NCBI RefSeq assembly: GCF_963676685.1 | Contig: NC_092346.1 | Coordinates: 28,582,001 to 28,646,000 of the forward strand | From: Mytilus edulis | Lineage: Eukaryota | DNA: 64,000 nucleotides | Direction: 5' to 3' | Part shown: piece after piece, positions 1 through 64,000 of the stretch | Layout of the letters: each line of letters opens with the position of its first letter | Position numbering within the stretch: position 1 is the stretch's first letter | Made by a program: the position numbers and the translations under genes | Notes under the pieces: model-generated | What the model saw: the letters and a program-made list of their open reading frames with translations, nothing else | The model's database searches: none | What the model was told of the DNA's origin: nothing

Positions 1-102
1 GTATAGCACCTATATTATACTGAGTATATATGAATAAAAGATGTGTGGTATACATCAATAAGACAGCAACCCCAAGAGTATCTAGAGGTCAACACACATT
101 TT

Positions 103-829
103 CAGGGGTTCAAATAAGCGGTGGTCCGAGATCCCTGACCTACATGTATAAACTTTACGGCCGGACTTCCGATTTGGTTATTAGCTGCACTGGACGGACT
201 TTTGATTTTCAAGTTTCAGAAAACATATATGATGAATTTCTGTATGACACACTTTGTTATAACTTGTAAATTGATGTGGTAATGAGTAAAGATAAAATAG
301 CTTTGTGCTGAAATTTATTTTTAACTTAGTGATCTACTTCCCGGTTCATTAATAGTAGAGTGCTTTCGTTGAGGTCCACTTTTGCTAAACCATGAGTTTG
401 TTTTGCTTTGGTGTCACATCTTCATTTCTAAGAGAAAAACGGGTGAGGCAGATGAAATTCTGACTACTTCGGGTGTAGCCACTAGATGTAGCTAAACAAA
501 AGTAGTCCAACAACGAAGCTATTAATAAAGTTTAAACAAGAATAAAAGTTATGATCACCAGAAACTTGTTCGAAAATTCCAGTCTCATTGGCAAAAGATG
601 GCCCTTGGCTTCACTTTGGAGAAGCTTCCGGAACCATGACCTGTGAATATTGTAAAATACCCAACCCACTATGATAGGCATAGTGCTTTAGTGAGAGGAA
701 CAAAAAATCCTAAAATTGATCTGATCAAAAGTCAAATGTTTGGACCTTTCATCATAAGGTGTGGACCTTCCACTTTACTGTTGTAAAGGTCCAGGACTTT
801 TCAGTGAAAAATGTTAATTTTAACCCCTG
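103..829. mobile_element. Non-autonomous TIR DNA transposon, hAT-like (possibly the 5-bp-TSD hAT5 type)
   Basis: Termini CAGGGGTTCAAAT...ATTTTAACCCCTG are inverted repeats. Flanks ATTTT / ATTTG match at 4 of 5 positions (degenerate TSD). No transposase ORF. Confidence 0.5.
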
Positions 830-1389
830 ATTTGTAGGTCTTCAACAAAGGACAATAATGAGTAAATTACAGAACAGAGGTCTTCAACAATGAACAAATT
901 CTATAATAAATTAATGATAAAAAAGATAAAAAGATTTAAGCTGACAGTATCCATGAAACTTGAAAGACTTTGGGACCAGACCTGATCAGATGGTGTCCAT
1001 GGGGAAAAATTAGTACATACAATTTGCTTTGTTTCACTAGTACTTTAATATTTGAACTTGATAGAATCAATAAACCAAAACTATCAATGCATAGGAATGG
1101 TGAATATTTGTAAATCTGCTACTGCAACTAAAAATCATGTCAAGACAAGTTAAATCTCCAAGGCTCCATGTTGAAAACCTTACTTTGACCTATAATGATT
1201 TACTGTTACAAATTGTGACTTAGATGGAGAGTTGTCTCATTGGCAAAAAAATGCATAGTATTTACAAATGACATATCAGCTATTTCAAGGAACATGTTGC
1301 AGTGATGACATGGATTTGTTAACATTTGACTTTTTTTTCAATTCATGAAAGTATGATTCTTTATGTGTTTTTTATTACATGTTTTGTAG

Positions 1390-4300
1390 ATAGCTGATGC
1401 ACAGCCTTTGATCAGTGACAGAATTGGTCTTGATCAAGTAATAAAAGAATACACTGCTGGTGAAGATCAAGTATTTGTCAGAAAAATTGAGGTAGATTAA
1501 TGAGTGTTATATAATAACATATTCCTCCTCCTCTTCAGAATCATACCCTCAGAAAAGACTCTCCACACACCACTTTGACCGATTTTCATTTTAAAAATAT
1601 GTCAATGTTGTTTCAAAAATTATTTTCAAAATTTACTGAATGAATGAATGAACCTAAGTTTTAGTATTTGTAAGGCACAATGAAACTAATTTTCTTCATT
1701 TTACCTTAATGTTGAATATTATGAAAATATTGTTTTACATTCAAGTGTTGTGAAAGGCACTCAATTACAAACAAATGATGTCAAAATCTATGGCTTTAGT
1801 TCACAGATTGTCTATCTAGGAGAACTTTATCCTATAAATATTTTCACTACAAGTCCATGTCATAAATTTGCATCACATACATGACATATTTCTCAGCAAA
1901 CATGCATGGTGACACATAGTGAAAAAAAAATTATTTCAAAATTGAGATTTATTCAAAATTGGAAAGAAAACTAAGAAAAAAATACAGGCATTAAAGTCAT
2001 ATGAAACCTCAAATTGAAAAAAAATAATGCATATGTTTTTTATAACTAAATGGAAAGTTTTCATTATAAAACTTATGTACATATACTTTTTTCTGAAGAA
2101 AATTCTTTAATTTGTTCATATTTTGAAGAAGTTTACTTCATTTGAATTGCTTGCGTCCAGGAAGCAATTCGCCGATATATTTTCCATATGCAAAGTGACC
2201 TCAGCGTGATTCTCTCGTAAAAATCTGGTGATCGCAATACGCATGGATCTGTCCTTAAAATAAACTATTGTCTGATTGTATATGTTAAACACGTGCTCAA
2301 TATCCACGTTTTTAATTGTTGATAGTTTACTATAAGGTGTCAATCGCCTCGATAAACTTCAGCTTCTAAACACATATCTAAGAAGCTGCCATATTTTCAC
2401 TTCATAACAAACAGAGAGAGAAAAAAATTGACGATTATACGATATGGTTGTGTAAAAAATGATAAAATTTTGCACAGAAGACTATGTTTATGATATATAC
2501 GTGCATTGGTTCAAGAATTGGATAAACATTATTTTTCACCGGTCACTCGTTTCGTATGACTTTAAAGTAGAAAATTATTCTATTGAAATTTCAAAAGGTA
2601 GCAATTAAAATTTCAAAGGATGAAATAATTTTATGTGCCCATTATAGGATTTGGATTTATATTACAGTATATTAGAATATGAGCCCATATATTCTGTGCA
2701 GATCCTGAATATCATATAATGTCCCCTGAATCTAAGGGCAGATATCTATTGTTATTGGTCTGAGTTCTTTTTTAATTGCTTATTAACATTTTAAGGAAAT
2801 GAAATCAACCTACAAATGTGTTAGAAAAACTAGAGCGGATGGAAACTGTTTCTTTCGAGCATATGGTTATGCCTGCTTTGAAAATTTCTTGACCGATAAA
2901 GCAGACTACAAAAGGTTGGTTAGTTTAAAAATAATGAGATTCAGCATGACTTTGGTCAGTTTGGGATGAGCAAAACAAGTTAAAAAAATGTTTCTGAGTA
3001 CATTCATTGACATAAAAAAAAATTCAAGTATACTATTACAAAATTTTAAATACTGAAAACCAACTTATTTTTGCTACTTTCATGAGTAGAAAAATAATGC
3101 GAAAATAAATTGTTGCAAAAATGTAAAAAAATAAATCATTCTTACTTCATCTACTATGAGTAAATTTGATTAAGACGAATTTAATCACAGTGAAAAAGGA
3201 TAGATAGGGCAAAATGCTAAATAAAGTAACCACTAAAATAAGTTGGTTTACAGTAGTTGTCTTCAAAGGTAGTAAGCTTTACAGCAATAGGTTATGTATA
3301 AACAACAATGATGGAAGGTAATCTAATTTAAATAACTTTGCATAATTCATATTCTTGTAACATCTAGTTTCTTGTATAATTGCAATACTTACCTATAGGC
3401 AAAACAAGTTGAAAAGATATCAAAATAGTTTATACTTGTGATTATAATTAAGTACGCCAGACGCACGTTTCGTCTACATAAGACTCATCAGTGACGCTCA
3501 TATCAAAATATTTATAAAGCCAAACAAGTACAAAGTTGAAGAGCATTGAGGATCCAAAATTCCAAATAGTTGTGCCAAATACGGCTACCGTAATCTATGC
3601 CTGGGATAATTATACATAAAGATTACTGGCTATTTCACATTTTAATTGTAGATTCCATGAGGTTTGTGACAAAACAAAAGACGATCTGATCACCCTTGGT
3701 TTTCCACAGTTTACAATAGAAGACTTTCATACTAATGTAAGATTCTGACGAAGAATTAAGGCATTCGCACAATACTGAAACCTCCTTGTTACCTTAGGAT
3801 CTTTTTAATAGATCCTTGTTTTACTCACTTGGTTAATTATAGTTAAAAACTTAATCTTTTAGTTATTATTTTATATTATTAAACTTAGTATGTATATTTT
3901 TACTACAATTCTTCAACTCTACAATTCTCAGTTTTGGCTATACGTTCTGTTCAAGTCATGAATTCATAAGATCAGAAGGCGTGTCAAAATTGTAGCATTC
4001 ACAATAATGACCAACCCAGTACACGCCACTCTGATTTTATTGACCAATATTAAAAAGATAAATATATCACCTCTGTTTTTTTACAGGTTTTTATTGTGTT
4101 GTTAGGTTTGATATTTCATTGCTATTCAATTAACAACTCTTTTATTTTACATGTAAATTTACATACCTACATCATATAAGTAAAAGCTGTAAAATACTAC
4201 CTGAATAGGGAAAAATTTGGTTGATTATATAGGGAATCACTGAAGCATGACTGGAGCGGGCCCCCCCCCTTATGAAAAGTTCTGGATCCGCCACTGATTT

Positions 4301-7062
4301 ATTATGCTATGATCATGGAAATAAGATAGTGAAAATACCACTAACTCAAACCAAAATAAGAATGAGCACATGATTTGGAAAAGCAGTACTAGTATCAAGA
4401 AAACAAATTACTAGAGGCAACAATTTTGAATTTTCTGTTTCACAATTTTTCTGCCTAAAATGAGTTTAAAATTTTTCGTATAGAACTTTTATTAATATCT
4501 TGTTTTCTTTGCTTCATGTAGTTTATGGAAGCAGTTACCAAACTAGAAACCATAGATCAAGAAGAATTAATATCCATGTTTAATGACCAAGGTCTCTCAG
4601 ATTACCTGGTGGTTTACCTAAGGTAACTTTTTTTCTTTTTTTTTATTACAAAGTCTAGGAACTTTTATCAATTTACTTTTGACTGAATAAATGAAACTAA
4701 TGACTGTTTTAAGTCTGTTTATCTTATATATTTATTAAACAAAACTTTACATGAAAACACATCTGTGTAAGTGCTTTAAATGATAGATTCCAATTTTTCA
4801 TTATAAATGTATGCTTATAAAATTGGTTTAATTTCCAGAGTTTTTAAGGATTTGTACATAACAGATGAATAAAACATATGCCTTTTACTTCATATTGATT
4901 ATCTTTGGAATGAAACATTGCTGAAATATTGTCATACTGACCTAAATTAAATCATCAAAAAGAAAGAAAAAAGAAAAAAATGGGTAATGTCTTATTTACA
5001 CAGTTATATGCATTATGGATTAGAATCCTGGTCATACATGCTAAAGGGAAAATAAATCAAATTTACTAATTTCAAAACACTAATAGAATTCTGTATCCTT
5101 TTGAGGTTCACTCACATCTCTAGTTCTTTGGTAATTGAATACATATTAACGAAGAAGAAATTGAAGACCATGTTTGATGTTTCAAGTTCTTCACTCTTTT
5201 ATTTCAAAATTTGTTCATCACTTAAAAGTTGAATTGTGATTTAACTTTGTTAACATTAGAAGATATGATAGAAAAAATACAATTTGATTTGTAATTGAAA
5301 CTAATTAGCTCTCCTATTTTATTAGACCCCTACAGACGAAGTCCAAGGGGACTTTATATTTGCAATCTGTCTGTCTATCTATCTGTCTGTCTGTCCATCC
5401 ATCAGTCAAGCAAATCAGTTTTCCACTCTTTTTTTCTTCATGCTTAAAGATATATATTTGATAGTAAGCGTATTGTTTTATCATGACAAGTTACAGATCA
5501 AGTTCATATTTTGTTCCCGTTTGATGATTTTGTGCAGAGTTATGGTCCATGGACCTGGAACTCACTTAAATAATCTATTTTTGTCATGCTTGAAGATATT
5601 GATTTGATATTTGTTATATATATATATGGCACCATGACAAGTTATACATGTAGATCAAGTTAGAATTTTGTTCCAATACAATGAATTTTTAATCGGTAGG
5701 GGACTATGTTTTGCCATGCAATACTCTCAGAATCCTTGTTTTATTTTGTTTTATTTTCAACAGGTTGATCGTGTCTGGTCTGTTACAAAAGGAACATGAA
5801 TTTTATGCTAATTTTATAGAAGGTTATGCCACAGTTAAAGATTTTTGTGGTCATGTAAGTATTATTTACATAGGCGGATCCTGGGGGCCCGGGCTCCCCC
5901 TTTCGTGGGAAAAATTTGGTTGATTATATAGGGAATCACTGAAGCATGACTGGAGCGGGCCCCCCTTATGAAAAGTTCTGGATCCGCCACTGATTTATTA
6001 TGCTATGATCATGGAAATAAGATAAGATGTATATCTCTGTTGAAACTCATTTAAGACTATTGAAAGGATGTCAGCAAGCTTCATAGAATAATTCCATACA
6101 GATCGTTTGAAAATGAAGCAGTTGTTTTGATGAGATTTTTTGCTTTTTGTATTGTTTAGGTTTTGCACCAGGTTGAAGGAGGTACTTTAAACCTTTTATT
6201 TTGCATATTCACATCATTGATAGATTTCATGTGGCCCTCATATCACATTTCCATGTTATTTAACTTACAAAATTATTTATGCGTCCAAGCTTTGACACCT
6301 TTCAAACCTGTTTATTGATAAAGAATGGATACTGACCTCTAGATGCTTCCTCTTTTGTGGGCTGTTCATTTTTTATGCCCCTAATAGGGGCATTATATTT
6401 TTGTGTCTGTGTGTCCGTGATTTTTTGTTTGTCTGACTTCTCTGCTAAGCATTTACATTAATGAGTTAGATCAAAGACTGGTTATTTCTGAAATTTCATT
6501 TGCATATGTCTACTGCTTATAATTATGAACAAGCTTGATTTAAGGTGGTACCCAACACCTTCACTAAAATTAATTTGGCTCGTTTAATTTTCATAAAATT
6601 TTGACAAAGTATTTACTTTGACCCTTTGACAAAAATATATAAGATTTAAAAAATTTGAACAAACCGTTTTATCAGAAAAAATACACTGGTTATATAGCAG
6701 TTTGACAAACACTAATTTTGATCATTGAGAAGCCTAATATTCCGTTATCAACACAACGTAATTAAAACGTTTAGCTGATTTTACAGAGTTATCTCCCTGT
6801 AGTGTTAGGTACCACCTTAACATCAGTCAAAATAATGTATTGATTTATTTATTTTGTTTTCTAGGAAGTTGAACCAATGGGAAAAGAGAGTGATCACATA
6901 CACATAACAGCTTTAACACAAGCACTAGGGGTACCAGTACAAGTGTTATATATGGATCATAGTGAAGGAAGTAAATGTAATCTACACGTCTTTCCAGAGG
7001 ACTCTAAACCTTCCATTACTTTATTATACAGACCTGGACATTATGACGTGTTATATTCATGA
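1390..7062 (+). CDS. OTUB1: Otubain / ubiquitin thioesterase OTUB1-like, 5'-partial. Coding exons 1390-1491, 2796-2914, 3652-3736, 4522-4622, 5764-5854, 6865-7062 (231 aa in window; N-terminal exons lie upstream of the window)
   Basis: Hand-spliced at AG/GT boundaries with consistent phases. Translation IADAQPLISDRIGLDQVIKEY...VRKTRADGNCFFRAYG...LGFPQFTIEDFH...FNDQGLSDYLVVYLRLIVSG...FYANFIEG...EVEPMGKESDHIHITALTQALGV...LLYRPGHYDVLYS* matches otubain motifs (DGNC catalytic Cys, GHYD catalytic His/Asp). Confidence 0.95.
1995..2561. mobile_element. Kolobok-type non-autonomous DNA transposon
   Basis: TTAA on both sides; TIRs AGTCATATGAAAC / GTTTCGTATGACT (1 mismatch); purine-purine terminus. Confidence 0.7.
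3051..3255. mobile_element. MITE with TA ends (Tc1/mariner-like)
   Basis: TACTGAAAACCAACTTATTTT ... AAAATAAGTTGGTTTACAGTA, a 21-bp inverted repeat with 1 mismatch. Confidence 0.7.
3454..3497 (-). ncRNA. Minimal type I hammerhead ribozyme motif within a Penelope-associated repeat fragment (~3450-3610)
   Basis: Minus strand reads GCGUCA-CUGAUGA-GUC(UUAUGUA)GAC-GAAAC(GUGC)GUC-UGGCGU: full core CUGAUGA/GAAA/UC, pairable stems I and II, and the very short stem III typical of Penelope-like-element hammerheads. Confidence 0.75.
5317..5742 (+). mobile_element. Helentron-associated non-autonomous element (HINE-like)
   Basis: T-run start, sub-terminal inverted repeats GACCCCTAC / GTAGGGGAC, 5' hairpin, (CTGT/CTAT)n microsatellite, two internal repeat units, ends in CTTGTT. 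Confidence 0.55.
5869..5992. mobile_element. 124-bp MITE with 5-bp TSD (ATTTA), hAT5-like
   Basis: ATTTA|CATAGGCGGATCC ... GGATCCGCCACTG|ATTTA, inserted 15 nt downstream of an OTUB1 splice donor. Confidence 0.7.
6544..6816. mobile_element. Kolobok-type MITE
   Basis: TTAA|GGTGGTACCCAACAC ... GTGTTAGGTACCACC|TTAA. Confidence 0.8.
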
Positions 7063-7311
7063 CAAAACACAATTCATTTTGCATGATACGATGTTGATTG
7101 TCTTCTTTTTGTTCATTACTTTTTTATCAAATGTATAAAACTTTATAAAGATTCAAATTTCTTACCATGTAAAGTTGTGGTTTTTTCCCGGAAGGCAAAC
7201 TGTTGTAGTTATAAACATAATGTCAACATGATTGCCACGATGATGCCAAAGAATCTGTTCAAATTCTGGTTATTAAACTTTTTATTATTTGGCTAAATAT
7301 CTGACCAGGAA

Positions 7312-7499
7312 TACTGTAAATTCAAAAATTACTTCGAAGTTTTTTGTTATTGCGAAAAATGGGACTTGTAAACGCAGTAATTTAAACTCACATTAAAAAT
7401 ATATATGAATTAAACAGGATTTTTCTTAAAATCTCATTTAAGTCTTAAATGAAAAAATCGCGATAATAAATGCATGCAAAAATATCAGAATTTACAGTA
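7312..7499. mobile_element. MITE with TA ends
   Basis: TACTGTAAATTC ... GAATTTACAGTA, a perfect 12-bp inverted repeat. Confidence 0.6.
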
Positions 7500-7518
7500 T
7501 GAAATAGTGGTAATACCA

Positions 7519-8403
7519 TTTTTAGCTCACCTGACCCAAAGGGCAAAGTGAGCTTTTCTCATCACTTGGCGTCCGACGTTAACTTTTACAAAAATCTTCT
7601 CCTCTGAAACTACTGGGCCAAATTTAACCAAACTTGGCCGCAATCATCAGTGGGGTATCTAGTTTTAAAAATGTGTCCGGTGACCCTGCCAACCAACCAA
7701 GATGGCTGACATGACATGAAAATAGAACATAGGGGTAAAATGTAGATTTTGGCTTATATCTCTGAAACCAAAGCGTTTAGAGCAAATCTGACAGAGGTAA
7801 AATTGTTAATCAGATCTATATGTCCTGAACTTTTCAGATGAATCTTCTCTGAAACTACTAAGACAAATTTCACCAAACTTGTCCACAATCATCATTAGGG
7901 TATGTAGTTTAAAAAAATGTGTCTGATGACCCTGCCTGCGAACTAAGATGGCGGACATGGCTAAAAATAGTACATAGGGTAAAATGCAGTTTTTGGCTAA
8001 AATCTCAGAAACCAAAGCATTTAAGGCAAATCTGACGGGATAAATTTGTTCGTTAGGTCAAAGTCTATCTGCCCTGAAATTTTCAGACCAATCAGGCAAC
8101 CTGTTGTTGGGTTGCTGCCACTGAATTGGTAATTTTCAGAAAATTTTGCAGCTTTTGGTTATTATCTTGAATATTATTATAGATAGAGATAAACTGTAAA
8201 CAGCAATATTGTACAGCAAAGTAAGACCTACAAATAAGTTAACATAATCAAAATTGTAAATTGACCCCTTAAGGAGTAATTGCCCTTTATAGTCAATTTT
8301 TAACAATTTTCAGAAATTTTGTTAATTTGTAAATCTTTATTCATTTATGATATGCACATAGACCAAGGTGAGTGACACAGACTCTTTAGAGCCTCTATTT
8401 TTT
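7519..8403 (+). mobile_element. Helentron-associated non-autonomous element (HINE-like)
   Basis: Starts TTTTTAGCTCACCTG...GTGAGCT (5' hairpin). Two ~250-bp internal repeats (AATCTTCT..CTGAAACTACT...), 3' sub-terminal AGGTGAGTGA plus short palindrome GACTCTTTAGAGCC and a T-run. Confidence 0.65.
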
Positions 8404-9469
8404 TGATGGAGAATGTCTTCAGTTAAATAATAGTCACATATTCAAAGAGATATTAAATCACCAAGGCTTTATAACAGTGAATATTAAGAATAAACTCTAG
8501 ACTAATAAAATTTCAAAATACTGATGTAGGTTGTGTAACAATTTGTAATCTTTCTAGTTCAATTTTTCTTAGCGCTACACTACTTCCAGATGCAAGAAAA
8601 TATATTGGTTTTCTCCTGGAAGTGTGTTAACCTAGACAGCAGCAGGTTGCAGGTTGGAAAAATGGCAAGGTCAACATGATCCAAAAAAAGGCTTGAAATT
8701 GGTTTTTGCTGCTTCTATGATAACACACAAATCAATGAATCCACAGTAGTCCATTTATATATTTCTTCCCTCACGGTCATAAAAATTTCGAGCATGATTT
8801 TTGTACTCAGACTCAAAAATCAACCAATCAAATTACTGGATTTCATGTTTCGAGCATGATTTTTGTGCTCCGAGCACTGATCAAAGTTTAATGCCTTCAA
8901 GGGTGATTGTGCTAGTATTTATGAGGATAAGATGTAAATTAGAATTGAAAGCAAAATGAGTAAGATTGAATTGTGTATGTAGTGCAAGTACATGTATTAC
9001 AATCAAAATCAGAATTAGAATACATTTAGTTAAACAGCAAGTCAAATTGGGTTGTTCAATAGAATTGGATCTTCAAAGATATACAGGGGGATTTTTGGAC
9101 TTCCTCTATTGAAGTTAGCACTGAAATATAACCTTGCAAAATTAAGGAAGTAAGAAATGTACTTTTTCCAGTTTTACAAAGAAAATGGGGAAATAATTTT
9201 AAGACAAGGAAATGTGCCGTATTAGTTAATGAGACAGCAACCAGTGTCAGGAAAAACAAAGACAGTTGGAGGTTAACAATAGAAAGATGGCAAGCTTCTT
9301 ATTATGCAAAGAAACCTTGATATGATGGAAACTTGTTGTTGTCTTACCTGTATTGTTCTGTAAAAGGCTGTATGTTGAATACTGTACAAGGGTAAACAGA
9401 TAATAGTATTTTTATCATTTCCTTAAAGGGCTGCTGTATTGCTTATACAGGTCTGTGGGTAGATGATGT

Positions 9470-12400
9470 ATTGTATTTCTTTTGGTTGATGTTTTTATGC
9501 CTTATATTACTTTGGGTTGGTGTTGTTTTTGTCTCATTTTACTTTAGGTTGGTGTTGTTTTTGACACATTTACTTTGGGTTGGTGTTGTTTTGCCTGATA
9601 TAGTTTTTCATTGGTGTAACTTGGCTGTATATTACTTTTGGTTTTGGTTGTATTGACTTATATTTCTTTTAGTTGGTGTTGTTTTGCTTTATATAACTTT
9701 TGATTGTAGTTTTTTTGCCTTTTATTTCTCTTTATATGGTGTTGTTTTGCTTAATATTACTTTTGGTTGGTGTTGTTTTGCCTTATAATAATTTTGGATG
9801 GTGTTGTTTTGCCTTATAATAATTTTGGATGGTGTTGTTTTGCCTTATAATAATTTTGGATGGTGTTGTTTTGTCTTATATTACTTTTGGATGGTGTTGT
9901 TTTGTCTTATATTATTTTGGATGGTGTTGTTTGGTCTTATATATCTTGTTGGTGTTGTCTTGACATATTTTACTTTTGGTTGTTTTTTTCCCTTAAATTA
10001 CTTTTCAAATTGTTGTTTTGTCTTGTTTTACTTTTGTTTTTTGTTGGTTTTTTTTTCACTTTCAGTTTTGTGGTTTTTTTTGGGTCTTATTTCACTTTTG
10101 ATTGGTGTTGTTTTGCCTTTTATTTCTTTTTAGATGGTGTTGTTTTGCTAAATATTACTTTTGGTTGGTGTTGTTTTGCCTTATAATACTTTTGGTTGGT
10201 GTAATTTTGTGATTTATTCTTTTTGATTAGTGTTGTTTTGTCTTATATTGCTTTTTGTTGGAGTTGCTTGGACTTTGTAGTTGTTTTTCCTAATATTTCT
10301 TTTGGTTAGGGTTGTTTCGTCTTATATAACTTTTACTTGGGTTGGTTTTTTTATTTTACTATTGGTTGGTGTTGTTTTGCCTACTATTTTTTTTGGTTTA
10401 TGTTGTGTTGCCTCATTTTACTTTTAATTAGTGTTGTTTAGCCTTATTTTACATTTGGTTAGTGTTGTAATGGCTTATATTAGTTTTAGGTGGTGTAATT
10501 TTGCTTTATATTTTTTTTGGTTGGTGTTGTTTTGCCTCATATAGCATTTGGTCTGGGATATTTTGACTTATATTGCTTGTGATTGGTGTTGTTTTGCTTT
10601 ATGTTTCTATTGGTTGGTGTTTTTAGTCTTATACTGTTTTTGATTGGTGTTGTTTTACCTTATATTGCTCTTGGTTGGTGTAATTATGCCGTATATTACT
10701 TTTCTATGGTGTTGTGTTGTTTTGCTTTATTTTACTTTAGATTGTGTTGTTTTTCCTTATATTTCTTCAGTTGGTGTTGTTTTGCCTTATTTTACTTTTG
10801 GTTGGTGTTGTTTTCTCTAATATTTCTTTAGGTTGATTGGTTTTGTTTTTGCTTAATTTACTGGTGTTTGGTGTTGTTTAGTCTTATATTGCTTATAGTT
10901 TGTGTAATTTTGCCTTAAATTACATTTGGTTGGTGTGGTTTTGCTTTATATTGCTTTTGGTTGGTTTGGTTTTGCTTTATATTGCTTTTGGTGAGTGTTG
11001 TTTTGCCTGATAATACTTTTGGTATGCGTTGTTTTGCCTCATTCTACTGTTGGTTATTCTTTCTTTGACCTGGTATTGCTTTTGGTTGGTGTTCTTATTC
11101 ATTATTTGTTGTTTTGCCTCATTTTATTTTTGTCTTGATATTGCTTTTGGTTGTTGTGTTTTGTCTTATATTACTTTAAGATGGTGCTGTCTTGCCTCAT
11201 ATTACTCTTGGTTTGTGTTGTTTCCCCTTATATTTCTTTTGATGGGCGTTGTTTTGCCTCATTTTCTTTTTATTGGTGTTGTTTTGCCTCATACTATATT
11301 TGGTTAGTGTTGTTTCCTCTGATATTTCTTTTGGTTGGCTTTGTTTTGCTTCATATTATGTTTTGATTGGTGTAGTTTTGCAATCATTCACTTGTGATTG
11401 GTGTTGTTTAGCTTTATATTGCTTATGGTTTGTGTAATTTTGCCGTATATTACTTTTGGTTGGTGTTGTTTTGCCTAATATTGCTTTTGGTTGGTGTTGT
11501 TTTGCCTGATATTGCTTTTGATTGGTGTTGTTTTGCCTGATATTGCTTTTGATTGGCGTTGTTTTGCTTAATTCTACTGTTGGTTGTTGGTTGTTGTTTG
11601 TTTGAACCGATAGTGCTTTTGGTAGGTGTTGTTTTGCATTATTTTGATTTTGGTAAGATTGTTTGGCTTAATACGGTATTACTTTTGTTTGTGTTGTTTG
11701 ACCTCATATCAATTTTGGTTGGTGTAGTGTTGCTTTAGAATACTGTCTAATATACCTTTCTGTTGGTGGGTTTTTTGGCCTCATATTGATCTGTATTAAT
11801 AATGTTTGCCTCATTTGAATTTTGGTTGCTGTTGTTTTGTCTCTTATTTTGCTTTCGATTGGTGTTGTTTATCCTTATATTGCCTTTGGTTGGTGTAATT
11901 ATGCCGTATATTTCTTTTGGTTTGTGTTGATTTGTCTCTATATTGCTTTTGGTTGTTGATATTTTACCTTATGTCACTTTTGGATGGTGTTGTTTTGTCT
12001 TATATATTTCTTTTAGTTGGCGTTGTTTCCCTTATATATTTTTTGATTCGCGTTGTTTTGCCTTAATTTACTGGTGTTTGGTGTTGTTTAGCCTTATATT
12101 GGTTATGGTTTGTGTAATTTTGCCTTAAATTACATTTGGTTGGTGTTGTTTTGCTTTATATTGCTTTTGTTTGGTGTTGTTTTGCCTAATAATGCGTTTG
12201 GTTGGCGTTGTTTTGCCTCATTCTACTGTTGGTTGTTCTTTCTTTGACCTGGTATTGCTTTTGGTTGGTGTTCTTATGCATTATTCGTTGTTTTGCCTCA
12301 TTTTATTTTTGTCTTGATATTGCTTTTGGTTGTTGTGTTTTGCATTATATTACTTTAAGATGGTGCAGTCTTGCCTCATATTACTCTTGGTTTGTGTTGT

Positions 12401-15400
12401 TTCCCCTTATATTACTTTTGATGGGCGTTGTTTTGCCTCATTTTTCTTTTGATTGGTGTTGTTTTTCCTCATTACATATTTGGTTAATGTTGTTTCCCCT
12501 GATATTTCTTTTGGTTGGCGTTCTTTTTGCGTCATATTATATTTGGATTGGTGTAGTTTTGCCATCATTCACTGGTGTTTGGTGTTGTTTAGCTTTACAT
12601 TGCTGATGGTTTGTGTAATTTTGCCGTATATTACTTTTGGTTGGTGTTGTTTTGCCTAATATTGCTTTTGGTAGGTGTTGTTTTGCATTATTCTAATTTT
12701 GGTAAGATTGTTTTGCTTAATATGGTATTACTTATGTTTGTGTTGTTTGACCTCATATCAATTTTGGTTGGTGTAGTGTTGTCTTAGAATACTTTTGATT
12801 AGTGTGTTTGGTCTCATATTGATTTTGGTTGGGGTTAATTCTGCCTAATTTACCTTTTGGTTGGAGTTTTTTTTCGCCTCATTTCGATCTGTATTGGTAT
12901 TGTTTGCCTCATTTGAATTTTGGTTGCTGTTGTTTTGTCTCTTATTTTGCTTTCGATTGGTGTTGTTTATCCTTATATTGACTTTGGTTGGTGTAATTAT
13001 GCCGTATATTTCTTTTGGTTTGTGTTGATTTGTCTCTATACTGCTTTTGGTTGTTGGTATTTTACCTTATGTCACTTTTGGATGGTGTTGTTTTGTCTTA
13101 TATATTTCTTTTAGTTGGCGTTGTTTCCCTTATATGTTTTTTGATTCGCGTTGTTTTGCCTTAATTTACTGGTGTTTGGTGTTGTTTAGCCTTATATTGG
13201 TTATGGTTTGTGTAATTTTGCCTTAAATTACATTTGGTTGGTGTTGTTTTGCTTTATATTGCTTTTGGTTGGTGTTGTTTTGCCTAATAATGCGTTTGGT
13301 TGGCGTTGTTTTGCCTCATTCTACTGTTGGTTGTTCTTTCTTTGACCTGGTATTGCTTTTGGTTGGTGTTCTTATGCATTATTCGTTGTTTTGCCTCATT
13401 TTATTTTTGTCTTGATATTGCTTTTGGTTGTTGTGTTTTGCATTATATTACTTTAAGATGGTGCAGTCTTGCCTCATATTACTCTTGGTTTGTGTTGTTT
13501 CCCCTTATATTACTTTTGATGGGCGTTGTTTTGCCTCATTTTTCTTTTGATTGGTGTTGTTTTTCCTCATTACATATTTGGTTAATGTTGTTTCCCCTGA
13601 TATTTCTTTTGGTTGGCGTTCTTTTGCGTCATATTATATTTGGATTGGTGTAGTTTTGCCATCATTCACTGGTGTTTGGTGTTGTTTAGCTTTACATTGC
13701 TGATGGTTTGTGTAATTTTGCCGTATATTACTTTTGGTTGGTGTTGTTTTGCCTAATATTGCTTTTGGTAGGTGTTGTTTTGCATTATTCTAATTTTGGT
13801 AAGATTGTTTTGCTTAATATGGTATTACTTATGTTTGTGTTGTTTGACCTCATATCAATTTTGGTTGGTGTAGTGTTGTCTTAGAATACTTTTGATAAGT
13901 GTGTTTGGTCTCATATTGATTTTGGTTGGGGTTAATTCTGCCTAATTTACCTTTTGGTTGGAGTTTTTTTTCGCCTCATTTCGATCTGTATTGGTATTGT
14001 TTGCCTCATTTGAATTTTGGTTGCTGTTGTTTTGTCTCTTATTTTGCTTTCGATTGGTGTTGTTTATCCTTATATTGACTTTGGTTGGTGTAATTATGCC
14101 GTATATTTCTTTTGGTTTGTGTTGATTTGTCTCTATACTGCTTTTGGTTGTTGGTATTTTACCTTATGTCACTTTTGGATGGTGTTGTTTTGTCTTATAA
14201 ATTTCTTTTAGTTGGCGTTGTTTCCCTTATATGTTTTTTGATTCGCGTTGTTTTGCCTTAATTTACTGGTGTTTGGTGTTGTTTAGCCTTATATTGGTTA
14301 TGGTGTGTGTAATTTTGCCTTAAATTACATTTGGTTGGTGTTGTTTTGCTTTATATTGCTTTTGGTTGGTGTTGTTTTGCCTAATAATGCGTTTGGTTGG
14401 CGTTGTTTTGCCTCATTCTACTGTTGGTTGTTCTTTCTTTGACCTGGTATTGCTTTTGGTTGGTGTTCTTATGCATTATTCGTTGTTTTGCCTCATTTTA
14501 TTTTTGTCTTGATATTGCTTTTGGTTGTTGTGTTTTGCATTATATTACTTTAAGATGGTGCAGTCTTGCCTCATATTACTCTTGGTTTGTGTTGTTTCCC
14601 CTTATATTACTTTTGATGGGCGTTGTTTTGCCTCATTTTTCTTTTGATTGGTGTTGTTTTTCCTCATTACATATTTGGTTAATGTTGTTTCCCCTGATAT
14701 TTCTTTTGGTTGGCGTTCTTTTGCGTCATATTATATTTGGATTGGTGTAGTTTTGCCATCATTCACTGGTGTTTGGTGTTGTTTAGCTTTACATTGCTGA
14801 TGGTTTGTGTAATTTTGCCGTATATTACTTTTGGTTGGTGTTGTTTTGCCTAATATTGCTTTTGGTAGGTGTTGTTTTGCATTATTCTAATTTTGGTAAG
14901 ATTGTTTTGCTTAATATGGTATTACTTATGTTTGTGTTGTTTGACCTCATATCAATTTTGGTTGGTGTAGTGTTGTCTTAGAATACTTTTGATTAGTGTG
15001 TTTGGTCTCATATTGATTTTGGTTGGGGTTAATTCTGCCTAATTTACCTTTTGGTTGGAGTTTTTTTTCGCCTCATTTCGATCTGTATTGGTATTGTTTG
15101 CCTCATTTGAATTTTGGTTGCTGTTGTTTTGTCTCTTATTTTGCTTTCGATTGGTGTTGTTTATCCTTATATTGACTTTGGTTGGTGTAATTATGCCGTA
15201 TATTTCTTTTGGTTTGTGTTGATTTGTCTCTATACTGCTTTTGGTTGTTGGTATTTTACCTTATGTCACTTTTGGATGGTGTTGTTTTGTCTTATATATT
15301 TCTTTTAGTTGGCGTTGTTTCCCTTATATGTTTTTTGATTCGCGTTGTTTTGCCTTAATTTACTGGTGTTTGGTGTTGTTTAGCCTTATATTGGTTATGG

Positions 15401-17200
15401 TTTGTGTAATTTTGCCTTAAATTACATTTGGTTGGTGTTGTTTTGCTTTATATTGCTTTTGGTTGGTGTTGTTTTGCCTAATAATGCGTTTGGTTGGCGT
15501 TGTTTTGCCTCATTCTACTGTTGGTTGTTCTTTCTTTGACCTGGTATTGCTTTTGGTTGGTGTTCTTATGCATTATTCGTTGTTTTGCCTCATTTTATTT
15601 TTGTCTTGATATTGCTTTTGGTTGTTGTGTTTTGCATTATATTACATGTACTTTAAGATGGTGCACTCTTGCCTCATATTACTCTTGGTTTGTGTTGTTT
15701 CCCCTTATATTTCTTTTGATGGGCGTTGTTTTGCCTCATTTTTCTTTTGATTGGTGTTGTTTTGCCTCATTACATATTTGGTTAATGTTGTTTCCCCTGA
15801 TATTTCTTTTGGTTGGCGTTCTTTTGCGTCATATTATATGTTGATTGGTGTAGTTTTGCCATTATTCACTGGTATTTGGTGTTGTTTAGCTTTACATTGC
15901 TGATGGTTTGTGTAATTTTGCCGTATATTACTTTTGGTTGGTGTTGTTTTGCCTAATATTGCTTTTGGTAGGTGTTGTTTTGCATTATTCTAATTTTGGT
16001 AAGATTGTTTTGCTTAATATGGTATTACTTATGTTTGTGTTGTTTGACCTCATATCAATTTTGGTTGGTGTAGTGTTGTCTTAGAATACTTTTGATTAGT
16101 GTGTTTGGTCTCATATTGATTTTGGTTAGGGTTAATTCTGCCTAATTTACCTTTTGGTTGGAGTTTTTTTTTCGCCTCATTTCGTTCTGTATTGGTATTG
16201 TTTGCCTCATTTGAATTTTGGTTGCTGTTGTTTTGTCTCTTATTTTGCTTTCGATTGGTGTTGTTTATCCTTATATTGCCTTTGGTTGGTGTAATTATGC
16301 CGTATATTTCTTTTGGTTTGTGTTGATTTGTCTCTATATTGCTTTTGGTTGTTGATATTTTACCTTATGTCACTTTTGGATGGTGTTGTTTTGTCTTATA
16401 TATTTCTTTCAGTTGGCGTTGTTTCCCTTATTTATCTTTTGATTCGCGTTGTTTTGCCTTATATTTCTTCTGGTTTGTGTTGAATTGCCTTAGATTACTT
16501 TTGGTTTTTGTTATTTTGCCTTATAAATATGCTTTCGGTTGTCGTTGTTTTTCCACATATTGCTTTGGGTTGGCGTTGTTTTGCCTCATTCTACTGTTGG
16601 TTGTTGTTTCGTTGAGCCGATTTTGCTTATGGTTGATGTTCTCTTATATGTTTTCCGTTTGGTTCGGGTTGTTTGGCTTAATATAACTTTTGGTTGGTGT
16701 TGTTTTACCTCATATCTGCAATTTTGATTGTTGTAATGTTGCCTTATACTACTTTTGGATGGTATGTTTTGCCTTATATTGCTTTTGGTTGGGGTTGTTC
16801 TGCCTTTTTTACTTTTGAAGGGTGTTTTTCTTTGGGTCATTTTACTTTTGATTGGTGTTTTGTCCCCTTATATTTCTTTTGATTGGCGTTGGGTTTTTTT
16901 GCCTGATATTGCTTTTGGTTGGTGTTGCTTTTTTCCTTATATTATTTTTCGGAGGTGTTGATTCGTCTCGTTTTACATATAGTTGGTTGTTCTTTTGCCT
17001 TATTTCGGTTGGCGTTGTTTCTCATATTACTTTTGATTGTTGTTGCTTTGCCTTATATTTCTTTTGGTTGGGGTTGTTTGGCCTTATAATAAATTACTTT
17101 TGGTTTTGGGGTTTTTTTTTTGCTTTTGTTTAGTGTTGTTGTACCTTATGATACTTTTGGTTGGTATTGTTTTGTCTAATATTGCTTTTGGTTGCTGACT
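9470..17200. repeat. ~7.7-kb T/G-rich satellite: degenerate ~30-bp monomer (TTTTGGTTGGTGTTGTTTTGCCTTATATTAC-like) with a ~1097-bp higher-order repeat over ~11770-16460
   Basis: Monomer visible throughout. Anchor GCCTCATTTGAATTTTGG recurs at 11808, 12906, 14003, 15100 and 16204; near-identical spurious ORFs start at 12202, 13300, 14397 and 15494. Confidence 0.95.
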
Positions 17201-17281
17201 TTAATTGACCTTTAATCTAGAATTTTGTTTCCAAGCTAAGCTGTGTAATGATGATTTGTTTTTAATTTTTAAATAGGCTCC

Positions 17282-17388
17282 GTGTTGAAGACCGTACCTT
17301 GATCTATAATGGTTTACTTTTTATAAATTGTGACTCGGATGGAGAGTTGTCTCATTGGCACTCATACCACGTCTTCCTATATTTATAT
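17282..17388 (+). mobile_element. 3' tail fragment of an abundant retroposon family (related fragments at ~1168-1245 and ~60980-61075)
   Basis: GTTGAAGACCGTAC...GGAGAGTTGTCTCATTGGCACTCATACCAC.TCTTC; the same terminal motif ends the RT-bearing element at 55316-56677. Confidence 0.6.
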
Positions 17389-17474
17389 ACACTCCAAAGA
17401 ATCACTACGGATGGCTATTTTTTTGTTGTTGTTGTACATATGAAACTATCAAGATAACCTTAAGACTTGGCAAA

Positions 17475-18275
17475 CGCTGATAACAACTTATTGACAAACA
17501 CTCGGAACAACTTATTGGCGAAAATTGGTACCAATTTATTGACAAACACTAGTAACAATTTATTGACAAACACTAGTAACAATTTATTGACAAACACTAG
17601 TAACAATTATTGACAAACACGAGTAACAATTATTGACAAACACGGGTAACTACTTACTGACAAACACGGATATCAACTTATTGACAAACACGAGAAACAA
17701 CTTATTGACAAATACTCGGATATTGACAAATACTAGGAACAACTTATTGACTAACACGGGTAACAACTTATGGACAGACAATGGTGTGTACTCAAAACAA
17801 GATTGGTACAAATTATTGCCAAACTCTTGGAACAACCTATTAACTTAAACATTGAACAACTTTTAGCCAAATATTAGTTTTGACTTATTGGCAAACACTG
17901 GTAACAACTTTTTAACTTATGGAACCTTAACAGACACCAGAAACAAGTTATTTACGCCCAATAAATAAACAAACACTGGTAACAACTTATCAATACATAG
18001 TAAATTAGCAAACTATAAAACAACTTATTAAAACACAATAAATTAACAAACACTGGTATCAACTTCTGAACAAACCCAATAAGTTAACAAAAGTCTGACA
18101 ACTTCTTGACGAACATATTACAACTTATTAGCCGTCATCACACAGAAAAGGGAGATAACTATATGAAAACTGCAGGCTGCGCTGTTACCATTGACAAATG
18201 AAACATCTTTTGGAACAACTTTCTGACAAACACAGTGAACAACTTATTGACAAACACTTGAAACACTTTATTAAC
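17475..18275. repeat. Degenerate ~23-24-bp A/C-rich tandem repeat upstream of orphan gene copy 1 (homologous tract at ~61790-62185)
   Basis: Repeated ACAAC/TTTATTGACAAACACT.GTA units. Confidence 0.85.
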
Positions 18276-18360
18276 TACTCTTTGGTCAGTTGTTGTCTTT
18301 TGACACATTCCATTCCCAATTTATTTCCAATGAATACAACCAACGACACAAGTTAGACAA

Positions 18361-18594
18361 ACACTTAAATACTTTACAATTATTGGGCGTTATCACGCGA
18401 AAAAGGTACACTTAATTCTTTACAATTATTGGGCGTTATCACGCGAAAAAGGTACACTTAAACACTTTACAATTATTGGGCGTTATCACGCGAAAAAGGT
18501 ACACTTAAACACTTTACAATTATTGGGCGTTATCACGCGAAAAAGGTACACTTAAACACTTTACAATTATTGGACGTTATCACGCGAAAAAGGT
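18361..18594 (+). repeat. Five tandem copies of a 47-bp promoter segment (single copy in the other units)
   Basis: ACACTTAAACACTTTACAATTATTGGGCGTTATCACGCGAAAAAGGT starts at 18361, 18408, 18454, 18501 and 18548. Confidence 0.95.
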
Positions 18595-18639
18595 AGAAGC
18601 ATGTAGCAATGAATCCAAGAAAACTATGCGGCTACACTA

Positions 18640-18788
18640 GCTGTTACCATACTTCGACGTCATAAATATCCCCAATGCCAACGTTATTGTCGAAGTATCG
18701 GCAATACACTGCAGCAAGGAAGTTTTTAAAGTAAAAAGAATCATTCTATTCAGCTTTTTGAAGATAAGAAAATCGAAAGACAATTCTG
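18640..18788 (+). promoter_or_regulatory. Putative core promoter and non-coding exon 1 of the orphan gene (donor after 18788; equivalents at 31417, 43623, 62402)
   Basis: GACGTCA (CRE-like) next to CATAAATA (TATA-like) inside an inverted repeat, followed by a strong donor CTG|GTGAGT. This block is conserved in all four copies, including the diverged fourth. Confidence 0.55.
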
Positions 18789-19443
18789 GTGAGTAATGTT
18801 ATTTCACTTTTTTCAAGGAATGTACATTATTTATTTAGAAAAAACAAGCATAAAACAAAAAACCCGCATTTAAGAAATCGTGGTATGAGCTCCTATCAAG
18901 TCACGACAATTTATTTTATCGCTAATACTTATCTAACATATTAAAACGTCTAAGGTTTAAATAAATGAAGAATTAGTGTTTCCTCAACAAAACCTAGGTA
19001 TAATTTTGTTACTGTTGGTCATTTTTCGCAGGTCATATGCAATCTACTTATGGTCAGACTTCTTGAAAATGCTTATTTAGCCAAATGTATTTAAAACTAT
19101 ATAGCCTAACTACAGGAAAAAAGTTGGAAATACAAAGTGACTTGAAAACAAACACTGAACAGAAAACAAATGACCAACAGAAGCGACCACTGTGGTGAAT
19201 GCAATTTAATTTCTATAATGATTGAATGAGCGATGATTGTAACATACCTAGAAAAAAATCTTCTTCAATGTATATAAATATAGAAACAACTAAAAATATA
19301 TTCAGTGAAACCATATTTGATTACATTATTCAGCAGATTTCGAAATTTAAAAAAATGAAGGGGTAGGGAAAGGGGGTTGTGATACAAAAGATTTCACGAT
19401 ACGTTTTTAACTAATACTTGGTTCAACAATTAATAGGTTGACA

Positions 19444-22400
19444 ATGGCAATGTCCACCCAGCAAGAGGAGAGGGATCATTTTACCGTGTCCGGATTTTGT
19501 GAGGCCATTCTGTGTACAGCAGAATTCGAGTGTTCGCTTGATTTCATACTACACAAAAAGGCGTCTGAGGCAAAGAGGCTAATTTGGAAAATGGAATTAA
19601 GTATGTATTACCAATATCATATTCAAATCTTATTTAGATAAACAGGTCAATTATTCAATAAATATAGTCCGTTTTATTCTGTCACTGTATTTCGCTCTAC
19701 ACTCTGTTCTCAGTTTTGCTTCCTGTAATAATTCATTTGATAGTTTTCTCTTTAAATTCAAATTCTAGTTGTGTGAGGCACAACCCAAATGGGACAATTG
19801 CACAATACCAAAAAAATAACCTTCAGACATCTAAGGGTCAACATATGGCCTCCAATGAAAAACAAGAATATGTCAATAAGACAAAATTTGCAAATTTCTA
19901 TTCGGTCATCCAACAAGAGCGTAAAATTTGAACGGTTAACTGATTCTGTTGTAACAAGTTCAATATATTGAGAATAATTTCATGCAACATCTTCCTTAAA
20001 ATTTGAGCAGACCTTCCTTATTTTAAAATCTAATTGATTTATTTCAACAGAGAGAGAAAATAAGGAAGAGCAGAAATCAGAAACAGACGAGGATCAAACA
20101 GAAATTATGAATGAGGAAGAAAAGAAACCAGAAATGGATGTTGATATATCAACAGAGCAGAGAACAGGTAATTTTCTTTCATATTTTTACGCAATTCAAT
20201 TGTCACCACATTTGCTTGTTGTGTACAAAATAAGAAGATGTGGTATGATTACAAATGAGACAACTCCCCACTCGAGACCAACTATATATGTTACCATGTG
20301 GCCTTTAATAATGAGTGTCACCCATACCGCTTATTCAGTGTATCTTTAATGAAAGTTTTAAAAAATTTCTTCACTGAGTATGACAAATCTGAATGAAAAT
20401 AAGGACACCTACAGGTGCGGGAGTTTCTCGCTACATTGAAGACCCATTTGTGACCTTCGGCTGTTGTCTGCTCTATGGTCGGGTTGTTGTCGCTTTGACA
20501 CATTCCCCATTTCCTTTCTCAATTTTAAGTAAGCTATCATATCATCTCAGATGAAAGTTTATATTTTTAATTCTTAAGTTAGTTTGTGGCAATGATGGGA
20601 CTTATAAATATAAAGGCCGGAGGAAAAGCAGTAAAAGCTTTGTCTTTTTTCTTTCTTTCTAGGAATTATGATTACAAAGCCGATCCACGTGCAGAGAATT
20701 GGAAAGAACCCATTGGAGAATGCCGTCGGACATATAAATAAGGTACAATAAAGAATTAAGGGGACATTATAATGGGGTAGATGTTAATGGTAATAAGAAT
20801 CCAATTTCTAAGTAGAACAGTGATTTCATTGCTGTTCTTCATATTCACGATGAAATCTGTTCTCATTTTAAAAATTCCTTTAAATGTAACGTTGCAACAC
20901 ATTTTCTAAACGGTAAAAGCTAAAGTTGTTCCATTTTATTTTAGCCGAAGGATGTGCTTTCTTCGTGCTCATGTGCCTGATAGTCAGTTGGGTTTTGGGT
21001 GGTTGTAATGAAAATCAAGAGATTTTCAATGGTAAATTTGAGCTTTATGTATGCCGTAAATCTTATTTGTTTCAAATTTATACAACTTTTTAACATTTTG
21101 ATAATAAATTTTTCGTTTTTTTTTGTTTTTTAAACGTATCTTGAAATATATCTTTAGTGAGTAATCAATTTTTTTGCAACATTTCAATATCAATTTTACG
21201 TGTGCGTGTTGTGATATTTGAAAAATGCTGTATTATCATTATAGGATTCAGTTCAGACTTCTGTACTGAAAGGATCAATAAATGACAAAGAAGCGAAAAA
21301 GGACGAAAGGAAAATGAAAAGAGAACTTATGAAAGTGGAAAAAATAAGACGGAAAAAAGCTAAAGAAGAGGAAATGATTGTTAAAACACAGTTCAAAGCA
21401 ATCGAAAAGAGTAACCAAAGACAAAATAATGATGTGAAGTCAAAATGGAAGAAGGAACAAAAGAGGAGAAAGCAGATGAAAAAGATGGTTGAAAAGGGAA
21501 ATAGGAATTTAGAAAAAGGTATTTATTTCATAAATATGTCTACTTTCTTCAGTCTTCTTCTGACTTAACGAGTTTTGATGGTTATAGTTGCCGTAGGCGT
21601 AAGTATTTTCTAACTTCAACCAACCATTGCCAATGATGTATTAAACTCAATAAAAGAAATATACAAATTTCTAATTCAATTATGATCATATTTCACATTT
21701 TTATGATATAATGTATTATTGTCTAATTCAGAGTTCCATGTACATACACGATTCATGAAAAGTTTGTCTTATAGTTTTTAGTATAACAATATTTTAAATT
21801 TAAAGAAAAATACATATATTAGATGCGGGTGATAGGTACATTTAGGATCACTTCTTCAAAAAATAAACCCAGAGTGCACCGGGAGTTTAAAATCTTTTAT
21901 GAAAACATTATGAAATTTCTACATCCGTGTTTATCTTTACAGAAATGAAGAAGATCGAGAAAAAGAGAGTAAAGGACGAAAAGAAGAAAGTATTCCAAGC
22001 TATTGATGTTGCTCAAGAAAAGCAAAATGATTTAACAACAGTAAGAACAGATGAAGAAACAGAGAAAAATAAAGACGATAAAAATAAAACTATCGATATT
22101 GATGGGGAACAACAAAATGGTTCCAAAATAGTCAAAGCAAATGAAGAGACAGAGAATGACGAAGACGAGATGGAGACAACAGATCAAACAATCGATGTTG
22201 AGAAAAACAAAACAGAGAAAGAGACAGAGATAACCGAAGACGAGAGGGAGACAACAGATCAAACAATCGATGTTGAGAAAAACAAAACAGAGAAAGAGAC
22301 AGAGATAACCAAAAACGAGAGGGAGACAACAGATCAAACAATCGATGTTGAGAAAAACAAAACAGAGAAAGAGACAGAGATAACCGAAGACGAGAGGGAG

Positions 22401-23327
22401 ACAACAGATCAAACAATCGATGTTGAGAAAAACAAAACAGAGACAGAGACAGAGATAACCGAAGACGAGAGGAAGACAACAGATCAAACAATCGATGTTG
22501 AGAAAAACAAAACAGAGACAGAGACAGAGATAACCGAAGACGAGAGGGAGACAACAGATCAAACAATCGATGTTGAGAAAAACAAAACAGAGAAAGAGAC
22601 AGAGATAACCGAAGACGAGAGGGAGACAACAGATCAAACAATCGATGTTGAGAAAAACAAAACAGAGAAAGAGACAGAGATAACCGAAGACGAAAGGGAG
22701 ACAACAGTTCAAACAATCGATGTTGAGAAACCCAAAACAGAGAAAGAGACAGAGATAACCGTAGACGAAAGGGAGACAACAGATCAAACAATCGATGTTG
22801 AGAAAAACAAAACAGAGAAAGAGACAGAGATAACCGAAGACGAGAGGGAGACAACAGATCAAACAATCGATGTTGAGAAAAACAAAACAGAGAAAGAGAC
22901 AGAGATAACCGAAGACGAGAGGGAGACAACAGATCAAACAATCGATGTTGAGAAAAACAAAACAGAGAAAGAGACAGAGATAACCGAAGACGAGAGGGAG
23001 ACAACAGATCAAACAATCGATGTTGAGAAAAACAAAACAGAGAAAGAGACAGAGTTAACCGAAGACGAGAGGGAGACAACAGATCAAACAATCGATGTTG
23101 AGAAAAACAAAACAGAGAAAGAGACAGAGATAACCGAAGGACAGACAATCACCTGTGATAGTATTGGAAATAATGAAGTGAAAGAAAATTCCGAAAATGA
23201 TGCAAAAGACATTAAAATGAGTACCAAAAATGCCGGAAAGAAAACCACATTTGCTGCCAGAATCAGTGGATTCTTCCGATCCTTATTGTGTATCAAAAGA
23301 CAAAAGAAAAGCAAAGATGTGTGTTGA
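19444..23327 (+). CDS. Orphan acidic-repeat/coiled-coil protein, copy 1 (~666 aa). Exons 19444-19600, 20051-20167, 20663-20742, 21257 (or 21245)-21518, 21943-23327; 13 x 25-aa repeat
   Basis: All junctions AG/GT with matching phases (1,1,0,1), giving one ORF MAMSTQQEERDHF...GIMITKPIHVQRIG...KKEQKRRKQMKK...(ETEITEDERETTDQTIDVEKNKTEK)n...RISGFFRSLLCIKRQKKSKDVC*. AATAAA at 23376. No family recognised. Confidence 0.8.
20408..20526 (+). mobile_element. Short retroposon 3'-end insertion in intron 3, present in copies 1 and 2 (~33035-33153) and absent in copy 3
   Basis: ...GTTGTTGTCGCTTTGACACATTCCCCATTTCCTTTCTCAATTTT is missing from the equivalent site at ~45255. The same family occurs in reverse orientation at ~25150-25260. 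Confidence 0.65.
22145..23138 (+). repeat. Coding 75-bp tandem repeat, 13 units
   Basis: GAGACAGAGATAACCGAAGACGAGAGGGAGACAACAGATCAAACAATCGATGTTGAGAAAAACAAAACAGAGAAA repeated in frame. Confidence 0.95.
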
Positions 23328-23774
23328 TGAACTAGTTATTTTCTAACAATTCTTATTTTTCTACACTATCTTCTTAATAAAAAGCCAAAATCATTGTTAT
23401 TTAGCCTTGAGGAACCTGTTTTATTTAGAGACTTTATTTGAGAATAAATCTAGTATTTTGTAACTGCTAGTATACTCCTACTTCAAAAGTTTGTGTCTCT
23501 TCTCTTTTTGTTGGTTTTTGTGTGTGTTTCATGCCGATCTTAAAAGGTCAAACTAAGATATGTGTTGATTAATATGTTTTATTCATCAAATGTTATCTTA
23601 TTAATGTTTTAATGTTTAATTTTCTTAACGAAAACCCAAAAAGCAAGGGTTTATATTTACTAGATAAACGTCTTAAGTACCATGCAATGCATATTTTTAC
23701 AACTTATTATTGCAGAAATCGTGCAAGTTCGCCAAACGAAATTGTCCTGTCGACGTGCTGGTGATAGAAAAAAG

Positions 23775-24727
23775 GTTCTGGTTCTGTTCTCCTATGTCCT
23801 GGTTCTGTTCTCCTATGTCCTGGTTCTGTTCTCCTATGTTCTGGTTCTGTTCTTCTATGTCCTGGTTCTGTTCTCCTATGTCCTGGCTCTGTTCTCCTAT
23901 GTTCTGGTTCTGTTCTCCTATGTTCTGGTTCTGTTATCCTATGTCCTGGTTCTGTTCTCCTATGTTCTGGTTCTGTTCTCCTATGTTCTGGTTCTGTTCT
24001 TCTATGTCCTGGTTCTGTTCTCCTATAACCTGGCTCTGTTCTATGTTCTGGTTCTGTTCTCCTATGTTCTGGTTCTGTTATCCTATGTCCTGGTTCTGTT
24101 CTCCTATGTTCTGGTTCTGTTCTCCTATGTTCTGGTTCTGTTCTCCTATGTCCTGGTTCTGTTCTCCTATGTCCTCCTATGTCCTGGTTCTGTTCTCCTA
24201 TGTTCTGGTTCTGTTCTCCTATGTCCTGGTTCTGTTCTCCTATGTTCTGGTTCTGTTCTCCTATGTCCTGGTTCTGTTCTTCTATGTTCTGGTTCTGTTC
24301 TATGTCCTGGTTCTGTTCTCCTATGTCCTGGTTCTGTTCTCCTATGTTCTGGTTCTGTTCTCCTATGTTCTGGTTCTGTTCTCCTATGTCCTGGTTCTTT
24401 TATGTCCTGGTTCTGTTCTCCTATGTCCTGGTTCTGTTCTCCTATGTCCTGGTTCTGTTCTCCTATGTTCTGGTTCTGTTCTCCTATGTCCTGGATCTGT
24501 TCTCCTATGTTCTGGTTCTGTTCTCCTATGTCCTGATTCTGTTCTCCTATGTTCTGGTTCTGTTCTCCTATGTCCTGGTTCTGTTCTCCTATGTTCTGGT
24601 TCTGTTCTCCTATGTTCTGGTTCTGTTCTCATATGTCCTGGTTCTGTTATCCTATGTTCTGGTTCTGTTATCCTATGTCCTGGTTCTGTTCTCCTATGTT
24701 CTGGTTCTGTTCTCCTATGTCCTGGTT
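23775..24727. repeat. 21-bp minisatellite, ~45 units, specific to unit 1
   Basis: (GTYCTGGTTCTGTTCTCCTAT)n. Only ~1.5 units at the equivalent sites 37557-37587 and ~48654-48686. Confidence 0.97.
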
Positions 24728-25646
24728 CAAAATCATTGATGCCCTACTGTTAATGACTAGAAAGCTATTATCTGTTTTCTTTAAATCGACATTGTTGTTA
24801 ACGCTGTTATCGGTTATCAATATTTTAAATTGACTGTAATCCTATTTGCTGACCTGTAAATAGAACTCCTACTGTCCCATTTTAAGATATATGAAAATAT
24901 GTTTACTGTGACGATTTTCGGGATAAAGACCCTTTTGCATGATCACCAAAATATAGTGTAAAATATTCAATACCTGTATAAAAAAGATGATGTGGTATGT
25001 TTGTCAATAGACACATTTCCAATAAGAAACCAAGGAAGTATGTGTAAACAACCATAATCTTGTACGACCTTCTATCATGACCCAAAAATCAAAATGTAAA
25101 ATGTTTTGCATAAAAATGGAAGTATAAATATAGAACAAAGGATTTTCCCGAATAAAATTGAGAATGGAAACGGGGATGTGTAAAAGACAACAACATGACC
25201 ATAGAGCTAGACAAAAGTAGAAGGCCACCAATGGGTTTTAAACAGAGCGAAAAAATACCGCATCCAGAGGTAAACTGGTCCGTCGTTCTATCTATAGCTT
25301 CGCATCGCAGTGTAGCGACAAGTGAACACAACAGGGGTCCAGTTTAATCCAGAGGCGGGCTTCAGACGGCCCTTACACAAAATGTAATCTAGTTCATTAA
25401 AAATGGATGTCACATTCAACTTCATTACCGTGATATAAATCAACTAAAATTTAACAAAGGCAAGAGGCTTCTGACTTTTGCCAGGCGCTAAGATGAGTCG
25501 GGATTAAACATGTTCTGTAAAAATCAGGCACAAATAAAGTTGATCAACGCAAACAATTAATCAGATGAGCCTGAACACTTTTTAGATGAGTTTAGATAAT
25601 AATTTCAGTGTTACCTAAGCATTCTGAATATTGTTTCTCTGACAAA

Positions 25647-26140
25647 GGAGTAGGTTCACTATTAAAGACCCCTTTTTTGCCCCAAAATATAGCAGTTTTA
25701 CAAAATTGTTAAAATGTAAACTTTTAGTCATTTATTGGATAGTAGAATGCTTCTGCTACATAAAAATGGGCGGTTTTTGACTATACAATGCACATATAGC
25801 ACCATTAAGTCATGCTAACTACTGAAATTTTCACAATTCTGGCAATTTAGTTAAATTTTAGACGGTTTCCATGTAAAACGAAAGTGGCCGCAACCGGATG
25901 CGACCACTTTCATTTTTGACAAAAACCATCTGAAAAGTGACAATTTTGGGCCTATTTGGTAGATTTATCATATATGAGCTTGAATCGGATCGCTTTTAAT
26001 GACTAAATTAGTTAAAATCTTTTACATAAATTAATTGAATCAAATGAAATAGACACTTATGTGTTTAAAAAGTGGTCAAAATCTTTCGTCAGATGACCCT
26101 GAAATTCGAGGCCAAAATCGGTCCTTACCGGACGTACTCC
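25647..26140. mobile_element. Spy-type non-autonomous DNA transposon
   Basis: GACAAA|GGAGTAGG...CGTACTCC|TTTGTACG; the empty site in unit 3 is GACAAATTTGTACG (49621). Insertion between AAA and TTT with no TSD is the Spy signature. Confidence 0.8.
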
Positions 26141-26803
26141 TTTGTACGAAACTGTAAATACTTTTCTTTTTATTCAACCAAATGAAACTCGGCCTTGTTT
26201 CTGTGCGTAAGAATTATGTGTCTTCATCAGATTACTTTGTGAACAATTTAGTGCTGACTAAAAGGATGACAATAGTAAATTGGGGTGGGGTGGAGGGGGA
26301 TAAGTAATAGGAAGGTCAAAGTGAAAGTTTTAAGCTTGGAATAGTTTTGAAATTCTAAAATTGATGGTAAAAAATTATTAGATGTAGATGTTCAAGAACG
26401 ATTTTATTACAAAATTTTACAATAAAAACATTTTCCAAGAGTGGAAGGGAATTTCCCGTAAGATTAAAAAGTTAAGAAAATTTAAAGCGTCTAGTCACTT
26501 GCTGTATCTTTACGATTATTTTCAACATAAAATTTTTGTCTGAACAGTTGTCATTTTTTTTTAAAGTTCGTAAGAACACTCAATACATATTTCACTATTT
26601 TATGGAAGGACAGAGAATGGAGACGAGATAACCTAGATAACACTGACAGAAATAAAAAAAATAACTTTTGCATTTTATAATTTCAAAATAAAGTGAGTTG
26701 TCAAGGATTTTTTTTTATAAAGAATTAAGAGGGAGGGGTTAAATGATGTTCCTACTTGTCTATATTTGTATATATTTCATGAATAAATATAAAATATGCC
26801 TTT

Positions 26804-29101
26804 AGAGCAATTTGGACTTGCCGTGTTGTCATGTGACAAATTTACCACTGACGAAATTCATCAGAGCAATTTAGACTTTCCGTGTTGTCATATGACATAA
26901 GCACTGACGGGATTCATCAGAGCAATTTAGACTTTCCGTGTTGTCATGTGACATATTTACCACTGACGAGATTCATCAGAACAACTTAGACTTGCCGTGT
27001 TGTCTTGTGACATATTTACCACTGACGAGATTCATTAGAACAACTTAAGACTTCCCGTGTTGTCATGTGACATATTTACCACTGACGAGATTCATTAGAG
27101 CAACTCAGACTTTCCGTGTTGTCTTGTGACATATTAACCACTGACGTGATTCATTAGAACAACTTAGACTTCCCCTGTTGTCATGTGACATATTTACCAC
27201 TGACGAGATTCATCAGAACAACTTAGACTTGCCGTGTTGTCATGTGACATATTTACCACTGACGAGATTCATTAGAACAACTTAGACTGGCCATGTTGTC
27301 ATGTGACATATTCACCACTGACGAGATTCATCAGAGCAACTTAGACTTTCCATGTTGTCATGTGACATATTTACCACTGACGAGATTCATAAGAGCAACT
27401 TAGACTTTCCATGTTGTCATGTGACATATTTACCACTGACGAGATTCATTAGAACAACTTAGACTTCCCGTGTTGTCATATGACATATTTACCACTGACG
27501 AGATTCATCAGAGCAACTTAGACTTTCCATGTTGTCATATGACATATTTACCACTGACGAGATTCATTAGAGCAACTTAGACTTTCCATGTTGTCATGTG
27601 ACATATTTACCACTGACGAGATTCATTAGAACAACTTAGACTTCCCGTGTTGTCATGTGACATATTTACCACTGACGAGATTCATTAGAACAACTTAGAC
27701 TTCCCGTGTTGTCATGTGACATATTTACCACTGACGAGATTCATTAGAACAACTTAGATTTTCAGTGTTGTCATGTGACATATTTACCACTGACGAGATT
27801 CATTAGAGCAACTTAGACTTCCCGTGTTGTCATGTAACATATTAACCACTGACAAGATTCATCAGAGCAACTTAGACTTGCCGTGTTGTAATGTGACGTA
27901 TTAACCACTGACGAGATTTATCAGAGCAACTTAGACTTCCCGTGTTGTCATGTGACATATTTACCACTGACGAGATTCATCAGAGCAACTTAGACTTCTC
28001 GTGTTGTCATGTGACATATTTACCACTGACGAGATTTATCAGAGCAACTTAGACTTCCCGTGTTGTCATGTAACATATTAACCACTGACAAGATTCATCA
28101 GAGCAACTTAGACTTGCCGTGTTGTAATGTGACGTATTAACCACTGACGAGATTCATCAGAGCAACTTAGACTTCCCGTGTTGTCATGTGACATATTTAC
28201 CACTGACGAGATTCATCAGAGCAACTTAGACTTCCCGTGTTGTCATGTGACATATTTACCACTGACGAGATTTATCAGAGCAACTTAGACTTTCCGTGTT
28301 GTCATGTGACATATTTACCACTGACGAGATTCATCAGAGCAACTTAGACTTTCCGTGTTGTCTAGTGACATATTAACCACTGACGAGATTTATTAGTGCA
28401 ATTTAGACTTTCCGTGTTGTCATGTGACATATTAACCACTGACGAGATTCATCAGAGCAACTTAGACTTTCCGTGTTGTCATGTGACATATTTACCACTG
28501 ACGAGATTTATCAGAGCAACTTAGACTTCCCGTGTTGTCATGTGACGTATTAACCACTGACGAGATTCATTAGAACAACTTAGACTTCCCGTGTTGTCAT
28601 GTGACATATTTACCACTGACGAGATTCATCAGAGCAATTTAGACTTCCCGTGTTGTCATGTGACATATTTACCACTGACGAGATTCATAAGAGCAACTTA
28701 GACTTCCCGTTTTGTTATGTGACATATTTACCACTGACGAGATTCATTAGAGCAACTTAGACTTGCCGTGTTGTCATGTGACATATTAACCACTGACGAG
28801 ATTCATCAGAGCAACTTAGACTTGCCGTGTTGTCATGTGACATATTTACCACTGACGAGATTCATTAGAGCAACTTAGACTTGCCGTGTTGTCATGTGAC
28901 ATATTAACCACTGACGAGATTCAACAGAGCAACTTAGACTTCCCGTGTTGTCATATGACATATTAACCACTGACGAGATTCATTAGAGCAACTTAGACTT
29001 GCCGTGTTGTCATGTGACGTATTTACCACTGACGAGATTCATCAGAGCAATTTAGACTTTCCGTGTTGTCTTGTGACATATAAACCACTGACGAGATTCA
29101 T
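26804..29101. repeat. 59-bp tandem array, ~39 units (unit 1)
   Basis: AGAGCAACTTAGACTTCCCGTGTTGTCATGTGACATATTTACCACTGACGAGATTCATC head-to-tail with no spacers. Confidence 0.97.
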
Positions 29102-29605
29102 ATTACTAATAAAACATAGTAGGTGCTGCCAGCTTACATTTGGTTTTTGAAATCTCAACCATCGACCTTTTAAATAAAAAAAGAACTAGAAAGTCCAGCC
29201 AAGGACGTTTTGCCAAGGACGTCATTGGTCCAGTTCAGAAAATCAGTATAGAAAAGGCCATGACTCTTTAAAATCAGTATCATAGATAAAACTAACAACA
29301 AAAAACAACAATACAATCACGTAAAATAAACAAAAGGTTGACCAGTCTTTAATTGGCCGATGTGATGATACCGATTTTTAATATAGGCCGGAAGCTCTGG
29401 TTTCGTTTAGGGTTGGCTTCGTTTCTGTAATCCTCAATTGCATTTTCTCTATATTTTATCACATCATTTAGTTAAATTTTTCTATTATTTGTTTTTTTAG
29501 CCATCTCATGATTTTGTATTTTTGGTCCATTAGTATCTATTCCTTATATTTTCAATTTTAAATGCAGACCGAAAAAACAATTTAAGTCCGTTTCAATATG
29601 TATTT

Positions 29606-30258
29606 AAAAATGAAGATGTTGTACGATTGCCAACGAGACAACTAGATTCATAAGAGACCAAATGACATAGAAATCATAATTAACAACTATAGGTCATCGT
29701 ATGGCTTTCAAGAATGAGCTAAGCCTATTCCGCATATATGCAGATTTAAAAGGCCCCGAAATGACGAATGTAAAACAATTCGAACGAGAAAAATAACGAA
29801 CTAATTGAATTAAAATAATAAACGAAAATCGAATAAACAACACACCAAGAAACGACAAGCACTGAATTACAGGCTCCTGACTTAGGACATGTAACGAACA
29901 TACAAACGTGACAGTGCTAAACATGAATGTGCATGGGAGCCAAACCCTCCCCTTAACCGGGGACAGTTGTTTACCAGTACAACTTAAGAACAAAAGAAAA
30001 ATCAGTTGAAAAGGCTAACTCATCAGATGGATACAAATACTACAAATATCTATAAAAAAAATACAAAGTTGACGTGGCCGCATATTTGAATCTCCCAACA
30101 ACAAAAAGACACAAGTACAGAGCTGAGAATACCCGCAGTTACTGAAAGCTAGCTCAAAGCCAGGCCCACTAACAATAAATGAAAAAAAATCATGCATTCA
30201 AGACTAAATTATCAATCAGTACAGTGACATTTAACATCCAATGGATTTAGTGTAAAAA
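29606..30258 (-). mobile_element. Old non-coding 3' portion of the Penelope-like element family (also ~41830-42480, and split around 55200-57210)
   Basis: Diverged match to the 3' UTR at 55320-55920 (TGAATTACAGGCTCCTGACTT, AACTCATCAGA, AACATCCAATGGATTTAGTGT). Confidence 0.7.
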
Positions 30259-32070
30259 ATATTATTTTAAAAAGCCTGAAAAATATGTTTATGAAAAAAT
30301 ACCTGAGAGTGGTGCTAAAGGACACATACAGTTGTAATACCTGTTGTAGTATGCATATTGTGCAAAAATCAGCAACTTTCTAAAGTCTACTAAATTACAA
30401 GAACGGTAAACCAAAACTAGTATAACCGCATTGATCTGTGTCCACACTTGTTATGAAATAAAATTTATTTTGCGGCGTCGATACCGTCATAACTCTATAT
30501 GATGTAAAGAAGATGTGAAGAAACTTTGGACCATAGTATGGTGGCAATATGCGATCATTTCGCCTTTTCGTGTTTGCTCCTTTCACTTTGCAAACGCAAA
30601 ATCGGGAAATCGAGAAATCGAGAAACCGAAATCGTGAAATAGAGAAATCGGGAAATCGGGAAATCGAGAAATCGGAAAATCGAGAAATCGAGAAATCGAG
30701 AAAGCAAGAAAATTCACAAAAGATGTTAGAAAGGCTATTTATTTAATGGACATTTCAGTTTTAAGAATAGTCTTCTTTTTTTACTTCAACACGTGTCAAT
30801 GAAGGAAAAACACAATGAAATAAATGTATCAATTTTGAATTCTATCATCATATTTCACATTTTTAAAATGTAATCATGCATATGAAAACAAAATTTCCTA
30901 TTTGTAGAGCGTTGATAGAATTAAAAACTACATCTAGTATGAAGCTCTAAAAAATGTACACACTGAGATGTTATAAAGTCAACAATATGCATAAATGAGC
31001 AACACGACGGGTGCCACATGTGGAGCAGGATCAGTTTTCTGACAAACACACTTGAACAACTAATTGACAAACACTTGAAACACTTTATTAACTACTTTTT
31101 GGTCAGTTGTTGTCTTTTGACACATTCCATTCCAATTTATTTCCAATGAATACAACCAACGGCACAAGTTAGACAAACACTTAAACACTTTACAATTATT
31201 GGGCTTTATCACGCGAAAAAGGTAGAAGCATGTAGCAATGAGTCCAAGAAAATTATGCGGCTACGCTAGCTGTTACCATACTTAGACGTCATAAATATCC
31301 CCAATGCCAACGTTATTGTCGAAGTATCGGCAATACACTGCAGCAAGGAAGTTTTTAAAGTAAAAAGAATCATTCTATTCAGCTTTTTGAAGATAAGAAA
31401 ATCGAAAGACAATTCTGGTGAGTAATGTTATTTCACTTTTTTCAAGGAATGTACTTTATTTATTTAGAAAAAACAAGCATAAAACAAAAAACCCGCATTT
31501 AAGAAATCGTGGTATGAGCTCCTATCAAGTCACGACAATTTATTGTATCGCTAATACTTATCTAACATATTAAAACATCTAAGGTTTAAATAAATGAAGA
31601 ATTAGTGTTTCCTCAACAAAACCTATGTATAATTTTGTTACTGTTGGTCATTTTTCGCAGGTCATATGCAATCTACTTATGGTCAGACTTCTTGAAAATG
31701 CTTATTTAGCCAAATGTATTTAAAACTATAGCCTAACTACAGGAAAAAAGTTGGAAATACAAAGTGACTTGAAAACAAACACTGAACAGAAAACAAATGA
31801 CCAACAGAAGCGACCACTGTGGTGAATGCAATTTAATTTCTATAATGATTGAATGAGCGATGATTGTAACATACCTAGAAAAAAATCCTCTTCAATGTAT
31901 ATAAATATAGAAACAACTAAAAATATATTCAGTGAAACCATATTTGATTGCATTATTCAGCAGATTTCGAAATTTAAAAAAATGAAGGGGTAGGGAAAGG
32001 GGGTTATGATACAAAAGATTTCACGATACGTTTTTAACTAATACTTGGTTCAACAATTAATAGGTTGACA

Positions 32071-35000
32071 ATGGCAATGTCCACCCAACAAGAGGAGAGG
32101 GATCATTTTACCGTGTCCGGATTTTGTGAGGCCATTCTAAGTACAGCAGAATTCGAGTGTTCGCTTGAGGACATACTACACAAAAAGGCGTCTGAGGCAA
32201 AGAGGCTTATTTGGAAAATGGAATTAAGTATGTATTACCAATATCATATTCAAATCTTATTTAGATAAACAGGTCAATTATTCAATAAATATAGTCCGTT
32301 TTATTCTGTCACTGTATTTCGCTCTACACTCTGTTCTCAGTTTTGCTTCCTGTAATAATTCATTTGATAGTTTTCTCTTTAAATTCAAATTCTAGTTGTG
32401 TGAGGCACAACCCAAATGGGACAATTGCACAATACCAAAATAATAACCTTCAGACATCTAAGGGTCAACATATGGCCTCCAATGAAAAACAAGAATATGT
32501 CAATAAGACAAAATTTGCGAATTTCTATTCGGTTATCCAACAAGAGCGTAAAATTTGAACGGTTAACTGATTCTATTGTAACAAGTTCAATATATTGAGA
32601 ATAATTTCATGCAACATCTTCCTTAAAATTTGAGCAGACCTTCCTTATTTTAAAATCTAATTGATTTATTTCAACAGAGAGAGAAAATAAGGAAGAGCAG
32701 AAATCAGAAACAGACGAGGATCAAACAGAAATTATGAATGAGGAAGAAAAGAAACCAGAAATGGATGTTGATATATCAACAGAGCAGAGAAGAGGTAATT
32801 TTCTTTCATATTTTTACGCAATTCAATTGTCACCACATTTGCTTGTTGTGTACAAAATAAGAAGATGTGGTATGATTACAAATGTGACAACTCCCCACTC
32901 GAGACCAACTATATATGTTACCATGTGGCCTTTAATAATGAGTGTCACCCATACCGCTTATTCAGTGTATCTTTAATGAAAGTTTTAAAAAATTTCTTCA
33001 CTGAGTATGACAAATCTGAATGAAAATAAGGACACCTACAGGTGCGGGAGTTTCTCGCTACATTGAAGACCCATTTGTGACCTTCGGCTGTTGTCTGCTC
33101 TATGGTCGGGTTGTTGTCGCTTTGACACATTCCCCATTTCCTTTCTCAATTTTAGGTAAGCTATCATATCATCTCAGATGAAATTTTGTATTTTTAATTC
33201 TTAAGTTAGTTTGTGGCAATGATGGGACTTATAAATATAAAGGCCGGAGGAAAAGCAAGTAAAAGCTTTGTCTTTTTTCTTTCTTTCTAGGAATTATAAT
33301 TACAAAGCCGATCCACGTGCAGAGAATTGGAGAGAACCCATTGAAGAATGCCGTCGGACATATAAATAAGGTACAATAAAGAATTAAAGGGACATTATAA
33401 TGGGGTAGATGTTAATGGTAATAAGAATCCAATTTCTAAGTAGAACAGTGATTTCATTGCTGTTCTTCATATTCACGATGAAATCTGTTCTCATTTTAAA
33501 AATTCCTTTAATGTAACGTTGCAACACATTTTCTAAACGGTAAAAGCTAAAGTTGTTCCATTTTATTTTAGCCGAAGGATGTGCTTTCTTCGTGCTCATG
33601 TGCCTGATAGTCAGTTGGGTTTTGGGTGGTTGTAATGAAAATCAAGAGATTTTCAATGGTACATTTGAGCTTTATGTATGCCGTAAATCTTATTTGTTTC
33701 AAATTTATACAACTTTTTGACATTTCGATAATAAACTTTTCGTTTTTTAAACGTATCTTGGGCAAAAGTATTCGTCACCTGCATTTTTTTTGCTATTATT
33801 TCATACAAAAACACATATTTTCAAAAAAATATTTTGAGGTCATTTTTGGTTGGACTTTTATCAACAAGGCCTTTAAAGACGTAGAATTGTCTAAAGTTTG
33901 TTTAAGAAATAATTCATGGAAGCCATAGATTTGTTGGAAATTTACACATGGCCTGGGCCGTGATATTCGAATTTTATGCTGAGCGTTAGCGAGGGATAAA
34001 ATTAACGAATATCACGGCCCAGGCCATGTGTAAATTTACAACAAATCTATGGCTTCCATGAATTATTTCGATTCTAATAGGACAAATACGATCATTAAAA
34101 AACTGAAGCGATGATGGGTATACCGTGTGTGTGGCTGTTCTATTTTACCCACTGTTCGATAAATGTAAAACAAATCTAATAAACCTGCATGAATGATTTC
34201 TTAACTAACCGCTAGAAAAAAAAATGTGATTACTTTTTTTACTTCTCAGTAAACCCAACATTTGCAATTTTAAATTTACATTTTTTATCGTAAGCTACCG
34301 TTAAATTCACTGTTGACATGTTGTAACCAAGGAGCCGCCATGTTGACTTGTTGAAATTAGTAAATGTGCGAATAATGCAATAGAACAGAAAACAAGCAAC
34401 ACCTACCTCAATACTTTATTTTAATGCAATTGTATCCGAGTTTAGAAGGTATAAACGCAATAGAAAAACCTTCAGCTTTGACGTTTTCATTCGTATGACG
34501 TCATGTTTTGAAATGACGTTAATGCGCCAAAATCATTACTGGAATTTCGCGGAATTTTCATTTTTTTTTTTTTTTTCCATTTTTCCGTTCTCTAATGTGT
34601 AAATTCTTTTTGTTATGCGTCAGAATCAGAATAAATGTTCTGTAGGGTTTTATTCAATTGTAATTGTTGACACAGCGAAATCCACAACCGTTTACACATA
34701 GGTTACGATACATGTGGATTTACGTGGGAGGCATATTTAAACAGCCATTTGTGTACATCTTGGAGTCTGCGCTAAGTATAGATATATCGAGAATTTTATC
34801 ACGGTGTTGTTTACAAAGCGAAAGAAGCACGTCATATTAGAATTGTTTATTTGGTTTAAGTTTTGTCTTCAGGTGTTTTTGTTTTCTCTTGATGTGAACA
34901 CATACAATACATTTTTATAATTTAATTTTGTTGAATACATAGCGAATTTCTGAACTGGAAGGATCAATAAATGACAAAGAAACGAAAAAGGACGAAAGGA

Positions 35001-37094
35001 AAATGAAAAAAGAACTTATGAAAGAGGAAAAAATAAAACAGAAAAAAGCTAAAGAAGAGGAAATGATTGTTAAAACACAGTTCAAAGCAATCGAAAAGAG
35101 TAACCAAAGACACAATAAGGATGTGAAGTCAAAATGGAAGAAGGAACAAAAGAGGAGAAAGCAGATGAAAAAGATGGTTGAAAAAGGAAATAGGAATTTA
35201 GAAAAAGGTATTTATTTCATAAATATGTCTACTTTCTTCAGTCTTCTTCTGCCTTAACGAGTTTTGATGGTTATAGTTGCCGTAGGCGTAAGTCTTTTCT
35301 AACTTCAACCAACCATTGCCAATGATGTATTAAAATCAATGAAAGAAATATACAAATTTCTAATTCAATTATGATCATATTTCACATTTTTATGATATAA
35401 TGTATAAAAATTAATTGTCTAATTCAGAGTTCCATGTACATACACGATTCATGAAAAGTTTGTCTTATAGTTTTTAGTATAACTTAATATTTTAAATTTA
35501 AAGAAAAATACATATATTAAATGCGGGTGATAGGTACATTTAGGATCAACTCTTCAAAAAATAAACCCAGAGTGCACCGGGAGTTTAAAATCTTTTATGA
35601 AAACATTATGAAATTTCTACATCCGTGTTTATCTTTACAGAAATGAAGAAGATCGAGAAACAGAGAGTAAAGGACGAAAAGAGGAAAATATTCCAAGCTA
35701 TTGATGTTGCTCAAGAAAAGCAAAATGATTTAACAACAGTAAGAACAGATGAAGAAACAGAGAAAAATAAAGACGATAAAAATAAAACTATCGATATTGA
35801 TGGGGAACAACAAAATGGTTCCAAAATAGTCAAAGCAAATGAAGAGACAGAGAATGACGAAGACGAGAGGGAGACAACAGATCAAACAATCGATGTTGAG
35901 AAAAACAAAACAGAGAAAGAGACAGAGATAACCGAAGACGAGAGGGAGACAACAGATCAAATAATCGATGTTGAGAAAAACAAAACAGAGAAAGAGACAG
36001 AGATAACCGAAGACGAGAGGGAGACAACAGATCAAACAATCGATGTTGAGAAAAACAAAACAGAGAAAGAGACAGAGATAACCGAAGACGAGAGGGAGAC
36101 AACATATCAAAGAATCGATGTTGAGAAAAACAAAACCAAAACAGAGACAGAGATAACCGAAGACGAGAGGGAGACAACAGATCAAACAATCGATGTTGAG
36201 AAAAACAAAACAAAGACAGAGACAGAGATAACCGAAGACGAGAGGGAGACAACAGATCAAACAATCGATGTTGAGAAAAACAAAACAGAGAAAGAGATAA
36301 CCGAAGACGAGAGGGAGACAACAGATCAAACAATCGATGTTGAGAAAAACAAAACAGAGACAGAGACAGAGATAACCGAAGACGAGAGGGAGACAACAGA
36401 TCAAACAATCGATGTTGAGAAAAACAAAACAGAGAAAGAGACAGAGATAACCGAAGACGAGAGGGAGACAACAGATCAAACAATCGATGTTGAGAAAAAC
36501 AAAACAGAGAAAGAGACAGAGATAACCGAAAACGAGAGGGAGACAACAGATCAAACAATCGATGTTGAGAAAAACAAAACAGAGAAAGAGACAGAGATAA
36601 CCGAAGACGAGAGGGAGACAACAGATCAAACAATCGATGTTGAGAAAAACAAAACAGAGAAAGAGACAGAGATAACCGAAGACGAGAGGGAGACAACAGA
36701 TCAAACAATCGATGTTGAGAAAAACAAAACAGAGAAAAAGACAGAGATAACCAAAGACGAGAGGGAGACAACAGATCAAACAATCGATGTTGAGAAAAAC
36801 AAAACAGAGAAAGAGACAGAGATAACCGAAGACGAGAGGGAGACAACAGATCAAACAATCGATGTTGAGAAAAACAAAACAGAGAAAGAGACAGAGATAA
36901 CCGAAGGACAGACAATCACCTGTGATAGTATTGGAAATAATGAAGTGAAAGAAAATTCCGAAAATGATGCAAAAGACATTAAAATGAGTACCAAAAATGC
37001 CGGAAAGAAAACCACATTTGCTGCCAGAATCAGTGGATTCTTCCGATCCTTATTGTGTATCAAAAGACAAAAGAAAAGCAAAGATGTGTGTTGA
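32071..37094 (+). CDS. Orphan acidic-repeat/coiled-coil protein, copy 2 (~690 aa). Exons 32071-32227, 32678-32794, 33291-33370, 34943-35207, 35641-37094; 14 repeats, one with a 2-aa deletion
   Basis: Same splice phases as copy 1; ORF intact. Confidence 0.8.
33904..34844 (-). mobile_element. TSD-less non-autonomous element with a long terminal hairpin and asymmetric inverted repeats (Crypton-like or Helitron2-like)
   Basis: Absent from unit 3 (empty site GTCTAAAGTTTGTTTGTTTATTTGG, ~46013-46038). Palindrome at 33906-34069; ATTCTAATAGGAC / GTCATATTAGAAT inverted pair; inserted in a TT context without duplication. Confidence 0.75.
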
Positions 37095-38036
37095 TGAACT
37101 AGTTATTTTCTAACAATTCTTATTTTTCTACACTCTATTTTCTTAATAAAAAGCCAAAATCATTGTTATTTAGCCTTGAGGAACCTGTTTTATTTAGAGA
37201 CTTTATTTGAGAATAAATCTAGTATTTTGTAACTACTAGTATACTCCTACTTCAAAAGTTTGTGTCTCTTCTCTTTTTGCTGGTTTTTGTGTGTGCTTCA
37301 TGCCGATCTTTAAAGGTCAAATCCCTTTTCAAACTAAGATATGTGTTGATTAACATGTTTTATTCATCAAATGTTTTCTTATTAATGTTTTAATTTTTAA
37401 TTTTCTAAACGAAAACTCAAAAAGCAAGGGTTTATATTTACTAGATAAACGTCATAAGTACCATGCAATGCATATATATTACAACTTATTATTGCAGAAA
37501 TCGTGCAATTTCGCCAAACGAAATTGTCCTGTCGACGTGCTGGTGATAGAAAAAAGGTCCTGGTTCTGTTCTCCTATGTCCTGGTTCAAAATCATTGATG
37601 CTCTACTGTTAATGGCTAGTAAGCTATTATCTGTTTTCTTTAAATCGACATTGTTGTTAAGATGATTTAAAACGCTGTTATCGGTTATCAATATTTTAAA
37701 TCCTATTTGCTGACCTGTAAATAGAACTCCTACTGTCCCATTTTAAGATATATGAAAATATGTTTACTGTGACGATTTTCGGGATAAAGACCCTTTTGCA
37801 CGATCACCAAAATATAGTGTAAAATATTCAATACCTGTATAAAAAAAGATGATGTGGTATGTTTGTCAATAGACACATTTCCAATAAGAAACCAAGGAAG
37901 TATGTGTAAACAACCATAATCTTGTACGACCTTCTATCATGACCCAAAAATCAAAATGTAAAATGTTTTGCATAAAAATGGAAGTATAAATATAGAACAA
38001 AGGATTTGAGAATTGAGAATGGAAACGGGGATGTGT

Positions 38037-38166
38037 TAGTGTTATGTCGTTGTTCTCCTCTTATATTTAATGCGTTTCCCTCGGTTTTAGTTTGTTATCC
38101 CGATTTTGTTTTCTGTCCATGGATTTATGAGTTTTGAACAGCGGTATACTACTGTTGCCTTTATTT
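38037..38166 (+). mobile_element. ~130-bp truncated interspersed-repeat insertion specific to unit 2
   Basis: Interrupts GGGGATGTGT|..GACAACAAC, which is contiguous in units 1 and 3; ends TTGAACAGCGGTATACTACTGTTGCCTTTATTT. Confidence 0.65.
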
Positions 38167-38640
38167 AGAGACAACAACATGAACATAGAGCGAGACAAAA
38201 GTAGAAGGCCACCAATGGGTTTTAAACAGAGCGAAAAAAACCGCATCCAGAGGTAAACTGGTCCGTCGTTCTATCTATAGCTTCGCATCGCAGTGTAGCG
38301 ACAAGTGAAGACAACAGGGGTCCAGTTTAATCCAGAGGCGGGCTTCAGACGGCCCTTACACAAAATGTAATCTAGTTCATTAAAAATGGATGTCACATTC
38401 AACTTCATTACCGTGATATAAATCAACTAAAATTTATATAAAAAAAAACAAAGGCAAGAGGCTCCTGACTTTTGCCAGGCGCTAAAATGAGTCGGGATTA
38501 AACATGTTCTGTAAAAATCAGGCACAAATAAAGTTGATCAACGCAAACAATTAATTAGATGAGCCTGAACACTTTTTAGATGAGTTTAGATAATAATTTC
38601 AGTGTAACCTAAGCATTCTGAATATTGTTTCTCTGACAAA

Positions 38641-39123
38641 GGAACTAGGTTCACTATTAAAGACCCCTTTTTTGCCCCAAAATATAGCAGTTTTACAAAA
38701 TTGTTAAAATGTAAACTTTTAGTTATTTATTGGATAGTAGAATGCTTCTGCTACATAAAAATGGGCGGTTTTTGACTATACAATGCACATATAGCACCAT
38801 TAAGTCATGCTAACTACTGAAATTTTCTCAATTCTGGCAATTTAGTTAAATTTTAGACGGTTTCCATGTAAAACGAAAGTGGCCGGCCACTTTCATTTTT
38901 GACAAAAACCATCTGAAAAGTGACAATTTTGGGCCTATTTGGTAGATTTATCATATATGAGCTTGAATCGGATCGTTTTTAATGACTAAATTAGTTAAAA
39001 TCTTTTACATAAATGAATTGAATCAAATGAAATAGACACTTATGTGTTTAAAAAGTGGTCAAAATCTTTCGTCAGATGACCCTGAAATTTGAGGCCAAAA
39101 TCGGTCCTTACCGGACGTACTCC
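38641..39123. mobile_element. Spy-type element, copy in unit 2
   Basis: Same AAA|...|TTT insertion as 25647-26140. Confidence 0.8.
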
Positions 39124-39786
39124 TTTGTACGAAACTGTAAATACTTTTCTTTTTATTCAACCAAATGAAACTCGGCCTTGTTTCTGTGCGTAAGAATTAT
39201 GTGTCTTCGTCAGATTACTTTGTGAACAATTTAGTGCTGACTAAAAGGATGACAATAGTAAATTGGGGTGGGGTGGAGGGGGATAAGTAATAGAAAGGTC
39301 AAAGTGAAAGTTTTAAGCTTGGAATAGTTTTGAAATCTAAAATTGATGGTAAAAAATTATTAGATGTAGATGTTCAAGAACGATTTTATTACAAAATTTT
39401 ACAATAAAAACATTTTCCAAGAGTGGAAGGGAATTTCCCGTAAGATTAAAAAGTTAAGAAAATTTAAAGCGTCTAGTCACTTGCTGTATCTTTACGATTA
39501 TTTTCAACATAAAATTTTTGTCTGAACAGTTGTCATTTTTTTTTTGAAAGTTCGTAAGAACACTCAATACATATTTCACTATTTTATGGAAGGGCAGAGA
39601 ATGGAGACGAGATAACCTAGATAACACTGACAGAAATAAAAAAATAACTTTTGCATTTTATAATTTCAAAATAAAGTGAGTTGTCAAGGATTTTTTTTTA
39701 TAAAGAATAAGGGGGGAGGGGTAAAATGATGTTCCTACTTGTCTATATTTATATATATTTCATGAATAAATATAAAATATGCCTTT

Positions 39787-41323
39787 AGAGCAATTTGGAC
39801 TTGCCGTGTTGTCATGTGACGTATTTACCACTGACGAGATTCATCAGAGCAACTTAGACTATCCATGTTGTCATGTGACATATTTACCACTGACGGGATT
39901 CATCAGAACAACTTAGACTTTCCATGTTGTCATGTGACATATTTACCACTGACGAGATTCATCAGAGCAACTTAGACTTTCCATGTTGTCATGTGACATA
40001 TTTACCACTGACGAGATTCATTAGAACAACCTAGACTTCCCGTGTTGTCATGTGACATATTAACCACTGACGAGATTCATTAGAGCAACTTAGACTTGCC
40101 GTGTTGTAATGTGAAATATTAACCACTGACGAGATTCATTAGAACAACTTAGACTTGCCGTGTTGTCATGTGACATATTTACCACTGACGAGATTCATTA
40201 GAACAACTTAGATTTTCCGTGTTGTCATGTGACATATTTACCACTGAGGAGATTCATTAGAACAACTTAGATTTTCTGTGTTGTCATATGACACATTAAC
40301 CACTGACGAGATTCATCAGAGCAACTTAGACTTCCCGTGTTGTCATGTGACATATTAACCACTGACAAGATTCATCGGAGCAACTTGATTAGACTTGCCG
40401 TGTTGTAATGTGACGTATTAACCACTGACGAGATTTATCAGAGCAACTTAGACTTCCAGTGTTGTCATGTGACATATTTACCACTGACGAGATTTATCAG
40501 AGCAACTTAGACTCCCCGTGTTGTCATGTGACATATTTACCACTGACGAGATTTATCAGAGCAACTTAGACTTCCCGTGTTGTCATGTGACATATTAACC
40601 ACTGACAAGATTCATCAGAGCAACTTAGACTTGCCTTGTTGTAATGTGACGTATTAACCACTGACGGGATTTATCAGAGCAACTTAAACTTCCCGTGTTG
40701 TCATGTGACATATTTACCACTGACGAGATTCATCAGAGCAACTTAGACTTCCCGTGTTGTCATGTGACATATTTACCACTGACGGGATTCATCAGAACAA
40801 CTTAGACTTTCCATGTTGTCATGTGACATATTTACCACTGACGAGATTCATCAGAGCAACTTAGACTTTCCGTGTTGTCTTGTGACATATTAACCACTGA
40901 CGAGATTTATTAGTGCAATTTAGACTTTTCGTGTTGTCATGTGACATATTTACCACTGACGAGATTCATCAGAGCAACTTAGACTTCCCGTGTTGTCATA
41001 TGACATATTTACCACTGACGAGATTCATTAGAGCAACTTAGACTTGCCGTGTTGTCATGTGACGTATTTACCACTGACGAGATTCATCAGAGCAATTTAG
41101 ACTTTCCATGTTGTCATGTGACATATTTACCACTGACGAGATTCATTAGAACAACTTAGACTTCCCGTGTTGTCATGTGACATATTTACCACTGACGAGA
41201 TTCATAAGAGCAACTTAGACTTGCCTCGTTGTCATGTGACGTATTTTCCACTGACGAGATTCATCAGAGCAATTTAGACGTGTCATGTTGTCATGTGACA
41301 TATTTACCACTGACGAGATTCAT
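39787..41323. repeat. 59-bp tandem array, ~26 units (unit 2)
   Basis: Same monomer and flanks as 26804-29101. Confidence 0.97.
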
Positions 41324-44277
41324 ATTACTAATAAAACATAGTAGGTGCTGCCAGCTTACATTTGGTTTTTGAAATCTCAACCATCGACCTTTTAAATCAA
41401 AAAAGAACCAGAAAGTCCAGCCAAGGACGTTTTGCCAAGGACATCATTGGTCCAGTTCAGAAAATCAGTATAGAAAAGGCCATGACTCTTTAAAATCAGT
41501 ATCATAGATAAAACTAACAACAAAAAACAACAATACAATCACGTAAAATAAACAAAAGGTTGACCAGTCTTTAATTGGCCGATGTGATGATACCGATTTT
41601 TAATATAGGCCGGAAGCTCTGGTTTCGTTTAAGGTTGGCTTTGTTTCTGTAATCCTCATTTGTATTTTCTCTATATTTCATCACATCATTTAGTTAATTT
41701 TTTCTATTATTTGTTTTTTTAGCCATCTCATGATTCTGTATTTTTGGTCCATTAGTATCTATTCCTTATATTTTCAATTTTAAATGCAGACCGAAAAAAA
41801 ACAATTTAAGTCCGTTTCAATATGTATTTAAAAATGAAGATGTGGTACGATTGCCAACGAGACAACTAGATTCATAAGAGACCAAATGACATAGAAATCA
41901 TAATTAACAACTATAGGTCATCGTATGGCTTTCAACAATGAGCTAAGCCTATTCCGCATATATGCAGATTTAAAAGGCCCCGAAATGACGAATGTAAAAC
42001 AATTCAAACGAGAAAAATAACGAACTAATTGAATTAAAATAATAAACGAAAATCGAATATGCAACACACCAAGAAACGACAAGCACTGAATTACAGGCTC
42101 CTGACTTAGGACATGTAACGAACATACAAACGTGACAGTGCTAAACATGAATGTGCATTTGAGCCAAACCCTCCCCTTAACCGGGGACAGTTGTTTACCA
42201 GTACAACTTAAGAACAAAAGAAAAATCAGTTGGAAAGGCTAACTCATCAGATGGATACAAATACTACAAATATCTATAAAAAAAAATACAAAGTTGACGT
42301 GGCCGCATATTTGAATCTCCCAACAACAAAAAGACACAAGTACAGAGCTGAGAGTACCCGCAGTTACTGAAAGCTAGCTCAAAGTCAGGCCCACTAACAA
42401 TAAATGAAAAAAAATCACGCATTCAAGACTAAATTATCAATCAGTACAGTGACATTTAACATCCAATGGATTTAGTGTAAAAAATATTATTTTAAAAAGC
42501 CTGAAAAATATGTTTATGAAACAATACCCGAGAGTAGTGCTAAAGGACACATACAGTTGTAATACCTGTTGCATATTGTGCAAAAATCAGCAACTTTCTA
42601 AAGTCTACTAAATTACAAGAACGGTAAACCAAAACTAGTATAACCGTATTGATATGTGTCCACACTTGTTATGAAATAAAATTTATTTTGCGGCGTCGAT
42701 ACCGTCATAACTCTATATGATGTAAAGAAGATGTGAAGAAACTTTGGACCATAGTATGGTGGCAATATGCGATCATTTCGCCTTTTCGTGTTTGCTCCTT
42801 TCACTTTGCAAACGCAAAATCGGGAAATCGAGAAATCGGGAAAAATGAAATCGTGAAATAGAGAAATCGGGAAATCGGGAAATCGAAAAATCGAGAAATC
42901 GAGAAAGCAAGAAAATTCACAAAAGATGTTAGAAAGGCTATTTATTTAATGGACATTTCAGTTTTAAGAATAGTCTTCTTTTTTTACTTCAACACGTGTC
43001 AATGAAGCGGGAAAAACACCATGAGATAAATGTATCAATTTTGAATTCTATCATCATATTTCACATTTTTAAAATGTAATCATGCATATGAAAACAAAAT
43101 TTCCTATTTGTAGAGCGTTGATAGAATTAAAAACTACATCTAGTATGAAGCTCTAAAAAATGTACACACTGAGATGTTATAAAGTCAACAATATGCATAA
43201 ATGAGCAACACGACGGGTGCCACACGTGGAGCAGGATCAGTTTTCTGACAAACACACTTGAACAACTAATTGACAAACACTTGAAACACTTTATTAACTA
43301 CTCTTTGGTCAGTTGTTGTCTTTTGACACATTCCATTCCAGTTTATTTCCAATGAATACAACCAACGGCACAAGTTAGACAAACACTTAAACACTTTACA
43401 ATTATTGGGCGTTATCACGCGAAAAAGGTAGAAGCATGTAGCAATGAGTCCAAGAAAATTATGCGGCTACGCTAGCTGTTACCATACTTAAACGTCATAA
43501 ATATCCCCAATGCCAACGTTATTGTCGAAGTTTCGGCAATACACTACAGCAAGGAAGTTTTTAAAGTCTAGAAATTCCTTCTATTCAGCTTTTTGAAGAT
43601 AAGAAAATCGAAAGACAAGTCTGGTGAGTAATGTTATTTCACTTTTTCAAGGAATGTACTTTATTTTTTTAGAAAAAAACAAGCATAAAACAAAAAACCC
43701 GCATTTAAGAAATCGTGGTATGAGCTCCTATCAAGTCACGACAATTTATTTTATCGCTAATACTTATCGAACATATTAAAACGTCTAAGGTTTAAATAAA
43801 TGAAGAATTAGTGTTTCCTCAACAAAACCAATGTATAATTTTGTTACTGTTGGTCATTTTTCGCAGGTCATATGCATACTACTTATGGTCAGACTTCTTG
43901 AAAATGCTTATTTAGCCAAGTGTATTTAAAACTATAAAGCCTAACTACAGGAAAAAAGTTGGAAATACAAAGTGACTTAAAAACAAACACTGAACAGAAA
44001 ACAAATGACTAACAGAAGCGACCACTGTGGTAAATGCAATTTAATTTCTATAATGATTGAATGAGCGATGATTGTAACATACCAGAAAAAAATCCTCTTC
44101 AATGTATATAAATATAGAAACAACTAAAAATATATTCATTGAAACCATATTTGATTGCATTATTCAGCAGATTTCGAAATTAAAAAAACTGGAGGGGTAG
44201 GGAAAGGGGGTTGTGATACAAAAGATTTCACGATACGTTTTTAACTAATAATTGGTTCAACAATTAATAGGTTGACA

Positions 44278-47200
44278 ATGGCAATGTCCACCCAGCAAGA
44301 GGAGAGGGATCATTTTACCGTGTCCGGATTTTGTGAGGCCATTCTGAGTACAGCAGAATTCGAGTGTTCGCTTGAGGACATACTACACAAAAAGGCGTCT
44401 GAGGCAAAGAGGCTAATTTGGAAAATGGAATTAAGTATGTATTACCAATATCATATTCAAATCTTATTTAGATAAACAGGTCAATTATTCAATAAATATA
44501 GTCCGTTTTATTCTGTCACTGTATTTCGCCCTACACTCTGTTCTCAGTTTTGCTTCCTGTAATAATTCATATGATAGTTTTCTCTTTAAATTCAAATTCT
44601 AGTTGTGTGAGGCACAACCCAAATGGGACAATTGCACAATACCAAAAAAATAACCTTCAGACATCTAAGGGTCAACATATGGCCTCCAATGTAAAACAAG
44701 AATATGTCAATAAGACAAAATTTGCGAATTTCTATTCGGTCATCAAACAAGAGCGTAAAATTTGAACGGTTAACTGATTCTGTTGTTACAAATTTAATAT
44801 ATTGAGAATAATTTCATGCAACATCTTCCTTAAAATTTGAGCAGACCTTCCTTTTTTTTTAAATCTAATTGTTTAATTCAACAGAGAGAGAAAATAAGGA
44901 AGAGCAGAAATCAGAAAAAGACGAGGATAAAACAGGAATTATGAATGAGGAAGAAAAGAAACCAGAAATGGATGTTGATATATCAACAGAGCAGAGACGG
45001 GGTAATTTTTTTTGATATTTTACGCAATTATCACTACTATATTTGCTGGTTGTGCACAAAAATAAGAAGACGTGGTATGATTGCAAATTAGACAACTCCC
45101 CATAAGAGACCAAATGACATAAATATCAACAACTATATGTTACCGTATGCATGGCCTTTGATAATGAGTAACACTCATACTGCTTATTAAGAAAATATTA
45201 TATGAAAGTTTTTTAATGTTCTTCACTGAGAATGACAAATCTAAATGAAAATAAGGAGACAAGTAATAAGGTATTATATATATCATCTCAGATGAAAATT
45301 TATATTTCTAATTCTTAAGTTAGTTGGTGGCAATGATGGTACTCACAAATCTAAAGGCTGGAGGAAAAGCAAGTAATAGATTTGTCTCTTTTCTTTCTTT
45401 CTAGAAATGATAATAACAAAGCCGATCCATGTGCAGAGAATTGGAGAGAATCCATTGAAGAATGCAGTCGGACATATAAACAAGGTACAATAGAGAATTA
45501 AGGGGATATTGTAATGGGGTAGATAGATGTTAGTGGTAATAAGAATCCAATATTAAACTTTAAGTTGAACAGTGATTCCATTGCTGTTCTTCATATTAAC
45601 GATGAAATCTGTTCTCCTTTTAAAAATTCCTTTAATGTAACGTTGCAACACATTTTCTAAACGGTAAAAGCTAAAGTTGTTCCATTTTATTTTAGCCGAA
45701 GGATGTGCTTTCTTCGTGCTCATGTGCCTGATAGTCAGTTGGGTTTCGGTAGTTGTAATGAAAATCAAGAGTATTTTTCAATGGTACATTTGAACTTAAT
45801 GTATGCCGTAAATCTTATTTGTTTCAAATTTAAACAACTTTTTGACATTTCGATAATAATCTTTTCGTTTTTTAAACGTATCTTGGGCAAAAGTATTCGT
45901 CACCTGCATTTTTATTGCTATTATTTCATACAAAAACACATATTTTCAAAAAAATATTTTGAGGTCATTGTTGGTTGAATTTTTATCAATAAGGCCTTTA
46001 AAGACGTAGAATTGTCTAAAGTTTGTTTGTTTATTTGGTTTAAGTTTTGTCTTCAGGTGTTTTTGTTTTCTCTTGATGTGAACACATACAATACATTTTT
46101 ATAATTCAATTTTGTTGAATACATAGCGAATTTCTGAACTGGAAGGATCAATAAATGACAAAGAAACGAAAAAGGACGAAAGGAAAATGAAAAAAGAACT
46201 TATGAAAGAGGAAAAAATAAAACAGAAAAAAGCTAAAGAAGAGGAAATGATTGTTAAAACACAGTTCAAAGCAATCGAAAAGAGTAACCAAAGACACAAT
46301 AAGGATGTGAAGTCAAAATGGAAGAAGGAACAAAAGAGGAGAAAGCAGATGAAAAAGATGGTTGAAAAAGGAAATAGGAATTTAGAAAAAGGTATTTATT
46401 TCATAAATATGTCTTCTTTCTTCAGTCTTCTTCTGACTTAACGAGTTTTGATGGTTATAGTTGCCGTAGGCGTAAGTCTTTTCTAACTTCAACCAACCAT
46501 TTCCAATGATGTATTAAAATCAATAAAAGAAATATACAAATTTCTAATTCAATTATGATCATATTTCACATTTTTATGATATAATGTATAAAAATTAATT
46601 GTCTAATTCAGAGTTCCATGTACATACACGATTCATGAAAAGTTTGTCTTATAGTTTTTAGTATAACTTAATATTTTAAATTTAAAGAGAAATAAATATA
46701 CTAAATGCGGGTGATAGGTAAATTTAGAATCAACTCTTCAAAAAATAAACCCAGAGTGCACCGGGAGTTTAAAATCTTTTATGAAAACATTATGAAATTT
46801 CTACATCCGTGTTTATCTTTACAGAAATGAAGAAGATCGAGAAAAAGAGAGTAAAGGACGAAAAGAAGAAAGTATTCCAAGCTATTGATGTTGCTCAAGA
46901 AAAGCAAAATGATTTAACAACAGTAAGAACAGATGAAGAAACAGAGAAAAATGAAGACGATAAAAATAAAACTATCGATATTGATGGGGAACAACAAAAT
47001 GGTTCCAAAATAGTCAAAGCAAATGAAGAGACAGAGAATGACGAAGACGAGAGGAAGACAACAGATCAAACAATCGATGTTGAGAAAAACAAAACAGAGA
47101 AAGAGACAGAGATAACCGAAGACGAGAGGGAGACAACAGATCAAACAATCGATGTTGAGAAAAACAAAACAGAGAAAGAGACAGAGATAACCGAAGACGA

Positions 47201-48059
47201 GAGGAAGACAACAGATCAAACAATCGACGTTGAGAAAAACAAAACAGAGAAAGAGACAGAGATAACCGAAGACGAGAGGAAGACAACAGATCAAACAATC
47301 GATGTTGAGAAAAACAAAACAGAGAAAGAGACAGAGATAACCGAAGACGAGAGGAAGACAACAGATCAAACAATCGATGTTGAGAAAAACAAAACAGAGA
47401 AAGAGACAGAGATAACCGAAGACGAGAGGAAGACAACAGATCAAACAATCGATGTTGAGAAAAACAAAACAGAGAAAGAGACAGAGATAACCGAAGACGA
47501 GAGGGAGACAACAGATCAAACAATCGATGTTGAGAAAAACAAAACAGAGAAAGAGACAGAGATAACCGAAGACGAGAGGAAGACAACAGATCAAACAATC
47601 GATGTTGAGAAAAACAAAACAGAGAAAGAGACAGAGATAACCGAAGACGAGAGGGAGACAACAGATCAAACAATCGATGTTGAGAAAAACAAAACAGAGA
47701 AAGAGACAGAGATAACCGAAGACGAGAGGGAGACAACAGATCAAACAATCGATGTTGAGAAAAACAAAACAGAGAAAGAGACAGAGATAACCGAAGACGA
47801 GAGGGAGACAACAGATCAAACAATCGATGTTGAGAAAAACAAAACAGAGAAAGAGACAGAGATAACCGAAGGCCAGACAATCACCTGTGATAGTATTGGA
47901 AATAATGAAGTGAAAGAAAATTCCGAAAATGATGCAAAAGACATTAAAATGAGTACCAAAAATGCCGGAAAGAAAACCACATTTGCTGCCAGAATCAGTG
48001 GATTCTTCCGATCCTTATTGTGTATCAAAAGACAGAAGAAAAGCAAAGATGTGTGTTGA
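44278..48059 (+). CDS. Orphan acidic-repeat/coiled-coil protein, copy 3 (~617 aa). Exons 44278-44434, 44885-45001, 45405-45484, 46127-46391, 46825-48059; 11 repeats
   Basis: Same phases, ORF intact. The 80-nt exon differs from copy 2 mostly at synonymous sites (ATT/ATA, CAC/CAT, AAC/AAT, GCC/GCA, AAT/AAC). Confidence 0.8.
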
Positions 48060-50185
48060 TGAACTAGTTATTTTCTAACAATTCTTATTTTTCTACACTC
48101 TATTTTCTTAATAAAAAGCCAAAATCATTGTTATTTAGCCTTGAGGAACCTGTTTTATTTAGAGACTTTATTTGAGAATTAATCTAGTATTTTGTAACTA
48201 CTAGTATACTCCTACTTCAAAAGTTTGTGTCTCTTCTCTTTTTGCTGGTTTTTGTGTGTGCTTCATGCCGATCTTTAAAGGTCAAATCCCTTTTCAAACT
48301 AAGATATGTGTTGATTAACATGTTTTATTCATCAAATTTTATCTTATTAATGTTTTAATTTTTAATTTTCTAAACGAGAAGCCAAAAATCAAGGGTTTAT
48401 TTACTAGATATTTGTCTATGGACTAGCTTTTAGTAACAACTACACGGTGGGTAAGGTTGTCCTGCGAGAGAACGTTCTGTGCTGGTGATTCGGTCCTGAC
48501 GGGTGCTGGTGGTCCTGATTCTGTGCTGGTGGGTTTGTTGCTTATTTTTTCTCTGATACGTCATAAGTACCATGCAATGAATATTACAACTTATTATTGC
48601 AAAAGTCGTGCAAGTTCGCCAAACGAAATTGTCCTGTCGACGATTAGAAAAAGGTCCTGGTTCTGTTCTCCTATGTCCTGGTTCTGTGCCTTTACATCTA
48701 AGCTAAAAGTGGCAAATATTCAAAATCATTGATGCTCTACTGTTAATGACTAGTTAGCTGTTATCTATTTTCTTAAAATTGCCATTGTTGTGAATCTGTT
48801 TACTATTATGAAAAAAATAACCCATATTTTTTTAATTTACTGTTTTCTGTTTTCTCATTTAAGATGATTTAAAATGCTGTTATCCGTTATCAATATTTTA
48901 AATTAACTGTAACCTTATTTGCTGACCTGTTAATAGAACCCCTCTTGCCACATTTTAAGATAAGAAAATATGTTTACGATTTTCTGGATTACGATCCTTT
49001 TGCACGATCATCAAAATATGGTGTAAAATATTCAATATCTATATAAAAAAGATGATGTGGTATGTTTGTCAATAGACAAATTTCCAATAAGAAACCAAAA
49101 GGAAGTATGTGTAAACAACCATAATGTTGTACGACCTTCAACAATGACCCAAAATTCAAAATGTAAAAGGTTTTGCATAAACATGGGTAGCATAAATATA
49201 GAACAAAGAATTTTTTTCTAATAAAATTGAGAATGGAAACGGGGATGTGTCAGGGACAACAACATGGCCATAGAGGTGACAAAAGTCGAATACCGTCAAA
49301 GGGTTTTCAACACAGCGAAAAAAATTTCGCACCCAGATGCGGGCTTCAGTCGGCCCTTACACAAAATGTAATCTAGTTCATTAGAAATGGATGTTACATT
49401 CATCTTCATAACATATAAATGAACTAAAATTAAAAAAAAAAAACAAAGGCAAGAGGCTTCTGACTTTTGCCAGGGGCTAAAATGAGTCGGGATTAAACAT
49501 GTAAAAATCAGGCACAAATAAAGTTGATCAAGGCAAACAATCAGGTGAGCCTGGGCACTTTTTAGATGAGTTTAGATAATAATTTCAGTGTAACCTAAGC
49601 ATCCTGAATATCGTTTCTCTGACAAATTTGTACGAAACTGTAGATACTTTTCTTTTTATTCACAACCAAATGAAACTCGGCCTTGTTTCTGTGCGTAAGA
49701 ATCATGTGTCTTCAGCAGCTTAAATCAGAATACTTTGTGAACAATTTAGTGCTGACTAAAAGAATGACAATAGTAAATTGCGAGGGGGGGGGGGGGGGGG
49801 GGGTGGAGGAAAAAGAAGGTCACAGTGAAAGTTTTAAGCTTGGAATAGTTTTAAAATTCTAAAATTGATGATAAAAAATAATTTGATGCAGATGTTCAAG
49901 AACGATTTTATTACAAAATTTTACAATAAAAACGTTTTCCGTGAGTGGAAGGGAATTTCCCGTAAAATTTCCCGTAAGATTAAAAAGTTACACTTTAAAA
50001 GAAAATTTAAAGCTACTAGTATCAAGTATCACTTGCTGTATCTTTACGATTATTTTCAACATAAAATTTTTGTCTGAACGGTTGTCATTTTTTTTCTCTC
50101 GAAAGTTCTAAAGAACACTCAAAACATATTTCACTATTTTATGGAACGAGAGAGAATGGAGACGATATAACCTAGATAACACTAA

Positions 50186-52206
50186 TGCCCGCGTCACACT
50201 GTCCCGATTTTTATATACGATGGACACCCGAATGCGAAAATTGTAAGTTCGTACGAAGTTGGTCCCGATCTCGTTAAAATACCAAAAAGTGACCGAAGCA
50301 AGTACGATGAATAACGAAGTCTATACGATGGTGCCGAAATTATATACGATAGCAAAAGATTGACATACGAAGGTTAACCGAAGACGGGTATTTAAGCTTC
50401 ATATCTCAGCCGAAGGCTACATGATGGATTACGAAGGCTACACGATAGATTACGATGATGGCGCGATGGCCATACGATGTCTAAAAGACGTCGTGTACAG
50501 CTTACGATGCATTTAAATTATTGGCGGGAAATCGGTCTTTTTGTCTAATTCTTATAAAACTTAGTTTATTATCCCCTCGCCTACTACATGTAAGTTGCGT
50601 GTAGATAAAATTGTTATGGACACTCTAGAACCAAAATGCTCAAAACTTGGTATGGTGTTACTCGTTAAGAATATCTTAAGCGCTATTGACTTTAAAGTTC
50701 AAAGGTTAAGGTCACAGTGGCAGTTGTAATACAAGGTAATATCACCCTTGTGGACACTCTAAAACCAATATGCTTCAAAAGATTTTTACCACATTTGGTA
50801 TATTGTTCCTCCTTGTAATGATCTGACATTTTTTACGTTCAAGGCCAAAGGTCAAGGTCATGCAGATGGACTTGTTTTTTCTCCTTGTAATAGCATAATA
50901 CACAGGAAATTGGTTGCTTATTCTTTACCTGCTGGTTCTAAAGACAATATTAAAGGTATTTCCAGTTACTGATTGTTTTGGTTGATTTCTAAAAAAAATA
51001 GTTTATGTATCAAATATGCATATTCAATTTACTATTTTCTGCATGTGTCATATACAAATACAGTGTCCATACTTGTCCCCGATATGTTACATACGAGGGG
51101 GTGCCACGCTCGGCATTGCCTTGTTTGAACTGTAAAATATGTGCACTAGTCTGAATAATCACCCATACTTATGCCCATGTTTACTGATCTATCTTTAAGG
51201 TAAGGTAATGGGTTCGTTGATCCCTTTTATTCAAAAAGAGCTCTTTCCAGGAGAATATCATAATAATATAGACAAAAGGAAAGATGTGAGGAAAGCAACA
51301 AATGCGGCAAAATATGACATATAGAAAACAAAATGTTTATGAAGTAAACATTCGTGGGACAACAACTCAGACGATACATAAAAAATCAGAATAATGAAGA
51401 AAAAGTTTGTTTCCCTATATACGCGTGCCTGCAGTGTTGGTGTACGAGGCGCGTTTATGATTTTCATTATGTTACCTGATATGAAAAATTGACAAAAAAT
51501 AATATTTTACTTGTAAAAGTAAATCCTGAGCCTGTAATAGCTGCTCTTTTTGTTCCATTTGAATTAATAGAAACAACGCTGTCGCCTTTCTTGTTCTCAT
51601 AGAATCATTTGATATAAGCTCCGTGTTTTGTGAACGTCTTTCTTAACTGTCGTATTAGACTGACCAGTGCATTTCGCGCATGGCACTTTAAATTTATTTT
51701 AGCGCGAAAATTAACTTACATTTAGCTGGATGTATTGCCGTCGTAGTTCCATCTTGTCGCCTTCGTACTTTTATTCGATGGCAACACGACGGGATTACGA
51801 GGTCTTCACGAAGTCGTGTTGCCATCGTAAGACCTTCGGGTAACTTCGTGATTCATTCGTGTAGACATCGTAATGTCAAAACTGCCCGATAGAAACGATG
51901 GAAACACGAATGCAATACGATGTTCAAAGATGCATTCCCGGTGACATTACGATGGTGAGGATGGTGATACGAACTCAATACGAACCCTCACCATCGGACG
52001 CACCTTCGGGGATTTTTTAACATGTTAAAAAATTTAGAACCCTTCCCGAAGTTGTCCCCGAAGGCTAGAAAAAGTGGCCGATGGTTCTACGATGGTTAAA
52101 GATGGCACTACGAATAGCCCGATCTGGATACGATCAGTCCCGATTTTGAACATTTCCATAATCGTGTTGCCATCGGCGTAAAAATCGGGACAGTGTGACA
52201 CGGGCA
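50186..52206. mobile_element. PIF/Harbinger-type non-autonomous transposon (2.0 kb), specific to unit 3
   Basis: TAA|TGCCCGCGTCACACTGTCCCGATTTTT ... AAAAATCGGGACAGTGTGACACGGGCA|TAA: 27-bp TIR (1 mismatch) and 3-bp TWA TSD. Empty site ACACTGACAGAAAT in units 1 and 2. Many sub-terminal TACGATG/CATCG motifs. Confidence 0.88.
50565..51126 (+). mobile_element. HINE-like element nested in the Harbinger element
   Basis: TTTATTATCCCCTCG ... CGAGGGGGTGCCACGCTCGGCATTGCCTTGTT, with two internal GGACACTCTA...AAAGGT.AAGGTCA units. Confidence 0.5.
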
Positions 52207-52334
52207 TAACAGAAATAAAAAAAAAATAACTTTTGCATTTTATAATTTCAAAATAAAGTGAGTTGTCAAGGAATTTTTATAAAGAATTAAGGGGGAGGGA
52301 GTGAACGATGTTCCTATTTTTTTATATTTATATA

Positions 52335-53347
52335 TGTAGGACTCTAAAGTGCGATGGTACTCTAAAGTGCGATGGTCACGCTAAAGTGCGATGGTCTACG
52401 CTAAAGTACGATGTTGTCTCACGCTAAAGTGCGATGGTTGTTTGTTTGCTAAAGTAAGATGGTATATCACGCTAAAGTGCGATGGACCAATATGATAAGG
52501 TCGACGGTTTAAAACATTAAAATACATGGATTTAAAAAAAAAACTGGTCTATTTGCAAAAGCTAGAATGCTAAGGTGTAACATATGATTTATCATTTATG
52601 ATTTTATGGCTTTATGATTTATCGGTAATCTTAAGTGATAGTTTCTAAAATTTATTTTGAAGACCGACCACATTGTCGGAATACATTAAGTAACATTTAT
52701 TTGTACAAGGTGTTTTATTCTTGAATGCGAGAAAAAGTCAATATTCGTCAAGCTTTCTCTTTTCCGTAAAAAAGACATGTTATATTTTCCTCCACTGTAC
52801 AAACTATGTTTTAGCCGACAATTTATAATTTACGCTGAAAAACATGAACCTTTATTTTACTGACGTTACTTTTTAATAAAATCGAAAATATTTTTAAGGG
52901 GACCGCAATGTAAACTGAATTGTAAACAATAATTTCAGTGCATCCGTTCGCTGCCAATAGAAGCAGGATCTACGATACCTATATTCGTATACTATTTTCA
53001 ACCTATTTAGCATCTATAAAGTAAAATGGTTGACTGCAGGACACAAGTCCTTCTTCAAGCATCCGAAATAAATCAACACAGTTGCTTCAGCCGACGAAGC
53101 ACGGTTAGGTCTGAAATTAAAACATGGACATTTGGTGAATCAAATGTTCTTAATTTATGTTCCGGCATATACATTTTTGGTTTGTATAAACGACTGTTAA
53201 CGTCATAATCCAAGTACAATTCTCTCGTCTATACTTTCGCGGACCATCGCACTTTAGCGTATGGAGGAATCGTGCTTTAGCGTAGACCATCGCACTTTAG
53301 CGTGACCATCGTACTTTAGCGTCCCCATCGCACTTTAGAGTCCTACA
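52335..53347. mobile_element. Non-autonomous TIR element with TGT...ACA ends and sub-terminal tandem motifs (Ginger-like; classification tentative), specific to unit 3
   Basis: Perfect 23-bp TIR TGTAGGACTCTAAAGTGCGATGG; CTAAAGTGCGATGG repeated ~7 times on the left and ~5 times inverted on the right. Absent in units 1 and 2; no clean TSD. Confidence 0.8.
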
Positions 53348-53374
53348 TCATGAATAAATATAAAATATGCCTTT

Positions 53375-54689
53375 AGAGCAATTTGGACTTCCCGTGTTGT
53401 CATGTGACATATTAACCACTGACGATATTCATCAGAGCAATTTAGACTTGCCGTGTTGTCATGTGACATGTTTACCACTGACGAGATTCATCAGAGCAAT
53501 TTAGACTTGCCGTGTTGTCATGTCACATATTAACCACTGACAAGATTCATCAGAGCAATTTAGACTTTTCATGTAGTCATGTGACATATTAACCACTGAC
53601 GAGATTCATCAGAGCAATTTAGACTTGCCGTGTTGTCATGTGACATATTAACCACTGACGAGATTCATCAGAGCAATTTAGACTTGCCGTGTTGTCATGT
53701 GACATATTTACCACTGACGAGATTCATCAGAGCAATATAGACTTTCCATGTAGTCATGTGACATATTAACCACTGACGAGATTCATTAGAGCAATTTAGA
53801 CTTGCCGTATTGTCATGTGACATATTAACCACTGACGAGATTCATCAGAGCAATTTAGACTTTCCATGTAGTCATGTGACATATTAACCACTGACGAGAT
53901 TCATTAGAGCAATTCAGACTTGCCGTATTGTCATGTGACATAGTAACCACTGACGAGATTCATCAGAGCAATTTAGAGCAATTTAGACTTTCCGTGATGT
54001 CATGTGACATATTAACCACTGACGAGATTCATCAGATCAATTTAGACTTTCCGTGTTGTCATGTGACATATAAACCACTGACGAGATTCATCAGAGCAAT
54101 TTAGACTTCCCGTGTTGTCATGTGACTTATTCACCACTGACGAGATACATCAGAGCTATTTAGACTTCCCGTGTTGTCATGTGACATATTAACCACTGAC
54201 GAGATTTATCAGAGCAGTTTAGAGCAATTTGGACTTGCCGTGTTGCCATGTGACATATTAACCACTGACGGGATTCATCAGAGCAATTTAAACTTTCCGT
54301 GTTGTCATGTGACATATTAACCACTGACGAGATTTATCAGAGCAATTTAGACTTTCCGTGTTGTCATGTAACATATAAACCACTGACGAGGCATCAGAGC
54401 AATTTAGACTTTCCGTGTTGTCATGTGACATATTAACCACTGACGAGATTCATCAGAGCAATTTAGACTTTCCATGTAGTTATGTGACATATTAATCACT
54501 GACGAGATTCATCAGAGTAATTTAGACTTGCCGTGTTGTCATGTGACATATTAACCACTGACGAGATTCATCAGATCAATTTAGACTTTCCGTGTTGTCA
54601 TGTGACAAATTAACCAGTGACGAGATTTATCAGAGTAATTTAGACTTGCCGTGTTGTCATGTGACATATTAACCACTGACGAGATTCAT
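53375..54689. repeat. 59-bp tandem array, ~22 units (unit 3)
   Basis: Same monomer, with array-specific variants GCAATTT and TTAACC. Confidence 0.97.
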
Positions 54690-55315
54690 ATTTCTAATAA
54701 AACATACGAGGTGCTGCCAGCTTAAATTTGGTTTTTGAGATCTCAACCATCGACCTCGATATTGAATAAAAAAGAACCAGAAAGTCCAGCCAAGGACGTT
54801 TAGCCAAGGACGTCCTTGGTCCAGTTCAGAAAATCAGTATAGAAAAGGCCATGACTCTTTAATATCGGTATCATAGATAAAACTAACAACAACAAAAACA
54901 ACAATACAATCACGTTAAATAAATAAAAGGTTGACCAGTCTTTGATTGGCCGATGTGATGATACCGATTTTTAATATAGGCCGGAAGCTCTCGTTTCTTT
55001 TATGGTTGGCTTTGTTTCTGTAATCCTCAATTGTATTTTCTCTATATTTTAGCACATCATTTAGGCAATTTTCTCTATTATTTGTTTCTTTTAGCCATCT
55101 CATGATTCTTTGGTCCATTAGTATCTATTCCTTATATATATTTTATATTTTCAATTTTAAATGCAGACCAAAAATCTTTAAGTCCGTTTCAATATATATT
55201 TAAAAATAAAGATGTGGTACGATTGCCAACGAGACAACTATTTATAAGAGACAAAATGACATAGAAATCATAATTAACAACTATAGTTCATCGTATGGCC
55301 TTCAACAATGAGCTA

Positions 55316-56677
55316 ATATATAAAAAAGAAGATGTGGTATTATTGCCAATGAGACAACTATCCACAAAAGACCAAAATGACACAGACATTAACAACTATA
55401 GGTCACCGTATGGCCTTCAACAATGAGCAAATCCCATACCGCATAGTCAGCTATAAAAGGCCCCGATAAGATAATGTAAAACAATTCAAACGAGAAAACT
55501 AACGGCCTTATTTATGTAAAAAAAGAACGAAAAACAAATATGTAACACATAAACAAACGACAACCACTGAATTACAGGCTCCTGACTTGGGACAGGCACA
55601 TACATAAATAATGTGGCGGGGTTAAACATGTTAGCGGGATCCCAACCCTCCCCTATTCTGGGACAGCGGTATAACAGTACAACATAAGAACGAACTATAA
55701 AAATCAATTGAAAATGGCTTAACTCATCAGAAGGACAATTATACAAGTGAACGTGGCCGGTACTTATACATCCCGACACAAAAAGACACAATGAACAGAT
55801 CTGAGAGTACTCGCAGTTATCTGACAGCTAGTTCAAAGCCACTAACAACTAATAAAAAAATCATGGAACTGAGACTAAACTATCAATCCGTATACATCCA
55901 ACATCCAATGGATTTAGTGTCAGAGTCATCGATAGCCAGAGAAATACATGACCTTGTGCAATGCCAAGTTACAGGTATCGACAGATTGTAGATCCATGAA
56001 TATGTATATGCATATAACATACTAATAATATTTAGTTAGCTTTTAATTTACTGATAACACAATCAATATTTATACCAATAAAAACAATATTCAATGATCT
56101 AATTACAGTGTTGAATAGGTAACCTTTTAGAATAAGTTTATTTAAAGGAGCGACAAGTTTACATGGATCATTTCTAAATTTCCGGGCACGGTTAACAACA
56201 TTTCCGTAAAAATGAGGATATGCTATCCCGTTTGAAATAAGTTTTCTACAGGTACAACCAAACTTCAAAACCAAATCTTTATATCTATGGAAAAATTTAA
56301 TAAAGGTTTTAAGTAATTTATGGTAATGATATCCCTGGTTTAATAATTTACCAGTAATACATAGGTTGCGTTGGTTAAAATAAAAAACGTCACAACAGAC
56401 ACGGGTATAGCGAACAAGTTGTGAAATATAAACACCGTAAAATGGTGCCAAAGGAACATCACCATCTAAAAATGGAAAATTAACAATAGGGAACGAAAAA
56501 TCGTCTCTTTTGTCGTAAATTTTAGTGTGGAGTTTCCCGTTTAAAACCGAAATATCTAAATCCAGGAAAGGACAGTTATTACCGAATAAATTTGATTTAT
56601 TTAAAGTAAGTTCCTTGGGGTACATTTCCGCAGTATATTGAGAAAATTCTTGATTATTTATTTAACGAAAAAATATC
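55316..56677 (-). mobile_element. 5'-truncated Penelope-like retroelement (probably Naiad-type) nested in an older copy of the same family
   Basis: Absent in units 1 and 2 (empty site GAGCTAAGCCTATTCC). Carries the RT C-terminus plus a ~700-bp 3' UTR ending ...CATTGGCAATAATACCACATCTTCTTTTTT. Confidence 0.8.
56032..56660 (-). pseudogene. Reverse transcriptase C-terminal (thumb) fragment, Penelope-like
   Basis: NNQEFSQYTAEMYPKELTL...CPFLDLDI...TKIYDKRDDFSFPIVNFPFLDGDVP...YGVYISQLVRY.RVC. Truncated just downstream of where the YxDD motif would be; stop follows KLKAN. Confidence 0.8.
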
Positions 56678-58009
56678 AGCCTATTCCGCATATATGCAGA
56701 TATAAAAGACCCCGAAATGACGAATATAAAACAATTCAAACGAGAAAAAGAACGAAATAATTTAACTAAAATAATGAACGAAAAACAAATATGCAACACA
56801 CCAAGAAACGACAAGCACAGAATTACAGGCCCCTGATTTAGTACAGGTAATGGACATAAAAACGTGGCAGTGTTAAACATGAATGTGCATGGGAGCTAAA
56901 CCCTCCCCTTAACTGGGACAGTTGTTTAAAAGTACAACTTAAGAATAAAAGCAAAATCAGTTTAAAAGACTAACTCATCAGGTTGATTCAAATACTACAA
57001 ATATCTATCTAAAAAGATACAAAGTTGACGTGGCCGCATATTTGAATATTCCAACAACAGGGAGACACAAGTATAGAGCTGAGAATACCCGTAGTTACTG
57101 ACAGCTAGCTCAAACCTAGGCCAACTGATAATAAATGAAAAAAAATCAGGCATTCAAGACTAAATTATCAATCAGTACAGAGACATTTAACATCCAATGG
57201 ATTTAGTGTGAAGAATGTTATTTTAAAAAGCCTGAAACATATGTTGATGAAAAAATACCTGAAAGTGGTGCTAAAAACTTAAAGGGGATACGATACATAC
57301 AGTTGTAATACCTGTTGTAGTATGCATGTCGTGCTAAAATCAGCAACTATCTTAAGTCTACTAAATTACAACGGTAAACCAAAAGTAGTATTGCCACATT
57401 GATCTGTGTCCACACTTGTTATAGGATTTAATTTATTTTGCGGCGTCGATATCGTCATAATTCTTTATGATATAAAGAAGATGGGAAGAAACTTTGGACC
57501 ATAGTATGGTGGCCGGATGCGGCCATTTCGCCTTTTCGCGACGGTTTTTGTGTTTGTTCCTTTCAATTTGCAAACGCAAAATCGGGAAATTGAGAATTCG
57601 GGAAATTGAGAAATCAGGAAATCGGGAAATCGGGAAATTGGGAATTCGAGAAATCGAGAACTCAAGAAAACGTACAAAAGATGTTAGAAAGGGTATTTAT
57701 TTAATGGACATTTCAGCTTTCTTCGGGCTTCTATTAACTAAACGAATTTAGGTGCACGCCGTCGACACGACGAATAGTCTTCTTTTAAATTCAACACGTG
57801 TGACAATAAAGGAAAAAACTCAATGAGAGAAATGTATCAATTTTGAATTCTATCATCATATTTCACATTTTCAAAATTCAATCATGCATATGAAAACAAA
57901 ATTTCCCATATTTGTAGAGCGTTGATAAAATTAAAAACTACATCTACATGTAGTATGAAGCTCTAAAAAATTTACACACTGAGATGTTATGAAGTCAACA
58001 ATGTGCATA

Positions 58010-58240
58010 AATGAGCAACACGACGGGTGCCACGTGAGGAGCAGGATCTGCTTACTCTTCCGGAGCACCTGAGATCACCTCCAGTTTTTGTTGGGGTTCG
58101 TGTTGCTTAGTCTTCAGTTTTCTATGCTGTGTCTTATGTACTATTATTTGTCTTTTGTCTTTTTAGTTTTTAGCCATGACGTTTTCAGTTTATTCTCGAT
58201 CTAAGAGTTTGACTTTCCCTCTCGTATCTTTCGTCCCCTA
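58010..58240 (+). mobile_element. Interspersed repeat (SINE-like) at the distal duplication breakpoint
   Basis: GAGCAACACGACGGGTGCCAC.TG.GGAGCAGGATCTGCTTAC.CTTCCGGAGCACCTGAGATCAC... continues here; only its first ~40 nt remain at the two internal junctions. Confidence 0.6.
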
Positions 58241-58806
58241 ACAATATGTATAAATTTTATATCTTGCAATTTTCCTTTTCACACTAATAAAACTTAACTA
58301 ATAACTATATAATCTCTTTACTTGTAAGTATTACTGGCGCTAACGCTTTCTACGATATGATTTATCGAAATTTTAAAAACATTCAAAGTTCTACTACAGA
58401 AGCACATTTAGGAACTTCTAAAAATATTGTTTGAATTCGAAATCACGAATTTAATCATACTTATCATATTTTTGGATGGTCCTCAATGGGCTTCCGTAGA
58501 GTTCTTTACACAAATAAAATTGATTGAACAATTTGTCTTATTTGTAATTTATTAGTATATTAATGGAAAATCCTGTTACAGCCGATTTCATTGAGTCATT
58601 CTTAGGTTAGGTAAACTATCCTCTTTTTAGAGTAGACTAGTCCGACAGATAACCAATCTATCTATCTGTTGGACTATGCTACTTTGAAATGAGGATAGTA
58701 TACTTGAACTTATAAGGACTTCACGGTTCAGCTAACTAGCAAGCTAACCAAATATATTACCTTTTCCTACATACTCGATGAAGTCGGCTGCCGTGAACAG
58801 GATGTT

Positions 58807-59929
58807 TATGGCAAGCTGTTCTCGTCAAAACTATGTTTAAACCATTTTTCGAAAAAATTACACACTGAGAATTAAAACCGTTGCAAAGCACAATGAGATT
58901 TAAAAACTTCAAAACACACACTGAGAATTAAAAATTACACACTGAGATTTCATAAAGACGCAACGAGATTACAAAAATGAAAAACACACACTGAGAATTG
59001 AAAATTACACACTGAGATTCAAAAAGACACATTGAGAATAAATAAACTGAAAACACACACTGCATGAGAATTCAAAATTACACACTGAGATTTGTGCGCA
59101 CTTTTTTATGCGCATATATCTAATTAGCATACTTAATCTGAATCTATTACAAGCTTAAAACAACTAAGGGGCAGAACTCGTTAGTCCTTCGATTTGGTTC
59201 CAAATTATTTATAAAAAAAAACTTTAGAAATACAAGAACAAGAAAAATACCCACTTACCGTCTTATTACAAAATATAACGAAATGATGAAAAACTTTATT
59301 AGAATTATAAGAAAGTATTGGAACAATCTGTAAAAAAAAACAAAGAACGCAAAATGTTTACTCAAGTGTCTATAATTATGGCATATAAACGTAACAAAAA
59401 TATAAAAGATTACCTTGCGAAATCAGGGTAACAGTTGGAAGAATTTAGAAAAGGGACTCATGCTTAAACGGTGTTAAGTTTTAAAAAAATCCTGAAACAC
59501 TGGTAGTAATGATCTGAATTATAGGTAACAAACTTATGAATATGAGCGATGTTAAGTCTTGAAATTTATTACGAATGTTGGTTGAAGGAATCGCATTTCA
59601 TCATAATGACAAGAGTTCTTGAGATCAAGATATTAATCTGTTTAATTTTCATCTCATGAATATTCATTAGTAATTTGCATATTAATTTCAGTGTGTATTT
59701 TTGAAATCTCAGAGTGTAATTAACAATTCGCAGTGTGTGTTTTTTCAATTTTTTTCATCTCAGTGTGTCTTTTTAAAATCTCAGTGTGTAATTTTGAATT
59801 CTCAGTGTGTGTTTATTTAATTTTTTTAAAAATATTAGTGTGTTATTTTAGGTTTTTAAATCTCAGTGTGTATTTTTTTTCTTCGAAAAAAGGGTTTAAA
59901 CATAGTTTTGACGAGAACGGCTTGCCATA
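58807..59929. mobile_element. IS3EU-type non-autonomous DNA transposon
   Basis: GATGTT|TATGGCAAGCTGTTCTCGTCAAAACTATGTTTAAACC ... GGTTTAAACATAGTTTTGACGAGAACGGCTTGCCATA|GATGTT: TAYGG termini, ~37-bp TIR, 6-bp TSD, inverted sub-terminal arrays of ACACACTGAGA. Confidence 0.85.
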
Positions 59930-60084
59930 GATGTTCCCTTAATATACTAGAGGTCAGTACTTAAGACTCGATACAGATGAAAATATAGAATACACGAGAA
60001 AAATAAGCAAGATGCTCTCTCAAGTAAACTATTTAATTTGTGGTTGAAAAAACAAGTCAAAACACCGACCATTGAAAACAGTGT

Positions 60085-60680
60085 TTATAAGAGTATTGAA
60101 TATTGTTTTTATTGGTATTAATATTGATTTTGTTATCAGTAAATTAAAAGCAAACTATATAATATATACACATTCATCGATCTACAATCTGGGATGCCTG
60201 TATCTTGGCATTGCACAAAGTTATGTGTTTTTCTTACTATTTATGACGCCTTTTCCCTAAATGCATTGGATATTTAGTCTTTAGATGCATGATTTTTTTT
60301 ATTAGTTGTTAGTGGCTAGTAATATTTAATAGTGAACTGCGAGTACTTTCAGATCTGTAACTAGTGTCTTTTTGTTGCTGGGATGTACAGGTACCCGGCC
60401 AAGTCCACTTGTATTTATACTCATTTGTAGTATTTGTATTTTTATCCATCTGATGAGTAAAGCCGTTTTTAACTGATTCTTATAGTTCGTTCTTATGTTG
60501 TACTGTTATACCACTGTCCCAGGTTAGGGTAGGGTAGGGAAAATAAGGCCGTAAAAATTCTCGTTTGAATAGTTTTACATTGTAATTAATGCCTGTTATA
60601 GCTGACTATGCGGTATGGGCTTTGTTCATTGTTGAAGGCAGTACGGTGACCTATAGTTGTTAATTTCTATTTCATTTGGT
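60085..60680 (+). mobile_element. Degraded 3' fragment of the same Penelope-like family (further fragment at ~60820-61185)
   Basis: Encodes IRVLNIVFIGINIDFVISKLKAN, matching the end of the 56032-56625 ORF, followed by a deleted version of its 3' UTR. Confidence 0.75.
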
Positions 60681-61789
60681 CGAATAAATGTTTTTACAAA
60701 TTCCAGCCACGAAATCAAAGTGTAAAATTCATACAAATAGCTTCTACTTTGAAACTTTCAAACCATTAACCAAATCAAATAAATGATATAAGGTGGTCGT
60801 ACATTATATCTGTGTCGGGGCATTGCACAATGTCGTAGTTTTCTCTGACTGTAAATGAATTCATTACACTAAATCTGTTGGATTGTGAATGCGTACTGAT
60901 TTGTATTTTAAATATCAATCAGTGTACACACTATGCATTTAAAGTTTAGTGTTAGATGCATATTTTTTTGGTTATAAGATATAAGAAGATGTGGTATGAG
61001 TGCCAATGAGACAACTCTCCATCCAAGTCACAATTTATAAAAGAAAACTATTATGGTCAAAGTACGATTCTCAACACATTAGTTGTTGTTTACAGTGAAC
61101 TAGCTGCCAGTAACTGTAACAACTCTCAGATCTGTACTAAGTGTCTTTTAGTTGTGGTGATGTATAAATACCCTGCAACGTTAACTCTGTGCTTTTTGTA
61201 ACATGTGTATTTTTATTTGCATTCATCAGAAAGGCATTCACATCAAAGCATGCACAAATGGAACAAGGGTGGTGGACGCCATAATGGATGACTGTGCATT
61301 GAAGGTTAATCCAAACCCTTGAATGTATATATAAAAAAATAAATGAAAGTTCTTCTAAAAAAGAGAAACACATATAGCCGGTAATATCTGATAAATATTA
61401 CTACTTGTAGCAATACATATCGCGCAAATTCAGCATAAAAGTACTAAAGTATCAGGAATCACACCAAACGATTATTATCCACATTGATATGTGTCCACAC
61501 TTGTTCTGTAATAAAATATCAGTATTTTGCGGCGTCGATACAGCATTCATATTTTTTTTATGATGTCAAGAACATATGGTCTACAACTGTAATTGACAGA
61601 GAAATCTTCAAACAGGAGAAATGTTCCGCAAAGCAATACGTATAATCAAATCAGCTAAATGACCCGGTGAAACTGTCTATACCCGGTCCCTTATAGAGTT
61701 CTTTCTTTTGAATAGTGATTTTTATCAATTTTTTTATTTAGTCTATGAAAGAAACTATGATAGGTGGGAGATTCCTTTAAAAGCTGGTA

Positions 61790-62470
61790 AGAACTAAATG
61801 ACCAACACTTTGAACAACTTTTAGCCAAATATAAGTTTTCCAAATGTCATTATGATAAAGAAACACCAGAAACAAGTTATTTACGCCCAATAAATAAACA
61901 ATCACTGGTATTATCAACACATAATAAATCAACAAACTAGGAAACAACTTATTAATACACAATAAATAAACAAACACTGGTGTCAACTTATTAACAAACC
62001 CAATAAAAGTCTGTGACATTACAACTTATTAGCCATCATCGCACAGAAAAGGGAGATAACAAAGAATCTGAGAGAAACTGCAGGCTGTGCTGTTACCAAT
62101 GACAAACACTTGGAAAAACTTTTTGACAAACACAGTCGGAAACTTATTGATAAGCACAGTGGACAATTTATTGACCAACACATTGCAATTTATTTGGCGT
62201 TATCACACAAAAAAGGTAGATACAGTGAATGTTAGAATTCTATGCGGCAGCGCTGTTGCCATACTTCGACGTCATAAATATCCCCAATGCCAATGTTCAT
62301 TGTCGAAGTATCGGCAATACGCTGCAGCGGAATAAGTTTTCAAAGTCTAGAAATTTATTCTATTCAGCTTTTTGAAGATAAGAAAATCGAAAGGCAATTC
62401 TGGTGAGTAATGTTATTTCACTTTATTCAAGTAATGCACTTTTCAATCAGTTATTTTTTTAGAAAGAACA
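61790..62470 (+). promoter_or_regulatory. Upstream region and non-coding exon 1 of a fourth, more diverged paralog (rest of the gene lies beyond the window)
   Basis: Aligns with 17850-18850, including TTCTATTCAGCTTTTTGAAGATAAGAAAATCGAAAG.CAATTCTG|GTGAGTAATGTTATTTCAC. Intron sequence resumes at ~63987 (CATAAAACAAAAA). Confidence 0.75.
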
Positions 62471-62488
62471 GCCATATTTAGAAAGAAC

Positions 62489-63984
62489 AATTCTAATATG
62501 ACGTGCTTCTTTAGCTTTGTAAAGAAACTATACTTTATTATCCAATCATAAAATTAGTTTGCACATGCGTATATTGGCTACGGCAGAAAAATGAATTTTA
62601 TCAAATTGGTATGCATTTAATGTATTCCATTAACTTAAAAAAAGTTTCAAACTCCAAAATGATACACATTTTGTTACTAATACTTTTACAATGACAACAA
62701 TGTGTTACAATTTCGACATATTTGACCTAGATACCGCAACGTCCATGTTGGCTACCCCTCCCTCTGAAAAACACGTTTCATCTATCCTGTTAAAAGGCAT
62801 GTATATAATAATTTCATTGAAACATATGATCTGACGATAAAATATAAAATAAGTATAGGTTATTAATTATAACTGTTGTACTGAAATGACAAAATTGTGT
62901 CATATTTATGAAAAATGGATTGACCCTAGCAGGGAATCGAATCCCATTCTATAAAAAAAAAAATAGGCGTAATTACCAATATACCACCAAGGTTTCCAAT
63001 CCATTTTACAAATGCAACAAGATTGTCACTCAGTATTAATTTTAATCATCATGTAATACAGAATTTGAAATCGTCGCAATTATTTGGACTTAAAAAAAAG
63101 TAAAATCACAAAAATACTGAACTTAGAGGAAGATCAATTGGGAAAGTCCATAATCTGAACATGGCAAAATCAAATAACAAAACGCATCAAAAACGAATGG
63201 ACAAAAACTGTCATATTCCTGACTTGGTACAGGCATTTTCAAATGTAGAAAATGGTGGATTAAACCTGGTTCTATAGCGCTAACCTTCTCACTTTAATGA
63301 CAGTCTCATCAATTTCCGATATTTTTACATTGATGCGTTAACCGCAAGTATAAATGAATTTCTGTCAAAGGGCCCCTCCTGTCGAGTCTCGAATGTCAGC
63401 AAAACGTTATCAAGGAATCCTCTATCAGATTTGAACATATTTACCAATGCTACAATGATCTACAATAACCGGCGGAACATTTACAATTAATTAAGTAAAT
63501 AAAGATCGACCTACCCGATTCTCCTTGTGCATCCACCGCCATTGACAACTGACTTGAAAATGTGCGTGTCAGAAATTGACCTCAAAGAAATGTATAACTT
63601 TTCTGTTATATTGTGACACAAATATTGTTTAAGTTAATAAATTTGATAATTTCTGTTTCAATTTTGAATTTTACAAACTTACAACTTTGCGAAATTAAAC
63701 TGGTTTGAACTAGTTGGATAAAAATCGACAGGGAGGTTGATGGAAGAGCCTACACAAATACAGTACACCCTATACACAGCGAACATAGAAATTACCGTAA
63801 TTGTCCTAATCAGAATCGAAATAATTGATGCCAGCTATACTTTATTTTAGTTTTAACATGGGTAGGCATTATATTCGTGTCATTTTAGCCCTCGCTATCG
63901 CTCTGGCAAAAATAATCACGAATATAACTGATGCCTACCCATGTTAAAACTACAATAAAGTATAGCTGGCATCAATTATTTCTT
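62489..63984 (+). mobile_element. Second member of the hairpin-ended TSD-less family, opposite orientation, with a nested repeat at ~63090-63340
   Basis: Begins ATTCTAATATGACGTGCTTCTTT.GCTTTGTAAA (the reverse complement of the 34810-34843 end). Ends GTCCTAATCAGAATC followed by the palindrome 63818-63982 and TT. Confidence 0.75.
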
Positions 63985-64000
63985 AACCATAAAACAAAAA

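What the first reader, a model, noticed from the sequence alone, without database searches (positions are those of the whole stretch)
18220..64000. Tandemly expanding orphan gene family: at least four paralogs encoding length-variable acidic-repeat proteins
Seen: three complete copies and the start of a fourth. Each complete copy splices (GT-AG, phases 1/1/0/1) into an uninterrupted 617-690-aa ORF that the six-frame track shows only as fragments. Introns and flanks have taken many insertions and indels, but none breaks an exon frame, and the 80-nt exon shows 5 synonymous versus 2 replacement differences between copies 2 and 3. I recognise no protein family. Inference: a lineage-specific, functional family diversifying at three levels at once (gene copy number, coding repeat number, promoter/array dosage), a pattern common in reproduction, immunity and biomineralisation genes.
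Basis: partly seen in the sequence, partly recalled or inferred. Interest (0 to 1): 0.8.

Follow-up and report, generated by a model that had tools for sequence, protein, structure and literature searches.

The report
Mussel-only charged-protein genes with expanding repeats
Three recent tandem duplicates, plus an older fourth copy, of a transcribed gene family found only in Mytilus mussels have each expanded one 25-amino-acid acidic unit to 11-14 copies; the genes are real, but their function is unknown and this kind of young, mussel-restricted family expansion is already described.

Summary
Window 18548-57720 is three ~12 kb tandem units, 94-98% alike. Each carries a gene with one non-coding and five coding exons, GT-AG introns in phases 1/1/0/1, and products of 670, 690 and 617 aa. 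The last exon holds 13.3, 14.2 and 11.3 copies of a 75-nt (25-aa, net charge -6) unit. The promoter and 5'UTR exon of a fourth, older copy lie at 61863-62436; its ATG falls 318 nt past the window end. RNA shows four of the five junctions. The genome is Mytilus edulis.

The family is larger than four: 14-25 loci on several chromosomes. Normal members are 270-390 aa with a single unit. A profile search of 1.84 billion proteins found 21 hits, and every named one is Mytilus. There is no Pfam or PDB match. No public protein of 253-805 aa carries the expanded array.

Copies 2 and 3 show purifying selection (dN/dS 0.14). Copy 1 has 12 private replacements against 1 silent change, some at family-invariant residues, and none of its letters appear in the RNA. 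There is no signal peptide, so a secreted or biomineralisation role is unlikely. Function is inferred only: an intracellular charged helical rod, a disordered polyanionic spacer and a basic Cys-bearing tail.

The parts
18548..31176 (+). Tandem unit 1 (gene copy 1 plus spacer)
   Evidence: Self-BLAST: 18548-21121 matches 31177-33748 at 98.4%.
31177..43382 (+). Tandem unit 2 (gene copy 2 plus spacer)
   Evidence: The junction of spacer end to the 47-nt element is the same at 31177 and 43383.
43383..57720 (+). Tandem unit 3 (gene copy 3 plus a longer spacer with extra insertions)
   Evidence: 29722-30762 matches 56678-57720 at 86%.
18361..18595 (+). 47-nt promoter-proximal element, 5 tandem copies in copy 1 only. 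There is one copy each at about 31177-31223, 43383-43429 and 62177-62218.
18672..18788 (+). Non-coding 5' exon of copy 1. A TATA-like ATAAATA lies just upstream. Equivalents are at 31301-31417, 43507-43623 and 62284-62402.
   Evidence: RNA joint 18787/8>19436/7 with GT..AG in X2 and X22.
19437..19600 (+). Coding exon 1 of copy 1 (ATG 19444). It encodes the conserved N-terminal motif.
   Evidence: joint 19600>20051, GT..AG. Strongest constraint in the gene: 5-7 silent versus 1 replacement change against the older paralogs.
20051..20167 (+). Coding exon 2 of copy 1 (acidic)
   Evidence: joints 19600>20051 and 20167>20663.
20663..20742 (+). Coding exon 3 of copy 1 (80 nt; conserved motif IHVQRIGENPLKNAVGH in the family)
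21245..21518 (+). Coding exon 4 of copy 1 (K/E-rich helix, net charge +17)
   Evidence: (joint 21518>21943). The E3>E4 joint was not seen in RNA.
21943..23327 (+). Coding exon 5 of copy 1, including the stop TGA at 23325-23327. AATAAA signals are at 23376 and 23443.
22143..23138 (+). 75-nt coding array of copy 1: 13.3 units of KETEITEDERETTDQTIDVEKNKTE
32064..37094 (+). Gene copy 2, coding exons 32064-32227, 32678-32794, 33291-33370, 34943-35207 and 35641-37094
35841..36905 (+). 75-nt coding array of copy 2: 14.2 units with one 6-nt in-frame deletion
44271..48059 (+). Gene copy 3, coding exons 44271-44434, 44885-45001, 45405-45484, 46127-46391 and 46825-48059
47025..47870 (+). 75-nt coding array of copy 3: 11.3 units
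61863..62436 (+). Upstream region and non-coding 5' exon of copy 4. Its coding exons lie beyond the window, at C3:28646318-28649229.
26804..29101 (.). 59-nt satellite in the spacer of unit 1 (39 copies). It is also at 39787-41323 (26 copies) and 53375-54689 (22 copies) and is private to this locus.
23778..24728 (.). 21-nt minisatellite, 45 copies, downstream of the poly(A) signals of copy 1 only

Best explanation
The window holds a tandem array of four paralogs of a protein family found only in the mussel genus Mytilus. Normal family members are 270-390 aa. They have a conserved N-terminal helical motif (about 50 aa), a short conserved motif (IHVQRIGENPLKNAVGH), a roughly 110-residue lysine/glutamate-rich helix, an acidic disordered segment with one 25-aa unit, and a very conserved basic tail containing a cysteine (FAARISGFFRSLSCIK..KK).

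Shown: in the ancestor of copies 1-3 the 75-nt unit became a coding minisatellite, and the roughly 12.4 kb unit was then duplicated twice. The mechanism is inferred to be slippage or unequal exchange for the array and unequal crossing-over for the unit. The copies now differ in unit number (13.3, 14.2, 11.3). They are mosaics produced by gene conversion, and they carry private minisatellite expansions in promoter, 3' flank and spacer.

Shown: family transcripts are spliced at the predicted sites. Copies 2 and 3 and the older paralogs are under purifying selection in the non-repeat parts. Copy 1 looks relaxed.

Inferred, with low confidence (about 0.35): the protein is intracellular. The K/E helix would be a rod, the tail would bind membrane (possibly through S-acylation) or calmodulin, and the acidic, threonine-rich array would be a disordered polyanionic spacer. 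Each added unit lengthens it by 25 residues and adds a net charge of -6.
For: Structure of the array. Splicing: one search shows joints 18788>19437, 19600>20051, 20167>20663 and 21518>21943, all GT..AG, with depth confined to exons in X2 and X22. Which copies are expressed: the letters seen in reads match copy 2/3, copy 3 and copy 4 variants. Genus restriction; there is no Pfam or PDB relative. Exon junctions agree with independent database models such as P0001 and P0003. Selection: copies 2 versus 3 differ by 8 replacement and 12 silent changes, dN/dS 0.14, P=3e-5; copy 2 versus copy 4 gives 0.34; copy 2 versus the C4 paralog gives 0.26. Mosaic structure: copy 3 is 77-93% identical to copies 1 and 2 over 19947-20900 and 96-99% elsewhere. 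Architecture: the AF2 model of P0001 has helix 134-246 at pLDDT above 90 and a disordered acidic part. Charges are E4 +17, array -79, tail +6. Exon 1 has no hydrophobic N-terminal core.
Against: The E3>E4 junction was not seen, and the new acceptor of copies 2 and 3 is untested. None of copy 1's private letters appear in the RNA. Differences among array units are mostly replacements (9 versus 2 in copy 1), which is what neutrality predicts, so selection on the array itself is not shown. No public protein set contains the expanded form. Tissue, localisation and binding partners are unknown, so the functional part is inference from composition and one low-confidence model. Divergence between copies (1-3%) is in the range of allelic divergence in mussels, so part of the copy count could be an assembly effect.
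Confidence: 0.72

Rival explanations
1. The three expanded copies are young, dispensable duplicates drifting towards pseudogenes. Their frames are intact only because they are recent and because a 75-nt unit keeps the frame automatically.
For: Copy 1 has 12 replacement versus 1 silent private derived change, including family-invariant residues (S24C, ED>DF, GENPLK>GKNPLE), and none of its letters appear in the RNA. Copies 2 and 3 lost the conserved DPVQNS start of exon 4. Unit variation in the array is close to neutral. The expanded form is not in any protein set. Mussel presence/absence genes are typically young and taxonomically restricted (PMC7653742).
Against: Transcripts with copy 2/3 and copy 3 letters are present and spliced. 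Copies 2 and 3 give dN/dS 0.14. There are no stops or frameshifts in about 2 kb of coding sequence in any of the three copies.
Confidence: 0.25
2. Assembly artefact: two or three of the units are alleles or haplotypes of a single unit, laid out in tandem by the assembler.
For: Units differ by only 1-6%, which is similar to mussel heterozygosity. The locus is full of tandem arrays that confuse assemblers. Different RNA runs show different copy variants.
Against: The same novel junction of spacer end to the 47-nt element occurs twice, at 31177 and 43383. The units have large private structures: the 21-nt x45 array, an extra ~940 nt in intron 3 of copy 2, and about 5 kb extra in the spacer of unit 3. 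Array lengths differ. No extra haplotig elsewhere in the assembly carries the array.
Confidence: 0.1
3. The proteins are nuclear or nucleolar polyampholytes resembling histone or protamine chaperones. The basic helix and tail would act as nuclear localisation or nucleic-acid binding parts, and the acidic array would bind basic nuclear proteins.
For: There are many K/R clusters (KRRK, RRKK, KRQKK) and a long acidic tract. RefSeq's automatic names for relatives (DNA ligase 1-like, NOP58-like) reflect this composition.
Against: No domain of those families is present. The most conserved part is a hydrophobic-basic tail with an invariant Cys, which is not a typical feature of such chaperones.
Confidence: 0.2
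4. A secreted acidic protein of shell matrix, immunity or fertilisation, in the direction the first reader hinted at.
For: It is an acidic, repeat-variable, lineage-specific, tandemly duplicated gene. One exon-1-like fragment sits inside the myticin antimicrobial-peptide cluster on C10.
Against: The N-terminus MAMSTQQEERDHF... is charged and has no hydrophobic signal core in any member. The C10 copy is a stray single exon merged into a chimeric gene model. No myticin-like sequence lies near the window.
Confidence: 0.05

Closest known systems
Uncharacterised Mytilus predicted proteins of the same family, for example 'DNA ligase 1-like' M. edulis P0001 (chromosome C4), LOC143069137 M. galloprovincialis (P0003) and 'cylicin-1-like' M. 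californianus (P0019)
   Same: They share the exon structure, the N-terminal motif, the IHVQRIGENPLKNAVGH motif, the K/E helix and the C-terminal tail. Identity to the window copies in the tail is 60-92%.
   Different: They are 270-390 aa with a single 25-aa unit, whereas the window copies carry 11-14 units and are 617-690 aa. Some relatives instead expand a 13-aa unit (NDESMNIEEKRSE) in exon 2. None is characterised.
[quoted passage not shown] 2020, PMC7653742)
   Same: The window genes are young, genus-restricted and duplicated, of unknown function, and sit in a structurally unstable region.
   Different: Presence/absence variation of this locus was not tested here. The extreme coding-array expansion is a feature of this locus, not of that class.
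Charged single alpha-helix (ER/K) or weak coiled-coil rods with disordered acidic tails, such as cylicin-, trichohyalin- and caldesmon-like proteins (resemblance from general knowledge)
   Same: A long K/E/R-rich helix is predicted with high confidence, with 13 i/i+4 opposite-charge pairs in 91 residues and only 9 of 26 hydrophobic a/d positions.
   Different: The helix is strongly basic (+17) rather than balanced. There is no sequence or domain match to any of those families.

Membership tests
DNA ligase 1, NOP58, cylicin, trichohyalin, golgin A6 (names RefSeq gives to relatives) | Presence of the family's Pfam domain (ligase catalytic, Nop, cylicin N-terminal, S100/EF-hand or golgin domains) | tested here: not met
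   hmmscan of all five exons and of nine full-length database relatives against Pfam-A at E<=1 or 0.1 gave no such family. The names reflect K/E-rich composition.
Myticin antimicrobial peptide precursors (PF10690) | Signal peptide plus Cys-rich myticin domain | tested here: not met
   Only the chimeric model P0020 has PF10690. Its family-like part is a single stray exon-1 copy at C10:45799547 inside the myticin cluster. The window exons have no match.
Secreted acidic shell-matrix or biomineralisation proteins | N-terminal signal peptide | tested here: not met
   Exon 1 begins MAMSTQQEERDHFTVSG, which is charged and has no hydrophobic core, in all members. This was judged by eye; no signal-peptide predictor was available.
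IQ calmodulin-binding motif (PF00612) | Match to the IQxxxRGxxxR profile in the conserved tail | tested here: inconclusive
   No Pfam hit at E<=1. The tail has I..(S/Q)...R spacing that resembles the motif, closest in P0023 (IQAFLRIFSCNK). Short motifs are poorly detected by profiles.
Mytilus-restricted family defined here (alignments A1 and A2) | N-terminal motif GFCEAILSTAEFECSLEDIL, motif IHVQRIGENPLKNAVGH, K/E helix, tail FAARISGFFRSLSCIK, and five coding exons in phases 1/1/0/1 | tested here: met
   All are present in copies 1-3, with departures. Copy 1 changes S>C, ED>DF and GENPLK>GKNPLE. Copies 2 and 3 lack the DPVQNS start of exon 4.
Charged single alpha-helix (ER/K) domain | Long helix with dense i/i+4 E-K/R pairs, few hydrophobic core positions, stable as a monomer | tested here: inconclusive
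   AF2 gives helix 134-246 at pLDDT above 90, with 0.14 opposite-charge i/i+4 pairs per residue and 9 of 26 a/d positions hydrophobic. The monomeric state cannot be tested with these tools.

The most novel reading that the evidence does not exclude
The 25-aa unit array is a selected, copy-number-variable 'ruler' or charge module. Mussels would carry different numbers of genes and units (presence/absence and array-length polymorphism), tuning the length and charge of a membrane-tethered scaffold. That would make this a rare animal example of adaptive coding-minisatellite variation in a genus-specific gene family.
Probability: 0.1. Interest if true: 0.65.

Novelty: new variant of a known kind. 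Interest (0 to 1): 0.4.

Why it matters
The locus gives a well-resolved example of how a genus-restricted gene family diversifies. Unit duplication, gene conversion, a replaced splice acceptor and a coding minisatellite that triples protein length have all occurred within a few percent of sequence divergence. The expanded genes are missing from public protein sets in the length range searched (253-805 aa), so annotation of this mussel genome may be incomplete here. If array length or copy number varies among individuals and is selected, the locus would be a tractable case for studying presence/absence variation in mussels. Without a tissue or a function, it remains a typical young mussel family rather than a surprise.

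Tried and rejected
- Pfam on each exon separately and on full-length database relatives gave nothing real. The Glyco_transf_9 and Gp5_C 'hits' to exon 5 have no passing stretch and are repeat artefacts.
- A PDB sequence search with the family profile found nothing at E<=1.
- The ESM Atlas gave no usable hit.
- Literature searches for Mytilus plus cylicin, and for six LOC identifiers, found no papers.
- Earlier scan notes searched by sequence and by words gave nothing.
- I checked by eye whether the N-terminal helix fits the A-kinase-anchor RII-binding pattern as I recall it. No register fits, so I dropped the idea.
- Hydrophobic-moment scan: neither the tail nor exon 1 reached my cut-off (muH 0.45, 18-residue windows), so 'amphipathic' rests on the pattern of residues only.
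- I did not run fold search. Only one long helix of the model is confident, and its matches would be generic.
- Spacer ORFs (29697-30014, 30398-30742, 25092-25343, 56035-56661) have no Pfam family.
Full-length comparisons used database proteins.
Full report
**1. What is in the sequence**

TRF and self-BLAST show that window 18548-57720 consists of three head-to-tail units: 18548-31176, 31177-43382 and 43383-~57720. They are 94-98% identical over most of their length.

Each unit contains a 75-nt tandem array: 22143-23138 with 13.3 units, 35841-36905 with 14.2 units, and 47025-47870 with 11.3 units. Each unit also contains a 59-nt satellite of 39, 26 and 22 copies. The window has no N runs.

From the sequence I derived the gene model. 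Copy 1 coding exons are 19437-19600 (ATG 19444), 20051-20167, 20663-20742, 21245-21518 and 21943-23327, with stop TGA at 23325 and AATAAA signals at 23376 and 23443.

All introns are GT..AG, and the phases are 1/1/0/1. The summed coding lengths are 2010, 2070 and 1851 nt, giving 670, 690 and 617 aa. I count 5 synonymous and 1 replacement change in its whole codons.

Exons were searched one by one, and all full-length comparisons used natural database proteins.

**2. RNA evidence**

Runs holding this stretch were found. In the RNA-like runs the share of sampled words was about 0.10-0.13, roughly what the exons alone would give.

Laying two contig runs and two raw-read RNA runs on 18600-22143 gave depth confined to the predicted exons in X2 and X22. 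The exception is a very abundant repeat element in intron 2 (20385-20622).

Spliced joints were seen at 19600>20051, 20167>20663 and 21518>21943. All four joints are GT..AG on the + strand.

The E3>E4 joint (20742>21245) was not seen. One X2 contig shows an odd, in-frame, non-canonical joint at 20743>21473.

I compared the 'other letters' in the reads with each paralog. The reads come from several paralogs:
- Copy 3-specific G at 20102.
- Copy 2/3-type A at 21321 and 21348.
- Copy 4-specific letters at 21355, 22003 and 22123.

None of copy 1's private letters were read (19513, 19542-44, 21293, 21336, 21351, 21424, 21430). The family, and at least the copy 2/3 and copy 4 types, are therefore transcribed and spliced. 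Expression of copy 1 is not shown.

The libraries look unstranded. The strand follows from the splice-site orientation.

**3. Organism and family size**

The window is G000:C3:28582001-28646000 in a 1.37 Gb assembly. Contig lengths of C3 (107,021,180) and C4 (100,079,844) equal those recorded for Mytilus edulis RefSeq proteins. The genome is therefore M. edulis.

Searching the genome exon by exon gave 25 matches to exon 4, 21 to exon 1 and 14 to the C-terminal tail. They lie on C3 (26.0-29.8, 36.2 and 42.7 Mb), C1, C4, C5, C10, C12, C14 and unplaced contigs.

The fourth array member has its coding exons at C3:28646318-28649229, just past the window end. Only its upstream region and non-coding exon (61863-62436) are in the window. 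It is older, at 82-89% identity, and has a single 25-aa unit.

The last exon of all other paralogs is open for 139-239 aa, against 424-497 aa here. The 75-nt array occurs nowhere else in the assembly apart from a 116-nt stray fragment on C6.

**4. Relatives elsewhere**

Word searches found only Mytilus proteins, from M. edulis, M. galloprovincialis, M. trossulus, M. coruscus and M. californianus. They are 270-390 aa and are either unnamed or carry composition-driven automatic names such as DNA ligase 1-like, cylicin-1-like, NOP58-like, trichohyalin-like and golgin A6-like.

Their sequences confirm the exon junctions independently.

The claim of an orphan family rests on absence of relatives, so I ran the HMMER profile search of 1.84 billion representatives with alignment A2. 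Only 21 proteins reached E<=0.001. Every one that carries a name is Mytilus, and the rest are short unnamed fragments from Logan and ENA.

Pfam, PDB sequences and the ESM Atlas gave nothing. No protein of 253-805 aa in the 5.8-billion-cluster collection carries the expanded array; the best query coverage was 18-35%. The three window genes are therefore absent from public protein sets in this form. Longer or fused gene models were outside that search's length range.

**5. Architecture**

The family alignments show five conserved elements:
- An N-terminal motif (..VSGFCEAILSTAEFECSLEDILDKKAAEAKR.VWKME).
- A short motif (IHVQRIGENPLKNAVGH).
- A K/E/R-rich segment.
- An acidic segment containing one TDQTI(D/N)V unit.
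- A nearly invariant tail (KKTTFAARISGFFRSLSCIKGQKKSKDVC).

AlphaFold2 on P0001 with the family alignment is confident only for one helix, residues 134-246 (pLDDT above 90). The acidic part is modelled as disorder. The N-terminal helices and the tail helix have low confidence.

By region in copy 1, exon 4 has net charge +17, the array has -79 (-6 per unit, with 5 Thr per unit), and the tail segment has +6. The helix has few hydrophobic a/d positions (9 of 26), so a charged single helix or weak coiled coil fits better than a classical coiled coil.

The N-terminus has no hydrophobic signal core in any member. Other family members expand a different unit (NDESMNIEEKRSE, in exon 2). Repeat expansion in acidic segments is therefore a recurrent trait of the family.

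**6. Evolution of the array**

Units within and between arrays are almost identical, so the expansion is very recent. Differences among units are mainly replacements (9 versus 2 silent in copy 1), about the neutral ratio. Selection on the array itself is not shown.

The results for the non-repeat parts:

| Comparison | Replacement / silent changes | dN/dS | P versus neutral |
|---|---|---|---|
| Copy 2 vs copy 3 | 8 / 12 | 0.14 | 3e-5 |
| Copy 2 vs copy 4 | 42 / 25 | 0.34 | 1e-4 |
| Copy 2 vs C4 paralog | 33 / 25 | 0.26 | not computed |

Exon 1 is the most constrained, with 5-7 silent versus 1 replacement change against the older paralogs.

Polarising changes with copy 4 and the C4 paralog as outgroups gives copy 1 twelve private replacements and one silent change. 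Several hit family-invariant residues: S24C, ED>DF by three adjacent substitutions, and GENPLK>GKNPLE. Copies 2 and 3 together have 4 replacement and 4 silent private changes (Fisher P=0.047).

Copies 2 and 3 share a derived replacement of the intron 3/exon 4 boundary. A new AG acceptor keeps phase 0, exon 4 is 9 nt shorter, and the conserved DPVQNS start is lost.

Copy 3 carries a tract (about 19947-20900) that is 77-93% identical to copies 1 and 2, against 96-99% elsewhere. Within it, copy 3 shares letters with copy 4 and the C4 paralog. This fits gene conversion or retention of an older segment.

The duplication unit begins inside the 47-nt promoter-proximal element. Copy 1 has five copies of that element, and copies 2, 3 and 4 have one each. 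Copy 1 also has a private 21-nt x45 array in its 3' flank. The 59-nt satellite is private to this locus.

**7. Interpretation**

Shown: this is a real, transcribed, genus-restricted family, in a tandem array formed by duplication of a 12 kb unit after a coding minisatellite arose. The copies have since undergone conversion and further minisatellite growth.

Inferred: unequal exchange or slippage as the mechanism. Also inferred is an intracellular protein whose basic helix forms a rod, whose conserved basic Cys-bearing tail binds membrane or calmodulin, and whose acidic array is a disordered polyanionic spacer of variable length. I put about 0.35 on that functional picture and about 0.2 on a nuclear chaperone-like role. 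A secreted role is unlikely.

Whether the expanded copies are maintained by selection is open. Copy 1 looks relaxed, and copies 2 and 3 have lost one conserved motif.

A haplotype mis-join cannot be excluded without DNA reads. It is disfavoured by the repeated novel junction, the large private structures in each unit, and the absence of extra haplotigs.

The general kind is already described for mussels: recently expanded, taxonomically restricted families of unknown function, often subject to presence/absence variation (PMC7653742).

**8. Limits**

- The tissue of the RNA runs is hidden behind codes.
- the one read-laying run was laid on copy 1 only.

Noticed in passing
window 9474-17194: A 7.7 kb array of a degenerate 31-nt unit (about 247 copies, 66% matches) with a higher-order period of about 1.1 kb and strong strand bias (AT skew about -0.6, GC skew about +0.3). 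It lies just upstream of the gene array.
   Followed up: no
window 20385-20622 (intron 2 of copy 1): A short interspersed repeat with very high RNA depth in all four runs (up to about 76,000 summed word depth in X1) and many loose ends, so it is transcribed from many genomic copies. It is absent or different in copy 3.
   Followed up: partly
window 20743>21473: One X2 contig joins the end of exon 3 to the middle of exon 4. The joint is in frame (skipping 76 codons) but has non-canonical ends (TA..AG). It could be an alternative isoform, a paralog or a contig artefact.
   Followed up: no
G000:C10:45756994-45813908: This is the myticin (PF10690) antimicrobial-peptide gene cluster. A stray exon-1-like copy of this family sits inside it at C10:45799547-45799717, and an M. 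galloprovincialis gene model (P0020) fuses the two.
   Followed up: partly
G000:C3:36175439-36175932 and C2322:2025-2362: Three and two tandem exon-1-like fragments of the family, without the other exons nearby in the hit lists. They look like dispersed exon fragments.
   Followed up: no
G000:C6:49002381-49002496: An isolated 116-nt fragment, 98% identical to the 75-nt coding repeat, on another chromosome.
   Followed up: no
G000:C3:42690572-42693823 (L015): A paralog whose exon 1 is split and carries a TAA stop. It is probably a pseudogene.
   Followed up: partly
window 56035-56661 (-): A 209-aa open frame in the spacer of unit 3 only, with an inverted partial copy at 60095-60540. It has no Pfam match and looks like a transposon remnant inserted after the duplication.
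   Followed up: partly
runs X6 and X13: Two fish-gut metatranscriptomes hold about 0.10-0.12 of the sampled words of this stretch, which suggests mussel transcripts from the fish's diet.
   Followed up: no
window 30599-30711, 42817-42914, 57579-57660: An 8-nt microsatellite (AAATCGAG, 10-14 copies) is conserved at the same spacer position in all three units.
   Followed up: no
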